Below are positions 1 to 64,000 of a DNA stretch of 64,000 nucleotides, one piece after another. Every line of letters begins with the position of its first letter. The stretch's first letter is position 1. Position numbers and translations under genes: made by a program. The DNA is from Candidatus Xenobia bacterium (GTDB taxonomy: Bacteria; Vulcanimicrobiota; Xenobia; Xenobiales; QWHO01). The notes below the pieces were generated by a model. The model did not search any database. It saw only the letters and a program-made list of their open reading frames with translations, and was not told the origin of the DNA. The DNA lies in NCBI GenBank assembly GCA_045863235.1, contig BTUM01000009.1:32001-96000 (forward strand). The letters are read 5' to 3'.

Positions 1-1142
1 CCTCCGTGAGCCGCCGTGTCGACAGCGTCGAGCATGGCCGGGTTCTGGAGCAGGAACTCGATCGCTTTTTTCAGATCGGGCGGGCAGGCCGGATTGCCGA
101 GCATCGCCTCCAGGTCATTCTTGCCGATCAAGCCGTCCTTGCCGCCCCGGCCGGCAGCCGTGTCCAGGAAGTCGAAGTAACGCTTGAGGATGACAGAGGC
201 TCGACCGAGCGTCATCTGGCCCTCGGGGTCAGGAGTGGCATCCAGACCCGAGTACTTCTGAACCGCCGAGGTCAGGTCGTTACGACCGATCTTGCCGTCA
301 CAGTCGCCCTGGCCAGCGGCCGTCTCCAGCGCGTTGAACATCGCTGGATTGTCGAGCAGATACTTGCAGGCCTCCTTGAGCTCTTCGGAAGCGTTAGGCG
401 CTCGCCCGGAGACGATAGCTTCCAGATCAGGCTTGCCGATGATGCCGTCGCGCGAGCCAATTCCAGCGGCGGTATCCATCAGGTCGAAGTTGGCCTGCAG
501 CAAGGAGGCAGCCCGCGCCACGGTCATCGGCTGGCGCTGGGTGGGCGGCTGGGGAGGCTGGGGCGGGGCTGGGGGCTGGGGAGGCTGAGGGGGGGGCGGG
601 CATCCGCCTCCACCGTGCTGAGGAGGCTGCTGTTGGCGCTGCAGCTGCTGGAGCAGCCACATCAGTTGCTGCATCTGCTGCTGCTGTTGCTGCTGCTGCA
701 TCATCATCATCATCATGAATCCGAACTGATTCTGACTCTGCTGCATCTGCATCATCATCATCATCAACATCGGGTCCATCCCGAAGCCGCCGCCCGGGAA
801 CCCCATCTGGCCCATCGGGAAGCCCATCTGCATCCCGCCCGGGAATCCGAACAGGCTGGCCATCATATTGGGTCCAGGAGGGCCCTGCCAGGAGTACTCG
901 GCGCCCGGAATGATCCCCGGCATCTGCGGGAAGGGGCAGCAGTAGCGCACGGCCTGAATGTCACTGGTGCACTGACCGTAGTAGGCGCGGTGGGCGTGAA
1001 CCTGCTCGGCCGACATCCCCTGAACCGGGACCAGGCCCGACTCCAGCGCCTGATGAACCGCGGCCATCCGGAGAGCCTGCGCCTCGCGCATCTGGGGACT
1101 GATAACTACGCGCTGGGGTCCGAGTCCGGTGATGTCGCTCAC
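1..1142 (-). CDS. Partial (runs off window) low-complexity Met/Gln/Pro-rich protein with NolX/HrpF-like, EF-hand-like repeats
   Basis: Absent from the ORF track because it is open at the edge. GTG at 1142 with AAGGAG upstream. Manual translation: MSDITGLGPQ...poly-M/poly-Q...PPQPPQPP, then repeats DTAAGIGSRDGIIGKPDL, ETAAGQGDCDGKIGRNDL, DTAAGRGGKDGLIGKNDL and CPPDLKKAIEFLLQNPAML. Confidence 0.8.
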   Translation of the reverse strand, partial: MSDITGLGPQRVVISPQMREAQALRMAAVHQALESGLVPVQGMSAEQVHAHRAYYGQCTSDIQAVRYCCPFPQMPGIIPGAEYSWQGPPGPNMMASLFGFPGGMQMGFPMGQMGFPGGGFGMDPMLMMMMMQMQQSQNQFGFMMMMMMQQQQQQQQMQQLMWLLQQLQRQQQPPQHGGGGCPPPPQPPQPPAPPQPPQPPTQRQPMTVARAASLLQANFDLMDTAAGIGSRDGIIGKPDLEAIVSGRAPNASEELKEACKYLLDNPAMFNALETAAGQGDCDGKIGRNDLTSAVQKYSGLDATPDPEGQMTLGRASVILKRYFDFLDTAAGRGGKDGLIGKNDLEAMLGNPACPPDLKKAIEFLLQNPAMLDAVDTAAHG

Positions 1143-1182
1143 AGCTGAAGTCTCCTTTGAACCACGATTTTCTTCTGGACCT

Positions 1183-1211
1183 ATTATGCCCGACCGCTCC
1201 TTAGAAGTAAA
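1183..1211 (-). promoter_or_regulatory. Putative sigma70-type promoter for the 1142 gene
   Basis: Minus strand TTTACT-N17-CATAAT in an AT-rich intergenic region. Confidence 0.5.
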
Positions 1212-1408
1212 TAGGCAAAAGTAAACACTTTATGAACGAAAACAAAAGGAATGAAAAGGTGCACCAAATAACCCATTTAAACATAGCTTTCACAGCTAAA
1301 TATAGACATCAAAAAATGTCCATACCGACACCCGACAAGGTGCCCCGAGACAGGAATGGAACGGTCATGTTCGCCAGGGCAGGTCCGCGCTCGACCTGCT
1401 TATGAGGC

Positions 1409-2404
1409 TCAGGGCGCGGCAGTGCCCACGCAATTGCGGCCTTTCTCCTTGGCCCCGTAGAGAGCTTCGTCGGCCGCCTTCAAGAGCAGGTCGGCCCGCT
1501 CCATGCCCGGATCGGACTGGGCGACACCGAACGAGGCCGTGATCGAGCGATTGAAGCCGGGATACTCGATCGCCTCGCCTTCCAGGCCGGTGCGCAACCG
1601 CTCGGCCAGCAGCCGGCCGCCCTCCAGATCGGTGGCCGGAGAGATCACCAGAAACTCCTCGCCACCGAAGCGGCATACCTGGTCACAGCCCCGGGCCAGG
1701 CTGCGCAAGCGGGCCGCCACCTGCACCAGGACCTGGTCCCCGCATTCGTGACCGAAGCCGTCGTTGATCTGCTTGAAGTGATCCACATCGCAGATGGTGC
1801 AGGCGAAGACCTGCTCGCTGCGACGAAACAGCTCCCACAACTGGGTCACGTGCTCGAGCGCAAACCGGCGATTGGGCAGGCCGGTCAGAGCGTCGGTAAA
1901 GGCCATCTTCTCAAACTTCTTGCTCATGGCCTGAAGCTCTCGGTTGCGGATCTCGAGATCGTGGCGCAGCTCGGTCAACTCCCTCAGGTGACGCTTCTCG
2001 GCATCGCGCAGACGCTTCTTCTCCAGGCAGGCGTTCACCCGAGCGCGCAGGAGACGAGGATCGAACGGCTTGCTCAGGTAGTCCTCGGCTCCCAGCTCGA
2101 TACAGGAAGCCGCCACCGACACCTCTTCATGGCTCGAGATCACCACCACCGGAAGAGCTCCCAGCAGAGCCTTGTGACGCAGCACCTGCAGCACCTCGTG
2201 ACCATCCATCTCGGGCATGGTCAGATCGAGCAGCACCAGGTCGAACTGAGCCGCCTCGATCATCTCCAGCGCCTGACGACCATTCTCGGCCTCGTCCACC
2301 AGATGTCCCATCTCCCCCAGATGGTGCCGCAGAAGGGTCCGATTCATCAAACCGTCGTCCACTACCAGCACCTTGCCAGGCTCGAGGCTGATCTCATACT
2401 CCAC
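1409..2404 (-). CDS. Response-regulator diguanylate cyclase (REC-coiled coil-GGDEF)
   Basis: VLVVDD, DLVLLDLTMPEMDG and KPF receiver motifs; DALTGLPNRR; RGCD I-site; GGEEF. GTG 2404 is the likely start. Confidence 0.92.
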   Translation of the reverse strand: MEYEISLEPGKVLVVDDGLMNRTLLRHHLGEMGHLVDEAENGRQALEMIEAAQFDLVLLDLTMPEMDGHEVLQVLRHKALLGALPVVVISSHEEVSVAASCIELGAEDYLSKPFDPRLLRARVNACLEKKRLRDAEKRHLRELTELRHDLEIRNRELQAMSKKFEKMAFTDALTGLPNRRFALEHVTQLWELFRRSEQVFACTICDVDHFKQINDGFGHECGDQVLVQVAARLRSLARGCDQVCRFGGEEFLVISPATDLEGGRLLAERLRTGLEGEAIEYPGFNRSITASFGVAQSDPGMERADLLLKAADEALYGAKEKGRNCVGTAAP

Positions 2405-2477
2405 CTGGGGAGCTTTGCAGCCTGACAAGCCGGCTCCTCCCGGCAAGAGTCCTCGGCCCGGCGACGAACTCCTCCGC

Positions 2478-2648
2478 ATGCCCTGGTGCCCGTTCAAAGA
2501 CTGCGAGTGCTACCGCGAGTGCCCCCTTTTCGTGGCCTCGGTGGAGCGATGCCAGTTCGTGGTCAAAACCATGCAGCTCGAAGACCTGCACAAGATTGCC
2601 CTGATCGCCCTCGATCGCATGACCGAGGAGGAGGCCAGGCTCGATTGA
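2478..2648 (+). CDS. Small Cys-rich protein (56 aa)
   Basis: MPWCPFKDCECYRECPLF...C; stop overlaps the next TTG start. Confidence 0.6.
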   Translation: MPWCPFKDCECYRECPLFVASVERCQFVVKTMQLEDLHKIALIALDRMTEEEARLD

Positions 2649-2992
2649 ACGAGGAAGCGCTGGCATTCTACCGCCAGCTCGAAAACGAGATCCAGACCGC
2701 CCTGCAGGATTTGACCGTGGTCCCGCCGCGCAAGTCCAGGCCGAGCGCCGTGCTGCGCCAGAGGCTCGAGGAGCGGCTCCAAAACCAGCGCGAGATCCTG
2801 CAGCGACTCGAGGCCGGCCAGATTCAATCCGAGCAGGCGCTGCAAATGATCGTGGAAGAGCAGGCTCGAGAAGCGACTCAACCCGGAGTCTACGGAGACT
2901 ACCTCAGCCGCCTCTCCGGACACCTCAAGAAGCTCTCCGGCAAGGTTCCAGGAACGGAACCGAAAGCCGCCGAAGGGCCCGCCGATGACTGA
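2645..2992 (+). CDS. Hypothetical helical protein
   Basis: TTG start overlapping the upstream stop (TTGA), GAGGAGG upstream, coiled-coil-like composition. Confidence 0.6.
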   Translation: MNEEALAFYRQLENEIQTALQDLTVVPPRKSRPSAVLRQRLEERLQNQREILQRLEAGQIQSEQALQMIVEEQAREATQPGVYGDYLSRLSGHLKKLSGKVPGTEPKAAEGPADD

Positions 2993-3356
2993 GGTGGCTT
3001 CCGATCTTCTCACGTTTCTGCGCAATCTGGCCGACCATCTGGCTCTGGGGACTCCCCTGCCGATGGAGGAGATCCGCAACTCTCTCAACCTGGTCAAGAA
3101 CACCCTCGAGCAACTCTATGCCCAGTATGAAGCCCCCGCACCAGCCGGAGCCGAGGTCATCCGCGAGTTCATGCTGGAAGCGCTGCAGCTCTTCTACGAC
3201 GCGGTGGAGGGCATCGAGGCCTACGTCGAGACCGGGGAGCGCGACCGACTGGCCGAGTCGGTTCTCAAAGCCGAAGAGGCCAACGATATCCTCAGCTCGA
3301 TCGAGTATGTGATCGAGCAGAACAAGCAGTGGTTGAGCCAGTTCTCGGCCGGTTAA
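2985..3356 (+). CDS. Hypothetical acidic helical-bundle protein
   Basis: 123 aa ORF overlapping the previous gene, with typical codon usage. Confidence 0.75.
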   Translation: MTEVASDLLTFLRNLADHLALGTPLPMEEIRNSLNLVKNTLEQLYAQYEAPAPAGAEVIREFMLEALQLFYDAVEGIEAYVETGERDRLAESVLKAEEANDILSSIEYVIEQNKQWLSQFSAG

Positions 3357-3369
3357 TGCGCGCGTGCTC

Positions 3370-3455
3370 TGGTCTTGCACATTGACACAATCTGACGAAC
3401 GCGCCGGAACTTCGTTCCAGTGCGCTGTAAAGTGCAAGACCAAGGGCCTTGCACT
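3370..3455. promoter_or_regulatory. Palindromic operator-like sites upstream of the MerR-type regulator
   Basis: AGTGCAAG-N9-CTTGCACT at 3431-3455; TGGTCTTGCAC (3370-3380) is the exact inverse of GTGCAAGACCA (3432-3442); TTGACA at 3382. Confidence 0.5.
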
Positions 3456-3472
3456 CTAGCCGGCTCCCCTGA

Positions 3473-4423
3473 ATGGCCCGCGACTATCTGAGCCAGGACG
3501 AGCTGCTCGAGCAGGCGCGCGAGCTGGGCCTCGATCTGACAGAGCGCACTCTGAAGTTCTATACCGCTCGGGGCCTGGTGCCCCGCCCGGAGAAGAAGCC
3601 GTTCCCGGCGGCCGATGGACGGGTGGCCTACTTCCATCGCGACGTCTTGCGTCGCTTGCGCCGCATCGAGCAGCTGAAGGCCCAGGGCTTCAAGCTCGAG
3701 CAGATCCGAAAACTGCTCGAGCAAAAGGGCGGAGAGAGCCTGCGCTCCCTCGGCCCGGCCGAAGAAGACTGGCGCCGCCAGGTCGCCTTCCGCTACCTTC
3801 ACCAGCAGGCGGGGGAGGAGGGCCGCCGAGCTCGGGTCGAGTTCCTGGCCAGCGTGCTCGGCACCGACCAGGAGGAGACCCTGCAGCGGGCGGCACGCCG
3901 CTATATGACCCGCTTGTTGACCCCGCTCATCGGGGAAACCGAAGCCACCCGATATGTCGAGGAGTACTTCCTCGGACTCCCCCCTCGCGAGCTCAATCGC
4001 CGAATGGAGCTCTTTCGGCACTGGAGAGACGAAGAGAAGAAGAAGGACCGGCAGGCCTCTCCTCTGGAGCTGCTCAGGCGCATGACCTCCGACTTTCTGA
4101 TGGGACTGGTGCAGGCCCCCGCCTTCGCGGGCGAGCTGGCCAGAGTGCGCGAGAGGCTCTCGGTCCGGCGCCAGGCCGTGGCTGCCCTGACCGACGCTCC
4201 CTGGCACGAGCCCATGCTGTTGAGCATGGCCCTGGAGTCCCTCGAGCATGCCGATCAGGGCCTGAAAGCCCTGGAGCAGGCGAGCCTGGAGAAAGATTCA
4301 AAGAGCGTGGGGGCAGGATTGGAGACTTTTCAAAGAGCCACCGACCAGCTGAGCCTCATCCTGACGCTGGCTCACGACCACGCGACCCTGCTAGAGAGAG
4401 GTCAGGGGCTATACCTGCCATGA
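3473..4423 (+). CDS. MerR-family HTH protein
   Basis: LTERTLKFYTARGLVPRP...LRRIEQLKAQGFKLEQIRKLL. Confidence 0.8.
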   Translation: MARDYLSQDELLEQARELGLDLTERTLKFYTARGLVPRPEKKPFPAADGRVAYFHRDVLRRLRRIEQLKAQGFKLEQIRKLLEQKGGESLRSLGPAEEDWRRQVAFRYLHQQAGEEGRRARVEFLASVLGTDQEETLQRAARRYMTRLLTPLIGETEATRYVEEYFLGLPPRELNRRMELFRHWRDEEKKKDRQASPLELLRRMTSDFLMGLVQAPAFAGELARVRERLSVRRQAVAALTDAPWHEPMLLSMALESLEHADQGLKALEQASLEKDSKSVGAGLETFQRATDQLSLILTLAHDHATLLERGQGLYLP

Positions 4424-4446
4424 ACGGTGTGCTATAGTAGAGCTAG

Positions 4447-4731
4447 ATGTTTTCAGTGGAAATCCTCATTCATTTTCACTGCCCGCATTGCAGCTATCAG
4501 CTCAAGCGCCGTTTCCTCGACTATCTCTCCTCACGCACCACGCGCTGCCCGAGTTGCCAGGTCAAACTGGTCCACCTGGCCCGCGGCGAGACTCCCTCGC
4601 GGCACAACGTGGACATGGAAGAGATACGCCGAGCCATCGAGCGTCTTGAAGGCGACTGGGGATGCCTGATCAACGAATATCTCACGCACCAGTCGCGCGA
4701 GTGGGGCAAGGACGAGCCGGGTCTGGCCTGA
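4447..4731 (+). CDS. Small zinc-ribbon protein
   Basis: CPHC...CPSC; TATAGT 8 nt upstream of the ATG. Confidence 0.65.
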   Translation: MFSVEILIHFHCPHCSYQLKRRFLDYLSSRTTRCPSCQVKLVHLARGETPSRHNVDMEEIRRAIERLEGDWGCLINEYLTHQSREWGKDEPGLA

Positions 4732-4742
4732 CCCGGCTCGCG

Positions 4743-5411
4743 TTATTCAGGGGGCCTGGCCGGGCGATGGTTCCAGACCTCGGTATCGTCCTCATCCGCG
4801 CTTGAGCCCAGACCTGCCGCCAGGCTTCCTCCCAGGTCGCCCACCAGGTGGGAAACGCTTTCGGGCTGGCCGGTCAGAGTCACGGCCCGCCTGGGAGCCT
4901 CGAAGATGAACACGATGTCTCCGATGGCCACTTTGTCTCCATCGCTCAACACGTACTCCTGCACACGCTGACCGTTGACAAAGGTGCCGTTGCGGCTGCC
5001 CAGGTCACGCAACAGGTAGCCCTCGGCCAGGCGCACGACTTCGGCATGACGGCGCGAGACGGACTCGTTGTTGAGCATCAGGTCGCACTTGACCTCACGC
5101 CCGATGACGATCTGGTCTTTGTTCATGGGGAAGGAGGGCTTCAGACCCTCGCCGTGCGGCTTGAGCCAGGCCCAGGGCTGCCTGGGGATCTCCGGGCGGA
5201 TCAACTGCTCCTCCAGGGTCACGGGAAAGAGCGACTGTCCAACGTGATAGGAGATGGCCACAAAAACGGCCATGAAGATCAGCACGATGAAGATGCCGCC
5301 CACGGGAGGCAGCTCCATGCGCGACTCGAGAAACTGAACCGTCCACAGACCGCAGGCTCCCCCCAGGAGAAAGGAAGCCACATTGAACAGCCAGCGGCGC
5401 AAGATGGTCAC
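4743..5411 (-). CDS. Membrane-anchored FHA-domain protein
   Basis: Two N-terminal hydrophobic helices; FHA motifs IGR, VSRRHA, DLGSRNGTFVNG. Confidence 0.92.
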   Translation of the reverse strand: MTILRRWLFNVASFLLGGACGLWTVQFLESRMELPPVGGIFIVLIFMAVFVAISYHVGQSLFPVTLEEQLIRPEIPRQPWAWLKPHGEGLKPSFPMNKDQIVIGREVKCDLMLNNESVSRRHAEVVRLAEGYLLRDLGSRNGTFVNGQRVQEYVLSDGDKVAIGDIVFIFEAPRRAVTLTGQPESVSHLVGDLGGSLAAGLGSSADEDDTEVWNHRPARPPE

Positions 5412-7555
5412 GGGGCGACCTCCTCACCGCCCTGAGCCACCCACCGGCCAGCAACCGCTCGAACCATCGTCCAGGGCAAAGGAGAGGGTTTCCCGGAGCG
5501 AGTCCAGCCCAGCGTCGCTCCCCGCAGGGCGTGCAGCTTGTAATGAGAGGCGACGACCCAGAATAGAGCATCCAGGTTGCGCGCCCGAGCCAGGTCGGGG
5601 ATGTCCCGGGCCAGGCTGGCTGACAGCCACTCGCCCTGGCAGGGAGAGAAGCGAACCAGCCCCCGCGCCCCGGGATAGTTGGCGGCGGGCGGAAGAGCGG
5701 CCTCATCGCTCGCCAGGATGACCAGCGACTCGGGCGGAGCCTGCAGCGAGCCCAGATCCTGTGGACGGGCCAGCACCAGGCCACTGGCCCCGCTGAACTC
5801 GGGAGCATCCAGCCCCAGCGACTTGAGCTCGCGCTCTAGCTCAGCGCTGGCAGAGAAAACGGGACGGCTGGCCGCCAGGCGAGCGAGCTGCTCCACCGGC
5901 CAGGCCCGGTCAGGGGGCATCTGACGTGGATCCTCCTGCTCGGAGGCCTGGGCCAGGAAGAGCGGAAGCTCGCTCTTCAGTTGACCGGCATCCAGCTTGC
6001 CGGCCGGGAAGACGAGCAACACCTCGGGCGGAGGGCCGGGAGTGCGAGCGTTCACTTTGCGCGATTCGGCGCCGGCCTCCATGGAGCTCAGGCGGCGCTG
6101 GAGTTCTCCCGGCCGATAGCTGGAGAGAATCAGCACCACCGGTCGACCGCCCACACCGCCAACCCGATTGAGCTCCTCCTGGCCCTGGGCCAGGGACGCC
6201 AGGACCTCGTCGGTGCGCTCGACGGGATAGAGCACGCCGATTCGGGCGGGCTTCTTGGGGGGCGGCACGGCCAGTCCGAGGGCATTGGAATGATAGATTC
6301 TGGTCAGCGGGTCTTTCGCGTTCGACCGGGCAGCCAGGCGAAGCTGCTCGGTGGCCTGCACCAGGGAGTGACCTTCCTGGTAGAGTTGAATTCCGGCATC
6401 GCGGGGATTGCTGGGAGCCTGGCGAGGCATCAGGCTCTGCAACCAGGCCGCCAGCGACTGACGCCCCTCCTCCAGCAGAGCTGGATTGAAGCGAGCCACG
6501 GCTGCCAGGCTGCCCAGCAAGACAAGCAAGAAGAGCCACTTGAAGAGCCCGGCGGGGGAACGGCGGACCGCCGGCGGGACAGGGGGAGCAGCAGCGGGTG
6601 GAGCGCTGGCCGCGGCAAGAGCGGCAGGAGTGGCTGCGGCGACTGCCGGAGCGGCCGTCGCGGCCGCCACTGCCCGAGCTGCGTCCACAGCCGACACAGG
6701 CGAGGTCGCCTCGCCCGAGCGCACCACGCGCGTACCCCCCGCCAGCGCTCGGGCCAGAGCCTGCAGGTCGCGCTTCATGTCGATCATGGATTGGTAGCGC
6801 TGATCGGGGTCAAGCTGGGTGGAGCGCTCGATGATGCGCACCAGGTCTTCCGAAACGGATGGGTTCAGGTCGCGCACGGGGGGCAGGATGAAGGGGGTCT
6901 GGGTGGTGGTCGGGTCGCGGCCTGTGATGGCGTGGTGCAGGGTCACGCCGAGGGCGTAGACGTCGGAGCGCGGGTCGGTCTGGCCGCTGTACTGCTCGGG
7001 CGGAGCGTAGCCGGGCGAGCCGATGCGCATGGTGTCGCCCTTCTTGCTGGGATTGAAGTGACGGGCGATGCCGAAGTCGATCAGCTTGACCAGGTTGCCA
7101 GTCATCATGATGTTGGACGGCTTGACATCCCGGAAGATGATGGGATGGGGCTTACGACAGTGCAGGTAATAGAGCACGGTAGCCATCTGCTCGCCCAGCT
7201 CGGCCACCTGGCGCTCCGGCAGGGGGCCCTTGATGCGGTTGAGCATGCGACCCAGATCTTCTCCGTCCACGAACTCCATCACCAGATAGGAACGACCCTG
7301 AAAGACGAAAAAATCGTTGACTTTGGGAAGGTTGCGATGATCCAGGCTGGCCAGCAGGTGGGCCTCGCGCTCGAACAACTCGACCGCCATCCGCTGCTCG
7401 TTGGGGTCGGAATAGCGGGCCACCATCTCCTTGACCACCCAGCGGCGACCGCGAAGGTTCAGGTCGTCGCACAGGTAGATGTTGCTCATGCCTCCCTGGC
7501 CGAGCAATCGCACCACCTGATAGCGCGTCCCGATCATCGTCCCGGGCGCCAGCAT
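5408..7555 (-). CDS. Transmembrane Ser/Thr protein kinase with a C-terminal periplasmic-binding-like region
   Basis: LGQGGMS, VVKEM, FRDVKPSN, DFG, GSPGYAPPEQ; Ala/Pro linker; TM helix. Confidence 0.93.
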   Translation of the reverse strand: MLAPGTMIGTRYQVVRLLGQGGMSNIYLCDDLNLRGRRWVVKEMVARYSDPNEQRMAVELFEREAHLLASLDHRNLPKVNDFFVFQGRSYLVMEFVDGEDLGRMLNRIKGPLPERQVAELGEQMATVLYYLHCRKPHPIIFRDVKPSNIMMTGNLVKLIDFGIARHFNPSKKGDTMRIGSPGYAPPEQYSGQTDPRSDVYALGVTLHHAITGRDPTTTQTPFILPPVRDLNPSVSEDLVRIIERSTQLDPDQRYQSMIDMKRDLQALARALAGGTRVVRSGEATSPVSAVDAARAVAAATAAPAVAAATPAALAAASAPPAAAPPVPPAVRRSPAGLFKWLFLLVLLGSLAAVARFNPALLEEGRQSLAAWLQSLMPRQAPSNPRDAGIQLYQEGHSLVQATEQLRLAARSNAKDPLTRIYHSNALGLAVPPPKKPARIGVLYPVERTDEVLASLAQGQEELNRVGGVGGRPVVLILSSYRPGELQRRLSSMEAGAESRKVNARTPGPPPEVLLVFPAGKLDAGQLKSELPLFLAQASEQEDPRQMPPDRAWPVEQLARLAASRPVFSASAELERELKSLGLDAPEFSGASGLVLARPQDLGSLQAPPESLVILASDEAALPPAANYPGARGLVRFSPCQGEWLSASLARDIPDLARARNLDALFWVVASHYKLHALRGATLGWTRSGKPSPLPWTMVRAVAGRWVAQGGEEVAP

Positions 7556-7576
7556 CCGGTCAAGCCTCCTTCTGGT

Positions 7577-8578
7577 TCAGAGCGTACTGGACTGAAGCAT
7601 ATAGCGATAGATGGCCACCAGACCGCCCCCCATCAAGACGGTCAGCAGCGCACCCAGCAACCACGCCTTCAGTCGCGGAGATATTCTCTTTGTTCTCCGA
7701 ACGCCCCCCCCTGCCCCTACGAGCGGAGGGGATTTCTCCGAACGAGGGACCGGGCGCGGGGTCTTTCCCTTCTGAGACAGCGCGCCCTCCAGGGCTTTCT
7801 TGAGGTCGGCCAGGTTGGCGGGTCGATCGCGAGGCTCATTGCGTGTGCACTTCTCGATCAGGGTGCGAGTGGACTCGGAGACGCGGGGATTGAGATGGCT
7901 GATCGGAACGAGGTTAAAGGGCGACGAGCCCGGGTTGACCCCGGTCACCAGGTGATAGGTCAGCGCGCCCAGGTTGTAGACCAGAGTGCGGGCATCATAG
8001 TTCCCTTCTCCGGTGAACTGCTCGGGAGCGGCGTAGTCGGGGGGGCCAGTGCGTGCTTCCCGCTGGAACAACCGGGAGAAACCCAGGTCCACCAGCAGAA
8101 CCCGTCCCTCGGGGGTCAAGATGAGGTTGGGCAGGCTCATGTCACGCAGGACGATGGGGGCAAGTTTCTTCTTGAACAGGAAAACCATCAGCTCGCAAAG
8201 CTGCAGGGAGATGCGCAGGGCTTCATCTTCGCCGAAGGGGGCCTGGCGCTGATTGAGGATGCTCTGCAGGTCGTTCCCGGGCACGAACTCGCGGATCACG
8301 AACAGGGAGGAATCCTGGGCGAAAAAGTCCACCAGCTTGGGCAGACAGACGTGCTCGAGCTGGGACAAAAGCATGGCTTCCGCCTGGAACTGGGTGAGCA
8401 AGCGACTGCGTTCGCCGGCATCGACGCCCAGCGGTTGCATTTGCTTGATCACCCATAGCTTGCCGCGCAGGTGCTGATCTTCGGCGACGTAGACGTTGCG
8501 CAGCCGCGACTGATCCAGCACCCTGGCTATCTTGTATCGGGCCCGCAGGCTGGTCCCTACGGGCAGCACGTAAGGCAA
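7577..8578 (-). CDS. Ser/Thr kinase-like protein, probably degenerate, with a C-terminal TM helix
   Basis: VIKQ, LRDMSLPNL, DLG, YAAPEQ; no glycine-rich loop (LDQSRLRN). Confidence 0.85.
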   Translation of the reverse strand: MPYVLPVGTSLRARYKIARVLDQSRLRNVYVAEDQHLRGKLWVIKQMQPLGVDAGERSRLLTQFQAEAMLLSQLEHVCLPKLVDFFAQDSSLFVIREFVPGNDLQSILNQRQAPFGEDEALRISLQLCELMVFLFKKKLAPIVLRDMSLPNLILTPEGRVLLVDLGFSRLFQREARTGPPDYAAPEQFTGEGNYDARTLVYNLGALTYHLVTGVNPGSSPFNLVPISHLNPRVSESTRTLIEKCTRNEPRDRPANLADLKKALEGALSQKGKTPRPVPRSEKSPPLVGAGGGVRRTKRISPRLKAWLLGALLTVLMGGGLVAIYRYMLQSSTL

Positions 8579-8965
8579 ACCGGCCAGGCTCCTTCCCGAA
8601 TGCCAAAAAAGACCGCCGTGGCGTCAGAACGCCCCTTTGGCCCTCAACCCCATCCACGCCCTGTCCAAACGCGATCGCAACCACGCGACCGCGATCTCCA
8701 GTTTACCGTCGGAAACCACGCTTTCCGAGCAGTTCCCAGCGCTTCGCCCGCCCTTCTGGCTACGCTCGCAGATTTCTAGAACCTGGCTTAGAACCCTCTC
8801 CTGGCGACCCTGGAGGGCTCCTGTCCGGGGAGGATTTTCAAGCCCGGCAACAGAATCGCCCGCACGCCCTGGCCGGGAACTTCTCATGCCCGGTCAGCGT
8901 CATCAAAAAGTCCGCGGACCACCAGGGCCCGCGTCAGATGCTTTGCCACCAGGAGAGCTCAAGTC

Positions 8966-9955
8966 ATGATCACCGCAACAGGTCTGTGCAAACGATTTGG
9001 AGACAAACTGGCGGTCGACAACCTCAATTTCGGCATCGAGAAGGGGGAGATTGTCGGCTTCCTGGGTCCTAATGCCGCCGGGAAGACCACCACCATGCGC
9101 ATGCTGACGTGCTACTTCCCTCCCAGCGAGGGGTCGGCCAGCGTGGCCGGCTTCGACGTCTACACCCAGAGTCTTCAGGTGCGCAAGAATGTGGGCTACC
9201 TGCCCGAGCACGTCCCCCTCTATCTCGACATGAGCGTGCGCGAGTACCTCGAGTTCGCTGCCGCTGCCAAGGGCGTTCCCCACGCTGACCGCAAGAAGGC
9301 TGTCGCCACCGCGGTCGAGCGCTGCAGTCTGGAATCGGTCGTAGACCAGCTGATCGGCACCATATCGCGAGGCTACCGACAGCGTGTCGGCCTCGGCCAG
9401 GCCATCATCTCCGAGCCTCCGGTGCTCATCCTGGACGAGCCCACCGTGGGCCTGGACCCGGCCCAGATTCGCGAGATCCGCGAGCTGATCAAGGAGCTAG
9501 GCAAGAAATCTACCGTTATTTTGTCGACCCACATCCTGCCCGAGGTCTCCATGACCTGCAGTCGGGTCATCATCATCGCCAACGGCCGCATCCAGGCCCA
9601 GGACACGCCCCAGAACCTGGCCGCCCGCCAGCTTTCGCTGGTGCCCATCACACTGGGGGTGGCCGGCGCCCCGGCGGGCGAGATCCTGGAGTTCCTGCGC
9701 GGCCTCCAGGGGGTCAAGAAGGCCGAATCGGAGGGAGACCTGTTCCGCGTGGAGGCGGACAACGACCGACAGGTGCGGCCCCAAATTGCCCGGGCTGTGA
9801 TTGAGAAGGGCTGGGAACTGCTCGAGCTGCACGCCCGCCAGGCCACCCTGGAGGACGTTTTTCTGGAGATCGTTTCCAAGAGCGACGCCGAGGAAGCAGC
9901 CTCCCAACCGGACAAGGCTGCCGAACCGGTCGCAGTCGGAGGTGAAAGCGCATGA
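8966..9955 (+). CDS. ABC transporter ATP-binding protein (GldA-like)
   Basis: GPNAAGKTT Walker A, ISRGYRQR signature, LILDEPT Walker B. Confidence 0.95.
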   Translation: MITATGLCKRFGDKLAVDNLNFGIEKGEIVGFLGPNAAGKTTTMRMLTCYFPPSEGSASVAGFDVYTQSLQVRKNVGYLPEHVPLYLDMSVREYLEFAAAAKGVPHADRKKAVATAVERCSLESVVDQLIGTISRGYRQRVGLGQAIISEPPVLILDEPTVGLDPAQIREIRELIKELGKKSTVILSTHILPEVSMTCSRVIIIANGRIQAQDTPQNLAARQLSLVPITLGVAGAPAGEILEFLRGLQGVKKAESEGDLFRVEADNDRQVRPQIARAVIEKGWELLELHARQATLEDVFLEIVSKSDAEEAASQPDKAAEPVAVGGESA

Positions 9956-10710
9956 TAGCCCTGATGAGCAAAGAGCTTCGCACTTACTACAACTCGTCCA
10001 TGGCCTGGATTCTCACCGCCTGCTACCTGCTGGTGATCGGTCTGGTCTTCGTCATTTTGCTGCTCGAGTTCGGCTCGGCCAGCACCCGAGCCAGCGCCAA
10101 CCCCATGGGAATGGGCGAGGTGAAGGTGATGGAGCAACTGGTCTACCCGGTGATGTGGTGGATGGCATTCCTGCTGATCTTCCTGGTTCCGCTTCTGACC
10201 ATGCGGCTCTTCTCGGAAGAGAAGCGCTCGGGCACGCTCGAGCTGCTGTTCACCTACCCTCTGACCGAGTTCCAGATCGTGGGAGCCAAGTTCTTCTCGG
10301 CCCTGCTGGTGGTCACCATGATGGTGCTCTGCTCGGGCAGCACGATCTTACTGCTGTCTCGACTGGTCAAGATCGAGTGGCCCACGATCGGGGTGGCCTA
10401 TCTGGGCCTGATCCTGCTGGCTGCGAGCTTCGTCGCGTATGGGGTGTGGGCTTCCAGCCTCAGCAGCAACCAGCTGGTGGCGGCCGTGGTCACCTTTGGC
10501 GGGCTGTTCGGCATGTGGCTGGTGGGCATCTTCCGCGACGCCATCGCGGTGGTCAAAGAGCACATCGGCGATCCCTCCAACCTGGCCCACTTCGAGACCA
10601 TGGCCCGGGGCGAGCTCAACTCGCACGACGTGGTCTACTACCTGGCCTGGACCATCCTCTTCTTCTTCCTGACGATGCGCATTCTCGAAAGTCGGAAATG
10701 GAGCACCTGA
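9952..10710 (+). CDS. ABC-2 type permease (GldF-like)
   Basis: About six TM helices; LTMRLFSEEKRSGTLELLFTYP. Confidence 0.92.
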   Translation: MIALMSKELRTYYNSSMAWILTACYLLVIGLVFVILLLEFGSASTRASANPMGMGEVKVMEQLVYPVMWWMAFLLIFLVPLLTMRLFSEEKRSGTLELLFTYPLTEFQIVGAKFFSALLVVTMMVLCSGSTILLLSRLVKIEWPTIGVAYLGLILLAASFVAYGVWASSLSSNQLVAAVVTFGGLFGMWLVGIFRDAIAVVKEHIGDPSNLAHFETMARGELNSHDVVYYLAWTILFFFLTMRILESRKWST

Positions 10711-10713
10711 GCG

Positions 10714-12135
10714 ATGTCGATCCATACCAAAGCGGCTCTCAACACCGTCCTCTCCTTCTTTCTGGCCATGCTGTTGTTCGGCATCATCCTGGCCATCTCA
10801 AACAAGCACAACAAGACCTATGACGCCACCCAGAACAAGCGCCTGTCACTATCGGAGCAGTCGGCCAAGCTCGTTGGCGAGCTGAAGAAGCCGGTGCGGG
10901 TCGTGGCCTTCACCAACGAGCACGAGCGCAAGAACGTGGAACGGGTCCTGAAGAACTACCGCAACGCCAATCCGGCCATGTTCCACTTCGAGGTGCTCGA
11001 CCTGTTGAAGAACCCTGCCCGCGCCAAAGCCTACGACATCGTCTACAGCGGACAGGGCGTACTCGAGCTCTTGCCCGAGGGGGGAGCCAACGAGCCCTCC
11101 AAGCGTCAGGAGCGCCTCAACGACTTCGAAGAGCAAACCATCACCAACGCCCTGGTCAAGCTCTCCGACCGAGACTCGCTCAAGCTGGGCTTTCTGACAG
11201 GTCATGGAGAAGCCTCCATTACCGAGAACCAGCCCTTCGGCATCTCGGGTCTGAAGATGGCCCTGGAGCCGGAAGCTTACAAAGCCGAGGAGATCAACCT
11301 GGCCAAGCAGCCCCAGTTGCCCACCGACCTGGCCGCCCTGATCGTGGCCGGGCCCAAGGCTCCCCTGCTCGACGGCGAGCGCGACATCCTCAAGAAATAC
11401 ATCGACGACGGGGGGCGCCTGCTCTTCTGGTTCGACGCCCAGACCGACCGCAGCTACGCCGACTTCTTGCTGCAGTATGGCTTCGAGATCCCCGACGAGA
11501 TCATCCTTACCCCCGACCAGGTGGGCCGCATCACCCAGGACTCCGCGGCCGTGGTCGGCATGGTCTTCGACGCCGGGCATCCGGTGACCAAGGATCAAAA
11601 GGAGTTCATCCTCTCGCTGCTGTCTCACCCCATCAAGGCCGTCGCCGATCCCGCCAGGACCAACGGCTATACCGTCAAGCCCCTGGTCTCCTCGACCGAC
11701 ATGACGGTGGTGGTACCGGCCGCCGAGGTGCTGGGCAAGAAGAAGATGACCCCGCCCAGAGGGAAGGGCGCTTCCTTCCCGCTGGTGACCCTGGCCAGCA
11801 AGAGTCTCTCTGAGGCCCTGCCGAGCTCCTCCCCCTCCCCTTCGGCCAGCCCGTCTCCCTCCAGCAACAAGCGCGAGGCACGCCTGGCCGTGATGGGCGG
11901 CGAGGTCTTCACCAACCAGCTCCTGCGGGTGGTGGGCAACCGCGACTTCTCGGTCAACCTGATCAACTGGCTGGTCCAGGAAGAGAGCCGCATCACCATT
12001 CGCCCCGTGGAGGAAGAGTCCAAACCGCTCTTTCTGGCCCCGGGCCAGGTGCGCAACATCGTGGGCGTCCAGCTCCTGTTGATCCCGATGATCTTCCTGC
12101 TGCTGGGCATCCTGTCGGCCGTCAAGAGGCGCTGA
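10714..12135 (+). CDS. GldG-family ABC auxiliary protein
   Basis: N- and C-terminal TM helices; DATQNKRLSLSEQS, FLTGHGE, NRDFSVNLINWL. Confidence 0.88.
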   Translation: MSIHTKAALNTVLSFFLAMLLFGIILAISNKHNKTYDATQNKRLSLSEQSAKLVGELKKPVRVVAFTNEHERKNVERVLKNYRNANPAMFHFEVLDLLKNPARAKAYDIVYSGQGVLELLPEGGANEPSKRQERLNDFEEQTITNALVKLSDRDSLKLGFLTGHGEASITENQPFGISGLKMALEPEAYKAEEINLAKQPQLPTDLAALIVAGPKAPLLDGERDILKKYIDDGGRLLFWFDAQTDRSYADFLLQYGFEIPDEIILTPDQVGRITQDSAAVVGMVFDAGHPVTKDQKEFILSLLSHPIKAVADPARTNGYTVKPLVSSTDMTVVVPAAEVLGKKKMTPPRGKGASFPLVTLASKSLSEALPSSSPSPSASPSPSSNKREARLAVMGGEVFTNQLLRVVGNRDFSVNLINWLVQEESRITIRPVEEESKPLFLAPGQVRNIVGVQLLLIPMIFLLLGILSAVKRR

Positions 12136-12139
12136 GACC

Positions 12140-13585
12140 GTGAATCGCAGCACGCTCGTCCTCTTGATCCTGGTGCTGGGACTGGGGGGGTTCTACTACT
12201 TCTACGACGTGCGGGGGGGCAAGACGCGCGAGGAGGCGGAGAAGCAGGAAAAGCGCGTCTTTCCAGGACTGAAGGCGGACAGCCTGATGGGGCTCGAGCT
12301 CAAGCCCGGCAAGAGCGATCAGGCCCCGCTGGTGCTCGAGAAACGTGACGGGCGCTGGATCCGCAAGGGTCCTCCCGAAGAGATGGTCTCGGTGGCCGAG
12401 GTGGGCCGCATGGCCGACGGTCTGGTCGATCTGCAGCGCAACGAGGTCATCCTCGAGAGCCCCAAGCCCGAGGAGCTCAAGCAGTTCGGCCTGGAGAAGC
12501 CGGCTTTCGAGCTGAGCCTGAAGTCGGGGGGCGCCAGCTCGGCTCTGCTGGTGGGCGACAAACTGCCTGACGGCAACGGCTACTACGCCCGGGTGGCTCC
12601 CAGTGGCCCGGTGGTAACGGTGCCGGGGACCTTCTCGGCCATCATCGACAAGACTCCCGCCGCGCTGCGCGAGACCAGCCCCCTGCCCGGCGACCCGGGC
12701 AAGGCCGTACGCGTGAAGATGGTCCGGGGCGGCCAGGAGACCGAGTTGGTGCTCAACGTCACCAAGCGCGAGGAAGAGAAGTCGGACGAGGAAGAGTTCA
12801 GCATGCTGGAAGGCGACTGGAAGGTGGAGAAGCCCTTCCAGGCCGGTGCCGACTCGAGCAAAGTGAGCGCCTTTCTGTGGGATTGGAACCGCATGCGGGC
12901 GGGGCGTTTCATGCAGCCGGGCGAGAAGGTGGACTTCAGTAAGCCCGAGCTGCGCCTGGAGGTGTGGGAGGATAAGCGCACCACCCCCCAGGTGCTGGAG
13001 ATCGGCCCCCCGGTGGCGGTGCAGCCCACCATGCGCTACGCCCGCCGCCTGAACCCCGAAGAGGTGATGGTGCTGGACTTCTCCAAGACCGAGGCCCTCA
13101 CAAGGGATGGGGAGTTTTTCCGCGACCGGCACCTGCTCGCGTTCCAGGTCGACGAGGTGGAGAAGGTGGAAGGCCAGATCGGCTCGCACGAGCTGGTCGC
13201 CCAGCGCTCGGGCGAGAACTGGAAGCTCTCCAAGCCCGACAAGCCCGAAGGAGACTTGGCCACGCAGAGCTCGGCGCTCTCCAACCTGCTCTGGGAGCTG
13301 ACCGAGGAGCAGTGGAGCGCGGTGGCCCCGGCCGGCGCGGCCACCGGCCTGGACAAGCCCCGGGCCCGGCTCACCCTCTACAAGGACAAGAAAGAGAAGC
13401 TGGGCACCATCTTGCTCGGAGCCCAGACTCCGGATAAGAAGGGCTGCTACGTGCAGTTGGAGGGCAAACCCGAGGTGTGGACCAGCGAGAGCGACTATCT
13501 CACCCGCTGGGAGGACAGCCTGCGCACGCTCTGGCCAGCCCCGGCCTCACCCTCCCCCTCGCCTTCGGCCAGCCCCGCTCCTTAG
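12140..13585 (+). CDS. DUF4340-type protein
   Basis: N-terminal anchor, repeated FGLEKP/TGLDKP...LLVG/LLG motifs; typical position after GldG. Confidence 0.8.
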   Translation: MNRSTLVLLILVLGLGGFYYFYDVRGGKTREEAEKQEKRVFPGLKADSLMGLELKPGKSDQAPLVLEKRDGRWIRKGPPEEMVSVAEVGRMADGLVDLQRNEVILESPKPEELKQFGLEKPAFELSLKSGGASSALLVGDKLPDGNGYYARVAPSGPVVTVPGTFSAIIDKTPAALRETSPLPGDPGKAVRVKMVRGGQETELVLNVTKREEEKSDEEEFSMLEGDWKVEKPFQAGADSSKVSAFLWDWNRMRAGRFMQPGEKVDFSKPELRLEVWEDKRTTPQVLEIGPPVAVQPTMRYARRLNPEEVMVLDFSKTEALTRDGEFFRDRHLLAFQVDEVEKVEGQIGSHELVAQRSGENWKLSKPDKPEGDLATQSSALSNLLWELTEEQWSAVAPAGAATGLDKPRARLTLYKDKKEKLGTILLGAQTPDKKGCYVQLEGKPEVWTSESDYLTRWEDSLRTLWPAPASPSPSPSASPAP

Positions 13586-14541
13586 CTTGCAAGCTCCTCG
13601 ACCCGGCGCCAGGCCAGCACCCGCTCCAGCCCTTCGGCCAGCGGAGTGCTGGCCCGAAAGCCCAGCAGCCGCTCCGCCAGCTCGGTGCTGCCCACCCGCT
13701 GGGTGACCAGGCTCTGGGTCTGGGGCTGGTACTGCGGCTCGAGCGGTGAGCCGGTCAGCTCGAGCAGACGAGCCACCAGCTCGTTGAGGCTGGTGCCCTG
13801 GCCGCTGCCCACGTTCAGGAACACATCGCTGCACTCAGCCTGCATGGCCAGCAGGTTGGCCCGGGCGGCATCCTCCACGTAGATGAAGTCGTAGGTCTGG
13901 CTGCCATCTCCATGAATCAGGGGGGGCTGGCCGGCGAAGATGCGGTCGAGCACACGCATGATGACGCTGACGTAAGCTCCCCGGTAGTCCATGCGGGGGC
14001 CGTAGACGTTCATGTAGCGCAGGCCCACGTAGGCCAGACCGTGCTGGTCGTGGATGGCGCGCAGCATCTGCTCGCAGGCGATCTTGGTGGCCCCGTAGGT
14101 ATTGCGATTGTTGAAGGGGTGCTGCTCGGTCATGGGGGTAACCAGGGCGTCGCCGTAAACCGAGGCCGACGAGCTGTAAACCAGGCGCTCGACCCCCAGC
14201 TTCTGGCAGGCCTCCACCACGTTCCAGCTACCCAGCACGTTGGTCTCCCAGGCTGCCCGGGGCTCGTCCAGGCACTCCCCCAGCCAGAGCGAGGCCAGCA
14301 GAAAGACGCCGTGGGCTCCTTCGAGGGCCTTCTGAACGGCATCGGAATCGGTCATGCTCTGCTCGATGATGGTCAGCTTCGGGCTCTGACTCGCGCGGGC
14401 CAGATTCTCGCGCCGGCCGCGCACGAAGTTGTCCAGCACCACCACCTCGCGCACCGGCTCTTCGACCAGCAGGTCGCAAAGGTGCGAGCCGATCAGGCCG
14501 GCCCCTCCGATCAGGACGATTCGCTTGTCTTTCAGGTCCAT
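13582..14541 (-). CDS. NAD-dependent epimerase/dehydratase
   Basis: GGAGLIGS, SSASVYG, YGATK (YxxxK), RYMNVYGP. Confidence 0.93.
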   Translation of the reverse strand: MDLKDKRIVLIGGAGLIGSHLCDLLVEEPVREVVVLDNFVRGRRENLARASQSPKLTIIEQSMTDSDAVQKALEGAHGVFLLASLWLGECLDEPRAAWETNVLGSWNVVEACQKLGVERLVYSSSASVYGDALVTPMTEQHPFNNRNTYGATKIACEQMLRAIHDQHGLAYVGLRYMNVYGPRMDYRGAYVSVIMRVLDRIFAGQPPLIHGDGSQTYDFIYVEDAARANLLAMQAECSDVFLNVGSGQGTSLNELVARLLELTGSPLEPQYQPQTQSLVTQRVGSTELAERLLGFRASTPLAEGLERVLAWRRVEELAS

Positions 14542-14600
14542 GGGCGCTTGCCGCCCATGGTTGGCCGGGAGGTTGGATTCTCCTGGCGAGGAGTGCCGGC

Positions 14601-14670
14601 CCGGGTGCTCGACATCGATCTGGACGATGAGGTCGAAATCCTGCGTCGAGCGCGGCTTGCCGTGATGGCT
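14601..14670 (-). pseudogene. Possible nucleotidyltransferase gene remnant
   Basis: Reads SHHGKPRSTQDFDLIVQIDVEH, resembling the G-x-P-R-x-T-x-D-x-D motif; preceded by TAG with no start codon. Confidence 0.35.
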
Positions 14671-14709
14671 CTAATGTGCTCGCACTTTAGAATTGGAACG
14701 CGCGGCGCC

Positions 14710-17700
14710 TTAGCGTTTGCGAACCCGCACTCCGCCCACCAGCACCGCTTCGCTCTCCTCGCGCAGACGGGGGCCGAGCGACTCCAGCAATCGATCCATG
14801 GCCGCCTCAGGGGCCGAATCGAGCACCACCTCGGGCAGGCGCTCGACCAGTGCCAGCGCCCGCTCCGGCTCCTGATTCTCGAAGAACGAGCTGAGCGCGC
14901 GCAGAGCCGGAGCGGCCAGCGGGGCCGGCACGCGGCTCAAGATCTGTAGCGCTCTCGAGCGCTCGGCGAGCTGCAACTCGGGGGTGCAGGCCAGCTCGAG
15001 CAGGCCGTCGACCGAGCGCTGGCCCAGCTCGTCCAGGCAGTAGGACTCCCCCCCGGCGTCGGTCATCTTGAGGTCCCAGAAGTCCAGTCCCGGATACTCC
15101 GAGCTCGAATCAGTGCGCAGCAGGAAACGCAGGCGCACCGTCTGCCCGCCGTAGGCTGATAGATCCACCTCCTGGCGACCCGAGCCGTTTCCGGTGTAGA
15201 GCGCCTTCTCTTCCCAATCCTTCTTGCCCTCGGGCAGCACCTGCAGATGCACCCGGTCAGGTCCCTTCTCGAACTGGTAGCGAGCCTCGAACGAGAGTTT
15301 TGCTCCCGGCGGAATCCAGGTAGGAGGTGATTCCAGGGCGGCATTCTGGTTCGACCTGTAGTTGCCCGCCGGGCTGTCGCTCCAGCCCCGCAGGGTGCGT
15401 CCCCAGTCGCCGGACGGCTTCCAGCCGGCCTGGCCGAGGCCATCGCGAAGCTTGCCCAGGGCTTCCGTTCCGGCCTTGTCCAGGCTGGCCTCGCGCAGCG
15501 CCTCCAACAGCCGCTCGGGCTCCACCCCCAGAGACCGAAACCGGGCACACTCGCTGCGCAGGTCGACCTCAGCCTGCAGCGCCTCCAGAGGCATTGAACC
15601 GATCTCTTCCCAGGCCTGCAGCGACCTGCTCACACCGCTGATGGCTACCAGGCGCTCCAGCTCCTTGTGCCGCTCGGGCTCATCGGTCAGGGTCGTGATG
15701 GCCAGAGCGGCGCACAGGCCGTGCGCCTTGACAAGCTCGGTCAGAGGCTCGAGAGGACGGTCCATGCGCGATATCAGCTCGTCGCGCAGGGGGGCGAGAT
15801 CCTCGGGCCTGTCGCTGAAGAAGATCTGCCCTGTGGAATCCTCCACCCTCAGGTTGCGCAGCTTGAATCCCTGTCCCTCACTGCTCGAGTCGGAGGTCAT
15901 CCGCCAGCGAAGCTCCACGCGTCCCTCGCCCAGGTCGCTCAAGTCGAGGTCGTCTGTTCCCTGGGGAACCTGACCGGTGTAGTGCTGCAGCGGCTGCCAC
16001 TTGCCCCCTTCGGGACGCACCTCCAGCCGCACGAAGTCGCTGTTCTTCTCCAGGTCGCACTGGTAGTCGAACCTCACTCGCGCCCCCTGCTGGCCGGCCA
16101 GCGAGATCACCGGGCTGGTGAGGCTGTTGTTGGCGTTAGAGCGATAACGCCCAATGCGGTTGTCGGCCCACACGCCTGGCTCGCTGCGCACCCACCCCTC
16201 GGTCTGCCACGGGTGCAGCGACTCGAGCAGACCTTCCGGGAAGCTGGTGCCGCGCAAGGCACGGCTGTCGGCCAGGCAGCGATCGAGCAACTCGGGCTGC
16301 TGCAGGCGGTTGGCGATCTGGGTGGCGAGCTGGAAGGCCTGCACCGAGTCGCTCTGAACCTCGGGGAAGAGGGCGGCGGTGGCCTCCACGCCCACGGCCA
16401 CGGCTGCCTGGCTCAAAGACTCGGCGGGAGCCTGCAGCCGGAAAAGCCGCAGGGCCTGGTCGGGCCTGAGGTCCTGGCTGAGGCGATCGACCCGCTCCAG
16501 CCCCTCCAGGTCGCGCTGGCGGGCCAGCTCGAGGATCTGGTCCAGAGTGGCTCGCTGGCTCCGGGCCTGGTCGCTGAAGACCAGTTCGGGGGGCGCCTCG
16601 GGTTGAAGGGTCGGACGGGCCTCGACCCGGAAATCGGCCAGCTCGAGCCCCTCGCCGTTATTGGAGCTGTCCGTCTTGAGGCGAAAACGCAGCTGCAGCA
16701 TGCCCTGACCGAAGGGAGCCAGGGACAGCTTGTGCTCGGCCCAATCGCTCTGGCCCGTGAAGGCTGCAATGCCCTCCCACTGCTGGCCGTCGCGCGAGGC
16801 TTCGAGCAAGACGTTGTCGGCATTGCGCTCGAGATCGTGGCGAGCGCGGAAGCTAACCGTGGGAGCGCTGTGATGGCGCAAGTCCAGCACCGAAGTGGTG
16901 AGGGATGCGTTCTGACCGTGGCGATAGAGTCCCGGGCTATCGGCCCAGGCGCCATCTCCAATCGAGTGCCAGCCGCCTTCCTTGCTCCAGGTCGGGCAGG
17001 TGCGCTGCACCAGCCGGGCCACGTGCTCCTGGCTCTCGGGGGGGAGCTGGGCCAGCTCGCGATAGACGGCCATGACGGAAGACAGGTCGTCGGGGGTGGG
17101 GGTCAGCCTGCCGGCTGCCTGGAAGCTGGCCACCATCCGGTCTACCTCGCCAGGGAAGGGGGCCAGGGCGGCGGCCGCCTGGTTGCCCAGGCGCTCGGCC
17201 AGGTGGGCCACGCGTTCAACGCTCTCGGGGGGAATTGGACCCAGGCGCAGGGCCTCGGCCACCGAGCCGGTGCCCGCCACCAGCTGTTGCAGGGGCTCGA
17301 TGGGCAAGCCGCCGGCCACCAGTCTGGCCACTTCCGCAGCCAGGGCCGCCCGCTCCTGGGAGCGATCCTGCTGAAACAGCGAGCGGGGGGCAGCCTCGAA
17401 GCGGGGGCGTCCCTCGAGCGAGATATGGCTCAGACTGACCCCTTCCTGGGTCACCGAGCTATCCGAGCTGAGGCGGAAGCGCACATGCACGGGAGCGCCC
17501 TGGTAGGCAACCAGCGAAACCTGGTGCTCGGTCCAGTTGGACTTGTCGGTGATCTGCCTGAGGGCTTCCCAGCTCTTGCCGTCGGCCGAGGCCTCGACCA
17601 CCAGCCAGTCCCGGCCCTTCTCCAGCTGGGTCTGGCAGCGAAAAGAGAGCGTGCACTCGCTGGCGTGGCGAAGGTCGACGACCGGCAGGCTGAGCGAGCT

Positions 17701-18789
17701 CTGCTGGTTGTCCTTGTAAGGTGCGCCGGGGCTGTCGTCCCAGACTCCATCTTTTTCAGCCCAGGTGTGCTGAGCAACGATTCGCGGCACGGCGGCGTCC
17801 AGCCACTTGCGCAGGGCGTCCTGAGCGGCCGGCTCCTGGCGGGCCAGGCGGGCGGCCGCGGCCGGGTGCTCCAACCGCCCCAGCCAGTCGAGGTAGGCCG
17901 GGTGAGTCGCCAGGGGAAGCGCGTCCAGCTCCCTGGCGGCCGCATCGAGCAGCTCGGGCCGGAGCACGACCGGAGCCACCTGCTCGCGCGCCTGGCAAAG
18001 ACGCTTCTCTTTCATGGCCTTGCAGACCGCTTCGGGGTCCTGGCCGACCTGCCAGCTGCCCAGCTCGCGCTCGTGCCAGCTCAGGGGCACCTCGGAGGCG
18101 CGGGCACGGTAGAGCTCCAGGGCGTCGCTGCGGTAGCCTTCCTCCTGCAGCATCCGCAGGCCGCGGGCCAGCTCGGGCTGCTCCAGCGCCTCGGGGCCCA
18201 CCTGACCCAGCAGATAGGCGAGCATGGCGACGTCCTGGCCGCTCTCGAGCGACCTGCCGGCTGAGGTCACGCTGACCCCGGAGGTCAGCCTCAGGTAAGC
18301 CCCCCAGGAGCCCACGGGCTGCCCTTCGTGCTCGAAGACCTGGCCCGAGCGCTCGAGCTGCTCGAGCTGCCGTGCCAGCTCGGGGCTGGGCAGGCGGCTC
18401 ACCTCGCCGGCGTGGAAGGCGGTCAGCACGGCCAGGTCGTCGGGTCCGCGCAGGGGCAGCCAGGCGCCTTCGGGCGCTCGCACCCTGAGATCATCGGGGT
18501 CCTTGTTGAGCAGTGCCTGACCGGCCTGCAGGGGGGTGGAGGGCGTCCAGCCCAGCGAGCCTACCAGGCGCTTGCGCTGGAACTCGAACCCACGGCTCTT
18601 GAGCCCTTCCAGGGCGGCCACCGCTCCGGCCAGTCCACCCAGCGCCCCTTCGCTGGCGCTGGCGCCTGGCAGACCGGGACGCCTGCCGCTCAGCTCGACC
18701 TGGTCGGTCGGGCCGGCAGCCGCTCGCGGCACGATGCCGGACGCGGGCATGAAGGAGGCTCTGAGTGGCTCCACTCGCATGGAGGCCAT
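14710..18789 (-). CDS. Large repeat protein: four jelly-roll (immune inhibitor A/MAM-like) domains separated by helical spacers, with a C-terminal VGGVRVRKR tail
   Basis: Four repeats W.D(S/N)...Y....N..L...DL...LE...D...W...TG...(V/L)RF/W...DSS...G. Start is 18789 or 18780. No Sec signal peptide. Confidence 0.85.
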   Translation of the reverse strand: MASMRVEPLRASFMPASGIVPRAAAGPTDQVELSGRRPGLPGASASEGALGGLAGAVAALEGLKSRGFEFQRKRLVGSLGWTPSTPLQAGQALLNKDPDDLRVRAPEGAWLPLRGPDDLAVLTAFHAGEVSRLPSPELARQLEQLERSGQVFEHEGQPVGSWGAYLRLTSGVSVTSAGRSLESGQDVAMLAYLLGQVGPEALEQPELARGLRMLQEEGYRSDALELYRARASEVPLSWHERELGSWQVGQDPEAVCKAMKEKRLCQAREQVAPVVLRPELLDAAARELDALPLATHPAYLDWLGRLEHPAAAARLARQEPAAQDALRKWLDAAVPRIVAQHTWAEKDGVWDDSPGAPYKDNQQSSLSLPVVDLRHASECTLSFRCQTQLEKGRDWLVVEASADGKSWEALRQITDKSNWTEHQVSLVAYQGAPVHVRFRLSSDSSVTQEGVSLSHISLEGRPRFEAAPRSLFQQDRSQERAALAAEVARLVAGGLPIEPLQQLVAGTGSVAEALRLGPIPPESVERVAHLAERLGNQAAAALAPFPGEVDRMVASFQAAGRLTPTPDDLSSVMAVYRELAQLPPESQEHVARLVQRTCPTWSKEGGWHSIGDGAWADSPGLYRHGQNASLTTSVLDLRHHSAPTVSFRARHDLERNADNVLLEASRDGQQWEGIAAFTGQSDWAEHKLSLAPFGQGMLQLRFRLKTDSSNNGEGLELADFRVEARPTLQPEAPPELVFSDQARSQRATLDQILELARQRDLEGLERVDRLSQDLRPDQALRLFRLQAPAESLSQAAVAVGVEATAALFPEVQSDSVQAFQLATQIANRLQQPELLDRCLADSRALRGTSFPEGLLESLHPWQTEGWVRSEPGVWADNRIGRYRSNANNSLTSPVISLAGQQGARVRFDYQCDLEKNSDFVRLEVRPEGGKWQPLQHYTGQVPQGTDDLDLSDLGEGRVELRWRMTSDSSSEGQGFKLRNLRVEDSTGQIFFSDRPEDLAPLRDELISRMDRPLEPLTELVKAHGLCAALAITTLTDEPERHKELERLVAISGVSRSLQAWEEIGSMPLEALQAEVDLRSECARFRSLGVEPERLLEALREASLDKAGTEALGKLRDGLGQAGWKPSGDWGRTLRGWSDSPAGNYRSNQNAALESPPTWIPPGAKLSFEARYQFEKGPDRVHLQVLPEGKKDWEEKALYTGNGSGRQEVDLSAYGGQTVRLRFLLRTDSSSEYPGLDFWDLKMTDAGGESYCLDELGQRSVDGLLELACTPELQLAERSRALQILSRVPAPLAAPALRALSSFFENQEPERALALVERLPEVVLDSAPEAAMDRLLESLGPRLREESEAVLVGGVRVRKR

Positions 18790-18823
18790 GATGCCCGGGA
18801 GGGCTCAAAGAAGCGTGAAAAGG

Positions 18824-19552
18824 TCAGGCCGGGTCGTCGGGAGACCAGCCCAGCTCGCGGAGCTTGCGTTCGAGCTCCTCTCGCTTGCGCTGCTCGGCTT
18901 CGGCCCGCTCACGCTCGGAGTCGGCCCGCTCACGCTCGCGCAGCGAACGCTCCAGGCCGGTTTCTAGCAACTGCCCTTCGCGATTCGTCCAGCGCAGCCA
19001 CAGCTCTTCAAGTCCATCGAACTCACCCTTCCAGATGGCCAGGCCCAGCCCGATCTCCGGAAAGAAGCGGTCCACCTTGTCCACGTAGCTGGCCCCAGTG
19101 AGCTGGTAGATGCGCAGCTCGCGCTGGCCCAGCAGATGGTCGGGATCGTAGATCACATAGTAGGGAACTCGCATGAAAGCATAGCGCTCGAGCTTGTGCG
19201 TATCCTCCCCGCCGGACCGGTTGGACACGATTTCGATGACCACGTCGGGCGGCTTGCCGAAGACCCAAACGAAGTAGCTGCGCTTGTTCTTCTCGCGAAA
19301 ATTCGGGGGAGCCTCGACGCCGGTGCTGAGCAGCACGTCGGGAACGATGGCCTCCTTGACCTCGTTGAAGATGCCCACGTCGGTGGCGCACAGGAAGGGC
19401 CGGCCCTCCTCCCAGGAAACCCGCAGAGTCTCGCTCAAGAGGTCCTGCTGCTTGTCCTGAAAGAAGTTGTCCACGGGTGTGTCGTCCTCCGTGACCAGGT
19501 GAGAGACGTCTGGCTCCGGGATCTCGTAAAGAGGCGTGACGGGCTCGCTCAT
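18824..19552 (-). CDS. Uma2 (DUF820) family endonuclease-fold protein
   Basis: LVTEDDTPVDN, VPDVLLS, PDVVIEIVS, YYVIYDP, WLRW, and an ERERAE coiled tail. Confidence 0.9.
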   Translation of the reverse strand: MSEPVTPLYEIPEPDVSHLVTEDDTPVDNFFQDKQQDLLSETLRVSWEEGRPFLCATDVGIFNEVKEAIVPDVLLSTGVEAPPNFREKNKRSYFVWVFGKPPDVVIEIVSNRSGGEDTHKLERYAFMRVPYYVIYDPDHLLGQRELRIYQLTGASYVDKVDRFFPEIGLGLAIWKGEFDGLEELWLRWTNREGQLLETGLERSLRERERADSERERAEAEQRKREELERKLRELGWSPDDPA

Positions 19553-19650
19553 GAGCAAGCATTTCTCCTCCGTTGGGAGAAATTCCCGGTCAAGGAATTC
19601 TCAAGGCCCGTCCCAGGTCGATTCAAGCCGTCCAGGCTAGACTTGCGACG

Positions 19651-19764
19651 ATGAGTATTGCAGCCGTTGCCCACCCCCGCACCGAGCGGTCGCAAGGAGA
19701 GGGTCCCATCCCTCAGGCCAGCAAGGCGGTTCCTTCATCGCGCAAGGAGCGAACAGCTCGATGA
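19651..19764 (+). CDS. Possible 37-aa peptide (MSIAAVAHP...)
   Basis: TAGACT 7 nt before the ATG; stop overlaps the next start (ATGA); N-terminus nearly identical to the next gene. Confidence 0.4.
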   Translation: MSIAAVAHPRTERSQGEGPIPQASKAVPSSRKERTAR

Positions 19765-20276
19765 ACATTGCAGCGGTCGCCTCCACCTCCGCCCCCACCC
19801 GGCCGCCCCAGGCCGTGGCCGACCAGCTCGAGAGCCTCGATCTCACTCTGCGCCACAGCATCGAGCGTTACGAAGGCTCGATTCCCGAGCTGGAGACGAC
19901 GGCCAGCCAGGGCCGCCAGCGGGCTGGCCTCTGGCTGGGCGGAGCCGGATTTGCGCTGGCTCTGGGGGCGGCCGGTGGCCCGCTGGGGATGCTGGCCTCG
20001 GGCCTGGTGGTGGTGCCGGCCGCGGCCTTCGGGCTGCTCTCACTGGCCCGCTCCTCGGCGGCCCGCGAGCGGCTCGAGATCGCCCGTGAGGCAAGCCAGA
20101 CCTTCTCCGAGCTGCACGCCCAGGTGGGCAAGCTGCGCCAGGAGGCCGACGAGGTGGTGCGCCGCCACCAGGTGGAGTCTCTGGCGCAGGCCTTCGAGCA
20201 GCAGCAGAAAGCCGTCGAGGAAAGAGAAAGTCACATTCGGATCGGAGGCGTACGCCTCAAACGGAGGGAGCCATGA
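19761..20276 (+). CDS. Hypothetical protein with a Gly/Ala-rich hydrophobic hairpin, coiled coil and C-terminal IRIGGVRLKRR tail
   Basis: AAGGAG RBS; 171 aa; ATGA overlap with the next gene. Confidence 0.8.
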   Translation: MNIAAVASTSAPTRPPQAVADQLESLDLTLRHSIERYEGSIPELETTASQGRQRAGLWLGGAGFALALGAAGGPLGMLASGLVVVPAAAFGLLSLARSSAARERLEIAREASQTFSELHAQVGKLRQEADEVVRRHQVESLAQAFEQQQKAVEERESHIRIGGVRLKRREP

Positions 20277-21301
20277 TCAACTCGATTACACCCCGTGTCG
20301 TCGTTCTGGGCGGCGGCTACGCCGGCGTGGAGCTGGTGGAATCGCTGGAAGACGCCCCGGTGGACGTGGTGCTGGTGGACCAGAAGCCCGAGCACACCAA
20401 GAAGACCAAGCTCTGGAAGATGGCCGTGGGCCGTGAGTCGGACGCCGTCGAGCCGCTCTCCAAGGTGGCCCGCAAGGCGGGCGCTGAGCTGCGCCTGGGC
20501 CAGGTTCAGGCCATTGACACCGAGTCGCGCCAGGTGAAGCTGGAAGGCGGCCCTACCCTGAGCTACGACTACCTGGTGGTGGCTCTGGGCTCGCGTCCCG
20601 CCACCCCGGAAGGGGCCGAGCACGTGCTCACGATCGACCAGCCCGAGGACGCCCAGCGCATTCGCGAGACCGTCCGCGCTCGGGCGCTGGAGGCCATGCA
20701 GACCGGCCAGAACCTGCCCATCGTGGTGGTGGGCGGCGGCGCCACCGGCATCGAGCTAGCCGGGGTGGCCCACGAGGTGGTTCGCCAGGTCAGCCCCCAG
20801 CTACTGGAGCGGCTGGAGCTGACCCTGGTGCACTCGCAGAGCCGCATCCTGAACGGTCAGAGCGACGAGCTCGCGGCCCGAACCACGGCTGCCCTGGCCG
20901 ACCTGGGCGTGCGCCTGCAACTCGGGCAGCGCGTGGCCGCCGTGCGCGAGGGCCAGGTCGAGCTGGCCTCGGGCCAGATCCTGCCCTCGGTCTGCACCCT
21001 CTGGGCCACCGGTACCCGCGCTCCCGAGCTTCTGGCCAGCCTGGGCCCCACCGACCGTGCGGGCCGCCTGGAGGTCAGCAAGCACCTCAACCTGCCCGAG
21101 CACCCCGAGGTCTTCATCATCGGCGACGCCGCCCTGGCGCGCTGCGCCGGCCAGAGCGTGCCGCCCAACAAGCGCGCCGCCAAGCAAGAAGCAGAGCAGA
21201 CCGCCCAGAACCTGCGCAACGCGGTGGCCGGCAAACCACTGGAGCCGTTCTCCTACCGCGACAACAAGGACTGGCACCACATCGGGCCGGTGGAGCTGTG
21301 A
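20273..21301 (+). CDS. NAD(P)/FAD-dependent oxidoreductase (NDH-2/AIF-like, short)
   Basis: VVVLGGGYAG, YDYLVVALGS, VVVGGGATGIELAG, VFIIGD. Confidence 0.88.
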   Translation: MINSITPRVVVLGGGYAGVELVESLEDAPVDVVLVDQKPEHTKKTKLWKMAVGRESDAVEPLSKVARKAGAELRLGQVQAIDTESRQVKLEGGPTLSYDYLVVALGSRPATPEGAEHVLTIDQPEDAQRIRETVRARALEAMQTGQNLPIVVVGGGATGIELAGVAHEVVRQVSPQLLERLELTLVHSQSRILNGQSDELAARTTAALADLGVRLQLGQRVAAVREGQVELASGQILPSVCTLWATGTRAPELLASLGPTDRAGRLEVSKHLNLPEHPEVFIIGDAALARCAGQSVPPNKRAAKQEAEQTAQNLRNAVAGKPLEPFSYRDNKDWHHIGPVEL

Positions 21302-21308
21302 AACGCAA

Positions 21309-21429
21309 GAATCGTCGCTCTGACCCGAAGAACTTACATGGGGTCTTCGATGGCGCCCTGACGGGGTTTGTGGGGCGGCTGGTGGCTGAAATGATCACCG
21401 TTGGATCACCGTTTCCGGGATCGCGTGGT
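21309..21429. repeat. att-like repeat copy 1 (core plus TGATCACC arm repeats)
   Basis: GAATCGTCGCTC..AGAACTTACATGGGG (core 21329-21341); TGATCACCGTTGGATCACC at 21392-21410. Confidence 0.65.
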
Positions 21430-21716
21430 TGACCATTCTAGATTATCGAGCCTTGGCTTGAGCGCCAAGAGAACGGGCCCCCTCTAGCAAGCGAGTTGCC
21501 GGCCAGGGAGGCGCGTACGGGCTCTTGGCCAACTGCGCCAGAGAAACTTTGCGAAACCTGCTGCGCTCTGCGCCTCGGGGAGGCACTCGGCCATGAACTC
21601 ACGTGATAGCTCCGGATGGCCAGTGTAGAGCAGGTCGAGAAGCGTACGATCCCCTAACGCTCGGCGGTCTCCCTCGTAGCTCATACCAGCACCGTATTCA
21701 AGAGTGTCTCCTTCGG

Positions 21717-22310
21717 CTACGGTTGGTTCTGAATGTACTTTAATCCGTGCTCAAAGCTATGGATCAGCTTGCAACCAAGCGCCTGTAACTGCGTCTCCAC
21801 GTTTGGAACCCCGAAGTCCTTGCTGTTCCGGTTGATGTGACAGCTCTGTGCAACCTTATTGTTTTGCAGATCTGTCAGGATACTGGCCAGCACAATGGCG
21901 TCGCCCGGGGAGAGGTAACTCTCGTGGATCCTGGCGTCCTGCAGAGTTCCCAATTCCAGCGGTAAGATGCGCGCCGCTTTGAGCAGCCGATCCCTACTTT
22001 GATCAAACTGAGTTTCCGCGTCCTGGATACTCCTGGTTAGCAAGTCGACAGAATGGTCGAGTGCCCGAAGACCCTCCGAGTATGAATCATTCCTGGCGAG
22101 TTCGGACCGCTGGCGCCTCAGATCCAGTTGTAGGTCTTGCCGCTTGATCTTTAGCCGAACCAAGGTGTTGAAGGGCTCGACCAGAGAAAAAGCTGGAATG
22201 GCCAGTTCTATCGATCGACCCGGGAGTGCCAGAATGTCTTGGCAGGCCTGAGACTGTTCCTGCCCGAGCACAAGTTCCAGCACAAAATTCGTCTCGCAGT
22301 AAACTCTCAC
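21717..22310 (-). CDS. PIN-domain protein
   Basis: RVYCETNFVLEL...DAIVLASI...NRNSKDF. Confidence 0.8.
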   Translation of the reverse strand: MRVYCETNFVLELVLGQEQSQACQDILALPGRSIELAIPAFSLVEPFNTLVRLKIKRQDLQLDLRRQRSELARNDSYSEGLRALDHSVDLLTRSIQDAETQFDQSRDRLLKAARILPLELGTLQDARIHESYLSPGDAIVLASILTDLQNNKVAQSCHINRNSKDFGVPNVETQLQALGCKLIHSFEHGLKYIQNQP

Positions 22311-22741
22311 CGAGATTGGAGAACGCTTCCGCCATGAATGGCCGAAGGAAGTCCCGACTCATGCAATTCGCCTTGTTCCGTGGGCGAGTCGACTAAGTCC
22401 TGAAGCCATTGGCCCACGATGAGCTCATAGGCAAGGGGGTGCACTTCCGAGGGCTTAATTTGCGCGCGCTCGAAGTAGGGAGCAAGAATTGGACTAGCAT
22501 TCACCACAAAGTCCGGCTCGGTCGAACGACTCTCTGGCCTCCAGATGAAAAACTGTTCGGGAGTTGCGAGTAAGAAGTAAGAGCCCTTTACGGCCCACCC
22601 AGACTTCAGCAAATTGTCTCGAAAGCGGCTGGCCCAGGCCGAAGAGGCTCCCTTCAAGCTCTTCGCTTCCACAATCAGAGCCTGGTTTCCCAAGGCATCC
22701 AGGAGGAAAAAATCAAACTTATCGTCTCTGTCGGATCGCAT
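22307..22741 (-). CDS. Hypothetical protein coupled to the PIN gene (PD-(D/E)XK-like motif)
   Basis: FDFFLLD...LIVEAK; GTGA overlap with the PIN gene; TAGAAT upstream. Confidence 0.7.
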   Translation of the reverse strand: MRSDRDDKFDFFLLDALGNQALIVEAKSLKGASSAWASRFRDNLLKSGWAVKGSYFLLATPEQFFIWRPESRSTEPDFVVNASPILAPYFERAQIKPSEVHPLAYELIVGQWLQDLVDSPTEQGELHESGLPSAIHGGSVLQSR

Positions 22742-22862
22742 CTTACTTTGCATTCTACACCCGGACGCTCGTAGAGGGAAGGATTCGGGTGCTTGGCAGC
22801 AATGCTCGGTTTGGCCACAATGTTCCGTTCAGCGCAGTGCATCCCGGCACGCCGACGCGGAC

Positions 22863-22966
22863 GAACGTCGCTCCCACGCAGAGAACCTACGCGGGAACCG
22901 CAGAATTCGGCTCAGTTCTGGTTCCGGGCACTGAGAGGAGGTCACGTTGATCACCGTTTGATCACC
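22863..22966. repeat. att-like repeat copy 2
   Basis: GAACGTCGCTCCCACGCAGAGAACCTACGCGGGA (imperfect inverted repeat TCCCACGCAG/CTACGCGGGA); TGATCACCGTTTGATCACC at 22948-22966. Confidence 0.65.
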
Positions 22967-22969
22967 TAA

Positions 22970-23344
22970 CCTACTGATTGGGTAACGTATGATACGACCA
23001 CCAAATTCGAGCCTGACATGTTCGTCGCGCGGGTGGAGGGGGACTCTATGGAGCCACTCATCCCCAATGGCGCCTACTGCCTCTTCCGTTATATTCGAGA
23101 CATGCCTCGGGAAGGCAGGCCCGCTCTCGTCTGGCACGACGGGCTCAGCGATCCTCACACAGGCGGAAAGTATACCCTCAAGTATTTCACGGTTGAACCC
23201 CCAGTTGCGTGGCGCAAGCCTGGTCGGGTCGTGTTGAAGCCTGCAAACAAGAATTACGAGCCGATTATTCTTCCATTGGAGGGAGAAGGAGTATTCCGTG
23301 TAATTGCAGAGTTTCTGGAAGTCCTGAAGGGCGCAGGCACCTAA
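22970..23344 (+). pseudogene. 5'-truncated S24 (LexA-like) peptidase-domain gene fragment
   Basis: DWV...MFVARVEGDSMEPLIPNGAYCLF...YTLK...LKPANKNYEPI; the frame opens right after the TGATCACC repeat (TAA at 22967); no HTH. Confidence 0.65.
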
Positions 23345-23383
23345 TTAGGCGCACTGGTGACTTAACCATATCAATCCGCGACA

Positions 23384-25672
23384 TCATTCTTGGAACTGCT
23401 CTGCGAGCGCCCAAAAGGCATCAATCCTCACGTCGCCCACGTCCCCCGTCTGGGCCTGAAGGAATCTCTCCTTGTCAACCTGGAACCGCACGAAGTTCTT
23501 GGCTTTCCCGCTGGTTTGTCGATGGACGTCCCGCAATACACCCGAGTCGATGCCAGCCTTAACAACTTCTTCGGCTAGGTCGCCAAAATCTGATTCGAGA
23601 TCTTCGACTGCTACATCAGAGGTTTTATTTGACTGCCGGACGAGCCTTGTAACGCACTTGATGAGCTTTGGCTGTACCTGCCGAACAGTTTCCCGTGCTG
23701 CAACTATGTCCTCAGTAAAATCTGTGGTCGCTCCGCGCGCCTGAATAGCCTCTAGTATCTGTACTGGGTTGAACAGTGTTTCCGTGTTCTGCTCACTTTC
23801 TCCACCTCGCGAATTGTCCAGCACTTCCAGTCGCCTAAATTCACAGTCCAGGAACCGTGATGAAATAACTGTAGATGAATCGACTTTAAAGCCATCGAAG
23901 AGGCACCTGATAAACTCGCATCCAATGAACTGCGTTCCACCAAGGTCTACGTTGACAAACTTGCAGCCGTGAAATGTCACCCTATCATACTTGTTCTTCA
24001 TTAGGCACTCATCAGCGAAGTTCAGGTCATGCAAGGAGATACCGTCCTCGCGCGAGTCATTTAGAAGGCCCGCGCATACTGCAGACGCGTTCGTGGACGC
24101 CGTGTAATCGTGATGGCTTTTGCCGATGGTTGATAAGACCTTAGTTACATTTCTTAGGCTGCCTCCTTCGCGCCGAAAAAACCAAACAGTCCAGTCAGTT
24201 AACTCTGGACTCAACTCGCGTTCGGATAGTAGAATCGAGAGAGAGTCGGTATCTTCGGACATCATTATTACGGCGAGCCGAGCGCCTAAGAAATACGCAA
24301 AAAAACTCTCATGCAGGAATCCAAAGGTAGCTGTAGCCCCCTCCTTTGGGACAAGGGCAGCGTGCGTAGGCACCTTCTCAATAATCTGGGTCTTAACTGC
24401 TGCTTCGAGCTGGAGGTGCATCAATCCGAGTTCTGCGGCTATTCGGAGTTCGTCGGCTGCAAGCCGAAATGCTCCGGATCGCCACATTTCCTCGGCAACT
24501 GCACCTAGCATTGCGATGTGCCCCGCGGTATCAAGTAAGGGCTTTCGCGTCTGGGTCTCTATCCATTTTTCCCATTCCTCTCGTTCGAGCAAAATGCGGA
24601 AAACGTAGTCGCTGCGCTCGAGGTGACTACCGCCAACGTCTATGTTCTTGAATCGTTCCTTCTCAACTACCCAGAGTTTGGCTAGACGTGTGAGGAAGAT
24701 CGGGTGGAAAATCAGTTGCTGGTCATTCTCGAAGGTGTTCAGGAGTTCACGCAGGTCCCGCTCGGCGTCCTCGGACCCCAGCGACTTAAATACCTCGATA
24801 GCCTGGTTGACCTTCCATCCCAAGAGTTGAATGCCGACGGTCGAATACGCGCCACGTTTGGGTTGGAGATGTGTCCTGATACTTGCCGAAACTTGGTAGA
24901 GGTCGAAGAAGCCTTCTCGAGCCGACAAAATCACGGACCCTGCAGTATCCATTTGGTCAACCAGTTCGGTTATTTTGATGAATGCGTCCCGACTGCCCAC
25001 CCGTGCCACCAACTCGTCGAATCCATCGAGCGCCAGGACTATCCAGCCCCATTTCATGCAGGCCACAACCTCCCGTTGCGTCAGAGGAAAGTCGTAGGTG
25101 TTGTTCAATGAGCCTGCTACAGCATCATCAATATTTCCCACATAGCGACCCAACAGGTCGACAGGAATCAAGATTGGAGTTGGATGCTCTTGGGCGCGAT
25201 ACTCATTGGCACACTGAATAGCCAGCCACTCCAGGAGGGCGGTCTTGCCTTGTCCAGCCGGCGCCATTAGTTGGATAAGTTGAGTATTAGCTACTGGAGG
25301 TGCCGCGATAATGCTACGAAGCCTGTTAAGAACACTATCTTCTTCAGTGCCACTTCCTGTTGCATATGCGCGAAAACGGGCATGGCCATCGATAAATTTC
25401 GCCGGGCGCTTCTCCCAGTTTCGCTGAAGAACGCGCGATATCTGTTGCGCCAACCTCGGCAAGCCGAGCACCTCGGACTGGACGTATTGCGTCACAGGAA
25501 CGACTTTCTCACCATCCACCACTCCAAAGCCGATCCCCGCGATCTGTGTCAACTCAAAGAGAGTCTCGCTTCCGTGGCGGAAAAGGCTCACGACGGAGCC
25601 CTCTCGATGGTAGTTTGCCGGGTCGGAGATCAGTTCTTGAAATCTCAGGTCTATATCTTCAATGCGAAGCAC
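23384..25672 (-). CDS. NACHT/STAND NTPase with a pentapeptide-like repeat region
   Basis: APAGQGKT Walker A, VLALDGFDE Walker B, VILSAR, FGFLHESFFAYFLG winged-helix motif, FHGCKF..FIGCEFIRCLF repeats. Confidence 0.88.
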   Translation of the reverse strand: MLRIEDIDLRFQELISDPANYHREGSVVSLFRHGSETLFELTQIAGIGFGVVDGEKVVPVTQYVQSEVLGLPRLAQQISRVLQRNWEKRPAKFIDGHARFRAYATGSGTEEDSVLNRLRSIIAAPPVANTQLIQLMAPAGQGKTALLEWLAIQCANEYRAQEHPTPILIPVDLLGRYVGNIDDAVAGSLNNTYDFPLTQREVVACMKWGWIVLALDGFDELVARVGSRDAFIKITELVDQMDTAGSVILSAREGFFDLYQVSASIRTHLQPKRGAYSTVGIQLLGWKVNQAIEVFKSLGSEDAERDLRELLNTFENDQQLIFHPIFLTRLAKLWVVEKERFKNIDVGGSHLERSDYVFRILLEREEWEKWIETQTRKPLLDTAGHIAMLGAVAEEMWRSGAFRLAADELRIAAELGLMHLQLEAAVKTQIIEKVPTHAALVPKEGATATFGFLHESFFAYFLGARLAVIMMSEDTDSLSILLSERELSPELTDWTVWFFRREGGSLRNVTKVLSTIGKSHHDYTASTNASAVCAGLLNDSREDGISLHDLNFADECLMKNKYDRVTFHGCKFVNVDLGGTQFIGCEFIRCLFDGFKVDSSTVISSRFLDCEFRRLEVLDNSRGGESEQNTETLFNPVQILEAIQARGATTDFTEDIVAARETVRQVQPKLIKCVTRLVRQSNKTSDVAVEDLESDFGDLAEEVVKAGIDSGVLRDVHRQTSGKAKNFVRFQVDKERFLQAQTGDVGDVRIDAFWALAEQFQE

Positions 25673-26375
25673 ACTGGCCTCCTATCGAGGTTATTAGGAC
25701 CCCACGATTCTCAAGTGAAGTGTCGCAGTAATACGTTTTGGTGTGGGACCGAATAACAGACAAATTTGCGCCGTTGTGGATACTGGCGGCCAGCAATGCG
25801 GGTGAAAAGTCTACGTCATCGGAAACTAGGCAGATACACGAATCGGAAGAGGATGAGGCTAACGAAAGGAGGTCAGTTGCGATGTGGACGTCAACCTGCT
25901 TCTGCTCGTTTCTTTCAAAGTAATCGATATATCGATGTGCGCAGCTTGCTTCTGTGCAAGCGCGACTGTTTCCCATCCATCGCTGAACGTCCTTTAACTG
26001 ACAGCGCGCATTCTGGCAGTCGAGTTTACTAGAGGCACGCGGTTTGGAGCGCCTGATGGAGACGGTATGAGTAATGTGAGGGTCGGCGTGCGAGGCAAGG
26101 ATTAGACGGTCGGCAAACTCAAAGTGAACCCGGACCAGGAGACCGTAAGCTTTCAGCAACGCGGGGCACTGTTGTTGATAATAATTGGCCGCCGCATAGC
26201 GGGCCTCCGTGGCGAACTGGTCTCGAAACCAGCCACCATAAGCGCGGAAAACCACGTTAGCTATTCGGCCGCTTCGCGTCAGGAGGGTTTCGCGGCAGCT
26301 GTGCACCCACGATGTGATTACTTCGGCCGGCGGGACGTCCGAGAAATTGTCGTGGTCGACAAGAATATAGTTCAC
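25659..26375 (-). CDS. NYN-domain (PIN-fold) ribonuclease-like protein
   Basis: ILVDHDN, EQKQVDVHIATD, LVSDDVDFSPAL; Cys-rich insert; overlaps the NACHT start. Confidence 0.82.
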   Translation of the reverse strand: MNYILVDHDNFSDVPPAEVITSWVHSCRETLLTRSGRIANVVFRAYGGWFRDQFATEARYAAANYYQQQCPALLKAYGLLVRVHFEFADRLILASHADPHITHTVSIRRSKPRASSKLDCQNARCQLKDVQRWMGNSRACTEASCAHRYIDYFERNEQKQVDVHIATDLLSLASSSSDSCICLVSDDVDFSPALLAASIHNGANLSVIRSHTKTYYCDTSLENRGVLITSIGGQCASH

Positions 26376-26459
26376 ATCAGGTCCTGCGCCACTCGATGCT
26401 CAAGTCCCTTTGAGTCTGAAGCGACCGCCAACAGAGCCACCTCACACCCGACCAGCATT

Positions 26460-26699
26460 TGATCACTTTTTGATCACCGGACTCAAAATCACGCCCGATC
26501 ACCACGCCCTCCCAGAAACACCAAAACTCACCAAAACCAGCGCCACCTCTAATCTCCAGCACACCCAACATAATGCCAGATCACCCAAGATCACGCCCCT
26601 GCTTATCTACCCGGGGAACCTACATGGGGCCTCTTCGATGGCGCCGCCGACTGGGTTTGCGGGGCGGGTGGGGGCACCGTTTCCGAGCCGGCATGGCTG
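26460..26699. repeat. att-like repeat copy 3
   Basis: TGATCACTTTTTGATCACC (26460-26478) and further GATCAC copies; core GGAACCTACATGGGG at 26615 followed by TCTTCGATGGCGCC..GGGTTTG.GGGGCGG..CACCGTTTCCG as in copy 1. Confidence 0.65.
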
Positions 26700-26726
26700 C
26701 GCGATCTGCGGAGCGATCTCGAGACC

Positions 26727-27209
26727 TTACTCTTGTCCGGGGTCCAGGATGGTCAGGTCGGGAAAGTACTTCCCATAATATCCTCGATCACGCGTCACAA
26801 GCTGATCACTTTGCACGCTGGCGTGACCCCCGACCAGAAAATCAGTAATCAGGTGCTGCCTCCAAGGAATTGCCCTCTGACAGGACGAGCACGTAATCCT
26901 CTGGCCATGCCCGCATTGAGGGCAGGCTGGATGATCCGGACGTCGGCGCCGATACTCCCGCCAGGCAAGCCCTGCTCGGCTAAGCCCCTCGCGGGAGGTC
27001 GGAACCACCTGAATGCCGGTATCCATCAGGAACGTGTCCAGGGATCCCTGATTCGGGAAATGCGCCGCAAGCTCGGAATACACAACCTCACCCATGATCA
27101 GGGTGCCGTTGCGAAGGCTATCGTCGAGCGCATTCTGAGAAGCGAGTTGAAAGGGAGAGCCTGGCACCAGAACATCCAAAATTACATTGGTATCTAGCGC
27201 GGAGGTCAT
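26727..27209 (-). CDS. vapC: VapC-like PIN toxin with a zinc-ribbon insert
   Basis: ALDTNVILD, VYSEL, CPQC..CSSC, DFLVGGHA, LVTRD. Confidence 0.88.
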   Translation of the reverse strand: MTSALDTNVILDVLVPGSPFQLASQNALDDSLRNGTLIMGEVVYSELAAHFPNQGSLDTFLMDTGIQVVPTSREGLSRAGLAWREYRRRRPDHPACPQCGHGQRITCSSCQRAIPWRQHLITDFLVGGHASVQSDQLVTRDRGYYGKYFPDLTILDPGQE

Positions 27210-27442
27210 GGGTCCGGTTCGCCTCGGAGTTCGTCCAGAAGGGAATCCGGATCTTGTCCGGCCAGTGCGCGCAAGTAGCCCAGGTAAGGAGCAAACGGCG
27301 AACTCTCAACTCGCTTGCAGACGCGGATGATATGGTCCTCTTCCAGGAACTCAACCTGATCGCCAGGGTGGAGATCAAGTCGCTCCCGAATCTCCTTTGG
27401 GATCGTCACCTGACCCTTGATTGTCATCCGACTTGCGGGCAT
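27206..27442 (-). CDS. vapB: AbrB/MazE-family antitoxin
   Basis: MTIKGQVTIPKEIRERLDLHPGDQVEF; ATGA overlap with the toxin gene. Confidence 0.9.
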   Translation of the reverse strand: MPASRMTIKGQVTIPKEIRERLDLHPGDQVEFLEEDHIIRVCKRVESSPFAPYLGYLRALAGQDPDSLLDELRGEPDP

Positions 27443-27550
27443 CTGGCCTCCAAGTATTACTAGTTGACACTATCGTAATACCTGGTTTCGAAGTTTGTCA
27501 ACGCCGGGCCAAGGGCTTCGAGCGTGCAAGCGCTTCGGCGTCCCCATCAT

Positions 27551-27575
27551 TCCTGCGCGGAGAACCAACATGGAC
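27551..27575. repeat. att-like core copy 4 (right island boundary)
   Basis: TCCTGCGCGG AGAACCAACATGGA; host-like GC content resumes after it. Confidence 0.45.
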
Positions 27576-27638
27576 TGCCCCATTGGCTTTGGCACCGGGG
27601 GCAGGGCGCTCTGGGAACGTCCTCGCTACCGGACTCGG

Positions 27639-28052
27639 TCAGCGCCGCGAGGGCAGAGGGACGTAAATCTCCCGGCACCTGAGGTGCCACAGCTCGACAC
27701 GGCAGAGGTCCACCCGCCGCTGAACCCGCTCCAGGGCCTCCTCCCAGCTCTGGCGCCAGAGGGAGATCCCCAGCGCAGCCGCGGAGCAGCCTGAGATGAC
27801 CCAGAGGGTGACCGGCCACAGGCCAGCCACGCCGGCGGCCAGGGCCAGGAGGCAGGCCATCCTCAGCTGGTCGAGCCAGCGCGAGGCGCGCTGCAGGCGG
27901 GCCTGGAGGCGGGCTTTGCGGCGCTCGAGCACGGCCTCGCTGGCCAGCACCTCGCGGGTGCGCTCGGCCAGGAAACGCAGGTCCGAAGTGGACTCGACCA
28001 GGCCTCCGTTCACGATCCTCAACTCCTCCATCACCCACTCCTCTCTGGTCAT
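27639..28052 (-). CDS. Hypothetical membrane protein (coiled coil plus hydrophobic hairpin)
   Basis: 137 aa ORF; TACTCT 7 nt upstream of the ATG. Confidence 0.65.
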   Translation of the reverse strand: MTREEWVMEELRIVNGGLVESTSDLRFLAERTREVLASEAVLERRKARLQARLQRASRWLDQLRMACLLALAAGVAGLWPVTLWVISGCSAAALGISLWRQSWEEALERVQRRVDLCRVELWHLRCREIYVPLPSRR

Positions 28053-28083
28053 CACGATCAGAGTAAGCTGTCTGGCTTGGAGA

Positions 28084-30216
28084 CTACTGAGAGGATCCTT
28101 GGGAAATCCTTGACTGGGCGGTCAGCTCCTGAAACAGCCGGGTGGTCTCGGCGCTGGGAGCCAGCTGCAGCTCCTCGGCCAGGGCTTCCTGGCAGGCCCA
28201 GTAGAGGCGGGCCACCCGCTCGGGCTGGCCGGCCCGGCCCCAGAGGCGCATCAGCTCCTGATAGGCCCCCTGGTGACAGCGGTCCACCGAGAGAAGCTGC
28301 TCGGCCAGCGAGAGCAGGCGGTCGTCCTTGCCCGCGGCCTCGGCCAGCAAGCCCTCCAGGGCCCGCACGGCCAGTTCGCGCAGGCGGCGGCGGTAGGGGC
28401 GGATCCAGTCTTCCTGGAGGTTCTCCAGCAGATCGCCCCGGTACAGGTCCAGCGCCTGCTGGAGGCGACCGGCCTTGACCTCGCGCTCGAAGTCGAGGAA
28501 GTCGACCCGGTGGGACAGATCGGTGTTGAAGCGGCAACGCCCGCGCCGGTGCTGCACCAGATCCCCTTCGCCCAGGGCCCGGCGGATGTAGGTCAGGGCC
28601 GAGTACAGGTTGGCCTGGGCGCGGTCCCCCTCCAACTCCGACCAGAAGAGATCGGTCAGGCGCTCGTCCGGCACCTCGGTTCCGCCGTGCAGCAGCAGCA
28701 CCAGGAAGAGGGCCCGGCTTTTGGAGGTCTTCCAATCCTGCTCCTTGATCTCGCGGCCCTGAAAGCGGATGCGCAGTGGGCCCAGGCCCTCCACCTCCAG
28801 GGCGGCGGGTGGCTCGGCCGGCGGACAGAGGCGCAGCCGGGCCAGCATCTCGGCGGCCCGGGGCGAGCCGGACGCTCCCAGCACCCGCTGGGTCAGCCAG
28901 CGCTCGCGAGAAAGGGCCCACTCCAGCCCCTCGGCTTTGTCCAACAGCTCCTGGACCGCCGAGGGCGCTTGCTTGGAGCCTGCCAGCTGGTAGCCCCAGG
29001 CCCGCAGCAGGCGCACCCGCACGGCTCCCCGGGCCGCTCCCTCATAAAGCCGGGTGGCCTGCTCCAGGTCGGCCTCGCCCGAAGCGACCTCCCCGACCGC
29101 CAGCCGGGCCGTGCCCAGCAGAGCCAGGATATCAGCCCGGGCCAGCCGCGAGCCCACCCTCTCCAGGGCCAGACGGGCCTGCTCGATGGCTCCCGCGGCA
29201 TCGCCGCAGGCCAGCCTGGCCGTGCCGAGGCAGAGCCGGGCCAGGGCGGACGGGTTGGGGATCGCCTCCAGCGTCTGGCGAGCCAGCTCGGGCTGGCCCG
29301 CGGCCAGGTAGGTCAGGGCAAGCCCCGCGGCCCCGCTGGGAGGCTCCCCGGCCGGGCTCTCCACGGTCCCCCCGCTGAGGGCCTGCTCGAGGCGCTCGCG
29401 CAACTCGGGCGGAGCTTCCAGCATCTGGAGACACTCCTGACGCGACAGTCCCAGGGAGGCGTCGGCGGGGTGGGCCAGGGCGTCGTAGCGAGCCACGGCC
29501 GCCAGGATCGGCTCGGCCTCGGTAAGCTGCAGGGCTCGCTCGGCCAGCTTCAAGGTGGAGCGATGCTCCCATCCCTGACGGTCGGCCGGGTCCTGCGAAA
29601 GCAGCTCTCGGCAACGCTCCAGACCCTGCAGCAAGGTGGCTCCGCCGGCCACGGCCGTGAGCAGGGCGGCCCAGGAGAGCGCCTCCAGCTCCTCGCCCTG
29701 AAGGCCGGAGAGGCTGCCCACCCGGCGGGCCAACTCGCGACGACGCAGAGCCGCCTCGCGTTCGGGGGCCAGGGAAAGCAGGCTCCACTCCCACAGGGCC
29801 AGGCTGTCGCGGTAGCTGCGCTCCTGGCTGGCCCGCCACCAGGCCTGGCGGTCGAGCCACTCCAGGGCGCGCCCCACCGCTTTCAAGAAGGTCTCCTCGT
29901 CGAAGGGCTTGGTGAGGAAGTCGTCGACTTGCAGGCGGAAGGCCTCCACCGGGGTCTCGAAGTCGGCAAAGCCGGTGATCACCACGGCCCGGGTCTCGGG
30001 GGCGGTCTGGCGCATCTGGCGCAGCATGGAGATGCCGCTCATGCCGGGCATGCGCACATCGGTGATGACCAGGTCGAAGGCGCAATCGCTGGCCGCCTCC
30101 AGGGCCCGAGCGGCCGACTCGGCGGCCGTGACCTGGTACCCCTCCTCCTCGAGCAGCAGGCTCAAGCTGCCGCGCAACAGGTCATCATCTTCTACCAGCA
30201 GGATACGTCGGGCCAC
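28084..30216 (-). CDS. Response regulator with TPR-like region and C-terminal SARP/BTAD activator domain
   Basis: ILLVEDD, DLVITDVRMPG, KPF; LGPLRI...LFW...ALDLYRGDLL...LMRLW...LAEELQLAPS. Confidence 0.88.
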   Translation of the reverse strand: MARRILLVEDDDLLRGSLSLLLEEEGYQVTAAESAARALEAASDCAFDLVITDVRMPGMSGISMLRQMRQTAPETRAVVITGFADFETPVEAFRLQVDDFLTKPFDEETFLKAVGRALEWLDRQAWWRASQERSYRDSLALWEWSLLSLAPEREAALRRRELARRVGSLSGLQGEELEALSWAALLTAVAGGATLLQGLERCRELLSQDPADRQGWEHRSTLKLAERALQLTEAEPILAAVARYDALAHPADASLGLSRQECLQMLEAPPELRERLEQALSGGTVESPAGEPPSGAAGLALTYLAAGQPELARQTLEAIPNPSALARLCLGTARLACGDAAGAIEQARLALERVGSRLARADILALLGTARLAVGEVASGEADLEQATRLYEGAARGAVRVRLLRAWGYQLAGSKQAPSAVQELLDKAEGLEWALSRERWLTQRVLGASGSPRAAEMLARLRLCPPAEPPAALEVEGLGPLRIRFQGREIKEQDWKTSKSRALFLVLLLHGGTEVPDERLTDLFWSELEGDRAQANLYSALTYIRRALGEGDLVQHRRGRCRFNTDLSHRVDFLDFEREVKAGRLQQALDLYRGDLLENLQEDWIRPYRRRLRELAVRALEGLLAEAAGKDDRLLSLAEQLLSVDRCHQGAYQELMRLWGRAGQPERVARLYWACQEALAEELQLAPSAETTRLFQELTAQSRISQGSSQ

Positions 30217-30227
30217 GCAGCCAGGCT

Positions 30228-32183
30228 TCAGGGATTCGTGGGAGGTTCCTCCCGGAGCAGCTGCTCGTGGCCCGAGCTGACCTCGAGCAGGTAGACCGGC
30301 AGCTCCTTCGGGATGCGCCCGGTGGAGAGCGAGGCGGAGACTCCCGGATAGGCCGGCCGGGTGACCCCCAGCTGGCTCAGGTGCTGTCGCAAGGACTCGC
30401 GAGCGAGCGGGCCGTTGACCACCAGCCGCACGGCGTCGTAGGCCTGAGCCGAGGAACGGCCTGGCTCCACGCCCGGAAAGAGCTTCCGAAAGCCCTCTAC
30501 GAAGGCCTGCACTGTCGGGTCCTCCGAGCCGGGGAAGAAGGTCTCACTCAGGCGCAGGCCCTCCAGGGCGGGGCCGCCGGCCTTGCGCAGGCCCTCGGTG
30601 TAGCCGGAGACATTGGAATACAGCGCGGCCTGGCTGCCGGCGGCCCGCAGCTGCACGGCGAACTCGCCCAGATAGCTGCCCGGGGCGGCCACGAAGAAGA
30701 CGGCGTCGGCCCGATCCTGCACCAAAGCTCGCACCAGCTCGCGAAAGTCTTGCGAGGCGGTGGAGTAGACCTGCTCGCGCACCGGTCCGAGCTGGCTCTT
30801 GATGGCGAAGGCCAGGTCGCGGGCCATCACCTGCTGGGGGTCATACAGCAGCCAGGGGCGCTCAAAGCCGCGCGAGCGGAACTCGCGGGCCAGCGGAGCC
30901 ACCCGCGCCTCATAGGGCACGCCCACGGTGAAGAGCCAACCGGCGTTGTCCCAGGCCCGGGGATGGCTGGCTCCCAGCGAGAGCGCGGGCAGCTCCAGGC
31001 GGGCGGCCACCAGGTCCACGGCCAGGCTGCGCTCGGAGCTGGTGGGCCCGAGCACGCAGAAAACCTGGTCGTCGCGGCTCAGCTCTTCCACCCAGCTCAT
31101 GGCGCGGTCCACCTGACCGCCATCGTCGCAGACGCGCAGGAAGACCGGGCGGGGGCTGGTTTGCTGAGCCAGGGCGGCACCCTGCAAAAAGGCGCGCCCT
31201 TCGCGCCACTCGGGGCCTGTGACGGGCACGACCAGCGGAACAATGACGGCGTTGGGGCCGAGAGTGGCGTTGCGGGCCAGGATGTGGCCTTCGGGATCGG
31301 AGGGATCTTGCTCCAGGATCCGGGCCGCCAGCACTCCTGTGCGGGTCCGCTCGCCTGCCAGCAGGGCCGCCCAGGCCTGTACGGCCAGGCGCTCGGGGGG
31401 CGGGCGCCAGGCCAGAAGGCCGGCCGTGAGGCTGGAGAGGGAGGCGATCAGCAGCAGGGCGGCCACCAGGACGGCGGCGCGGGGCACGCTCTCGGTGCTG
31501 GCCGCCGCGGGGTCGGCCTGCAGCGCCTGGCGCAGCTCGGTCAGGGAGGGGCGCCGGGTGGGGTCGCCGTCCAGGCAACGCTCGAGCAGGGACCGCAGGC
31601 GGGGGGTGCCGCGCCGGCCCAGGCTGGCCTTGAGCAGCGCGCCCAGGGCGTAGACGTCGGAAGCGGCGGTCTGGTGGGGCTCGGGAGCCGTGAATCCGGG
31701 CGTGCCCCCGGCCGCCGGGCCGGGCCCGCGACGGGCCAGGCCCAGATCCACCAGCCGGGGCCGTCCGTCGGGAGCAAGCAGGACGTTGGAGGGACTGAGG
31801 TCGACCAGCAGGATGTCCTGGCGGTGCAGCTCGCCGAGCAGGTCGACCAGTTCACGGCCCACCCGCACGGTCTCGGCCTGGCTCAGGAGCCCACGTTGGG
31901 CCAGGGTCGGGCCAGGAACCAGCTCCAGGACCAGGGCGGGCTGGCCCTCGTGGGTGAACCGGTCCACCAGCCGGGGCAGCAGGGGATGCGACAGACGGGC
32001 CAGGAGCTCGGCCTCCTTGTCGAAGAGCTCTCGCGCCGAGGCGCCCGGGCCCAGGCCGGTAGGGTCGGCCAGCTTGACTGCCCAGCGAGCGCCGCTCAGA
32101 CGCAGGTCGTCACAGAGGTAGACCGTGCTGGTGGCACCCCGGGCCAGCACCTCGACCACCCGATAGCGCTCGCCCAGGATCAC
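30228..32183 (-). CDS. Ser/Thr kinase-like protein with TM helix and LivJ-type periplasmic binding domain
   Basis: WAVK, LVDLSPSNVLL, DLG, GTPGFTAPE; VLGPTSS, QDFRELV, AQAYDAV. Confidence 0.85.
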   Translation of the reverse strand: MILGERYRVVEVLARGATSTVYLCDDLRLSGARWAVKLADPTGLGPGASARELFDKEAELLARLSHPLLPRLVDRFTHEGQPALVLELVPGPTLAQRGLLSQAETVRVGRELVDLLGELHRQDILLVDLSPSNVLLAPDGRPRLVDLGLARRGPGPAAGGTPGFTAPEPHQTAASDVYALGALLKASLGRRGTPRLRSLLERCLDGDPTRRPSLTELRQALQADPAAASTESVPRAAVLVAALLLIASLSSLTAGLLAWRPPPERLAVQAWAALLAGERTRTGVLAARILEQDPSDPEGHILARNATLGPNAVIVPLVVPVTGPEWREGRAFLQGAALAQQTSPRPVFLRVCDDGGQVDRAMSWVEELSRDDQVFCVLGPTSSERSLAVDLVAARLELPALSLGASHPRAWDNAGWLFTVGVPYEARVAPLAREFRSRGFERPWLLYDPQQVMARDLAFAIKSQLGPVREQVYSTASQDFRELVRALVQDRADAVFFVAAPGSYLGEFAVQLRAAGSQAALYSNVSGYTEGLRKAGGPALEGLRLSETFFPGSEDPTVQAFVEGFRKLFPGVEPGRSSAQAYDAVRLVVNGPLARESLRQHLSQLGVTRPAYPGVSASLSTGRIPKELPVYLLEVSSGHEQLLREEPPTNP

Positions 32184-33181
32184 GACAGGGCGGGCAGCCG
32201 CAAGAGCAGGCGGCCGTCTTCGGTCTCCAGCACTCCGCCGTGGTCACGGGCGGTCTGCTCCAGGCCCTCCAGCGGAGCCGGCAGGAGCTCGCCGGAGGCG
32301 CGCACCTCCAGCACCAACCGGTCAGGCTCTTCCCGAGTCGCCAGATGGAGACTTTCCTGGCCGCACAAGAGGTCGACGAGCCGATCGCTGAGCTGGCGCG
32401 AGTCCCCCGCAAAGCGACGCTGCAGGCTGCCCAGCTCGGTGGTCACGGCCAGGCCGTCCACCTCCAGCCGTTGGGCCGTCTCGGAGGTCATGACGTTGAG
32501 GTCCACCGGAAGCCTCACCAGCTGGGAGAAGCTGGCATTCTGCTGCACCATGTCGTAGGGCCGGCGGGCGTAGAGCAAGAGCTTGTCCACCACCGTGCGG
32601 CAGCGCTCCACCGCCTGCACGATGGTCTCGGCCCGGCGAGGGTCGGAGGAAGTCTTCTTGAGCCGGGAGGCCTCGGTCAGGATGGCCGCCAGGGGCGAAT
32701 TCAGCTCGTGGGCTACTCCCCCGGCCACCCGGGCCAGGGCCAGGAAGCCCTGCTGGGGGTCCTGTCGCTCGCCGGCGCTCAGGGCCCGCAGCAGCGGGAT
32801 CAGGGGCTGAAGCTGGTGGACGAAGGCCTGCCGACGAGCGCTGGTCGTCTCTCCCAGCCACGTCAGCACGAGGTCGGTGCCCAGCGGCTCGCCCTCGCGG
32901 GCCCGAGCCTGGGCCTCGCGCTCGCCCAGGCTGTCCCAGCGGGCCAGCAGCTTCAGGTCGGGACGCTGGAAGAGGTAGAGAGCTTCCACCCCCAGCGTGG
33001 CGCCCAGCACGGCCAGGGCCCGCACGGCAGCATCGGAGAGCGACTCGGAGCTGGCCACGGCCTGCAGCACCGCCTCCCAGCGCCGAGCGCGGGCGCGGGC
33101 GCGCAGCAGGAAGACCAGGCTGACCAGGGCGGACAGGAGGGCGAGCAGCGCCGAGACCAGCAGCAGGTTGTCAGGGCTCAC
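32180..33181 (-). CDS. Membrane histidine-kinase-like protein (HisKA, degenerate ATPase domain)
   Basis: N-terminal TM; VAHELNSPLAAI H-box; no clear N, G1 or G2 boxes. Confidence 0.75.
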   Translation of the reverse strand: MSPDNLLLVSALLALLSALVSLVFLLRARARARRWEAVLQAVASSESLSDAAVRALAVLGATLGVEALYLFQRPDLKLLARWDSLGEREAQARAREGEPLGTDLVLTWLGETTSARRQAFVHQLQPLIPLLRALSAGERQDPQQGFLALARVAGGVAHELNSPLAAILTEASRLKKTSSDPRRAETIVQAVERCRTVVDKLLLYARRPYDMVQQNASFSQLVRLPVDLNVMTSETAQRLEVDGLAVTTELGSLQRRFAGDSRQLSDRLVDLLCGQESLHLATREEPDRLVLEVRASGELLPAPLEGLEQTARDHGGVLETEDGRLLLRLPALS

Positions 33182-34442
33182 GTTGGGGGTCGAAAGCCAC
33201 GTCCAGGGCGGCCCGGGTCAGCCCGGTCGCGAGCTGCGTGCGGGCCTCGAAGTCGAGCGTGAGCGGCACCTCGAAGAGCAGCCCCACGGTATTGCCTGCC
33301 TTGGCGACCTCCTGCACCAGCGTGCCCGGATAGCGGAAGGGCACCAGGCGAAAGTCGTGCTGGTCGAGGAAGTCCTGCATCCGGTGGAGGTAGGCCAGGG
33401 TGCGGGGGGTGGGCTGGAACATGCACAGCCGGCCGGCCCGGCCATCGCGCCAGTCGTGCAGGGCCTCGTGCAGGTCGATGACCACGTCGGCTTTGGAGGC
33501 GGCCTGGAAGATGACGTGGGCCTGCTGCTCTTCGGGCGTGCCGTGGGGATCGCCCGGGAAGACGCGGTTCATGTCCACCTCGCCCGGGCCGTTGCGGGCG
33601 CCGTGCTCATGGGCCCAGGGGTTGGCCCGGGGGAAGACCTGCACGCGCTGGTCTTGCTCCTGAGCGATCTGCTCGGCTGCAGCCGTACCCGAGCGCTCGT
33701 TGCCGTGCAGCCCGCCCACGACCACGGCCCGCTCGGCCGGCTCGAGCTGCTCGGCCATGGGAATCCCCAGCCAGTGCGAGAGCGAGAGGGCGTTGCGAAA
33801 GATCATGTGCTGGCCGATGAACTCGGGATGGTTAACCTGCAGATCGGCCAGGACCTCGACCAGACCGGCGTTCCCTTCCAGCTTCGCGCGGATCTCGCGC
33901 TCGCCCTCGGAGAGCGGGCGCAAAGTGCGCTCTTGAACGTCCAGGCGGTTGAGCAGCGCCCCGCGCACGCGCTCGGAGGTGGCCGGATCGGCCATTCCCA
34001 GCATGACCCGCTCGCATTCCTCGGCCAGCAGGGGGGCTTTGGGATCGGCCTGGGTCAGGGGCGCGTTGAGCCCGGTCACCACCTGCTCGTAGCTCGAGAG
34101 GCGAGCCTTGAGGTCGGGATTCTTGCGCGCTTCCAGAGCCAGCTTCATGACCACGCCGTTGCGCAAGAGGTGCATCAGGTCGGAGCCTTTGCCGGCCGAG
34201 ACCTCCAGGGGGTAGATCTGTCCGCCCGGCTCCTGGACCGTCCACTGGCCCGAGCGGGCCGCTTGCTGCAGAGTGCGGGTCAGCTCGGCCGCCTGCTCGG
34301 AGTCGCCCTGGCGCAGGGCCGTGCAGATGGCGTCGGGGGTGATCCCCTGAACGCTCTCGCCGGGCAGGGGATGGCCGCTCGCGTCCACTCGCAGCCGCCC
34401 GGCCAGAGGGGTGCCGGGCAGCGAGACGGGGTCCAGGTTCAT
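33171..34442 (-). CDS. M14-type zinc carboxypeptidase / succinylglutamate desuccinylase-like protein with N-terminal extension
   Basis: GGLHGNE, DMNRVFPG, IDLHE. Confidence 0.8.
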   Translation of the reverse strand: MNLDPVSLPGTPLAGRLRVDASGHPLPGESVQGITPDAICTALRQGDSEQAAELTRTLQQAARSGQWTVQEPGGQIYPLEVSAGKGSDLMHLLRNGVVMKLALEARKNPDLKARLSSYEQVVTGLNAPLTQADPKAPLLAEECERVMLGMADPATSERVRGALLNRLDVQERTLRPLSEGEREIRAKLEGNAGLVEVLADLQVNHPEFIGQHMIFRNALSLSHWLGIPMAEQLEPAERAVVVGGLHGNERSGTAAAEQIAQEQDQRVQVFPRANPWAHEHGARNGPGEVDMNRVFPGDPHGTPEEQQAHVIFQAASKADVVIDLHEALHDWRDGRAGRLCMFQPTPRTLAYLHRMQDFLDQHDFRLVPFRYPGTLVQEVAKAGNTVGLLFEVPLTLDFEARTQLATGLTRAALDVAFDPQREP

Positions 34443-34532
34443 AGGCACAGACTAGCAGACCGACCGGGCAGGGGCAAGGTGCCCCCAGGAATGCGAATGT
34501 CGGTTGCATGACCTGATTGTCCCCCGCCCGGG

Positions 34533-34949
34533 TTAACGAAGTGCTACCGACCTGTTGCCCGGAGACTCCGTCGCCAGCGCGGTCAGCTCGAGCTCGACCA
34601 GGCTGCCCTCCCCGAAAAGGCGCTGCACCACCACGCAGGTGGTCACGGGTCGGGCCGGCCCGAGCAACTCGCTGTGAGCCCGGGTGAAATCCGGCTCGTC
34701 CTCGATCCGGGTCAGGTAGGCCACGCACTTGATCACCCGGCTCAGTGAGCTACCGGCTTCCTCGAGCACGCCCTCGAGCTTTCGCAGGATGTAGACGGCC
34801 TGCTCGTAGCAGGTCTGGCCCTGGATGTTGCCTTCCTGGTCGGAAGCGATGGTGCCGGCGGTGTAGACCAGGTCGCCCACCCGCAGGGCGCGCGAAAAGC
34901 CCACCGCGCGCTCCCAGGGATTGCCGGTGGAGTAGTGCTGGATGCTCAT
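34533..34949 (-). CDS. RidA/YjgF family protein
   Basis: WERAVGFSRALRVGDLVYTAGT...RPVTT...LVELELTA. Confidence 0.9.
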   Translation of the reverse strand: MSIQHYSTGNPWERAVGFSRALRVGDLVYTAGTIASDQEGNIQGQTCYEQAVYILRKLEGVLEEAGSSLSRVIKCVAYLTRIEDEPDFTRAHSELLGPARPVTTCVVVQRLFGEGSLVELELTALATESPGNRSVALR

Positions 34950-35000
34950 GGCCGGGCCTTCCCTGCAGGATCCCATCCGACCTCCGGGTAAGCCCTTTGG

Positions 35001-35366
35001 ATGGAAAACGACCTGAAGGAAAAAGCCCTGGCCCTGATCCAGATGGCCTGGGCCGACAAGTTCTGGGCCCCCGAGGAGGAGAAGCTGGTCACCAGCATTC
35101 TGCTCCGCGCCGGTTGCCGCCCCGAAGACCTGGAAGAGCTGGCGGCCTCGCCCCCGCGCGCCGACCCCGGGGAGATCGAGCGCATTCTGCCCGACCGCGA
35201 GAGCCGCTTGCAGGGCATGCGGACGCTGATCGCCGTGGCCTTCGCCGATGGCGTCCTGGCAGCGGCCGAGATGAACCTGATCGAAAAAATGGCTGCTCGT
35301 CTCGAGCTGACCTCGGAGGACCTGGAGATGCTTCGCACCCAGGCCCTGGACATGCTGAAGAGTTAA
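35001..35366 (+). CDS. TerB-like protein
   Basis: MAWADKFWAPEE and VAFADGVLAAAE repeats. Confidence 0.8.
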   Translation: MENDLKEKALALIQMAWADKFWAPEEEKLVTSILLRAGCRPEDLEELAASPPRADPGEIERILPDRESRLQGMRTLIAVAFADGVLAAAEMNLIEKMAARLELTSEDLEMLRTQALDMLKS

Positions 35367-35396
35367 CCGGCCGGACACCCTTGCCGGGGGTCAGGC

Positions 35397-36848
35397 ATGC
35401 AAGACTACGCTGCGATGCTGACCTCCATCCAGAGCCAGGGGTTTCGGCTGGCCCTTCCGGGGAAGGCGGGCGATCCGCGCCTGAGCGTCGCTCTGGACAA
35501 CCTCGAGCGGGCCGGCTGGAGCTTCACCCTGCACCGAGCCAACGACTTTGGCGCCGGGCAGCCGGCCAGCGGGGCCGAAGTCGAGGCCTTCCTGGCCCGC
35601 CCGAATCGCCAGCTCGACCGCTCGATGGGCGACCGCCTGGTGGCCAGCCGGTCGGGCGGGGGCTACTTCAAGCTGGTACGCGCCGACGAGGTGGCGGCCC
35701 TGGACTTCTTCCACGGCACGGGCTCGACCGAAGGGCTGGAGTATCCCGATCTGGCCCGGAAAGTCCGAGAGCTGGAGAGCGGTGGGCTCAAGGTCCAGCC
35801 CGGAGGGGGCTCAGACGTGCCCGGCCACGACGGCTACAGCGGCTACCTGGCCCTTAGCCGGGGGGGCTCGGCCAACCTGATGCTGGGGCGCTACACGCTG
35901 GTGAACCTGAACACCACCGACCCCGCCGAGTTGGACGCCAAACTGGCCCCCTACGCCGAGAACCTGGAGCACTACCGCCGGGTGCTGCTTCCCGAAGCGC
36001 GGGCCGAGCGCCTGCAGGAGTTCATGCTGGGCGAGGTGGCCCGGTCCTTGCGTCCCCCGGTGCACCGGCTGACGCTCGAGGAACGGGGCCAACACTTCCT
36101 GCAGTTGGCCGAGGACGTGCGCCAGGGGCCGGACGGCAAGACCTGGCTGGCCGACCGCACCGGCCGCGCCCTGAAGCTCTACGACCACCTGGCCAGAGCC
36201 GCCCCGCAAGACTTTGGCGCCGCCGTGGCCCAATTGGGCCGAGTGACCCGGGTGGTGGGCGCCGAGCAAGCCCTCCAGGTCAGCAGCTACCTGCTCGACG
36301 AGCTCCCCCACAAGAGCTTTTACGCCGAAGCCCGCCAGGAGCGCGAGGACACGCTGCTGGCCCTGCTGGGCCAGAGCCTGCCGGTGGAGGTGGCCGTGCG
36401 GCTGACCGAGCGATTGGCCCTCTGCCCGCTGGGCGAGACCCCCGAGCGGCGGCGCGAGGTCTTCCTGGACCTGGTCAGGCTGCATCCGGCCCAGGCCGAA
36501 GTGCACCTGGACAACATCCTCACCTTCCACCGTCCGGGCGCCGACCTGGGCCAGGGGGCGGCCGCCTACCGGATGCTGCTGGAAGGCCTGGTCACCATGG
36601 GGCGGCCTGAGGAGGCTTCCGACGCTTACCGGTTTCTGCAGGAGGGCCTGCGTCTCGGACGTCTGTCCGGTACCCTCGAGGAGTTGATCGCGGGCTACCT
36701 CGGCAACCTGCTGGTGAGCGGCGATCCAGCCCAGGCCCGAGCTGCCATGGCCGGCGATGGAGGCCAGGGTATTCCGGTCGTGCGCCAGGAGAACGGGGCG
36801 GTGCAGGTTGGAGCCGTCCGGGTGCCGGTTCGCCGCAAGAGCGCCTGA
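35397..36848 (+). CDS. Hypothetical helical protein with C-terminal VQVGAVRVPVRR tail
   Basis: 483 aa ORF; shares an N-terminal repeat with the 14710-18789 protein. Confidence 0.8.
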   Translation: MQDYAAMLTSIQSQGFRLALPGKAGDPRLSVALDNLERAGWSFTLHRANDFGAGQPASGAEVEAFLARPNRQLDRSMGDRLVASRSGGGYFKLVRADEVAALDFFHGTGSTEGLEYPDLARKVRELESGGLKVQPGGGSDVPGHDGYSGYLALSRGGSANLMLGRYTLVNLNTTDPAELDAKLAPYAENLEHYRRVLLPEARAERLQEFMLGEVARSLRPPVHRLTLEERGQHFLQLAEDVRQGPDGKTWLADRTGRALKLYDHLARAAPQDFGAAVAQLGRVTRVVGAEQALQVSSYLLDELPHKSFYAEARQEREDTLLALLGQSLPVEVAVRLTERLALCPLGETPERRREVFLDLVRLHPAQAEVHLDNILTFHRPGADLGQGAAAYRMLLEGLVTMGRPEEASDAYRFLQEGLRLGRLSGTLEELIAGYLGNLLVSGDPAQARAAMAGDGGQGIPVVRQENGAVQVGAVRVPVRRKSA

Positions 36849-36885
36849 CTGAGCGACCGCGCACCGGGGTTTGGCGCACCCAACC

Positions 36886-37827
36886 TCAGGTGGGCGCGTT
36901 CGGATCGGTCACCGGGCCCTCGGTCGAAGGCTGAGCGGTTTCCCGGGGGTCGGCCTCAAGAGGCGGCAGCTCGGGAGGGTGGCGCCGGCGCCACCAGCGC
37001 AGGCCCAGGGCCACCAGTTGGGCCAGCAGCACGGGCGGGAAAACCAGCATGGGCACCAGCAACGCCAGCGAGATGGCCTGTGACATGACCAGCTCGAAGG
37101 CAAACCGCTCGACGTGGGGCTTGAGGTGCACCCGGCAGATGGAGATGGCGATCTCCTCGGAGGTGACCAGACCGTCCCTGTCACTGCTATGCAGGTCCTT
37201 GACGACCGGGCGGATCACCTTCATCCGCTTGTCCACCGAGCTTCTGGTCCACCACCCGATGGTCCAGCGAATGATGAAACGCGACATACCGGCGGCGCGA
37301 CCCTGCTTGTCGGCCCCGATGCGCTGGTTGACCTGATCGCAAGCTTCGCTCTCGAGCCACTCGGGCAATCCCAGGGCCAGCTGCTCCACCTGCTCGAGCT
37401 TGACCGGCTGGGCGTTCTCGAGGTAGGTGCGGGCCTGAACGATCTGCTCGGACTTCTCGGCCGTGGGATGGTGGGAGGCCGAGATGGCCAGGCTCACCAC
37501 GGTCTGGAAAGCGAGCTTGCCCGACTGTTCGACCAGCGGTTCCTTGTGCACGAAGGATTTGACCTCGATGGCCAGCCCCGCGGTCAGGCCGGCCAGGGCC
37601 ATCAGGCAGGGGATGCTCACCACCCACACCGATACTACCGTCCAGCGGTAGAAGGGGTCGATGACCAGCCCCATGTCCAGCCAACCTCGACGGAACAAGA
37701 GCTTCCAGGCCAGCAGAGTGAGGAAGACGCCCAGCACCACGCCGGCGCAGGTACCAAGCCCCAGCCAGAGGAAGAGCTCGCCCACGTTGCGGGCCATGCA
37801 GTCGATAACCAGCCGAGCGGTCTGCAC
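36886..37827 (-). CDS. Hypothetical membrane protein
   Basis: Three hydrophobic segments; start codon uncertain. Confidence 0.7.
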   Translation of the reverse strand: MQTARLVIDCMARNVGELFLWLGLGTCAGVVLGVFLTLLAWKLLFRRGWLDMGLVIDPFYRWTVVSVWVVSIPCLMALAGLTAGLAIEVKSFVHKEPLVEQSGKLAFQTVVSLAISASHHPTAEKSEQIVQARTYLENAQPVKLEQVEQLALGLPEWLESEACDQVNQRIGADKQGRAAGMSRFIIRWTIGWWTRSSVDKRMKVIRPVVKDLHSSDRDGLVTSEEIAISICRVHLKPHVERFAFELVMSQAISLALLVPMLVFPPVLLAQLVALGLRWWRRRHPPELPPLEADPRETAQPSTEGPVTDPNAPT

Positions 37828-37886
37828 TCCAAGCTTCTTCTCGCTGGCGACAGGAAACCCCTCACCGGTCAGTAAACCTCGTGTCC

Positions 37887-39392
37887 ATGTCGGAGGCGGA
37901 ACGGATCCAGCAGTTAGAGCGCGAGCTGATGCAGGCCCTGGAGAGCCTGCAGCAGGCCGAGCGCCGCATCACCCAGCTGGAAGAGCGAAGCCATCACGCC
38001 GAGGTGGTCGACGAAGAAACCCACAAGTTAGCCTTCGAAGACCCTCTGACGGGCCTGCCCAACCTGAACATCGTGCGCCAGTACGTGGAAATGAACCTCA
38101 AGCAGGTCTTCCGCTATCACCGTGCGGCCGCGCTGCTGGTGGTCGACCTGGATCGGTTCCGAGTCATCAACGACGCACTCGGGTTTGGCACTGGCGACGA
38201 GCTGCTTCGCCAGGTAGCCGAGCGCCTCAAGACGGCCGTGCGCGACTCGGACATCCTGGGACGCAAGGGAGAGGACGAATTCGTCATCCTGCTCACCCAG
38301 ATCGACGAGGAGCTTTCTCAGGAGCCCGAGCTGAAAGACCGTCAGCGCCAGCAGCTAGGTGAGCGGGCTCGTCACGTGGCCGAGCGAGTGGCCGAGGTGC
38401 TGGCCCCGCCCTTCGAGCTTCAGGGCCAGAAAGTGCACCTCTTTGCCAGCGTGGGGGTGAGCCTCTGCCCGGGGGACGCCGAGACCCCGATGCAGCTCTT
38501 CGAGCACGCCGACGTGGCCCTCTCCTACGCCAAGGAGCAGGGAAGGGGCCGTTCGCTGGTCTTCAGTCCCGAACTGCAAGAGCTGCGGATGCAAAAGCTC
38601 TTGCTCGAGAACCAGCTGCGTCTGGCCCACACCGAGAAGCAATTCGTGCTGCACTACCAGCCCATCGTGGAGCTTTCCAGCCGCAACGTGGTGGGGGTCG
38701 AGGCTCTGCTGCGCTGGCAGCACCCCCAGATCGGCATGCTGGGGCCGCGCGACTTTCTGCACGTGCTGGAGGAGACCGGTCTCATCATCCCCCTGGGCGA
38801 CTGGGTGCTGAAAGAATCCACCCGCCAACTGCGCGCCTGGGGCGACCAGGGGTTCGATCTCTTCCTGACGGTCAACCTCTCGCCCCGTCAGCTGTTGCAG
38901 GCCGACCTGATCCCCATGTTGCTGGACGTGCTGGGCCAGAACCAGATCGAGCCGAGGCACCTGGTGGTCGAGATCGCAGAGAGTGCGGCCACCACCATGG
39001 ACCCCGAGCGCATGAGCCGGGTGCTGACCGACCTGGGAGAAGCCGGGGTGCGGGTGGCTATCGACGATTTCGGCACCGGTCTGACCTCCATGAAGACCCT
39101 GCGGCTCGAGCACACGCGCCTGCTCAAGCTGGACCGCACCTTCGTGGCCGGCATCCCGGGCGAGCGAGCCAGCATGAGCGTTTGCATGGCCACCATCCGA
39201 CTGGCCGCCAGCCTGAACATGAAGTCCCTGGCCGAAGGGGTGGAGACCGAGCGCCAGTGCAACTATCTCACCAAGAACGAATGCGATCTCGGGCAGGGCT
39301 TCTTCTTCTCGCCGCCCCTGGCGGCCGAGGAGATCCCCGACTTGATCCGCCAGGGCAAACCGGGCGCGGAGATCATCGGCATCCGTGGCTGA
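37887..39392 (+). CDS. GGDEF-EAL protein with N-terminal coiled coil
   Basis: DPLTGLPN, variant GEDEF, YQP, EALLRW, IDDFGTG, LAEGVET. Confidence 0.93.
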   Translation: MSEAERIQQLERELMQALESLQQAERRITQLEERSHHAEVVDEETHKLAFEDPLTGLPNLNIVRQYVEMNLKQVFRYHRAAALLVVDLDRFRVINDALGFGTGDELLRQVAERLKTAVRDSDILGRKGEDEFVILLTQIDEELSQEPELKDRQRQQLGERARHVAERVAEVLAPPFELQGQKVHLFASVGVSLCPGDAETPMQLFEHADVALSYAKEQGRGRSLVFSPELQELRMQKLLLENQLRLAHTEKQFVLHYQPIVELSSRNVVGVEALLRWQHPQIGMLGPRDFLHVLEETGLIIPLGDWVLKESTRQLRAWGDQGFDLFLTVNLSPRQLLQADLIPMLLDVLGQNQIEPRHLVVEIAESAATTMDPERMSRVLTDLGEAGVRVAIDDFGTGLTSMKTLRLEHTRLLKLDRTFVAGIPGERASMSVCMATIRLAASLNMKSLAEGVETERQCNYLTKNECDLGQGFFFSPPLAAEEIPDLIRQGKPGAEIIGIRG

Positions 39393-42300
39393 GCCGCTGG
39401 AAGTTCCTCTCTTCCTGCTCACCTGCACTCTGGACAATGGTCTGACTCTGACCGAAGGAGTGTTTCATCCGGAAGTGTCCCGCTGGGGCAGCAAGAACCG
39501 CCCCTCCACGCGCGCCCTGGCGGAGAGCCTGCGGGTGCGAATCGAGCGAATGAGCCCGCTGGAGCTGGCCCGCCGGCTGCCCCCCGAGCAAGCCCGCCTG
39601 GTGCGCTGGACCCTGAACCTCCCCCCTCCGCGCCGGTCCGTCGCCTGGCAGGGCGATCTGGAACTGCAGTTCCACGCCCTGCTGTATCCCGTGGCCAACC
39701 TGTGGGCGGCCTATGTGCCAGCTCTGCAGAGCTCGTTCTTCGCTCCTGAAGAGGCCGCTCTGGAAGAGACGGCTCGCTCGGAGCTGCTCCAGGAGCTGCT
39801 GCGGCGCCGGCTGAACAGCCTGGATGCCCTGACCTTCCTGCAACGAGTGCGCACGCTGGTGGCCAGCGAATACCCGGTCACAGCCCGCCGCCACACGCTG
39901 AGGCAACTGGCCTCCCGCCAGGCCCAAAAGAGACTCCCCGCGGTGTTGCGCCAGGTGGGCACCGACCTGAGCACCGAAAGGCTCACCCCGGTCTATGAGC
40001 GTACCCCCCAGCTCGACCAGTTGGCGGCCCTGCTGACCGGGAAAAATCCCCGCTCGGTCCTGCTGGTGGGCCCCTCGGGGGTGGGCAAGTCGGCCCTCTT
40101 CCGCGAGCTGGCCCGGCGTCGACTCGATTACCAGCTGCAGGCCACCCCCTTCTGGGAGACCAGCGGGGCCCGCCTGATGGCCGGACAGGTAGCCTTCGGC
40201 AAGTGGCAGGAGCGCTGCCGGCGCCTGATTCTTGAGGCAGGACGGACGCGCGCCATCGTGCACCTGGGCAACCTGATGGAGCTTTGCCAGGTGGCCCGGC
40301 ACGAAACCAACCCCTTCGGGATGGCAGGCTTCTTGCGCCCGGCTCTGGCTCGAGGAGAGCTCCTGGCAGTGGTGGAGTGCCTGCCCGAGCAGCTCAGCCT
40401 GTTGGAGAAGGAGCAGCCTCACCTGCTGGAGGCTTTCGCCCGGCTGGAGCTGGCCGAGCCGAGCCGCGAGCAGGCCCTCAGCATCCTGCTGCAGAGCGCT
40501 TGCGACCTGGGCTTCAAGGGCCCCACCGAGACCGCTCGCCGGGTCGAGACCTTCCATCGCCGCTTTGCCGCCTACTCGGCTTTTCCCGGCCGAGCCTTGC
40601 GATTTCTCCGTGCCCTGGTGCAACAAAACCGCGAGGCGACCCCGGCCGACGCGGCCCGTGCTTTCCACCTGGAAACCGGACTCCCCCTCTGGCTGCTGGA
40701 CGAGTCCATCCCCTTCGACCCGCAATGGGCACGAGGCTGGTTTGCAGGCCAGGTCCTGGGCCAGCCGCGAGCCACCTCCCTGGTGGTGGACCGGCTGGCG
40801 CCCTCAAAGCCGGCCTCACCCGGCCTGATCGCCCCATCGCTTCCTTCCTGCTGATCGGGCCTACCGGGGTGGGTAAGACCGAAACCGCCCGGGCCCTGGC
40901 AGAATTTCTGTTCAGCGACCGCAATCGCCTGGTGCGCTTCGACATGAGCGAGTTCAGCGACCCCTGGGCGGTGGAGCGGCTGATCGGCTCGGAAGGGCTT
41001 TTGACCGCCCGGGTACGCGAGCACCCCTTCAGCGTGGTCCTCTTCGACGAGTTGGAAAAGGCCCACCCCGACTTCTTCGACCTCTTGCTTCAGGTGCTCG
41101 GCGAGGCGCGCCTGACCGACGCCTCCGGACGCCTGGCCGACTTCAGCAACAGCGTGGTCTTGATGACCTCCAACCTGGGGGCCCAGGAGTTTCAGAAAGG
41201 CTCGCTCGGCCTGCGCGCCCAGAGCGCCTCGGCCGAGCGCGAGTTCACCGAGGCGGTGCGTGCGGCCCTGCGCCCGGAGCTCTTCAACCGCATCGACCAG
41301 GTGCTGGCCTACGAACCGCTCTCGCCCGAGACGGTGCTGGCCATCGCCCGCCGCGAGCTGCAGCAGGTCAGTGCCCGGGAAGGGGTGGCCAGCCGCCCGG
41401 TGCGACTCGAGCTGGCCGACCAGGCCGCCAGCCGCCTGGCCGAGTCGGGCTACGATCCCCGCTACGGAGCCCGTCCGCTCAAGCGGACTCTGGAGCGAGA
41501 GCTGCTCGCTCCGCTGGCCGAGGAGCTGAACCGCCATCCCCCCGAGCTCCCTCTGGACATTTCGGTGCAGGGCAATCTTCAGCTCACCACAAGCCTGCGC
41601 CCCACCGGTTACGATCCGCTCGCCCGGGCGCGCTGGGCGGGCACATCCGTGGACCGGATCAGCAGCACCCGTCGGATGGGCCGTCAGGTGCTATCCGGTC
41701 CGCTGGTGACAGCCGTGCACAACGAAATGCACGCTCAACGCAAGCGACAACCCCGTAAACCGCCGGTCTACCATCCCGCTCAGGGCCTGCTGGACCGCCT
41801 TTCCCGATGGCTGACCGAGATGGAGCAGTTAGAGGAGACGGCCCTGTTGCAGTTCTCCGAGAGCCGCCGGGGCGGAAGCTTCGACGCCGAGCAGTTGCTG
41901 GCCGCCCAGGAGCGGGCCGCGAGCGAGCTGGAAGCCCTTCTGCTCGACCTCTACGAACGCCAGAAGCCCGGCCGACTGGCTACCGTAGGCATCTTCAGCG
42001 AGCGAGCCGAGCTGGTGATGCTGCTGGCGCGCGCCTACGCCTCGCTGGCCGGCCGCTATGGCTGGAAGCTCAAGCTGGAGAGCGTGCGCATCCGCAAAGG
42101 CGATCCGAGCGACCCCCTGGAGCGGCGAACCGAGCCGGACAGCTTCCTGGCCGGCCACTCCTCGGTCCTGGGCGTGTTGCTGAGCTTCGAGGGGCGGCTG
42201 GCGGCCGCCCGCCTGCTGGGAGAGTCGGGTCCGCAGGCCTTTACCGGGCCCAACCCGACCGAGTTGCTGGGCCTGCTGGTGGCGGTGCAGCCGGTCGCCC

Positions 42301-42506
42301 TGGAAGGCTATCGCCCTCCGGAGGGGGTCCACCGCCGTGGATTCACCAGCCACCAGGGCCGCCAGCGAATCTACGACCGGGAGGCCCGCACGGTCCAGGA
42401 TCCGGCACTCGGCAGTCGCGAGTGGACAGACCACCCCGGAGGGGCGCTGGGCAAGCTGATCGACGAGCGGCTGCGCCGCGAGGTCCTGGAGGCAGCTCTC
42501 CCCTGA
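39385..42506 (+). pseudogene. ClpA/ClpB-like AAA+ protein, frameshifted near 40800
   Basis: GPSGVGKS in the first ORF; GPTGVGKT, FDMSEF, LFDELEKAH and RPELFNRID in the second frame; adding one base at 40800/40801 fuses them (DRLA-ALKAGL). Confidence 0.8.
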
Positions 42507-42525
42507 CGGCGAATTCTCCAACCAG

Positions 42526-42900
42526 ATGAAGTCCAACCAGCCTCCGGGCATCTCTGACATTCGGCTTCTGAATTTCTGTCTGGCCTTGTCGCTCTGGTTG
42601 TCAGTGGCGGGCTGGCTGGCCCTGTTGCACTTCCTCACCCCCGGGGCAGCCAGTACCCTGCTGGTCGAGAAACGCGAGCCTTCCCTGATCGTGGCTTTCT
42701 GGGTCGGTTCTCTGGAGTACACGAGGGCCTTGATCGGCGTCAGTGTGGCCACGCTGCTGGCCCTGGGCTGGCTGCTGGTGGGCTATCTGCGCAAGGCGTC
42801 CCTCCGTCAGGGCTGGGTGTTGCCGCTGCTGATCGCCCTGATGCATGTCGCGGGCGTGGCTGCCCTGCTTCACCTTCTTGTTCCGGTGCTGCTGCGATGA
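42526..42900 (+). CDS. Hypothetical membrane protein
   Basis: About three TM helices; ATGA overlap with the next gene. Confidence 0.6.
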   Translation: MKSNQPPGISDIRLLNFCLALSLWLSVAGWLALLHFLTPGAASTLLVEKREPSLIVAFWVGSLEYTRALIGVSVATLLALGWLLVGYLRKASLRQGWVLPLLIALMHVAGVAALLHLLVPVLLR

Positions 42901-44480
42901 AAGACGCCCTCAAGCGTTACCTGATGGGGATGCACACCGGGCTGTGCGCAAGCGCCATCTTGCTGGTAGCATCCTGTCTGGCGGTGAGCTGGCACTACCG
43001 CTGGGTCTGGATGTCCCTCGACCTGGCCAGAAGCCCCCTGGGCTGGGTGCTCGAGCAGCATCCGAGCTGGAAGCTCGGCCTGCTGGCCGGAATCCCGGGC
43101 CTGGTCGGCCTGCTCATCATCTGGGCGGCCCTGGGCTTGCTGGTCGCCGGCCGGCGCAAGATCAAGAGCTCGGATCGCCCCTGGACCGTCGCCTACGGCT
43201 CCACCTTCTTCTTCATCTTCGTGCAGCTCTGCTGCCTGGGCTGGATGAGCCTCTTCTTGCTCGCCTGGCCCGCGCCCGATCCAGTGCATGACACTCCTCC
43301 TCCCACCGCCAGTCCCTCACCCAGCCCCGAGGCCAGCCCGAGCCCCTCCGCCTCCCCCTCTCCGAGCGCCTCACCCCTGGCTCTCAAGAATCCTTTCGCA
43401 GTCGGATCCAGCAGCCCCAGCCCTTCCGCCTCCCCGGCCACGGCCGACCCCTTCCTGCCCAGCAAGCCCTCCCAGCCCGTGGCGGGAGTGGGCACGGGCC
43501 GCTACGTGGAGTTCTTCGATGGCATGACGCTTACGGTGGAGCGCGAGTTTGACCTCGGTCGCCCCTCCAACCCCCGCCAGTTCACGACCCGCGACGGGAC
43601 ATTGTACTGGTGCGACGGAGCCCACCTGACCGCGGTCGACCTGACCCAGGGCGCTTCCACCTGGCGGGTGGAGACCACGGGCGAAGAGGATGTAGTGGCC
43701 GCCATCAGCGGCCTGGTGCTGACCCGCGGCCCTGGTAACAAGACCTTCGCCCACGCGAGCTCAGACGGCGAGCTGCGCTGGCAGCACCAGGGGACCATCC
43801 TGGTGGATGGCGACCGGCTTTTTCAGGTGGCCGCCGATGAGCAGAGCCTGGGCAAGCCCCTGGAGGGACCCGCCACGGTGCTGGTGCGGCTCGATCCTCA
43901 GACGGGCAAACCCAAGGGTGAGCTGGTACGGCTGAAGTATCCACTGCTCGAGCCCCAGGTCGATGGGGCCGTGGTGGTAGGGCGAGCCACCGAGACCTCC
44001 ATGCTGCATATCCTGGACGCGACCACGGGGGGGCTGCTCTGGAGCTCGACCGATGCCGGAGGCTTCCTGGCCCGCAGCGGTCGGCTCTACATCAGCGTCG
44101 AGGACGGCACCTACGTGCGAGAGCTGCGCACCGGCAAGCCCCTGGCCGCAGGTCGGACATTGGCCGGCTCGGTGGTGGCCTCCTTCGCGGGCAGCGCCGT
44201 GCTGCACGACCCCGTCAAGCAAGAGCTGGTGGCCTACGATCCCACCAATGGCGAGGCCCTGTGGGGCTGGGAGCAGGTGCGGGGCTGGCCCCTGGTGGGT
44301 CGCGAGGGGATGCTGCTCCTGGGCAGCGAGAACGGCGCGCCTTTGCTCATCGCCTACGACGGCAAGGGAGGCCAGCTTTTCAAGGGCCCCCTCGATCCGG
44401 CACTGGGACTGCGCGGAGTGCTGGGCGCGCGCGACAACCTGGTGGTCTTGCTGATCGAGAAACAGGCCGTGGCGCCATGA
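42897..44480 (+). CDS. Membrane protein with Ser/Pro linker and PQQ-like beta-propeller
   Basis: Three TM helices; SPSPSPEASPSPS; repeats DLTQGASTW, DGELRW, DATTGGLLW, DPTNGEALW. Confidence 0.8.
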   Translation: MKDALKRYLMGMHTGLCASAILLVASCLAVSWHYRWVWMSLDLARSPLGWVLEQHPSWKLGLLAGIPGLVGLLIIWAALGLLVAGRRKIKSSDRPWTVAYGSTFFFIFVQLCCLGWMSLFLLAWPAPDPVHDTPPPTASPSPSPEASPSPSASPSPSASPLALKNPFAVGSSSPSPSASPATADPFLPSKPSQPVAGVGTGRYVEFFDGMTLTVEREFDLGRPSNPRQFTTRDGTLYWCDGAHLTAVDLTQGASTWRVETTGEEDVVAAISGLVLTRGPGNKTFAHASSDGELRWQHQGTILVDGDRLFQVAADEQSLGKPLEGPATVLVRLDPQTGKPKGELVRLKYPLLEPQVDGAVVVGRATETSMLHILDATTGGLLWSSTDAGGFLARSGRLYISVEDGTYVRELRTGKPLAAGRTLAGSVVASFAGSAVLHDPVKQELVAYDPTNGEALWGWEQVRGWPLVGREGMLLLGSENGAPLLIAYDGKGGQLFKGPLDPALGLRGVLGARDNLVVLLIEKQAVAP

Positions 44481-45586
44481 ATCTCCGAGCCATCGTTCCC
44501 ACCCTCCTCCAGTCCGCCACACCACTGCGGGCCTCAGGCATGCCGATCACCACCCAGACCGAGATCGTCGCCCAGCCCGGCGAGTCGGTTCAGCTCTCGT
44601 CTGCCCGGCCGCCTCGCCCGGACAGACCGGGACGACTGGCCATGATCCGCCAGAGCATCGATGCGGCTCTGGAGGCCGCCGGTCAGTTTGCCACCGGACC
44701 CCTGGCCCAATGTGCCTGCAAGGTGCTGCAGGGCAAAATCAAGCCAGCTCCCGCCGTAGTACCCGACAGCGACCTCGGGGAGCTGCCTGCGGCCCGGATG
44801 CAACGGCCGGTGATGTTCGTGCCCGGCTTCCACACCCCCATCGAGCGCTTCACCCCCCTGGTCGACAAGCTGAAAACCGATAACGGTCCCGTCCACTACA
44901 TCCGCCAGGGCAGATTCTACGCCGATTGCGAGTGCACGCAGCCGGTGGACAAGGTGGATCCGGACTGCAAGATCTTTGTGTCGGTCTTCTCGGCTTACAA
45001 CCTGGCACCCGACGGAGGCGGTGCCGACGAGCTGGCGCAAAACCTCGAAGCCCTGCGGCAGGTGGCAGGAACGGGCAAAGTGGATGTGGCCGCCTTTAGC
45101 ATGGGTGGCCTGACCACGCGAGAATATCTAGACCGTGGAGGAGAGGCGGTGGGCAAGCTCCACATGGTGGGCACCCCCAACCACGGCTCGGGCCTGGCCC
45201 GCATCACGATGGGCCTGCTGGAGGGAAAGGCCCGCGGTTACGAGGTCGACCTTCTGCTTGGCCTCAAGCACGTCGAGGCCGACGATGAGCCGGCCCTGAA
45301 GTGGCTTGCTCCCAACTCGCCGGCGCTGGCCCGCCTGAACGAGCGCTGGCCCGAGCAACGGTCTCGCCTGGAATCTGCCCGCTGTTTCGGCACCGATCTC
45401 AAGGCCACCGTGGGGAATCGCTTCATGCTGCAGCCCACCTGGGGCGATGGCATGGTGGCCGCCTCCAGCCTCGAGCTCCCCGGCATGCCGGTGCAGATGC
45501 TGCAGGACAAGAAGTATGCCCTGCACGGGAACCTGGTGGTCAGCCCCGAGTTCTACCTGGCCTTGCGCGACCACTTCGGCTGGTAG
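44477..45586 (+). CDS. Alpha/beta hydrolase (lipase/esterase-like)
   Basis: MFVPGF, AFSMGGL nucleophile elbow, GTPNHGS, GDGMV, His near the C-terminus. Confidence 0.85.
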   Translation: MNLRAIVPTLLQSATPLRASGMPITTQTEIVAQPGESVQLSSARPPRPDRPGRLAMIRQSIDAALEAAGQFATGPLAQCACKVLQGKIKPAPAVVPDSDLGELPAARMQRPVMFVPGFHTPIERFTPLVDKLKTDNGPVHYIRQGRFYADCECTQPVDKVDPDCKIFVSVFSAYNLAPDGGGADELAQNLEALRQVAGTGKVDVAAFSMGGLTTREYLDRGGEAVGKLHMVGTPNHGSGLARITMGLLEGKARGYEVDLLLGLKHVEADDEPALKWLAPNSPALARLNERWPEQRSRLESARCFGTDLKATVGNRFMLQPTWGDGMVAASSLELPGMPVQMLQDKKYALHGNLVVSPEFYLALRDHFGW

Positions 45587-45671
45587 GCGTGTTGGCCGCT
45601 CGGTCGGTGTCCGCGCTACAGCTCAAGACGCTGCAATGCAGTCGGGGCGTCGCGCAGCCGGGGCTCCCCCA

Positions 45672-47345
<1,674 letters not shown>

Positions 47346-47440
47346 AGGCAGGCGCACTTCGAACCCCGGCATTTGCGGCCCTGCAGGTCATAGGGCAAAT
47401 GCCCCTGGCCAGAGGGGCAATCTGGGAGTAAACTTCAAGT

Positions 47441-48190
47441 ATGAAGTTGCGCCATCACCTCTTCCATTCCAAGAGGACGCCTGGTCACTGGCTCAAGTGG
47501 GTGGAGGCGGGCAGCGGGCCCACCATCTTTTTCGTGCACGGCTGCTCCGGCAGTTGGACCAACTTCACGCCCCAACTGGCCGACCTCTCCAGCGACCATC
47601 ACGTGGTGGCTCTGGACATGCGCGGCCACGGCTCTTCTCCCTGGCCTGGTCCCTCTCAACTGGCCGATTTCGAGACCGACCTGGAGGAGTTCGTCACCGA
47701 GGTGCTGCCCGGCCGGTTCGTGCTGGTCCTGCATTCGTTCGGGGGCTGCGTGGGAGCGAGGCTGGCCGCCTCCATGCCCGACCGTACGGCGGCGGTGGCT
47801 TTCCTGAACACGGCCGGCTCGATTCCCAAGGGGCCCACCTACCGATTTCTGCAACTGATGAGCTCGCGGGCCCACCTCCTGAGCGAATCGATGCCCAACC
47901 TGGTCTCCACCAACTCGGAGGTCAGCCAGCACATGCTGTATTACACCCTCAAAGAGTGGGACGTCTGGGACCTCTACCCCAAAATCGAGGTGCCCTCGCT
48001 GGTGGTGCTGGGGGCGCTCGACCCGCTGATTCCGATCACCTCGGGTCTGCGGATGGCCCAGCTGTTGCCCGAGCAGAACCTGACCGTCTTCCCACTGGGC
48101 GGCCACGTCTCAATGTGGGAGCAGCCACGCCGGCTCAATGCCATGCTGCGCGCATTGAGCCGCCGAGTGTTGCTCTCTCGGGTGGCCTGA
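47441..48190 (+). CDS. Alpha/beta hydrolase
   Basis: FVHG, DMRGHGSS, HSFGG, GGHVSMWEQP. Confidence 0.9.
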   Translation: MKLRHHLFHSKRTPGHWLKWVEAGSGPTIFFVHGCSGSWTNFTPQLADLSSDHHVVALDMRGHGSSPWPGPSQLADFETDLEEFVTEVLPGRFVLVLHSFGGCVGARLAASMPDRTAAVAFLNTAGSIPKGPTYRFLQLMSSRAHLLSESMPNLVSTNSEVSQHMLYYTLKEWDVWDLYPKIEVPSLVVLGALDPLIPITSGLRMAQLLPEQNLTVFPLGGHVSMWEQPRRLNAMLRALSRRVLLSRVA

Positions 48191-48193
48191 AAA

Positions 48194-48228
48194 CGATGAT
48201 AGCCCGCCACCGGGACGGGCTATCATCG
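48194..48228. terminator. Perfect 13-bp hairpin between convergent genes
   Basis: CGATGATAGCCCG-N9-CGGGCTATCATCG. Confidence 0.6.
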
Positions 48229-48311
48229 CTGGAGTCGTGTTACGACCAGCTTCGCCAGCGTGCGCTCGCCCTTCTGGGAGCACATTCTGACGAGCTGGCG
48301 TCCTGCAACTT

Positions 48312-49046
48312 CTAGAACCGACTCTCCACGTAGTAGGGCAGCATCGAGCGCCAGGTGGGCCAGTCGTGAGGCATGTCGTAGCCCCAGATGTCCAGCTCGT
48401 GCGGAATGCCCTTGGTGTGCAGCAACCAGGACAGGTGGCGGCTGGCGTTGGGATTCTCATAGTCGCCCTGGCCGGTGACGATGTGGATGTGCTCCTTGTG
48501 GCGCAGCATGTGCAGGTAGCCACCGTTCAGGCCAGGGAGATACTCCACGATGTTGTTGAAGAAGATGTTCTCGTCGCCGTAGCCTTCCCCGTGGAAGTAT
48601 TCACGGATGTCGTAACAACCGCTCATGGCGATGGTCCCGGCGAACAGGTCGGGCCGTCGCAGCACCTGGTTCATCGCGTGGAACGCGCCCAGGCTGGCAC
48701 CGGAGGTGATGACGCCAACGCGTCCACCGCAGCTGTGCCAGATATAGGGGATCACCTCGTTCTCGAGATAGCTGTTGTACTGGGCCTGACGCACTCCCAT
48801 CCAGTATGGATGCTGGTGGCGGTTGAGCCAGGCTTCCTTGTTGATGCTGTTGATCGAGAAGACTTTGACCTTGCCCGAGTTGATCTGGTGCTCGAGGGCG
48901 TCGATCAGGAGAAAGCGCTCGTACTCAAGGAAGTCAGCAGCAGCCGTGGGGAACAACAAGAGCGGAAAACCCCAGTGGCCGTAAGTGACGATGTCCATAT
49001 AGCTGCCCAGGGACGGGCTGTACCAGCCGTCGATGACTCTACGCAT
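48312..49046 (-). CDS. Putative esterase family protein
   Basis: YGHWGFPLLLFPT, GASLGAFHA, HDWPTW. Confidence 0.88.
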   Translation of the reverse strand: MRRVIDGWYSPSLGSYMDIVTYGHWGFPLLLFPTAAADFLEYERFLLIDALEHQINSGKVKVFSINSINKEAWLNRHQHPYWMGVRQAQYNSYLENEVIPYIWHSCGGRVGVITSGASLGAFHAMNQVLRRPDLFAGTIAMSGCYDIREYFHGEGYGDENIFFNNIVEYLPGLNGGYLHMLRHKEHIHIVTGQGDYENPNASRHLSWLLHTKGIPHELDIWGYDMPHDWPTWRSMLPYYVESRF

Positions 49047-49260
49047 AGTGAGATTAACACTCCGATATGGGATGGTTTTCAAACAGGAAACCGCGAGATT
49101 ATATCCATCAGGGGCCCGGCCGTCCAGACTTTCGACGAACATTTTTTCTCAAAGGCTGCCTCCGGTCCGGTCCAGTCCTCCGGGCGGCAGAGGACATACT
49201 GAGCCTTGGGCCAGGGCCCCGAGTTAGCGCCTCTGTTCACGGTGATCGAGAAGCGGCACC

Positions 49261-49836
49261 TTACCCGAGCAGATCGCGGACCTGGAAGCTTCCGCTCAAG
49301 CGGGAAGGGACCACCTGCTGGCTCGCCTGGTAGACCCGGCGGGAGCGGTAGGCGTGGCCAAAGGGTGCCTCCGGGTCGGGGCCCGGGTCGAGGTGAACCT
49401 CCAGGCACTGCTGGGCGAGATTCAGAACCCAGTATTCGGGAATGCCCGCCTTGGCGTAGACGCTGGCCTTCTCGGTGCGGTCGTAGCGCAGAGAGGTATC
49501 GGCCAGCTCCAGCACCAGGTCAGCGTTCTGGGGGTGGCGAGCGGCCTCTTCCACCCAGGCGATCGGCACCACGGCAAAATCGGGCTCGGGCTCGCTGGCC
49601 GGGGGAAGGCTGAGGGGTAGCTGCACGCGTACGTCGTGGGTGTCGCCGTAAGCTCGAACCAGCAGCGTGTTGATCCGTCCCGTTCGGGAAGCGTGAGGCT
49701 TGTTCTGGGGGCTCAACGGGACGATCTCTCCTTCGATCAGCTCGACGCGCTCGCCAGGGGCGAAGATGCCCATGTCAGCCATCCGGTAGTATTCGTCCGG
49801 GGTAAACTTTCGGGTGGCCACGGTGCTCAGGCTCAT
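49261..49836 (-). CDS. Uma2 family endonuclease-fold protein
   Basis: RVELIEGEI, SEPEPDFAVV, LVLELADTSLRYDR.EK..YAKAGIPEYWV. Confidence 0.92.
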   Translation of the reverse strand: MSLSTVATRKFTPDEYYRMADMGIFAPGERVELIEGEIVPLSPQNKPHASRTGRINTLLVRAYGDTHDVRVQLPLSLPPASEPEPDFAVVPIAWVEEAARHPQNADLVLELADTSLRYDRTEKASVYAKAGIPEYWVLNLAQQCLEVHLDPGPDPEAPFGHAYRSRRVYQASQQVVPSRLSGSFQVRDLLG

Positions 49837-49994
49837 ACGCAAAGAATACGACTTTAGCCGGACCGCTGCAAGTTGCGGCCCGGCGGCTCTAATGCAACTC
49901 TAACACTTCTCCTAGCATTCTCTAACGGGCCCTCGGCTAACCTGGCACCGATCCCGTTTACGTTTCTTATTTTATTATGGAGGTTGGAGCTCAC

Positions 49995-50300
49995 ATGGCT
50001 ACCAAGACCAAACTGAACCTGCGCCCGCTTGGCGAGCGCGTCATCGTCCAGGCAGTGCCCCAGGAAGAGAAGACCGCCGGGGGCGTGATTCTTCCGGATA
50101 CCGCCAAGGAAAAGCCCCAGCAGGGCAAAGTGATCGCCGTCGGCAAGGGCATCACCAACGACAAGGGCGTGGTGACCCCCCTGACCGTGAAAGAGGGCGA
50201 CCGCGTGCTGTATGGCAAGTGGACCGGCACCGAGGTCAAGATCGATGGGGAAGACTACCTCATCATCAAGGAGAGCGAGATTTTCGCCATCCTTTCCTGA
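49995..50300 (+). CDS. groES: Co-chaperonin GroES
   Basis: LRPLGERV...[24 protein letters not shown]. Confidence 0.98.
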
Positions 50301-50307
50301 TCCCTGA

Positions 50308-51957
<1,650 letters not shown>

Positions 51958-52005
51958 TCTCGCGGGCAGAGTGATGCAGAAGTTCTGCGTCACCGTGCCA
52001 TCAAC

Positions 52006-52040
52006 AGAAGGGCCGGTCCTCGCGGACCGGCCCTTTCTTC
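52006..52040 (+). terminator. Intrinsic terminator after groEL (possibly bidirectional)
   Basis: AAGGGCCGGTCC-TCGC-GGACCGGCCCTT followed by TCTT. Confidence 0.8.
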
Positions 52041-52776
52041 ATGGGTGCGCCCGCAACCAGAGGTGCAGCCAGCGCAGGTAGATCCAGCCCGGGTCGGTGC
52101 GGCGAGCCTCGGGGGGATAACCATTGGGCCATTTCTTGTCGGCCAGGTCGAGAAAGTCGGCCACCACCGGCCGTCCCAGCGACACATCGTTGTGACCGTA
52201 AACCTGGTGGGCGGGGATGGAGAACCGGCGCATCAGCCAGCGCACCAGGCAGAACGAGGCGTAGAGTTGGCGGGGGCGACTGAGCAGATCATCCTGGTTG
52301 AGGGCCACCATCTCCACCGAAAGGGCCTTGTGGTTGACCCCATAGGCCCCCGTACAGCGAAAGTCCAGCGGCAAGAGTTGGTAGACCGTGCCGTCCCTGT
52401 CCACCATCAGGTGAACGCTGGGGTGGCCAAAGCTGACCCCGGTCCCGTTCCACATGCCGCCTCCGCGCACGAACCCGTTATAGACCCCGGTGGCCGAAGA
52501 GGTGACCGTGAAGTGCATGCAGATGGCGCTGGGACGAAAACGGACTCGTGCATCCCCGTAGTGACGCAGGAAATACTCGCTGTATTCGGCCTCCCACTCT
52601 TCGTAGGGGAGAAACCAGGGCTCCAGGACCGGCGCTCGGTATGGCTTGTTTAGAAGACTCCGGGGGATGGGATGGGCCAGGTCGATGGCCCCGTTCATGG
52701 CCATCCGCCGCAGAGCCAGAACATCGTCGACATCGGGCCGGGAGCTGAGCGCCCAGAGCAAGAGAAGCCAGATCAC
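52039..52776 (-). CDS. N-acetylmuramoyl-L-alanine amidase (Amidase_2-like)
   Basis: ICMHFT, SVHLMVDRDGTVYQL, ALSVE, VYGHND, TDPG; hydrophobic N-terminus. Confidence 0.85.
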   Translation of the reverse strand: MIWLLLLWALSSRPDVDDVLALRRMAMNGAIDLAHPIPRSLLNKPYRAPVLEPWFLPYEEWEAEYSEYFLRHYGDARVRFRPSAICMHFTVTSSATGVYNGFVRGGGMWNGTGVSFGHPSVHLMVDRDGTVYQLLPLDFRCTGAYGVNHKALSVEMVALNQDDLLSRPRQLYASFCLVRWLMRRFSIPAHQVYGHNDVSLGRPVVADFLDLADKKWPNGYPPEARRTDPGWIYLRWLHLWLRAHP

Positions 52777-52861
52777 CGGGAGTGATTCGCAGCCCCGCAG
52801 GAAAGCCCTTGCCACGAGCGAATGCCCCGCCCTACCTGCATTCAATCCGAAGGAGCGAGCT

Positions 52862-53398
52862 GTGTCCAATCCGCACCTGACCGACTACAACGAATCCGAG
52901 CGCACCGAGTACATGATGGTGGTGGCCTCTATGGCCGGAGCCGATGGCGACGTGACCACCGAGGAGATCTACGCCATTCGGGCCCTCAGCCTGCACTTCG
53001 TGCTCGGTCCCGAAGCGCGCGGACAGGTGATGGCCTCCTGCACCGCCACTCCCGAGGAGATGGAGCAAGTCATCAAGCGCTTCGCCGAGAGCCGCCTCAA
53101 GTTCAGCCTGCTGCTCGACCTGGCCAACATGGCCTGGGCCGATGGCGCCCTGAAGGAGCCGGAGGAGGCCGAAATCCATCGCCTGGGCGGCCTGATGCAG
53201 GTCGAGCCCAAACAGATCAAAGCGGTGCTGAGTTTCGCCGAGACCCTGAGCAAGAACCCCACCCAGGAGCAGGTCGAGCAGGCGCTCAAATCGGTCGAGG
53301 CGGCCGGGGTGGACCGCAATGCACTGGCCCTCTCGGCCACCCTGTACGCCCAGCAAAGCAAGTACGCAGCCGTAAGCGCTTTGTTCTCGCTCAGTTAA
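52862..53398 (+). CDS. TerB-like protein
   Basis: AGGAG RBS; MAGADGDVTTEE and MAWADGALKEPE. Confidence 0.8.
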   Translation: MSNPHLTDYNESERTEYMMVVASMAGADGDVTTEEIYAIRALSLHFVLGPEARGQVMASCTATPEEMEQVIKRFAESRLKFSLLLDLANMAWADGALKEPEEAEIHRLGGLMQVEPKQIKAVLSFAETLSKNPTQEQVEQALKSVEAAGVDRNALALSATLYAQQSKYAAVSALFSLS

Positions 53399-53401
53399 GG
53401 C

Positions 53402-54613
<1,212 letters not shown>

Positions 54614-54623
54614 TCTGCAGCCG

Positions 54624-56153
54624 ATGAGGCTTGTCCTTCGAGCTCTAACCCTCTATCTGCTCATCGGTCTGAGTGCTCTGGCCCTGGCCCAGCCCCCCAC
54701 TCCCACGCCGCTGGCCACGCCGGAAGGGGATCCGGTGCCGACCCCGGTCGATGCGGGCTCGCTTCGAGCCGCCAAGGAGGTTCCTCCCCAGTCCGTGGTC
54801 AAGCTCGACGGCCTGCCGGTGCTTACCGTAGGACCCACCGAGAGCCTGGATGCGCCCACCCGTGCCAGAGAGCTGCAGGCCGAGTTGCAGGAGCTGATCG
54901 ACGCCGATTTTCCTGGCGAGCCCAGCATCAAGGTCCAGCGCAACGAAGACCTGTCCGAGGTGGTCGTGCAGGGGAAGGTCCGCATCCCGATTCTCGACAG
55001 CGACCTGGTGGCCAATGGACAGACCCGAGAGCAACTTGGCCAGACCTGGCTGAAGGCCCTCAGGGCCTCCTTTAAGCTGGCGGCCGCCGAACGGGCCGAA
55101 GGGCACCTGCTCTGGCTGCTCCAGTGGCTGGCGGTGGCCGCTCTGCTCGCCGTGGGGTTGGACCTGGCCAGCGTCTGGGCCTTCCGGCGCTTCCTCCGGC
55201 TTCCCGGCTGGAGCCCTCGGTTCGTCATCTGGACTTCCTTCCTGGCTCTGGCCCTGACCAGCTTCCCCAGCACCCGGCCGGCCGGCCTCTGGGTGACGAG
55301 CAAGGTGGTCTATCCCCTCGTGTGGCTTGCCCTGGTCATCTTGCTGACCTACCTCGCGCTGGGCGTGGGGCGCCGGACCCTGCGCTACTACTTCGCGGCC
55401 ATGGAGCGTTACAACGAGAGCAATCCTGCCTCAGGGCCGCGCTGGCGTCAGCAACTGATGATGTATCACCAGTTGGCACGAATTGCCGTGGGGCTCATCG
55501 TCATTCTGGCCGCCGTCTTGATCTATTTCGGGGCGCTGGGGGTGGATCTCTGGGCCATCGTGACCGGGGCAGGTTTCGTCACGGCTGCCATCGGACTGGC
55601 CGCCCAGGACATGCTCAAGGACTGGGTCGCCGGGATCAACATCGTGCTGGAGGACCAGTTTGGAGTCGGGGATCTGATCCGCATCCAGGGGGCCGAGGGC
55701 CGGGTGGAGGCCTTCACGATGCGCGTAACCCGCATCCGCGACGTGGAGGGGAGCCTGATCACGATCCCGAACTCGACCTTGCGGATGGTGAGCAACCTGT
55801 CCAACACGTGGTCTCAGGTGGACCTGAAGATCCCCGTGAGCTACAACGCCGACATCCGCCGAACGCTCGAAGTGGTCGAGCAAGAGGCGCAGAAGCTTCT
55901 GGCCGACTGGCCGGACAAGGTGGCTGAGCCGCCCGAGGTGCTCGGGCTCGATCAACTGGGCGAGTCGTCCTTGGTGGTGCGAATGATGGTGCGGACCTTT
56001 CCGCTGATGCAGTTCCCGGTTCGTCGCGAGCTGCTCTTGCGGATCAAGGAGCGCTTTGACAGAGAAGGCATAGAGATTCCCTATCCGCAGCGGGTGGTCT
56101 GGCTGCGCCAGATGACCACCGGAGACGAGGAGTCAGGGGGCGAGGGAGGCTAG
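54624..56153 (+). CDS. Mechanosensitive channel MscS family protein
   Basis: IGLAAQDMLKD..AG..LEDQFGVGD, TIPNS, FDREGIEIPYPQR. Confidence 0.92.
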   Translation: MRLVLRALTLYLLIGLSALALAQPPTPTPLATPEGDPVPTPVDAGSLRAAKEVPPQSVVKLDGLPVLTVGPTESLDAPTRARELQAELQELIDADFPGEPSIKVQRNEDLSEVVVQGKVRIPILDSDLVANGQTREQLGQTWLKALRASFKLAAAERAEGHLLWLLQWLAVAALLAVGLDLASVWAFRRFLRLPGWSPRFVIWTSFLALALTSFPSTRPAGLWVTSKVVYPLVWLALVILLTYLALGVGRRTLRYYFAAMERYNESNPASGPRWRQQLMMYHQLARIAVGLIVILAAVLIYFGALGVDLWAIVTGAGFVTAAIGLAAQDMLKDWVAGINIVLEDQFGVGDLIRIQGAEGRVEAFTMRVTRIRDVEGSLITIPNSTLRMVSNLSNTWSQVDLKIPVSYNADIRRTLEVVEQEAQKLLADWPDKVAEPPEVLGLDQLGESSLVVRMMVRTFPLMQFPVRRELLLRIKERFDREGIEIPYPQRVVWLRQMTTGDEESGGEGG

Positions 56154-56158
56154 ATAGC

Positions 56159-57760
56159 GTGTTCAAGAAGATCATGGGCATGTTCGGGGGGTCGAAAGGC
56201 CCTGCCGTCAGCGAGGGGGGCGAAGTCTCCAAGTGGGCCTCCTACGGGGAGGCGGAATGGAAAGACCTCTTCGCGGGCCTGGTGCAGGCGGGCGACCTGG
56301 AGGAGGTCTACAAGCACATCCTCCTCTGCCCGCTCCACTGGTCGGTGGGCTTGCTGGGCTTTCTGCAACAGTCCAGCTTCCAGCCAGCCGATCCGGGTGA
56401 TCAGGCCACCTACTCCAAGTTGTGCAGTTTGAGCCCGGCTCCCGACTGGCCCTTGATGATCCCCCAGCCGGTCCAGGTGGGCAGCCTTTCCCATCGGGGC
56501 AAAGGCGTGAGCCTGATCTTCTCGACCGACGGGCAGAACCTGGTGACCATCGACGCAGGCGGAGACATCAACGTCTGGCACGCCCCCGACGAGCGCACCC
56601 TGCAGCGCATTCAGCCCACCGCGCCGGTGCCGGTGGAGTCACGCACCGTTTCCCCTGACTTCAAGTTCTGCACGACCAGCTCGCAGGACGCCATCCGCGT
56701 CTGGAACCTGCACACCGGCGATCTGGTCTCCAAATTCCGCTGGGAGTGGAGCGAAGGCACTTCCCCGGCCATCCTCAGCTCGCCGGCCGACTCGGTGATC
56801 GCCTGTTGGTTCTCGGATGACAAGATCCGGCTGATTGAGCCTTTGTCGGGCGAGATCCGCCACACCCTGACCGGTCATGATGACCTGGTGACCAGTTGTG
56901 CCTTCACAGCCGACGGCAAGCTCTTGATCTCGGGCGGCAAGGATGCCTCGGTGCGGATCTGGGACGTGGAGACCGGGCAGATGCTGCACTTCCTCGAGCG
57001 CCGCACGGGCGGCGAGGCAGTCACCCACGTCTCCCTCTCGCTGGACGGCAATTTCCTGCTGGTGAAGCGCGAGAACTCCCCCCTGCAGATCTTCGACCCC
57101 CCCACCCGTCGCCAGGTTTGCGAGGTTCGTATGGGCAAGGGCGTGGATATGGCCACCCCGGTCTACTCACCCACCCACGACACGGTTGCACTCGTCCTGC
57201 TGAAGGCTCAAGAGGACAAGGAGTCCCAGATGCGCGTCGCCATCTATGAAATGGCCACCGGACGCCAGATCCGCGACCTGCCTCCGACCTACCTCAATTT
57301 CCCCTCCCCGGTCTATTCCGCTGACGGGGAGTTCCTGGCCGCCACCGGTGCCGACCATGCTGTCCTCTGGCCAGTCAAAGGAAACGGGCAGGACGCAATC
57401 TGTAAGAGAGAGGCATGGACCCTGGCCTTTGCCCCCAACGGCCAGATCATGGCTGCGGGAGAGCGGGACAAGCGCATTCGCCTGTTCAGCATGCCCGAGA
57501 CGCGGGAGGTAGCCGATCTCGGCTCGTGGCAGCAGTGCCGCTACCTCTCCTTCTCGCCCGACTCGGGCATCCTGGCTGCGGTGGGAGATGACCGCTCGGT
57601 CCGGGTTTTCCGGGTGGCGCTCACCCAGCCGATGGCTCTGATGGGCAAGCGCGAGATCGACCTGGCCAAGAAATACTCCACCACGGTGGAGGGAGAGCCC
57701 GGCAAAGCCTGGAGCTACCTGGGAGAAGTTCTGGCCGCCCGCACCCGCAAGCCAGCCTGA
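56159..57760 (+). CDS. WD40 repeat protein
   Basis: LTGHDDLVTSCAFTADGKLLISGGKDASVRIWD and related repeats. Confidence 0.9.
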   Translation: MFKKIMGMFGGSKGPAVSEGGEVSKWASYGEAEWKDLFAGLVQAGDLEEVYKHILLCPLHWSVGLLGFLQQSSFQPADPGDQATYSKLCSLSPAPDWPLMIPQPVQVGSLSHRGKGVSLIFSTDGQNLVTIDAGGDINVWHAPDERTLQRIQPTAPVPVESRTVSPDFKFCTTSSQDAIRVWNLHTGDLVSKFRWEWSEGTSPAILSSPADSVIACWFSDDKIRLIEPLSGEIRHTLTGHDDLVTSCAFTADGKLLISGGKDASVRIWDVETGQMLHFLERRTGGEAVTHVSLSLDGNFLLVKRENSPLQIFDPPTRRQVCEVRMGKGVDMATPVYSPTHDTVALVLLKAQEDKESQMRVAIYEMATGRQIRDLPPTYLNFPSPVYSADGEFLAATGADHAVLWPVKGNGQDAICKREAWTLAFAPNGQIMAAGERDKRIRLFSMPETREVADLGSWQQCRYLSFSPDSGILAAVGDDRSVRVFRVALTQPMALMGKREIDLAKKYSTTVEGEPGKAWSYLGEVLAARTRKPA

Positions 57761-57761
57761 G

Positions 57762-58904
57762 TTGATCCCCCGGCATCGCTTCGACCTTCGGGCTGAGGAT
57801 TTAGGCGAAGCGATCCGACTCTCTCTGTCATGGCGCCAGACCGGGGCGCGGGTCGAGAGACAGTGGGCACCGGGAACGATAGCCTGCCTCTCGGTCCGCA
57901 GCGGCTTTGACCTGCTGCTCTCGGCCCTGGCCCTGCCCCGTGGCTCGCAGGTGCTGGTCTCGGCGGTGACCATCCCGGACATGATCGGTCTGCTCGAGAG
58001 CCACGGCCTGGTGCCCATCCCTGTGGACCTCGACCCCGAGACCCTGGAGCTCTGTCCGCGCTCCCTGGCGGCCGCCCGGACCCATGAAACCAGGGCAATC
58101 CTCGTGGCCCATCTCTTTGGCAGCCGCATCTCCCTCGAGCCCGCCCTGTCGCTGGGCCTCCCGGTCTGGGAAGACTGCGCTCAGGCCTTCTGTGGTCCGA
58201 GCTTCACGGGTCATCCCGCCGCTCAGGTCAGCATGTTCAGCTTTGGCCTGATCAAGACCTCGACCGCGCTGGGCGGGGCCCTGATGGTGGTGCGGGATGA
58301 CAGGCTCGAGGCAGGCATGCGAGCGATCGAATCGCGCTGGCCAGCCCAGCCCGATCGGGAGTTGGGGCGGCGGGCCTTGAAGGTCCTGGCCCTGCAGCTC
58401 CTGGGCCAACCCGTTTGCCTGGATGGTTTCGTCGCCCTGTGCAGGCTCCTGGGCCTGGACTATGACCGGGTGCTGCGCCAGAGTACCCGCAGCTTTCCCG
58501 CCAACCGCCTGCTCGAGTCCATCCGTCGCCGCCCCAGCCCGGCCCTGCTCGAGTTCCTGGCCCGTCGACTGGCCGCCTACGACCCCACCCGACTCGAGTC
58601 CCGACGCCGCTTCCGAGCCGCCTTTCTGGCGAGCCTGCCGCCCAGAGTCTGCTGGCCAGGGCGGGGGGCGAACGTGCACCATCACTGGGTGGTGCCGGTT
58701 CTGGCCCGCGAGCGGCTCACGACCCTTCGCCAGGCAGGCTTTGACGCCACGCAGGGCAGCAGTCTCGTGGTCGTCCCCTCGCGCGAAGGCGCCCAACCGG
58801 CCCACCAGGCCCATCGGATGCTGGCCGAGACCATCTACCTTCCCCTGCATCCCGACCTCAGCCCCACCCAGCTCAGCCGCCTGCGCCAGTCCCTGCTCGC
58901 GTAG
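57762..58904 (+). CDS. DegT/DnrJ/EryC1/StrS family PLP enzyme
   Basis: VAHLFG, EDCAQAF, FSFGLIK, LPLHP. Confidence 0.85.
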   Translation: MIPRHRFDLRAEDLGEAIRLSLSWRQTGARVERQWAPGTIACLSVRSGFDLLLSALALPRGSQVLVSAVTIPDMIGLLESHGLVPIPVDLDPETLELCPRSLAAARTHETRAILVAHLFGSRISLEPALSLGLPVWEDCAQAFCGPSFTGHPAAQVSMFSFGLIKTSTALGGALMVVRDDRLEAGMRAIESRWPAQPDRELGRRALKVLALQLLGQPVCLDGFVALCRLLGLDYDRVLRQSTRSFPANRLLESIRRRPSPALLEFLARRLAAYDPTRLESRRRFRAAFLASLPPRVCWPGRGANVHHHWVVPVLARERLTTLRQAGFDATQGSSLVVVPSREGAQPAHQAHRMLAETIYLPLHPDLSPTQLSRLRQSLLA

Positions 58905-58950
58905 GCAAGGGAGCCGTTGGGACGCTTTGAGACGCTGGTCTGCGGCCGTT

Positions 58951-59583
58951 TCAACGCTCCTCAAAGCGCGCCCGAAACGCGTCCTCGAGACGCTGCTCCA
59001 CTTCCTCCATCGGAGGAGTGCGGGCCAGTTCCCTGGCCAGCGAGGTGACGCCAGCGTTGCGAATCCCGCAGGGAACGATCAGCTCGAAGCCGGAAAGCTC
59101 CGGACCGACGTTCAGGGCCAGGCCGTGCGAGGTGACCCAGCGGCTGACCCGCACGCCCAGGGCACAGATCTTCTGGCCCCGCACCCAGATGCCGGTGCGG
59201 CCGCTTACCCGCTCGCCGGTCAGCTCGTAGGTGGCCAGGAGGTCGAGCACGACTTGCTCGAGGTCGCGCAGGTAGCGATGCAAGTCGGCCCGGTCCCCGG
59301 CGGCCAGGTCGAAGATGGCGTAGCCGACCAGTTGCTGCGGACCGTGATAGGTCAGCTGGCCACCCCGGTTGGTGACATGCAGCTCCACTCCCCGGCGATC
59401 GAGCTCCTCACGGGACACGAGCAAGTCCTCGAGTTGCCCCTGGGAGCCTACCGTAATGGTGGGCGTATGGCGCAACAAGAGCAGGGTGTCGCAAATCAGG
59501 CCCTGCTTACGTTGCTCGACCAGTTGCGACTGCAACTGCTGACCGGCCTCATAGCCGATCAGCCCGAGACGACGGACGGTCAC
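58951..59583 (-). CDS. lipB: Lipoyl(octanoyl) transferase
   Basis: RGGQLTYHGPQQLVGY, KICALG, HGLALNV, IVPCG. Confidence 0.95.
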   Translation of the reverse strand: MTVRRLGLIGYEAGQQLQSQLVEQRKQGLICDTLLLLRHTPTITVGSQGQLEDLLVSREELDRRGVELHVTNRGGQLTYHGPQQLVGYAIFDLAAGDRADLHRYLRDLEQVVLDLLATYELTGERVSGRTGIWVRGQKICALGVRVSRWVTSHGLALNVGPELSGFELIVPCGIRNAGVTSLARELARTPPMEEVEQRLEDAFRARFEER

Positions 59584-60863
59584 ATCGCTGACTCGGGGAA
59601 CTCCTGAAGCGTGGCCTTGACCCGGCCCATGAAGCGGTCGGCCGTGGCTCCGTCGATGATTCTATGGTCGAAGCTGAGCGCCATGTACACCATATGGCGG
59701 ATGGCGATGGCGTCCTCCTCGGTGACCACGGGCCGCTTCGTGATCGCCCCCATGCCCAGAATCGCCACCTGAGGCTGGTTGATGACAGGGGTTCCCACCA
59801 GGCTCCCGTAGATGCCCGGGTTGGTGATGGTGAAGGTTCCCCCCTGCACCTCCTCGGGAGCCAGCTTCTTGGTGCGAGCCCGCTCAGCCAGGTCAGCCAG
59901 GGAGCGGGTCAAACCGAGCAAAGACTTCTCCTCGGCCCGGTGCACCACCGGCACGATCAGCCCCCAATCCAGCGCCACAGCCATACCCAGGTTGACGTTG
60001 GAGTGGTAGTAGACCTTCTTGTCCACCACCGAGCTGTTCAGGATGGGGAACTCGTTGAGGGCCTCCACCACGGCCTTCATGACGAAGGGCGTGTAGGTCA
60101 GTTTGACCCCCTTGCTCTCGTAAGCCGTCTTGTGCTTGGAGCGCAGCCGTGCCACCCGGGTCATATCCACTTCGAAGAAGGTACACACGTGAGCTGAGAT
60201 CGCCTGGCTCATCACCATGTGCTCGGCGATCTTCTCGCGCATGGGCGAGAACGGCTCCGAGCGCTGGCCCGGCAGGGGGGTGTGCAGGAAGCGGGCGGGC
60301 ACCGCCTGGACGGCGGCCGCCGCCGCGGGGGCAACCTCGGGCTTGCTCTCGAGGAAGGCCAGGATGTCCTGCTTGGTGACCCGTCCCGAGACTCCGCTGC
60401 CCGGCCCCACCCGGGCCAGATCGACCCCGTGCTCAGCGGCGATCTTGCGCACCAGCGGCGAGGAGCGCACGCGACGCAGCTCCTCGACCGATGGAATCCC
60501 CGAGTTGCCGCCCGACCTTGCGCCCACCAGCTCGCGAACGGGAGCTGGAGCGACGGGGGCGGCGGCCACCACCGTCGCGACGGGAGCCGCCACCACCGCG
60601 GCCGGGGGCGTCGCGACTGGAGCCGCTCCGGTCGCGCCGATGCGCCCCACCGTCTTGCCGACCTCCACCGTGACCCCGGGGCCCGCCAGGATCTCGAGCA
60701 GCACGCCCTCGGCCGGAGACGGGATCTCCGCGTCCACTTTGTCGGTGGACATCTCGAAGAGGGGCTCGTCCTTCTTCACGAGCTGGCCCACCTCTTTGAA
60801 CCACTTGACGATGGTTCCCTCAGCGATGCTTTCGCCCATCTGGGGCATGATGACGTCGGTCAT
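59580..60863 (-). CDS. 2-oxoacid dehydrogenase E2 dihydrolipoamide acyltransferase
   Basis: Lipoyl STDKVDAE, SPLVRKIA, DHRIIDG. Confidence 0.95.
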   Translation of the reverse strand: MTDVIMPQMGESIAEGTIVKWFKEVGQLVKKDEPLFEMSTDKVDAEIPSPAEGVLLEILAGPGVTVEVGKTVGRIGATGAAPVATPPAAVVAAPVATVVAAAPVAPAPVRELVGARSGGNSGIPSVEELRRVRSSPLVRKIAAEHGVDLARVGPGSGVSGRVTKQDILAFLESKPEVAPAAAAAVQAVPARFLHTPLPGQRSEPFSPMREKIAEHMVMSQAISAHVCTFFEVDMTRVARLRSKHKTAYESKGVKLTYTPFVMKAVVEALNEFPILNSSVVDKKVYYHSNVNLGMAVALDWGLIVPVVHRAEEKSLLGLTRSLADLAERARTKKLAPEEVQGGTFTITNPGIYGSLVGTPVINQPQVAILGMGAITKRPVVTEEDAIAIRHMVYMALSFDHRIIDGATADRFMGRVKATLQEFPESAM

Positions 60864-60875
60864 AGAGCGTTCCTT

Positions 60876-61901
60876 TCAATATTGAAGAAGGTCCCGGGCG
60901 GCCCCGAGCAACTGCTCGACACCGGGCAACCAGGCCTTCTCCAGGGGTGGGCTGTAGGGCGTGGGAGAGTCGGGCGCGGCCACCCGCACGATCGGTCCGT
61001 CGAGGTACTCGAAGGCTTTCTCGGCGATGCGGGCCGAGAGCTCGGCGCCCGGTCCCAGGTTCTTGCACGTCTCGTGCAGCACGATCACTTTGTTGTTGCG
61101 GCGGACGCTGTCGAGCATGGTGTCCTCGTCTAACGGCACCAGCGTGCGCAGATCCACCACCTCGACCGAATGGCCATCTGCGCTCAAAGCTTCAGCCACC
61201 TCCAGGGCGGTGTGCACAGTTGCCCCGTAGGTGATGATGGTCAGATCGGTCCCGCGCCGGCGGACGGCGGCCTGGCCCAGGGGCACCAGGCCGTCCCCCG
61301 TGGGCATCTCGCCCCGAATCCGGCGATACAGGAACTTGTGCTCCAGGAACAACACGGGATCGGGATCGCGGATGGCAGCCTTGAGCAGGCCCCGAGCGTC
61401 CTCGGCGGTGGCCGGGAAGGCGATCTTGAGGCCCGGAGTAGGCATGAAATGGGCTTCCGGGCACTGCGAGTGGAAGGCGCTGCCGCTCACTCCGGCTCCG
61501 CACGGCCCGCGCACTACGATGCTCACCCCCTGACCCCAGCGATAGCGACAAAGGGCTGCGAAGTTGACCAGCTGGTTGTAGCCGCAGGCAATGAAGTCGA
61601 TGAACTGCATCTCCACCACCACTTTGAGGCCCAGCATGGATGCCCCGATGGCAGCCCCGATCATCCCCGACTCGGAGATGGGGGTGTCCTTCACGCGATT
61701 CTCCCCGAAATGCTCTTGCAGGCCCTGGGTGACCTTGAAGGCGCCGCCGAAGTGGCCGATATCCTGGCCGATCAGGTAGACGGTGGGGTCCTGCTGCATC
61801 TCTTCGAGCAAGGCCTGGCGGATGGCCTCGAGATACGTGGTGCCTCTGCCGGAGGCAGCCTCGGCCTGCCCCAGGTGGGGCTTCTCGGTGGTCAGGCTCA
61901 C
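60876..61901 (-). CDS. 2-oxoacid dehydrogenase E1 beta subunit
   Basis: DTPISESG, EMQFIDF, FLEHK, DLRTLVPLD. Confidence 0.95.
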   Translation of the reverse strand: MSLTTEKPHLGQAEAASGRGTTYLEAIRQALLEEMQQDPTVYLIGQDIGHFGGAFKVTQGLQEHFGENRVKDTPISESGMIGAAIGASMLGLKVVVEMQFIDFIACGYNQLVNFAALCRYRWGQGVSIVVRGPCGAGVSGSAFHSQCPEAHFMPTPGLKIAFPATAEDARGLLKAAIRDPDPVLFLEHKFLYRRIRGEMPTGDGLVPLGQAAVRRRGTDLTIITYGATVHTALEVAEALSADGHSVEVVDLRTLVPLDEDTMLDSVRRNNKVIVLHETCKNLGPGAELSARIAEKAFEYLDGPIVRVAAPDSPTPYSPPLEKAWLPGVEQLLGAARDLLQY

Positions 61902-62830
61902 GCGAAGACACCCCCGAAAGCAAAGCTGGGATCGGGCATGGGGCTCTCATCCGCCAGACGCGCCTCGGCCTCGACTTCGCGCTCGACCTCCTGGTCGATG
62001 GTCTCCAGTTGGGCCCGCTGATCGGCCAGGCGCTTGCGAAGACGGTCGAGCGGATCTTTGGCGCGCCACTCCTCAAACAGCGCCGGGGGCACGTAGCGGG
62101 CGTCGTCATGCTCGGCATGGCCGCGCATGCGCATGGTCTTGCACTCGAGAAAGAACGGCCCCTGGCCGCTGCGGGCGTGCTGCACGGCGCGGCGAGCGGC
62201 TTGGAATACCACCAGCACGTCGTTGCCATCCACGGTCTCGGCCGGAATGCCGTAGGCTCTGGCCCGGTCCGCGAGGTCGGTGATGGCCATCTGCTGGCTG
62301 GTCGGAGTGGAGTAGGCATACTGGTTGTGCTCGCCGACCACCACCAGGGGAAGCTTCCAGACCGCGGCGAGGTTCATGCCTTCGTGGAAGTCACCCGTCG
62401 AGGTGCCTCCGTCGCCGATGTAGGTCATCGCCACCAGGTTCTTGCCCTGCTCGCGGCCGGCCCAGGCGATACCGGCGCAGACCGGGATCATGGCTCCCAG
62501 CATCGAGATGGGGGCGATCACGCCCTTGCTCACGTCCCCGAAGTGAGTATTGCAATCACGCCCTCCCGTGGGGGAACCGGCTTTGGCCATGTACTGCATG
62601 AACAGGTCGCGCGGGCGATAGCCGCGCATCAGGAAGACTCCCGCATTGCGGATCAAAGGAGCCACTATGTCTTGCGCCTCGAGAGCCGCGGCCGTGCCCA
62701 CCGATATCGCCTCCTGGCCCAGGCTGCGGTAGACTCCGCCCACCACCTTGTTCTGGCGGTAGAAGCTCACGAGCCGCTCCTCCACGGCCCGATTGAGCGC
62801 CATCCAGCGGTACAGCTCGAGCTCGGTCAC
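61898..62830 (-). CDS. 2-oxoacid dehydrogenase E1 alpha subunit
   Basis: GQEAI, GDGGTSTGDFHEGMN TPP-binding motif, RMRGHAEHD; GTG start at 62830. Confidence 0.93.
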   Translation of the reverse strand: MTELELYRWMALNRAVEERLVSFYRQNKVVGGVYRSLGQEAISVGTAAALEAQDIVAPLIRNAGVFLMRGYRPRDLFMQYMAKAGSPTGGRDCNTHFGDVSKGVIAPISMLGAMIPVCAGIAWAGREQGKNLVAMTYIGDGGTSTGDFHEGMNLAAVWKLPLVVVGEHNQYAYSTPTSQQMAITDLADRARAYGIPAETVDGNDVLVVFQAARRAVQHARSGQGPFFLECKTMRMRGHAEHDDARYVPPALFEEWRAKDPLDRLRKRLADQRAQLETIDQEVEREVEAEARLADESPMPDPSFAFGGVFA

Positions 62831-64000
62831 GCCGGCACGGGCTCCTTCTTGCGCACGGGCGGCGGAATGTAGTGGATGGGCGTGCCGAAGACGCCGTGAG
62901 CGGCCTCCATGATCGCCTCTGGCAGGGTGGGGTGGGCGTGGATGGTACGGTAGAGCTCCTCCACCGTGGCCTCGCACTGCAGGGCCACGCAGGCCTCGGC
63001 GATCAGGTCGGTGGCCGAGGGGCCTATGATGTGCACCCCGAGCAACTCGCCATATTTGCCCTCGGCCACGATCTTGACCAGCCCTTCCGTCTCGCCGATG
63101 ATGGCCGCCTTGCCCAGGGCCGCCCAGGGGAATCGGCCGACCTTGACGTCGTAACCCTTCTCGCGGGCCTCGCGCTCGGTCAGGCCCACGCTGGCCACCT
63201 CGGGATGGGTATAGGTGGCTCCCGGAATCTTGCCGTAGTCGATGGGACGCACGGCATGTCCGGCGGCGTGCTCCACCGCCAGAATCCCCTCGGCCGAGGC
63301 CACGTGGGCCAGCTGAGGGCCGGGAGTGAGGTCGCCGATGGCATAGACACCGGGCAGGTTGGTGCGCCCGAACTCGTCTACCTTGACCCGACGCCCGTCG
63401 AGCTCGATGCCCACCTCGGTCAGGCCGGCTGTATTGGGGAATCGGCCCACCGACAGCAGCAAGGTCTCGGCCTCGAGCGTCTCCTTGCTGTCCAGCGTGA
63501 GCTTCACTCCCCCGGCGGTGGTGGCGATCGTCTCCACTTTCGTGGAGGTACGGATGGGAATGCCCTGTTTGGCGAACGACCTGGTCAGTTCGGCCGAGAT
63601 CTCCTCATCTTCTGCCGGCAAGGCTCGAGGCAGCATCTCGATGACCTTCACCTTCGTCCCAAAGCGATTGTAGATGGAGGCGAACTCGAGGCCCACGGCT
63701 CCGGCCCCGATCACCAGCATGGAGGCCGGCACCCGGTCGAGCTTGAGGATCTCGTCGGAGGTGAACACCTTCACGCCATCCACCGTCACGCCAGGCAACA
63801 CGATGGGAGAAGAGCCGGTGGCCAGCACGATGGTGGTGGCCTCGAGCGGGGTCCCGTCGACTTCCAGCAGGCCGGGCTTGATGAGCCGGCCGGTGCCGGT
63901 CAGGGAGCGGATGCGACTTTTCTTGATCAGACCGTCGATGCCGCGGGCCAGCCTGGATACGGCGTCGTTCTTCTTTGCCTGCATCTTGCCAACGTCCAGG
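62827..64000 (-). CDS. lpdA: Dihydrolipoamide dehydrogenase (5' part beyond the window)
   Basis: LATGS, GAGAVGLE, YAIGD, HAHPTLPE. Confidence 0.95.
   Translation of the reverse strand, partial: LDVGKMQAKKNDAVSRLARGIDGLIKKSRIRSLTGTGRLIKPGLLEVDGTPLEATTIVLATGSSPIVLPGVTVDGVKVFTSDEILKLDRVPASMLVIGAGAVGLEFASIYNRFGTKVKVIEMLPRALPAEDEEISAELTRSFAKQGIPIRTSTKVETIATTAGGVKLTLDSKETLEAETLLLSVGRFPNTAGLTEVGIELDGRRVKVDEFGRTNLPGVYAIGDLTPGPQLAHVASAEGILAVEHAAGHAVRPIDYGKIPGATYTHPEVASVGLTEREAREKGYDVKVGRFPWAALGKAAIIGETEGLVKIVAEGKYGELLGVHIIGPSATDLIAEACVALQCEATVEELYRTIHAHPTLPEAIMEAAHGVFGTPIHYIPPPVRKKEPVPA

Follow-up and report, generated by a model that had tools for sequence, protein, structure and literature searches.

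Three proteins encoded in a 64,000-nucleotide stretch of Candidatus Xenobia DNA (here referred to as the window) end in the same short tail. What is this tail for? It could direct the proteins out of the cell, bind them to a partner inside it, or act only after they have left. The host is an uncultured wastewater bacterium in which ≈175 otherwise mostly unrelated proteins, or 3% of the proteome, carry the tail.

Three Tail Carriers in the Window

The largest of the three carriers (1359 aa; 14710..18789, minus strand) has an S/P-rich N-terminus, a D-x-V-x-L-S motif and InhA-like MAM/choice-of-anchor J domains, and its tail motif lies at 14713..14769 on the minus strand (profile score 37.0). Orthologs of this protein in three other loci (L213, L219 and L232) end in the same tail. 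A predicted regulon promoter (18778..18820, minus strand; score 22.4) consists of an 11-bp-period direct repeat, a 10-nt gap and a weak −10-like hexamer, with an ATG 7 nt on. This geometry appears to be leaderless, and the protein probably starts at 18780, three codons downstream of the called start. The second carrier (171 aa; 19761..20276, plus strand) has a hydrophobic segment near residue 66, a helical region and a tail motif at 20211..20267 on the plus strand (score 38.2). In the structure model of the third carrier (483 aa; 35397..36848, plus strand), two α/β repeats are followed by a helical solenoid, a low-confidence linker (residues 456–460) and the tail (36777..36833, plus strand; score 33.1), with strands at residues 463–465, 468–471 and 474–477. 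A fold search with this model returned generic helical repeats only. The regulon promoter was not found before the second and third carriers.

The three tails, their stop codons and the protein lengths given in the first-pass annotation, which was made from the sequence alone, were all correct when the sequence was read again. The same annotation described the protein cores as different. This holds for the 171-aa protein, which belongs to no family, but not for the 1359-aa and 483-aa proteins, which fall into the same 35-member single-linkage family and have a weak N-terminal repeat in common (E = 5e-4).

Enrichment at the C-Terminus

The frequency of the C-terminal tail in this genome is far above chance. 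In the whole genome, 176 of 5,589 predicted proteins had the tail at their end; one of these, a P-type ATPase (score 17), was removed as a false positive, leaving 175 carriers. The bodies of the carriers comprise 85 families, 67 of which are singletons. A profile trained on the carriers themselves scored in the last 45 residues of 173 out of 4,971 proteins, and in none of the internal, N-terminal or shuffled windows of the same test. An untrained pattern gave 57 matches in the six-frame ORFs of the genome, and 41 of these fell no more than 12 residues from a stop codon, compared to 2, 0 and 2 matches in the next three equal windows. When the profile was run against the 5,589 crudely called genes, 172 of the 185 matches lay within 30 residues of the protein end, in agreement with the C-terminal enrichment that the first-pass annotation had proposed to look for with an HMM-type scan. 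Internal tails were found in seven proteins, 181–329 residues before the end, and a single protein could have two copies.

Conservation, Fold and Charge of the Tail

The tail is conserved at the protein level. Identical residues were encoded by identical codons at a frequency of 0.454, compared to 0.424 expected, and on this codon use an origin of the tail as a DNA or RNA repeat was rejected. This reading can be grouped with two others, an encapsulin targeting peptide and a RHIM-like amyloid motif, that were considered for their superficial likeness to the tail core, and the group as a whole is highly improbable. Family-1 encapsulin (PF04454) was absent from the genome (the control was positive in 3/14), and an encapsulin-like core occurred in 11 of the 175 tails. 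The RHIM has a (V/I)-Q-(V/I/L/C)-G core followed by Asn; a RHIM-like core was present in 16 of the 175 tails, and Asn at +2/+3 in 2.

Four tail positions are hydrophobic in 98–100% of the 175 carriers. In 173 dereplicated tails, covariation was observed between positions −8 and +6 (z = 12.0), −9 and −7 (z = 11.3), and −4 and +3 (z = 9.6). Both this covariation and two AlphaFold models fit a folded sheet. The tail models as an autonomously folded, three-stranded β-meander of ≈18 residues that follows a P/G/S linker. A β-hairpin had been suggested at first; the β-structure is retained in the models, but with three strands rather than two.

These features also bear on whether the tail could be a stability switch that sets when unexported cargo is turned over, either as a degron or by protecting the C-terminus from proteolysis. 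A short, terminal element past a flexible linker, common to co-regulated proteins, would suit such a role. However, both the final residue and the distance from the GG core to the protein end (8–37 residues) are variable, and neither internal copies nor fold-like covariation are expected of a terminal degron, making this reading quite improbable.

Position +7 is R or K in 91% of the carriers in this genome, and each tail has a net charge of +2.2 on average. In the related genus g6, the tails that were read are acidic and the basic end is replaced; the g6 tail profile matched that of this genome with a probability of 93.8. A single charge per genome, basic here and acidic in g6, would be expected if all tails track one partner.

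The first-pass annotation knew of no match for the tail, and our searches bear this out. There was no convincing Pfam match for 59 tails, and no NCBIfam model matched more than one of the same 59 (best E = 0.011). The tail profile had no match among PDB sequences (best E = 3.4), and no feature match was found in the Atlas. The tail model gave no fold match (best Z = 2.3; Foldseek E at least 1.7), a result that excludes little for a model of 40 residues. By sequence, then, the tail appears to belong to no known family in Pfam, NCBIfam or the PDB, and its nearest counterparts are the systems compared below. Two further classes of terminal signal do not fit. The BAM β-signal ends in an aromatic residue, and F or W was found at the end of 3 of the 175 tails. 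PEP-CTERM, GlyGly-CTERM and MYXO-CTERM signals combine a motif with a transmembrane helix and a basic end; the tail has no extended hydrophobic stretch, and, as noted above, no NCBIfam model matched more than one of the 59 tails.

Carrier Bodies, N-Termini and Shared Promoter

A Pfam scan of 84 of the 176 proteins gave 14 PQQ-like propellers, 1 WD40-like domain, 3 MAM domains, 1 HD domain and the 1 false positive; 64 were left unassigned. The direct-repeat promoter was found before 107 of the 175 carriers, compared to 125 of 5,414 other genes. In a held-out test, it was recovered before 58/88 and 56/88 carriers and before 19–20 of 1,200 other genes. Thus, there are ≈125 co-regulated genes without the tail; their products have similar N-termini and are often enzymes (21 among the 64 of 107 scanned). 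By these annotations, almost all carriers are non-enzymes (1/83 enzymes, compared to 21/64 in the tail-less regulon members; p = 4e-8). A hydrophobic segment was present in 28 of the 40 small carriers.

These properties raise the possibility that the tail works after export, either through self-association by sheet extension into a coat or lattice made of adhesive and membrane proteins, or by binding a component of the prey or host and placing the cargo at that site. Non-enzymatic bodies and hydrophobic segments would suit such a role, as would a tail that looks folded, may be internal and may occur twice per protein. The charge argues the other way. A conserved target outside the cell, for instance anionic lipid or nucleic acid, agrees poorly with the switch from basic to acidic, the net positive charge of each tail disfavours tight packing of many tails, and self-assembly alone does not account for a charge that is uniform across the genome. 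We consider a role after export less likely than not, but it is the main rival to the docking tag proposed below.

The N-termini of the carriers are S/P-rich, of low hydrophobicity and type III-like, as judged by simple heuristics rather than a trained effector predictor. A classifier that had been given only tail-less regulon members in training recognised 79 of the 107 carriers with promoter-defined starts when the false-positive threshold was set at 5%. By a heuristic, none of these 107 carriers had a Sec-like signal, compared to 258 of 932 operon genes, consistent with the lack of Sec signals first reported for the window proteins; among all carriers, a simple heuristic found such a signal in 13/175, compared to 1473/4796.

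The promoter itself resembles known operators in part. Passages of a published study describe SARP operators as 11-bp-period direct repeats overlapping the −35 region (PMC5930380). The promoter here is similar in having 11-bp-period repeats over the −35 region, and BTAD proteins are present (25 in the genome), but the repeat sequence and the leaderless geometry differ. Direct repeats of this kind are also used by OmpR/PhoB-type regulators. A likeness to the HilA box, also considered, had no support in the literature listing and was set aside. The contigs from four RNA runs were short and of low depth and covered genes and intergenic DNA alike, and therefore say nothing about transcription.

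A Flagellum-Derived Export Machine

The genome encodes an export locus on contig C27 with FlhA, FlhB, FliP, FliQ, FliR, FliI, FliH, FliJ and FliF, as well as rod and C-ring genes. For FlhA, FliI, FliF and FliP, the flagellar models passed their cut-offs, whereas SctV, SctN and SctR scored lower and below theirs. Flagellin was not found in this 97.6% complete genome (the control was positive in 4/14), nor was the MotA/B stator, the sole MotA-family match being an ExbB adjoining ExbD. From its gene content, the machine would be flagellum-derived and non-motile. An 81-aa pilin-like subunit has a feature likeness of 0.88–0.91 to HrpA/HrpE pilin clusters, a language-model resemblance to clusters in which only 23–55% of members carry the family; no sequence match to the subunit was found in Pfam, NCBIfam or the PDB. 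One of the three identical genes for it is preceded by the regulon promoter (score 22.6), which was not found before the other two copies or the flgB operon. Genes for proteins of 104 aa and 162 aa adjoin the pilin-like genes.

Hrp systems have an HrpA pilus, effectors with S/P-rich N-termini and an effector regulon under a promoter box. The small helical, pilin-like subunit, the S/P-rich N-termini and the large regulon under one promoter motif are similar here, but the machine scores as flagellar in its gate, ATPase and MS ring (FlhA, FliI, FliF and FliP) and has rod and C-ring genes. We know of no C-terminal tail shared by Hrp effectors.

Among 151 genomes of the phylum, the tail was found in 16, all of them among the 53 that are pilin-positive. 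This nested pattern supports the link to a secretion machine made in the first-pass annotation, and is weakened by the fact that the tail-positive genomes are related to each other and tend to be the larger ones. The count leaves out four genomes with weak matches that were not C-terminal (G018, G113, G141 and G084). No C-terminal tail match was found in the other 37 pilin-positive genomes, including genus g4, where the promoter is present. In genus g5, the promoter is present with no match to the pilin query, so that the promoter and this pilin do not always go together.

Taken together, the carriers are likely cargo of this flagellum-derived, non-motile machine with its predicted HrpA-like pilus, exported via an N-terminal signal. 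The tail might instead be an export signal itself, as had been suggested, and be read by another machine such as a type IV pilus, T2SS or Tad-like system. Its strong C-terminal position, the lack of a Sec-like signal and 23 T2SSE-family matches to PilB/PilT/T2SS-type ATPases would be consistent with this. However, cargo of the T2SS usually depends on a Sec or Tat signal, tail-less proteins have the same N-terminal style and promoter as the carriers, seven tails are internal, and no contractile sheath was found in the 97.6% complete genome. Such a signal is improbable.

The tail also shows differences from the two C-terminal signals to which it was first likened. Cargo of type IX secretion in Bacteroidota carries a Sec signal together with an Ig-like domain of ≈70 aa. 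One C-terminal β-module on many unrelated extracellular proteins is common to both systems, as are choice-of-anchor J domains, but the module here is ≈18 aa, a Sec-like signal is lacking, and none of the NCBIfam sorting models matched. T4SS signals are net-positive, unstructured C-termini; the basic end (net +2.2) and lack of a Sec-like signal are similar, unlike the apparently folded hydrophobic core, the internal copies and the acidic variant in g6. An export signal of either type was thus not borne out, given the tail-less regulon genes, the internal copies and the acidic tails.

A Candidate Docking Tag

The tail is probably not the export signal itself, since ≈125 tail-less co-regulated genes have similar N-termini and seven tail copies are internal. 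Of the secretion, chaperone or assembly machine originally proposed as its reader, the export-signal part falls away, and a chaperone or assembly role remains the best reading. We give an even chance to the tail being a docking tag through which a single genome-encoded partner sorts a subclass of cargo. The carriers would leave by their N-terminal signal through the flagellum-derived machine, and the tail would be a second, modular tag, attached through the P/G/S linker to a large subclass of the cargo. Its exposed hydrophobic face would bind a single cognate partner from the same genome. This partner would most likely be a chaperone or sorting factor, delivering the cargo to the export gate as a class, or wave, of its own. 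Cargo held in this way would be non-enzymatic, membrane-active or adhesive. Secretion, a single partner and action before export are all steps that we infer.

There is precedent in the flagellum: passages of PMC8527033 describe flagellar chaperones that recognise their cargo by its C-terminal region, at disordered sites, and dock it at FlhA. The FlgN–FlgK/L, FliS–FliC and FliT–FliD pairs are thus similar in having a C-terminal site on cargo of the flagellar gate and a partner that docks at FlhA. The disorder of the known sites counts against a docking tag, since the tail looks folded in the models. Furthermore, each flagellar chaperone serves one or two structural subunits, whereas ≈175 unrelated proteins carry the motif here, and neither FliS nor flagellin was found in the genome. 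The search for a partner did not turn one up: no chaperone-like recurrent neighbour was present among 565 genes flanking carriers, and no gene in the (partial) type III loci of 14 genomes was specific to the 8 tail-positive as opposed to the 6 tail-negative ones. Additional FlhA C-domain proteins, of which this genome has five, are not confined to genomes with the tail. No description of the tail or of this machine was found in the literature passages.

More tentatively, the Eremiobacterota may have converted the basal body of a flagellum into an injection machine that bears a pilus, and evolved for it a C-terminal sorting tag that is used across the genome. One ≈18-residue module and one receptor, co-evolving in charge, would then sort ≈175 proteins, and the tailed class would be delivered ahead of, or apart from, the ≈125 tail-less, often hydrolytic proteins. 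If so, the tail would give type III secretion a second recognition arm that can be transferred, and would serve as a sequence key to what an uncultured and possibly predatory lineage secretes. It would suggest how a flagellar export gate may be put to new use in sorting hundreds of non-flagellar proteins, and offer a small, portable tag–receptor pair in natural basic and acidic versions. A machine that combines a flagellar basal body with an HrpA-like pilin but lacks flagellin also bears on the origin of injectisomes from flagella. Recognising type III cargo from sequence is notoriously difficult; here, three independent marks, namely the tail, the promoter box and the N-terminal style, converge on ≈300 candidate substrates in a single genome, and since the marks carry over to relatives, the lifestyle of Ca. 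Xenobia and its kin becomes testable.

Occurrence across Species Genomes

A strict back-translated tail pattern matched 33 loci in 185,579 species genomes, 8 of them C-terminal and 25 not terminal. Four of the C-terminal loci are labelled Eremiobacterota/Vulcanimicrobiota, and the other four are in two assemblies labelled Burkholderiales. Both of these assemblies hold close orthologs of a window gene, which makes the labels suspect, and they are probably mislabelled. A single internal tail match was also seen in a Caldilineaceae protein.

A C-terminal module on many proteins

The three proteins in the window (contig C9, 32001–96000) that end in the ≈18-residue tail, of 1359 aa (14710–18789(−)), 171 aa (19761–20276(+)) and 483 aa (35397–36848(+)), have the stops and lengths first stated. 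The source genome (8.36 Mb in 166 contigs, 97.6% complete) has close relatives that carry the labels "bacterium CPR1" and Ca. Eremiobacterota. Over all its six-frame ORFs, an untrained pattern gave 57 matches, 41 of them within 12 residues of a stop. Run against 5,589 crudely called genes, a profile matched 185 times, with 172 matches lying no more than 30 residues from the end, five at 31–60 and eight deeper. We retained 176 carriers, or 175 once one false positive was removed. In 4,971 proteins, 173 windows covering the last 45 residues scored, versus no internal, N-terminal or shuffled window, and the motif is thus C-terminally enriched beyond the three proteins in which the first-pass annotation had seen it.

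The consensus is [VIL]-x-E-x4-[VLI]-x-[VIL]-G-G-V-x-[VLI]-[RK]-[RK]-R. Synonymous codon use in the tails is close to background; the constraint therefore acts on the protein. The tail had been thought to match no known signal, and it had no match in Pfam, NCBIfam, the PDB or the Atlas. It fails the features tested for CTERM, BAM, RHIM and encapsulin signals. That it is a known motif or a DNA repeat fits less well and is highly improbable. In its way of working, the tail would resemble the flagellar chaperone site or the T9SS sorting domain, but it lacks the tested T9SS features. Searches of the open literature found no description. Parts of PMC9259500 and its supplement, in which TXSScan was applied to relatives and these are termed putative predators, do not mention the tail, and part of PMC10469934 names the phylum in a list only. 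We regard the tail as a candidate C-terminal cargo tag, a known kind of signal; its motif is undescribed, and the machine to which we link it is unusual.

Predicted fold of the tail

The tail is preceded by a helix and then a P/G/S-rich linker. Counted from the first glycine of the GG core, positions −10, −3, −1 and +4 are hydrophobic in 98–100% of carriers. AlphaFold predicted three short strands from a 59-tail alignment (tail pLDDT about 80) and also in the tail of the 483-aa protein. In that model the body is confident, and a linker of low confidence lies between it and the tail. The proposed β-hairpin was therefore right as to β structure in these models, but not as to two strands. Among 173 dereplicated tails, position −8 covaries with +6 as an acid–base or hydrophobic pair (z = 12.0), and −9 is coupled with −7 and −4 with +3. 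In our register, these pairs fit an antiparallel meander with the conserved hydrophobic residues all on one face, and because of this one-sidedness the predicted fold should require a partner.

Internal copies of the motif occur in seven proteins, 181–329 residues before the end (two copies in one of them); a free C-terminus is therefore not required. That the tail is a degron fits less well, and we consider it quite improbable. In four of the seven, a shared repeat domain comes after the motif. Regulon proteins with an internal tail are encoded at C3:76161, C3:123379, C32:68044 and C135:163 (contigs of the genome under study, G000); the shared domain consists of ≈21-residue repeats, without a Pfam match in the two proteins scanned.

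Promoter and N-termini shared with tail-less proteins

The element 5′ of the carriers reads TTTCAG-N5-TTTCAG, 10 nt, TAnnCT, 6–7 nt, start codon. It precedes 107 of 175 carriers versus 125 of 5,414 other genes; split-half validation gave 58/88 and 56/88 carriers versus 19–20 of 1,200, and shuffled DNA had seven sites versus 151. Only the 1359-aa gene has it among the three window carriers. The site at 18778–18820(−) exemplifies the leaderless geometry of this direct repeat, which has 285 sites in the genome. SARP operators, as described in PMC5930380, have an 11-bp period over the −35 region, and so does the box here. The genome encodes 25 BTAD proteins. In its strict form the promoter is present in 16 of 44 genomes, spread over four families; controls with the reversed pattern stayed close to zero. 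The promoter probably marks a SARP-type regulon of secreted proteins. At 28084–33181(−) in the window, a receiver-BTAD regulator, one of the 25 candidate activators, has two neighbours, a kinase that carries a periplasmic-binding domain and a HisKA protein.

The carrier bodies fall into 85 families, 67 of them singletons. A scan of 84 carriers gave 14 PQQ-like propellers, one WD40-like protein, three MAM proteins, one HD domain, one false positive and 64 unassigned. A hydrophobic segment is present in 28 of the 40 carriers of ≤300 aa. No Sec signal peptide had been noted on the first three proteins, and Sec-like signals are under-represented in the carriers as a set; enriched features are an M-x-[IV] start and a D-x-V-x-L-S-type motif. 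Regulon members without a tail have similar N-termini, and a classifier that had been trained on no others (AUC 0.86 in cross-validation) recognised 79 of 107 carriers. Of 107 tail-less members with a strong box, 64 were scanned and 21 were enzymes (among them nucleases, peptidases, glycosidases, phosphatases and acyltransferases), versus one of 83 carriers (p = 4e-8, with a stricter E-value used on the tail-less set). A DUF7379 protein in the window (44261–45586(+)) has a C-terminal end like those of two tail-less regulon members on contigs C2 and C67.

Because tailed and tail-less proteins have promoter and N-terminus in common, the simplest account is that the carriers, whose secretion we infer, leave by an N-terminal type III route and that the tail adds a further function. 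That one module sits on so many unrelated bodies, with a charge constant within a genome and reversed in another lineage, suggests a single partner encoded by the producer. Flagellar chaperones bind C-terminal regions of cargo and dock it on FlhA (PMC8527033), and for this reason our first choice of partner, held with middling confidence, is a chaperone or sorting factor of general type: cargo would exit via its N-terminal type III signal, and the tail would dock it on this factor. The main rival, that the tail acts after export, is favored by the tail's folded appearance and by a carrier set almost devoid of enzymes, and we regard it as possible, if less likely. Carrier neighbours, the type III loci of 14 other genomes and a search for FliS yielded no partner that could be the preferred chaperone or sorting factor.

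A flagellum-derived type III locus

By gene content, G000:C27:54348–79363 (loci L006 and L007) encodes a flagellar basal body and export gate. It includes flgB, flgC, fliE, fliF, fliG, fliH, fliI, fliJ, a lytic transglycosylase gene and fliK, along with an FlgE/F/G-family gene, fliM, two fliN, fliO, fliP, two fliQ, fliR, flhB and flhA. After this set come three identical genes for a glutamine-rich 81-aa protein, one copy of which is preceded by the promoter box. Although no family matched this protein, its language-model features resemble those of HrpA/HrpE pilin clusters. The type III core genes score as flagellar; flagellin and FliS were not found in the genome, there is no stator at the locus, and the single MotA-family match in the genome is ExbB. 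Export by another machine fits less well and appears improbable. Neither a contractile sheath nor a family-1 encapsulin was found in the genome. PilB/PilT/T2SS-type ATPases gave 23 matches.

The cluster is syntenic in all 14 other genomes examined. Here flhA and the pilin genes are separated by a class III aminotransferase gene (L006:17483–18829), which might serve pilus modification and belongs to the cluster in six of these 14 as well. Two conserved genes without a family (L006:17162–17476, 104 aa, and L006:13791–14279, 162 aa) flank the pilins and are candidate chaperones; they occur in tail-positive and tail-negative genomes alike. A 533-aa protein at the locus ends in a domain similar to the pilin. 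Five extra proteins consist of the FlhA cytoplasmic domain only (C80:28012, C3:26973, C1:377670, C106:14866 and C107:13658), two of them fused to FliG N-terminal domains, and their paralogs are common in the phylum.

Distribution of the tail

The basic-tail profile matched 14 of 151 phylum genomes. Orthologs in one genome, G060, end in a tail that keeps the hydrophobic pattern and closes with acidic residues, and G060 and G088 yielded further acidic tails. A second profile, built on 12 acidic and two other tails, matched 20 genomes, of which 16 were tail-positive after removal of four non-terminal cases, C-terminal position being verified on sampled loci. The pilin query matched 53 genomes, and flagellin and FliP exceeded their cut-offs in 48 and 142. 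Profiling of related genomes against secretion genes, suggested in the first-pass annotation, placed all 16 tail-positive genomes among the 53 pilin-positive ones and none among the other 98, counts in which kin are not independent. The other 37 pilin-positive genomes had no tail match, although a more diverged version could escape the profiles, as the acidic one first did. Tail-positive genomes span at least three classes, and distant carriers retain N-termini rich in S and P and, in many cases, propeller bodies.

Of the 20 matches among 1.84 billion representatives, 19 were C-terminal. In 185,579 species genomes, C-terminal matches to the strict pattern were confined to the phylum or to assemblies with orthologs of the 1359-aa window gene. 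Two assemblies labelled Burkholderiales, probably wrongly, encode tailed proteins (loci L213, L219, L221 and L229), including close orthologs of the 1359-aa gene. The only tail-like match of its kind outside the phylum, in a Caldilineaceae protein (P0011), is a segment at residues 356–392 ahead of a domain judged CHAT-like by eye.

Other genes in the window

The 380-aa protein at 6–1148(+) has no Pfam or NCBIfam match. At 21717–27209, two PIN proteins, an NYN protein, a NACHT-pentapeptide protein and an S24 peptidase form a cluster that resembles a defence island or a mobile one.

Follow-up and report, generated by a model that had tools for sequence, protein, structure and literature searches.

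How did three small groups of toxin-antitoxin and defence-like genes come to stand in a row at one place, separated by related short sites and with no recombinase gene among them? The locus that raises this question lies in a 64,000-nucleotide stretch of DNA from a Candidatus Xenobia bacterium (hereafter, the window), where it forms an island at 21301-27615. The four repeats that bound the packets appear to be att sites of an integrase-borne family, and we therefore consider it likely that this 6.3-kb low-GC island consists of three small packets of toxin-antitoxin or defence-like genes, stacked and without an integrase of their own.

A low-GC island with three gene packets

With a GC content of 0.547, against 0.684 and 0.715 in its flanks, the island is compositionally foreign. 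On the left, the stop codon of a plus-strand ORF for a 342-aa pyridine nucleotide-disulphide oxidoreductase (20273..21301; Pyr_redox_2, E 9e-41) directly abuts a truncated head module, and on the right lies a minus-strand 138-aa gene of no known family (27639..28055).

Cassette A (21439..22862, minus strand, GC 0.558) carries a 66-aa ORF (21484-21684), a 197-aa protein with a PIN-domain match (21717-22310) and a 148-aa protein without a family match (22307-22753), whose gene overlaps the PIN gene by 4 nt. Cassette B (22978..26457, GC 0.53) combines a NACHT-like NTPase with pentapeptide repeats (23384-25672) and a NYN-domain protein (25659-26375), both minus-strand domain matches, with a plus-strand 108-aa C-terminal fragment of an S24 peptidase/repressor (23018-23344), a profile match covering only positions 254-330 of 400 in a repressor family. 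Cassette C (26708..27542, minus strand, GC 0.572) consists of a PIN toxin (26727-27209) and an AbrB/MazE-type antitoxin (27206-27442), again domain matches, and their upstream region. The initial annotation had described three two-gene minus-strand units. Its NYN/NACHT pair stands and its VapBC is the PIN toxin with the AbrB/MazE-type antitoxin, but its PIN pair is not demonstrated, as unit A holds a single PIN protein beside the 148-aa protein and the 66-aa ORF, and the S24 fragment adds a plus-strand ORF to unit B.

The Pfam content of the island is confined to PIN, S24, NACHT, NYN and MazE. Since PADLOC gave a single weak match among 9 proteins (HEC-09, E 1.8e-4, on the NYN protein), the label of defence is only plausible for this cargo. 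No integrase similarity was detected in 21300-27700 by tblastn with 14 of the genome's integrase ORFs (best E 0.23), and the window's contig, C9, holds 0 of the genome's 17 PF00589 matches.

Four related sites bound the packets

The four cores, all on the plus strand, lie at 21329, 22882, 26615 and 27561, where the initial annotation had placed them, and the flank sequences that it described as shared between copies are also present. In the 64-kb window a degenerate 13-mer has 4 matches, against a mean of 0.04 in 100 dinucleotide shuffles (0/100 reached 4), a test that is partly circular because the pattern was derived from the same four sites. The TGATCACCGTTKGATCACC doublet has 3 matches at <=3 mismatches (21392, 22948 and 26460) against 0.01 expected. 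A sequence-only covariance model (CM) of the whole unit was run over the window with filters off. Its training set included sites 1, 2 and 3, which score 94, 67 and 68 bits, and excluded site 4, which scores 15 bits (E about 9e-4), a weak match that counts against our preferred explanation. The next match, a GATCAC doublet at 26458, reaches 10 bits, and all others have E >= 0.3.

Site 1 (21300..21438, plus strand; nhmmer E 1.8e-31, and alignment) has the core GAAGAACTTACATGG at 21327-21341. To its left only the 3' half of the head-module hairpin is present (21301-21328), the promoter-like part and the 5' arm being gone; its P' arm is complete, with a GATCACC doublet at 21392-21410 and the terminal GGTTGACCATT at 21427-21437. 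A contig of run X3 has 122 extra nt between 21301 and 21300 at this site. Site 2 (22863..22977, plus strand; nhmmer E 1e-21) is a type II unit, with the left segment CGTCGCTCCCACGCAGAGAAC, the core AGAGAACCTACGCGG at 22880-22894 and a type II P' arm that closes with the GATCACC doublet (22948-22966); further units of this subtype lie at C18:65649, C60:48224 and C21:63055 and in two relatives (G002:C29 and G003:C86). At the right end of cassette B stands a P arm of type 2 (26450..26612, plus strand), with five GATCAC sites (26461, 26472, 26497, 26579 and 26589) and one ATCAC site (26488). This arm is also found at the far end of an integrase-bearing island (C13:102093-102270), at C78:36370 and, with 83-89% identity, at seven places in G001, G003 and G004. 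Site 3 (26585..26707, plus strand; nhmmer E 2.4e-19, and alignment) has the core GGGGAACCTACATGG at 26613-26627 and a P' arm short by about 22 nt, GATCACC doublet included. Site 4 (27543..27613, plus strand) is a degenerate terminal copy with the left segment CATCATTCCTGCGCGGAGAAC and the core GGAGAACCAACATGG at 27559-27573, followed by flank DNA with no P' arm.

The sites belong to a genus-specific repeat family

The four cores sit in a repeat unit of about 140-180 nt. In all five genomes of the genus (5/5) unit model R1 finds copies (16, 13, 9, 6 and 16 matches), and it has 0 matches in 36 genomes of nine other genera; in this genome an iterated nhmmer profile yields 21 matches with E<=0.01, of which 3 lie inside the window island. 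The family shares the core GGGGAACCTACATGG, GATCACC arm repeats on both sides (the heptamer occurs 2877 times in 8.36 Mb, both strands counted) and an adjoining 9-bp inverted repeat. With a core, several arm-type repeats on both arms and an integrase gene adjoining, the unit is, as read from its sequence, a lambda-type att site. Thus, the earlier suggestion of recombination-type sites with a core and direct-repeat arms holds, for a family of tyrosine-integrase elements. A complete site would begin with a 'head' or P-side segment ending in the 9-bp inverted repeat GGTTCCCCG ... CGGGGAACC, continue with the core CCTACATGG as the putative place of exchange, and close with a P' arm bearing two GATCACC arm-type repeats and the terminus GGTTGAGCCAT. 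Where an element is autonomous, its integrase gene would have its 3' end immediately beyond the P' arm; a second arm type carries five further GATCAC repeats.

Arrays occur in this genome at C9, C18, C21, C60, C5 and C53, and the copies within one array are all in direct orientation. The other arrays carry similar cargo (PIN, Unstab_antitox, AbiEii/DUF6036 nucleotidyltransferase, three Uma2 and an AAA_14 ATPase). Some units are gene-less mini-units of about 250 bp, made of arms only. Many integrase-less units keep perfect arm doublets, and in one unit both repeats carry the same change (GCTCACC twice). The head module is itself multi-copy, about 110 nt long, with a promoter-like part, a hairpin and a TAnnnT hexamer conserved at a fixed distance. 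It is missing from the matching sites of relatives at the two loci open to comparison, namely the C13 locus (G001, G003 and G004) and the DUF2332 locus (G004), an observation that weighs against our explanation, and it was also found inside an array (G001:C144). The head may be a chromosomal target or a part of the mobile DNA; such a multi-copy, non-tRNA module, like the gene-less mini-units, is unusual. The genome also holds a separate MITE-like repeat of 109 nt in 48 copies.

A tyrosine integrase adjoins the unit on another contig

A tyrosine integrase of 412 aa (Phage_integrase E 1e-20; phrog_1 integrase E 3e-67) is encoded on contig C13, where 6 nt separate the stop of its gene from the GGTTGAGCCAT terminus of a full unit; beside units of this family we found no other integrase in this genome. 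In G001 and G002, orthologues with 88% identity have the same arrangement next to a full unit, and across the three genomes (G000, G001 and G002) the gene ends 6-12 nt from the unit's outer arm; these are 3 of the 30 loci fetched, each with a different left flank. The initial annotation had proposed a recombinase encoded elsewhere and a search for tyrosine recombinase genes beside the same motif, and the results support both: the window island has none, and a cognate integrase was found on C13 and, beside the same motif, in both relatives. The unit and integrase form one end of a 19.6-kb metal-resistance island with RND efflux and chromate-resistance genes, and a GATCAC-rich arm and a core form the other. 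Relatives lack this island at the corresponding site, its flanks being only 0-190 nt apart in G001, G003 and G004.

Two features of the integrase argue against our explanation. Pfam recognises only SAM_5 (residues 114-182) and the catalytic domain, and no arm-binding domain in the N-terminus (residues 1-110); the nearest solved chains are 3nkh and 6en0, of Tn916/Tn1549-type integrases. In addition, G004 (97% complete, 16 units) has no intact orthologue (best 33-36%), and a 39-aa integrase stub with 77% identity lies at G004:C63:111-227. Because G004 keeps 16 units without an intact integrase, many units may be fossils.

The same numbers can be read in another way. One could speculate that this is an active integron-like cassette system, in which integrase-less packets and mini-units of ~250 bp are the normal mobile form, a single integrase encoded elsewhere excises and captures packets in trans, and head modules serve as landing pads at many loci. 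Genomes with 6-16 units and at most one intact cognate integrase would be expected in such a system, and the arrays at several loci of this genome, the perfect arm doublets and the paired GCTCACC change in integrase-less units, the arms-only mini-units of about 250 bp and array content that changes between genomes with flanks 90-94% identical all agree with it. However, public contigs show no excised-packet junction, several units are visibly decayed, G004 has its 16 units without an integrase, cargo orientation is mixed and operons appear to carry their own upstream regions, and the repressor remnant and the integrase stub point to reduction from larger elements. We therefore regard this system as unlikely. 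Similarly doubtful is its extension to a genus-wide integron-like cassette economy run by a lambda-type integrase, not IntI, with one island-borne integrase per genome and docking at mobile heads composed of a promoter-like block and a 55-nt hairpin whose 3' arm is half a core. Such heads would seed new arrays behind ordinary genes.

In our preferred explanation, which is probably the right one, the four sites are att sites of a genus-specific element family with a lambda-type tyrosine integrase, and the island is a tandem accretion array. The array would result from one integration after another at a resident site's core. It starts with a head remnant, continues with cores 1, 2 and 3, each followed by its packet (A, B and C, respectively), and ends with core 4 and the flank. 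The packets would be CIME-like units and, most likely, reduced remains of larger elements, as the truncated repressor gene by site 2, the arm deletion at site 3, the 5'-truncated head at site 1 and the integrase stub in a relative are signs of decay. We infer this decay, as well as the order of integrations and any present-day excision or trans capture; no intermediate forms of packets A-C were found. Toxin-antitoxin or nuclease/NTPase cargo probably aids the persistence of the packets.

Homology between genomes breaks at the core in two arrays

Among 20 module-bearing sites we found only two orthologous pairs, and both (2/2) break at the core. C18 of G000 and G001:C144 are 96% identical (151/157) as far as the end of the core, 69% identical in the following 100 columns and 27% after them; for C21 of G000 and G001:C35 the corresponding values are 87%, 47% and 29%. 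The cross-strain comparison proposed in the initial annotation thus finds breakpoints at the core in two other arrays, whereas gain or loss at the cores was not demonstrated at the window locus. There, G002 has both flanks at 92-94% (oxidoreductase gene 94%, right-flank gene 92%) and different island content, and the 100 nt after its oxidoreductase stop read N. G003 keeps the right-flank gene (86-87%) and has a larger deletion that also removed the oxidoreductase gene, which, like the N run in G002, weighs against our explanation. Homology of the right flank with both genomes restarts at about 27615-27648. Also against our explanation, no excision product, circle junction or core-bounded empty site was seen for the window island, and public contigs gave no reliable core-to-core join; their single alternative join departs from the window at 22970, where an arm and not a core ends, and rests on 21 letters.

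The packets have separate histories, which fit serial accretion. Packet C is present in 4 of 5 genus genomes in differing contexts (78-82% DNA identity in G001, G003 and G004), for packets A and B none of G001-G004 has a DNA homologue, and in G003:C86 a full type II unit takes the position of site 4 beside a vapB homologue. To this extent the accretion initially proposed is upheld.

These comparisons also bear on two further explanations. The units could be dispersed repeats of MITE or REP type that a transposase spread and that have no relation to the genes around them, since they are multi-copy, short, intergenic and genus-specific and the genome has its own MITE-like repeat. We find this hardly credible, as no terminal inverted repeats or target duplications were seen around units, copies within an array share one orientation, the geometry with a tyrosine integrase gene is fixed, and homology between strains breaks at the core and not at the unit ends. 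The island could also be a single composite acquired once, its internal repeats being regulatory or structural sequence common to its operons, for example promoter or operator blocks ahead of those on the minus strand, and not recombination sites. Sites 2, 3 and 4 do each lie upstream of a minus-strand operon, and the head's TAnnnT hexamer keeps its distance. However, the unit adjoins the integrase gene's 3' end in three genomes, bounds the 19.6-kb island missing in relatives and stands beside unrelated cargo at many loci, and three relatives have packet C but neither A nor B; a single acquisition is very improbable.

Comparison with known systems

We read the window island as CIME-like tandem accretion, not as an integron or pdif system. 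In the part of PMC5704250 used here, CIMEs are described as keeping att sites, lacking integration and transfer genes and standing in tandem with related elements with shared att sites between them, and ICESt1/ICESt3 of Streptococcus thermophilus as an accretion case in which incoming elements integrate into a resident element's att site. As in CIMEs, att sites akin to those of an integrase-bearing element (G000, G001, G002) border the packets, whose Pfam cargo includes neither integrase nor transfer genes. Unlike in ICESt1/ICESt3, no integrase-bearing element adjoins them, the cognate integrase being on another contig; the anchor is a ~110-nt multi-copy module and not a tRNA gene or gene 3' end; and the packets are very small (0.25-3.7 kb), with arrays at several loci per genome. 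In CIMEs, excision or transfer is driven by a related element's integrase; for the packets, such mobilisation is hypothetical. The review PMC5704250 lists Pavlovic 2004 and Bellanger 2011 among its references.

Lambda-type (heterobivalent) and Tn916/Tn1549-type systems share with the unit an arm-flanked core, direct-repeat arm sites and an integrase by one arm. In contrast to both, the unit has new core and arm sequences, Pfam recognises no arm-binding domain in the integrase, and the left half of the core recurs about 35 nt upstream as a 9-bp inverted repeat.

The consensus of integron attC sites is R''-L''...L'-R' and includes a GTTRRRY box; arm-type repeats are absent from it. As in integron arrays and CALINs, small gene packets stand in a row with related sites, an imperfect hairpin and a recombinase outside the array; unlike integrons, the units have arm-type repeats, no conserved R''/R' boxes and no attI or Pc platform, and the packets are operons with their own upstream regions. 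An integron was rejected, as the genome has no IntI (TIGR02249 best 72.4 bits against a cut-off of 265), and so was an attC identity of the units, which have GATCACC arms, the inverted repeat GGTTCCCCG/CGGGGAACC and, by inspection, no conserved GTTRRRY/RYYYAAC boxes. pdif/Xer modules have 28-bp XerC-spacer-XerD dyad sites, usually in alternating orientation; they were rejected because the four sites are direct repeats on the plus strand, 140-180 nt long with arms, and show no dyad by eye around the core. Alignment inspection thus agrees with the initial view that the sites are neither attC nor dif, but the integron- or pdif-like logic proposed with it is not supported, given the missing IntI, the arm-bearing, lambda-type sites of this length and the signs of decay from larger elements.

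Tandem islands are also known from the ssrA locus of Dehalococcoides, where, according to the part of PMC3146451 used here, insertion is site-specific and the 3' part of the target is repeated at each joint. The window island is likewise stacked in tandem with a target-like segment at each joint; unlike there, this segment is not a tRNA, tmRNA or Rfam family, and most units have no integrase of their own. A tRNA/tmRNA-targeting island was rejected, with 0 ARAGORN genes in the window and no Rfam match in the window region or at five other unit loci.

Implications

To our knowledge, this phylum has almost no mobile-element genetics, and the unit family provides a concrete recombination system whose core is defined and to which arm repeats, a candidate integrase and natural substrates belong. 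The locus shows toxin-antitoxin and defence-like genes piling up in one hotspot without a local recombinase. If mobilisation in trans proves false, the locus would be an ordinary graveyard of decayed integrative elements; if true, it would represent a second route to modular cassette arrays, independent of integrons.

Results

The window carries a lower-GC island of about 6.3 kb (GC 0.547, against 0.684 and 0.715 in the flanks), bounded by the stop codon of an oxidoreductase gene (20273-21301, + strand) and by a conserved 138-aa gene (27639-28055, - strand), in a source genome of 8.36 Mb, 166 contigs and 65.8% GC. The four related cores proposed in the initial annotation lie at 21329, 22882, 26615 and 27561 (sites 1-4), all on the + strand, and the other shared flanks it named are present as well. 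A degenerate core pattern, drawn from these same four sites, matches four times in the window against 0.04 in shuffles, and the GATCACC doublet matches three times against 0.01 expected.

Site 1 consists of a head remnant, a core and an intact P' arm, its promoter-like part and 5' hairpin arm being missing. Packet A follows (21439-22862), with a PIN protein, an overlapping 148-aa protein of no family and a 66-aa ORF. Beyond site 2, a type II unit, packet B (22978-26457) opens with a + strand fragment whose match is limited to the C-terminal S24 part of CI/LexA-type repressors, continues with NACHT-like/pentapeptide and NYN proteins on the - strand and ends in a GATCAC-rich arm. At site 3 a core is followed by a P' arm from which the doublet is missing, packet C encodes a toxin-antitoxin pair of the PIN/AbrB-MazE kind, and site 4 is a degenerate terminal core with flank DNA directly after it. 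Only a single weak PADLOC match was obtained among nine proteins tested. A possible operator precedes the packet A operon at 22795-22829, in the form of two direct repeats of 17 nt (GGCAGCAATGCTCGGTT / GGCCACAATGTTCCGTT) that stand 18 nt apart.

The sites belong to a larger repeat family. An iterated nhmmer profile finds 21 unit copies in the source genome at E<=0.01, three of them on the window's contig, C9, and the others on C18 (four), C21 (three), C13, C60 and C5 (two each) and C53, C14, C20, C78 and C57. Site 4 is too short for this profile. It was recovered by a sequence-only covariance model, built from the unit alignment with site 4 outside the training set and run over the window with filters off, at 15 bits and an E of about 9e-4, ranking fourth in the whole window, with noise starting at E 0.3. 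The same model gives 16, 13, 9, 6 and 16 matches in the five genomes of the genus (the source genome and G001-G004) and none in 36 genomes, some incomplete, from nine further genera within the same order or class. The repeat family is real and statistically solid.

In a full unit, the head reads GGGGAAAA-NN-TCACCGAC, 17-19 nt, a TAnnnT hexamer (present, as read by eye, in 17 of 19 heads) and 8-9 nt. It is followed by a hairpin-forming inverted repeat, GGTTCCCCG ... CGGGGAACC, whose interior of 33-45 nt holds a second short stem, then by the core, CCTACATGG(GG), and by a P' arm of the form TCTTCGATGGCGCCCCGACTGGGTTTGCGGGGCGG ... TGATCACCGTTTGATCACC ... GGTTGAGCCAT. At some sites the head is replaced by an alternative left arm of about 170 nt with five GATCAC and one ATCAC (26450-26612 in the window). 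The type II subtype, which includes window site 2, has AGAGAACCTACGCGRGG and its own P' arm, with the GATCACC doublet still at its end. In the first unit on C18 (locus L002, 8263-8285), both arm repeats are changed alike, reading GCTCACC twice instead of GATCACC, which looks like co-adaptation to another arm-binding specificity rather than random decay.

Two arrays include gene-less units that are about 250 bp long and consist entirely of arms. These mini-units (L002 10650-10920 on C18 and L005 9611-9888 on C60) run from a type II core through a P' arm, a common spacer of about 130 nt and a hairpin-type arm to a type I core, and similar ones are found on G003:C86 and G004:C63.

We considered several identities for the head. 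The left block varies with period three (G/W-E-N/K-x-T-D/E), as a coding C-terminus would; this reading was rejected, as the position of the stop varies, the length differences between hairpin loops are not multiples of three and the genes upstream are in other frames. A known RNA or tRNA target was likewise set aside, Rfam being empty at E<=1 over window 20500-28500 and at E<=0.1 over five other unit loci, and the window contains no tRNA or tmRNA. A consensus scan calls no sigma-70 promoter, though TAnnnT and nnGAC might be read as promoter-like elements; the reverse-strand terminator predicted for one copy has, by eye, no counterpart in the others. In the hairpin, 93% of cells pair, with a covariation score that 28 of 500 shuffles reach and that is thus not significant. 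The head is absent at the matching sites of relatives at both loci where this could be checked, and it is also found inside an array in G001. It may be the target in the chromosome, it may belong to the mobile DNA, or it may be a small hairpin RNA-like gene under a promoter of its own.

The initial annotation supposed that the recombinase is encoded elsewhere, and this is supported. The island holds no integrase or integrase fragment, and none of the 17 PF00589 matches in the source genome falls on the window's 132-kb contig. On C13, a 412-aa tyrosine integrase encoded at L006 8513-9751, with 3nkh and the Tn1549 integrase as its nearest solved relatives, reads towards a full unit and ends 6 nt from the unit's GGTTGAGCCAT end. 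G001 and G002 have orthologues of 88% identity placed in the same way beside a unit; since each of the three cases has its own DNA to the left of the head, they represent three separate loci. The pairing occurs at three of the 30 fetched unit loci, plus one weak partial case. A GATCAC-rich arm with a core recurs on C13 19.6 kb beyond the integrase-side unit. Besides the integrase, the 19.6-kb island between these ends (L011, G000:C13:101500-121499) encodes an RND efflux trio (ACR_tran, HlyD, OEP), a chromate transporter with a split ChrB, EamA, DUF1529 and several proteins without a family. Its outer flanks are adjacent in relatives: some 190 nt separate them in G001 and some 35 nt in G004, and the deletion in G003 is slightly larger. 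The C13 island presents the classic picture of an integrated element that runs from attL through int and cargo to attR. G004 keeps 16 units with no intact integrase orthologue, only a 39-aa stub, which indicates that units can persist as fossils.

Other features were observed around these integrases. Contig C38 begins inside a variant unit (G000:C38:1-280), with TTTTCCC in place of the GATCACC arm repeats, beside a 465-aa integrase 35% identical to that of C13; their sequences suggest a sister att/integrase pair. The motif GGTT(G/A)AGCCATT, once GAGCCATT, stands right after the stop codons of four integrase genes (one on C13, two on C38, one on C1), two of which adjoin apparent tRNA gene ends by eye; a wider family of integrases may have it in common as an outermost arm or regulatory site. 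C13 also has, just beyond a 339-aa ORF on its downstream side, a 109-nt MITE-like repeat (L006 11005-11113; G000:C13:122820-122928), with 48 copies in the source genome (blastn E<=1e-10), dozens in G001 at 90-95% identity, a handful in G002 and G003 and, among the matches listed, none in G004. Copies of about 120 nt, read by eye, run head to tail into the C13 contig end (L006 about 11640-12001).

Comparison of sites between genomes points to exchange at the cores. Of the 20 sites with a head in the loci that were fetched, two pairs, each with one member in the source genome and one in G001, have their upstream gene in common, and in both pairs identity falls at the core. Identity in the first pair is 96% (151/157) to the core end, 69% over the next 100 columns and 27% beyond; in the second it is 87%, 47% and 29%, the switch starting already in the hairpin loop. 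The packets also have separate histories: packet C has homologues in G001, G003 and G004 at 78-82% identity, each in a different context, and no DNA homologue of packet A or packet B occurs in G001-G004. In G003, the position of window site 4 is taken by a complete type II unit with a mini-unit after it. Small cargo of other arrays includes PIN, Unstab_antitox, AbiEii/DUF6036, Uma2 (three times) and an AAA_14 ATPase.

The window locus itself is variable in all the genomes of the genus that were examined, and the comparison with G001-G004 shows no clean empty site and no core-bounded gain or loss there. G001 diverges from the start of the oxidoreductase gene, and G004 has rearranged homologues at 70% identity. 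In G002, both flanks are 92-94% identical and enclose other genes and one type II unit, the 100 nt just after the oxidoreductase reading N. In G003 (L026 2585-3065 against window 20309-27648), oxidoreductase and island are both absent, with 480 unrelated nt instead; the first 14 nt of the oxidoreductase gene are retained, so this is a deletion.

Searches of public contigs (runs X1, X2, X3 and X6) gave no reliable contig joining two cores across a packet, uncovered parts in X2, X3 and X6 not being counted as evidence. The join from 22970 to 26608 in X1 begins at an arm end, and its short side is only 21 letters long. The join from 26675 to 22948, together with several loose ends, was discarded as cross-matches from paralogous units. 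At site 1, an X3 contig has 122 extra nt exactly where the head part is missing, suggesting that another strain carries the full head.

Discussion

The members of this unit family are att sites of a family of tyrosine-integrase elements, and the island in the window is an accretion array of three packets that has no integrase. Site-specific accretion, as first proposed, is supported by the fall of identity at the core in two pairs and by the separate packet histories. The analogy with integrons and pdif modules holds for the logic only, as the defining features of both fail in the unit alignment; an integron is rejected, since the genome has no IntI and the C13 enzyme is not an integron integrase.

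CIMEs are cis-mobilizable, integrase-less elements, as described in part of PMC5704250. Unlike in CIMEs, the cognate integrase of the window island is not adjacent, the anchor is neither a tRNA nor a gene 3' end, the packets are very small, and arrays of the unit family lie at many loci. Even so, among known systems the closest fit for the window island is tandem accretion with CIMEs.

Follow-up and report, generated by a model that had tools for sequence, protein, structure and literature searches.

Two overlapping genes, which encode an NYN nuclease and a NACHT-type STAND NTPase, form a real unit in the analysed window, i.e. the whole stretch of 64,000 nucleotides from a Candidatus Xenobia bacterium (GCA_045863235.1, BTUM01000009.1:32001-96000). 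With moderate confidence, we interpret this pair as a self-contained, horizontally mobile two-gene NLR/STAND conflict module, which would probably act against phages by abortive infection or superinfection exclusion. Most likely, it represents an uncatalogued two-gene variant of the NLR-like anti-phage systems, with a separately encoded effector. The anti-phage role is argued from analogy and context, and we regard it as somewhat probable.

The pair and all features mapped within it lie on the minus strand. The NYN gene comes first (25659..26375; 238 aa, GTG start, based on the open reading frame and its translation) and overlaps by 14 nt (25659-25672) with the open reading frame of the NTPase gene (23384..25672; 762 aa, GTG start). 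Both reading frames run exactly between these positions, as an earlier note on this DNA had described. A Shine-Dalgarno sequence, AGGAGG (25678..25683), can be read inside the 3' end of the NYN gene, with a spacing of 5 nt to the GTG of the NTPase gene (25672). The foreign composition claimed in the same note is evident: the GC content is 52.6% in the pair and 54.4% in the island around it (21302-27500), versus 66.2% in the remaining window, and GC3 amounts to 0.57 and 0.59 for the two genes versus 0.89 and 0.90 for two flanking genes. The foreign origin of the pair is shown by computation. Contigs from an RNA library span the pair, including a 698-nt contig over the gene junction, and leave the flanks nearly uncovered; they are a weak hint of transcription, with contaminating DNA as another possible source. 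The RNA runs X9 and X10, from one study with run X1, yielded no contigs here, which does not prove absence.

The coherence of the pair is most apparent when loci are compared. The comparison drew on 36 loci; 33 are family-level, and at least 700 nt of upstream DNA is available for 28 of these 33. A NYN homologue with 29-40% identity is found directly upstream on the same strand in all 28 testable family loci; together with the sister clade described below (4 of 4 loci), this establishes the joint conservation on which the earlier proposal hinged. In each of the 21 loci for which the spacing was measured, the genes either overlap or are separated by no more than 27 nt. An all-against-all BLAST of the flanking ORFs of the 28 loci reveals no third conserved gene, sharing being confined to near-duplicate loci, and the flanks of the pair differ in every locus. 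Furthermore, NTPase and NYN protein diverge together (Mantel r 0.84 for 22 pairs; 0 of 5000 permutations as high); such co-divergence reflects joint inheritance and is not proof of function. That the effector is a separate protein also holds among the relatives searched: no NTPase-effector fusion occurs among 112 NTPase relatives (476-766 aa; search range 419-1334 aa), and none among the best 150 NYN relatives (105-454 aa). With the NYN profile, 105 clusters (at 50% identity) are retrieved at E <= 1e-30, and their number rises to 651 at E <= 1e-10.

The NTPase is composed of a small beta domain, NBD, HD1, WHD, HD2, a pentapeptide beta-helix and a winged-helix-like tail, in this order. A Foldseek search with its AF2 model (pLDDT 93.6, pTM 0.87) ranks NLRC4 first (4kxf, E 6e-12) and NOD2 and NLRP3 after it, and a total of 247 chains reach E <= 0.001; in VIA, 371 residues are aligned with NLRC4 (6b5b_B; Z 18.3, rmsd 4.9) over model residues 62-555. 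The predicted structure contains the NLR-like NBD-HD1-WHD-HD2 fold. The Pfam NACHT model (PF05729) gives the window NTPase 19.9 bits, under the cut-off of 26.7, but is matched at E <= 0.001 by 26 of 30 family members, and some relatives exceed the cut-off (L023 with 28.0 bits, L025 with 27.3 bits). Motifs, family matches and fold thus agree on the 762-aa NACHT protein of the earlier note, despite its own sub-cut-off score.

Conservation within the NTPase core is pronounced among 103 sequences. The Walker A motif (P-loop) A-G-Q-G-K-T (residues 139-144; 25241..25258) fits GxxxxGK[ST], with A139, G140, G142 and K143 invariant (103 of 103) and T144 conserved in at least 90%. In the Walker B motif with the NACHT signature, L-A-L-D-G-F-D-E-L (residues 212-220; 25013..25039), no variation is seen at D216, D219 and E220, and conservation is at least 90% at G217 and F218; D-G-F-D-E fits D[GAS]hDE, and the sister-clade member L042 has E at position 219. 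R252 and H437 are likewise invariant (103 of 103). H454 is at least 90% conserved and is also present in the sister clade; either H437 or H454 may be the counterpart of the winged-helix-domain histidine H443 of NLRC4. Strong conservation further marks a family-specific segment of the NBD (residues 172-200; 25073..25159), D-L-L-G-R-Y-V-G-x-I-D-D-A-x-A-G-S-L-N-N, in which D172, L174, G175, R176, D183, A184, A186 and G187 are invariant; G175, R176, D183 and N191 are retained in the sister clade too.

Outside this core, the protein had been described as having a short unrecognised N-terminus and a pentapeptide-like C-terminal region. The first part of this description applies to residues ~1-59 only; from residue ~60 on, the chain can already be aligned with NLRC4. 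No effector domain is recognised and no fold assigned in residues 1-128, for which Atlas feature scores (<= 0.83) are within the range of shuffled proteins and Atlas structure rows have TM < 0.4, the family's own cluster aside. The second part is corroborated by Pfam, family profile and AF2 model, which delimit a pentapeptide-repeat beta-helix of about four coils (residues ~541-620; 23813..24052). The window copy itself scores under the cut-off of 38 for Pfam Pentapeptide_4 (E 8.9e-7, 29.3 bits); the profile of the NTPase family matches McbG-like, QnrB1 and MfpA at E 9e-13 to 3e-10, and the AF2 model displays a strand ladder at residues 545-618. A PDB sequence search with the NTPase returns matches only to pentapeptide proteins, and NCBIfam yields weak pentapeptide-type matches only (HalA, Qnr), far under the cut-offs.

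A C-terminal winged-helix-like module (residues ~664-745; 23438..23683) is delineated by its order of secondary structure, H-H-H-E-E. Atlas structure rows place it near MarR/HTH_34-type regulators at TM 0.42-0.45, below 0.5, and the relationship suggested by the model is a lead only. A winged-helix tail joined to a STAND core is also found in transcription regulators, an observation that counts against a role in defence. Mean identity to the window NTPase is 0.60 in the NBD and 0.24-0.32 in HD2, the pentapeptide region and the C-terminus; in terms of sequence, the switch is conserved and the presumed sensor, which includes the beta-helix, is variable.

The smaller protein had been regarded as a Cys-rich NYN/PIN protein, an assignment with which sequence and fold searches agree. 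It passes the cut-off of Pfam PF01936 (36.2 bits versus 24.2, residues 142-212), and 11 of 27 NYN homologues match this model at E <= 0.001. The top folds for its AF2 model (pLDDT 90.2) are the LabA-like 2qip and the NYN domain of MARF1, 5yaa (Z 10.5, the next row being 7.5), both fitted with rmsd 3.4-3.7 over 140-143 residues; Foldseek results are weak (best E 0.014), and a PDB sequence search gives nothing credible. All 27 homologues share residues D7, N10, D162, D168, D187 and D189, and at least 90% of them share D89; the acidic cluster D7/D89/D162/D168/D187/D189 comprises the putative metal-binding residues. Among the 10 Cys per 238 residues, C120, C125, C140 and C145 are invariant in all 27 homologues. 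These four are also retained in the sister clade and delimit a zinc-ribbon-like insert of the NYN fold, CX4C-X14-CX4C (residues 120-145; 25941..26018), which is modelled with a lower pLDDT (70-87) and which, we infer, binds metal. With Walker A, D-G-F-D-E and the acidic residues of the NYN protein intact in sequence, both enzymes of the pair look active.

Binding between the two proteins is supported by structure prediction. The NYN-NTPase complex scores 0.74 (median of three runs) versus 0.01 for the best of 3 controls; 116 of 157 solved complexes attain this mark, as do 2 of 215 mismatched pairs, a calibration that is rough here owing to our own alignments. At least 95% of the contacts agree between runs, with a partner pLDDT of at least 78. 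In the NTPase, conservation of at least 90% applies to 16 of the 38 residues at the interface and to 110 of 762 overall (hypergeometric p 1.8e-5); in the NYN protein, the interface shows no such enrichment (3 of 31 versus 31 of 238). The interface includes NTPase residues 175-200, and the NBD segment 172-200 is predicted to form half of the docking surface for the NYN protein. The earlier note had pictured an effector activated in trans, which may be wrong: the predicted complex looks like a stably docked pair and not like a free effector.

In PADLOC and in the literature searched, the pair corresponds to no named system, as had been surmised. In PADLOC-DB v2.0.0, Avs models included, 0 families match the window NTPase at E <= 0.1, and 0 families match any of the 4 sister NTPases at E <= 0.01; the NYN protein obtains weak partial matches only, to HEC-09 and to a LabA-like model. 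Our literature search found no description of a NYN + NACHT pair. The catalogue of Lee et al. 2026 (PMC13581612) lists 589 STAND clades and 198 defence-associated clades, and its sensor analysis considered sensors of at least 400 aa. Its main text contains neither NYN nor pentapeptide, and neither these terms nor four accessions occur in 7 supplementary files, in a search that excluded the large clade tables. Avs and related antiviral STAND proteins (PMC13581612) resemble the window NTPase as horizontally mobile STAND NTPases; they recognise conserved phage proteins and, once oligomerised, set off nucleases or other effectors. In Avs proteins, as portrayed there, the effector is fused at the N-terminus and the sensor is large and mostly TPR-like, whereas the effector of the window pair is separate and the post-NACHT part of its NTPase (~290 aa) is made up of a pentapeptide helix plus a winged-helix-like tail.

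The bNACHT proteins described by Kibby et al. (10.1101/2022.07.19.500537), e.g. bNACHT25 with its Mrr-like REase, are similar in their NACHT module with D[GAS]hDE, nuclease effector, conserved NTPase core with variable C-terminal region, and candidate conserved WHD histidine; pentapeptide repeats are among the C-terminal repeat types listed for them. However, they are single polypeptides with an N-terminal effector, whereas the window family, known from sequence alone, has a separate upstream NYN gene in 28 of 28 loci and an NTPase with no recognisable effector domain; the word NYN is absent from the text of that preprint. A STAND/NTPase switch and an effector in neighbouring genes are also characteristic of the NTP-dependent conflict systems of Kaur et al. 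(PMC7159879, PMC8195603), whose parts include pentapeptide repeats and RNases (PIN, HEPN). There, proteins are coupled via shared effector-associated or Death-like adaptor domains; the window effector is a bare NYN fold with a zinc ribbon, too small to accommodate an adaptor, and its predicted docking site lies directly on NBD and WHD.

HEC-09 (Payne et al., 10.1101/2024.01.29.577857), the sole NYN defence candidate found in our literature search, shares the NYN/MARF1-like nuclease fold and a defence-type context, and its HMM gives a weak partial match to the NYN motif of the window protein, with E 1.8e-4 and 19 bits over ~60 residues only. It differs in that the gene stands alone, without NTPase partner, and encodes an N-terminal part resembling a helix-turn-helix; it is reported as a single-gene candidate embedded in Hma systems, with no protection against the phages tested (10.1101/2024.01.29.577857). 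The NYN domains of MARF1 and LabA-like proteins (5yaa, 2qip) are the best structural matches and also have clustered acidic residues, but identity is 12-19%, and the window protein differs by its CX4C-X14-CX4C insert and predicted face for NTPase docking. Similarly, Qnr, MfpA, McbG-like and HalA of Hailong (2xtw, 6zt4, 2xt2, 9nyi) match the family profile at E 9e-13 to 9e-9, a likeness limited to ~75 residues (~four coils); these are stand-alone proteins or a membrane effector, whereas the window helix is a module in an NLR-like protein.

The genomic surroundings bear on alternative explanations. The window pair sits in an array of TA-type cassettes, between a VapC/MazE-type pair (VapBC, 26727-27442) and a PIN pair (21717-22753), as would be expected for a toxin-antitoxin-like addiction module, in which the NTPase curbs a NYN toxin and the cassette is stabilised without phage sensing. 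The tight coupling of the genes and the predicted stable complex fit as well, and in an IMG/VR contig of the sister clade the pair adjoins a SocA/Panacea antitoxin-domain gene, near a T4-like portal. Yet the NTPase, an NLR-like switch of 762 aa whose ATPase motifs are invariant and whose C-terminus is variable, far exceeds what a neutralising antitoxin would require, and the toxin gene would come first and be followed by an 'antitoxin' three times larger; we consider this explanation unlikely. Addiction of this kind is compatible with abortive-infection defence.

Other neighbours are heterogeneous. A truncated S24 peptidase ORF (23018-23344) adjoins the pair in the low-GC island. By raw count, PADLOC matches at E <= 1e-5 are not enriched near the pair (13 of 72 neighbour ORFs versus 7 of 42 elsewhere in the window; the count took in 72 of 88 neighbour ORFs and left out 16), and we do not treat them as statistical support. 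At individual loci, some neighbours are nevertheless strong matches to established defence genes: a full-length GajB lies directly upstream of the pair (L030, E 5e-174), PycTM is among the neighbours (L028), and PDC-S15, S27 and S02 appear among the neighbours across loci. The non-coding region upstream of the pair (26376..26726, minus strand) contains one copy of a dispersed ~68-nt repeat (26609-26674) and the motif GGTGATC-N5-GTGATCA (26460-26478); it may hold a promoter and the cassette border, and no sigma-70-like promoter is called on the minus strand of 26376-26726. An integron cassette array was considered and rejected: the border repeat forms no hairpin, folding worse as single-stranded DNA than shuffles do (z +1.71; 195 of 200 shuffles at least as good), Rfam yields nothing at E <= 1 in 21000-28000, no tRNA is found in 18000-30000, and no integrase gene is seen in the window island.

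The pair is foreign and sporadic in distribution. None of 40 related genomes yields the NTPase, and none of 400 other genomes in a sample of the host's phylum yields a match to the NYN profile; MAGs with relatives are labelled Gemmatimonadetes, Acidobacteriota, Desulfobacula, Lysobacter, Nitrospiraceae and Fibrobacteraceae. Searches of IMG/VR, PLSDB plasmids and INPHARED phages gave no match to the window clade. A sister clade, with an NTPase 24% identical (E 3e-48), contains the same pair in 4 of 4 IMG/VR contigs, and was not found in INPHARED or in complete E. coli genomes. On these contigs, the pair also adjoins an Ogr/Delta activator and integrases, or is located within a block of tail sheath, invertase and tail-fibre-assembly genes. 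Such phage structural and regulatory genes, and the integrases or transposases that flank the pair in L003, L004, L023, L024 and L028, would suit a weapon or competition module of mobile elements, by which prophages and islands exclude rivals or manipulate the host, and which would not strictly be a host defence gene. Mechanistically, this would be the same system with another beneficiary; the window island shows no phage genes, the window clade was not found in IMG/VR, and we find this explanation quite improbable.

A regulatory or housekeeping pair in RNA metabolism is very unlikely. Its STAND protein would be an ATP-dependent transcription regulator (MalT/AfsR-type) and its LabA-like NYN protein a regulatory RNase. 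LabA-type NYN proteins and STAND regulators do exist, and the winged-helix-like C-terminus offers a weak argument; however, the failure to find the family in any of 40 relatives or in any of the 400 further genomes sampled from the phylum, the foreign codon composition, the flanks that vary at every locus, and the sporadic phyletic spread, viral contigs included, all point away from it. An inactive remnant of a transferred cassette in this genome, as the low-GC island with its truncated peptidase ORF and the NYN gene split into two ORFs in sister-clade locus L045 might suggest, is highly improbable in view of two full-length ORFs with all family-invariant residues, a strong RBS and RNA-library contigs covering the pair.

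For the conflict module that we favour, we infer trigger, substrate, direction of regulation and defence phenotype as follows. The 762-aa protein would be sensor and switch: its NACHT module would bind ATP, and its variable C-terminal part (HD2, pentapeptide beta-helix and winged-helix-like tail) would recognise an invader-derived cue. The 238-aa NYN protein would be the effector, a metal-dependent nuclease with a zinc ribbon and, by analogy with other NYN proteins, probably an RNase. Made from the upstream, translationally coupled gene, it would dock non-covalently on a joint surface of the family-specific NBD segment and the winged-helix domain. Activation of NLRs shifts the NBD relative to the winged-helix domain; therefore, once the switch is activated by nucleotide or oligomerises, the nuclease would be set free, re-oriented or clustered, and its cutting of host and/or phage nucleic acid would then bring the infection to a halt.

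The pentapeptide beta-helix fold mimics DNA in Qnr and MfpA. We tentatively propose a more specific model, which is possible though doubtful: gating would be free of adaptors, the NLR nucleotide switch remodelling the NBD-WHD surface that carries the nuclease, and the pentapeptide helix and the winged-helix tail would serve as bait for phage proteins that bind DNA or DNA mimics. If true, adaptor-free gating and bait would amount to a new way of coupling effectors and a new kind of sensor in bacterial NLR-like immunity, and both would be common to a superfamily of several hundred sequence clusters, including prophage-borne copies.

To our knowledge, current descriptions of bacterial NLR-like proteins portray a sensor and its effector fused in a single chain. 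A family with a consistently separate effector would offer a simple system for the question of how an NLR switch signals to a partner that is not covalently attached, a question equally open for the NLRs of animals and plants, in which effectors are recruited. The predicted docking on the NBD/WHD hinge, and not on an adaptor domain, makes this coupling directly testable. Furthermore, the family would add an RNase-type, prophage-carried system to defence catalogues in which it is now missing.

The two overlapping reading frames reported in the earlier note were both found exactly where it had placed them. A 238-aa NYN gene (25659-26375, minus strand) comes first and is followed by the gene of a 762-aa NACHT-type NTPase (23384-25672, minus strand), each beginning with GTG. 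The genes overlap by 14 nt, and because the AGGAGG of the NTPase gene, 5 nt upstream of its start codon, sits within the 3' end of the NYN gene, the sequence suggests that translation of the two is coupled. The foreign composition claimed for the pair is equally evident: its GC content is 52.6%, compared with 54.4% for the low-GC island in which it lies (about 21302-27500) and 66.2% for the rest of the window, and third-codon GC is likewise lower (0.57 and 0.59 vs. 0.89 and 0.90 in the two genes bordering the island). There is also a weak hint that the pair is transcribed. One metatranscriptome-type run holds half of its sampled words, and contigs of this run cover parts of both genes, one of them (698 nt) spanning the junction at 25305-26002; outside the pair, they cover only 22231-22441 of the region 21000-28000. 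The hint is weak because a contig is no proof of a transcript and DNA can be present in RNA libraries.

Apart from the window's own record, a word-indexed search recovered 112 NTPase relatives with lengths of 476-766 aa and identities of 28-47%. Where the source gives a name, it is 'hypothetical protein' in all but two cases, one labelled 'NACHT domain-containing protein' and the other as a pentapeptide (YjbI-type) protein. Thirty-six loci were fetched, 7 from genomes and 29 from metagenomes. Three of them (L006, L007, L037) have nothing closer than a distant NACHT relative (26-27% identity over 130-340 residues) and no NYN gene beside it; setting these aside leaves 33 family loci. In 28 out of the 28 family loci with at least 700 nt of upstream DNA, a NYN homologue lies directly upstream on the same strand, the number of independent loci being somewhat lower (L011 and L024 are near-duplicates, L013 and L031 share a NYN sequence). 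The pair is thus conserved in all testable loci, and its effector is encoded as a separate protein, as had been proposed. Of the remainder, L029, with about 516 nt upstream, shows a partial NYN match, as expected; L012 (350 nt) shows none, and L005, L026 and L033 come without upstream DNA and lie outside the 28-locus count. The two genes overlap or are at most 27 nt apart in 21 of 21 loci measured. No other flanking gene is common to the loci. Since the best 150 NYN relatives from the NYN profile search are all 105-454 aa long, none of these is fused to an NTPase. The pairwise distances of the NYN and NTPase proteins correlate (Mantel r 0.84 for 22 pairs, with 0 of 5000 permutations as high; L016, L021, L031, L032 and L035 were omitted for a truncated NTPase, L028 for the lack of a clean NYN ORF, and L024 as a duplicate). 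Because kinship alone can yield such a correlation, this co-divergence shows no more than that the two were inherited jointly, without exchange of partners.

The 762-aa protein had been read as a NACHT NTPase. This copy scores below the Pfam threshold (19.9 vs. 26.7 bits), but the sequence motifs, the NACHT matches of 26 out of 30 family members (E <= 0.001) and the NLR fold agree with the reading. Walker A is A-G-Q-G-K-T (residues 139-144); the Walker B region, L-A-L-D-G-F-D-E-L (residues 212-220), fits D[GAS]hDE, a signature diagnostic for NACHT (Kibby et al., bioRxiv 10.1101/2022.07.19.500537). G140, G142, K143, D216, D219, E220, R252 and H437 are invariant in all 103 NTPase sequences. H437 and H454 are conserved histidines of the winged-helix domain, a kind of residue that has been substituted in bNACHT25. 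The AlphaFold2 model (pLDDT 93.6, pTM 0.87) is matched by Foldseek to NLRC4, NOD2, NLRP3 and other NLRs (best E 6e-12; 247 chains at E <= 0.001). A second structural alignment places residues 62-555 of the model on NLRC4 in its active-inflammasome form with Z 18.3 (rmsd 4.9, 371 residues), compared with Z 13.4 for autoinhibited NLRC4. The short N-terminus without a recognised fold comprises just residues 1-59, a small beta-rich domain. The C-terminal region had been called pentapeptide-like, which is borne out by the family profile (McbG-like, QnrB1 and MfpA at E 9e-13 to 3e-10; HalA at 9e-9); in the model, a pentapeptide beta-helix of about four coils (about residues 541-620) follows the helical HD2. 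The last part (residues of about 664-745) looks winged-helix-like, although the TM-scores behind this are only 0.42-0.45. Mean identity to the window NTPase is highest in the NBD (0.60) and lowest in HD2, the pentapeptide region and the C-terminus (0.24-0.32), a sequence pattern in keeping with a conserved switch and a diversifying sensor.

The NYN identity of the small protein is well founded, with a Pfam match above threshold (36.2 vs. 24.2 bits) and NYN folds as the best structural matches. Foldseek alone gave weak matches for the AlphaFold2 model (pLDDT 90.2, alignment of 27 homologues). Among 48,161 solved chains searched, the top matches were 2qip (LabA-like NYN) and 5yaa (MARF1 NYN domain), each with Z 10.5, rmsd 3.4-3.7 and 140-143 aligned residues; the next row has Z 7.5. 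Invariant residues across the 27 homologues include D7, N10, R44, G47, W49, R59, D162, D168, D187 and D189, as well as four cysteines, C120, C125, C140 and C145 (CX4C-X14-CX4C). On the basis of the Pfam score, the fold, the invariant residues and the four cysteines, we therefore interpret the protein as a presumably active metal-dependent nuclease with a zinc-ribbon insert, its activity and substrate being inferred.

Prediction of the complex, which the earlier note had named as a check, supports binding of the NYN protein to the NTPase. The median score of three runs is 0.74, compared with 0.01 for the best of three controls, a mark that 116 of 157 solved complexes and 2 of 215 mismatched pairs attained. 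These calibration counts apply only roughly, because the prediction for the pair was run on alignments made for this analysis. Contacts agree by at least 95% between runs, and partner pLDDT is at least 78. The predicted contacts involve residues 40 and 51-97 of the NYN protein, among them the conserved acidic residue D89, and residues 16-17, 175-200, 225-240, 395-415 and 446-447 of the NTPase. On the NTPase, the predicted docking surface consists of a nearly invariant, family-specific NBD segment (D-L-L-G-R-Y-V-G-x-I-D-D-A-x-A-G-S-L-N-N) and helices of the winged-helix domain (WHD). Conservation is enriched on this side of the interface, where 16 of 38 residues are at least 90% conserved vs. 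110 of 762 overall (p 1.8e-5); there is no such enrichment on the NYN side (3 of 31 vs. 31 of 238). The NBD and WHD of NLRs shift relative to each other upon activation, and a NYN partner bound across both should therefore feel the nucleotide switch. Firing of the switch would then release, turn or cluster the NYN protein.

The distribution of the pair is patchy. The NTPase was not found in any of 40 related genomes, and among 401 genomes sampled from the phylum, the NYN profile was found solely in the window's own genome. Elsewhere, relatives occur in MAGs that bear the labels Gemmatimonadetes, Acidobacteriota, Desulfobacula, Lysobacter, Nitrospiraceae and Fibrobacteraceae. When the NYN alignment was used as a profile in an exhaustive search, 105 clusters were recovered at E <= 1e-30, 651 at E <= 1e-10 and 1122 at E <= 0.001; scores drop in a step near 1e-30, and the proteins below it, a sister clade, keep the same motifs, including the four cysteines. 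A search of IMG/VR with this sister clade returned four loci, and in all four a 752-756-aa ORF directly follows the NYN gene. Its product shares 24% identity with the window NTPase across 609 residues (E 3e-48), has a pentapeptide match, and keeps the Walker A and B residues along with G175, R176, D183, N191, R252, H437 and H454. One sister pair (L043) adjoins an Ogr/Delta-type activator gene and phage integrases, another (L045) lies between tail-fibre assembly genes beside a resolvase/invertase and a tail sheath gene, and a third (L042) has a T4-like portal gene and a gene with a SocA/Panacea domain in its vicinity. Given four out of four sister pairs and their phage surroundings, the superfamily of pairs is wider than the window clade and is in part carried on temperate-phage-like elements, like many defence systems. 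The window clade itself was not found in IMG/VR, PLSDB or INPHARED, nor the sister clade in INPHARED or complete E. coli genomes. In the prophage-like locus L045, the NTPase gene is intact and two ORFs of 91 and 153 aa stand in place of a single NYN gene (4989-5701), whether through a frameshift, through decay or through an error of sequencing.

In the island, cassettes are arrayed on the same strand, the NYN-NACHT pair among them. A VapBC-like pair (26727-27442, minus strand) combines a 78-aa antitoxin of the MazE/AbrB type with a 160-aa PIN toxin, which may have a zinc-ribbon insert (DZR, E 0.012). Another pair of overlapping genes (21717-22753, minus strand), which may be a further TA or defence-type cassette, encodes a 148-aa protein with no match in Pfam, NCBIfam or PADLOC and a 197-aa PIN protein (PF01850, 24.2 bits; PIN_12, E 3.4e-4). 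Convergent with the NTPase gene is a truncated S24 peptidase ORF (23018-23344, plus strand; 108 aa), probably a remnant, which retains only the C-terminal part of this LexA/UmuD-type domain (profile positions 36-105 of 116). An S24 domain also occurs near the pair in locus L022, there fused to a type I restriction R-subunit fragment. Two Uma2-family genes, putatively restriction-endonuclease-like, match the PADLOC candidate PDC-S03 (18824-19558, just outside the island, and 49261-49842; both minus strand).

At least one PADLOC match is present among the neighbours in 7 of the 15 further loci whose flanks are long. In L030, the same strand carries a full-length GajB (322-2241; Gabija helicase, E 5e-174) immediately upstream of the pair, and a Pycsar-type PycTM effector is a neighbour in L028; further matches are PDC-S15, PDC-S27 and PDC-S02. 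The L030 contig stops where GajA would be expected. The scan covered 72 of the 88 neighbour ORFs; the 16 omitted had obvious Pfam matches to housekeeping genes, transposases or integrases. Because 7 of 42 ORFs in the rest of the window match likewise, mostly generic ATPase or Uma2 models, the 13 matches among the 72 neighbours (E <= 1e-5) reveal no defence enrichment and provide no statistical support. Integrases or transposases flank the pair in five loci (L003, L004, L023, L024, L028).

A dispersed repeat of about 68 nt marks cassette borders in the window (21323-21386, 22866-22895, 26609-26674). It has 11 matches in the genome, with copies also on contigs C18, C14, C13, C60, C21, C78 and C53, the longer matches having 84-100% identity; two copies are at or near contig ends, and others adjoin lower-GC accessory genes (an AAA_14/DUF4143 ATPase, a phage-type integrase). 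It neither matches Rfam nor folds into a hairpin. At cassette borders or upstream regions, a second motif recurs on the minus strand, GGTGATC-N5-GTGATCA, with two GTGATC words 11 nt apart (21392-21410, 22948-22966, 26460-26478; weaker at 26579-26594). This motif may serve as an operator or as a site of recombination; the window has 46 GTGATC words vs. 29.2 expected, a count reached by 0 of 100 shuffles. A 2931-nt contig from a DNA run of another sludge-type sample tracks the window to 22970, then matches only 21 nt at 26608 and diverges. It may represent a relative with different cassette content past the border repeat, consistent with cassette exchange at repeats, a weak reading because the joint is short and inside the repeat.

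The earlier note did not recognise the arrangement as a named system, and it was not found catalogued in PADLOC-DB v2, NCBIfam or the literature searched. PADLOC-DB v2 contains no model matching the NTPase; the NYN protein has weak partial matches there to a LabA-like model and to HEC-09 (E 1.8e-4), a single-gene NYN candidate that failed to protect against the phages it was tested with (Payne et al., bioRxiv 10.1101/2024.01.29.577857). NCBIfam names neither protein, and full-text searches of the literature, bioRxiv supplements aside, yielded no description of a NYN-NACHT pair. Effectors on separate polypeptides, coupled through adaptor domains, have been described (Kaur et al. 2020, PMC7159879; 2021, PMC8195603); in the available passages, NYN is missing from the former and appears in the latter for animal proteins only. 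The available part of Rousset et al. 2022 names prophage hotspots with NLR proteins fused to TIR, SIR2 or a nuclease and does not mention NYN. Neither NYN nor pentapeptide is present in the main text of a catalogue of 589 STAND clades (Lee et al. 2026, PMC13581612), and four family accessions are absent from seven of its supplementary files. These seven do not include the clade tables, in which the NTPase may well figure as a NACHT clade.

Together, the two genes form a genuine module that is conserved and mobile, built from parts of familiar kinds, namely an NLR-like NACHT switch, a NYN nuclease and a pentapeptide repeat. What is new is the arrangement, with an always separate effector that lacks an adaptor domain and whose predicted docking site is on the NBD and WHD of the switch. 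We are confident that the two proteins work together, and we lean towards anti-phage defence as their function.
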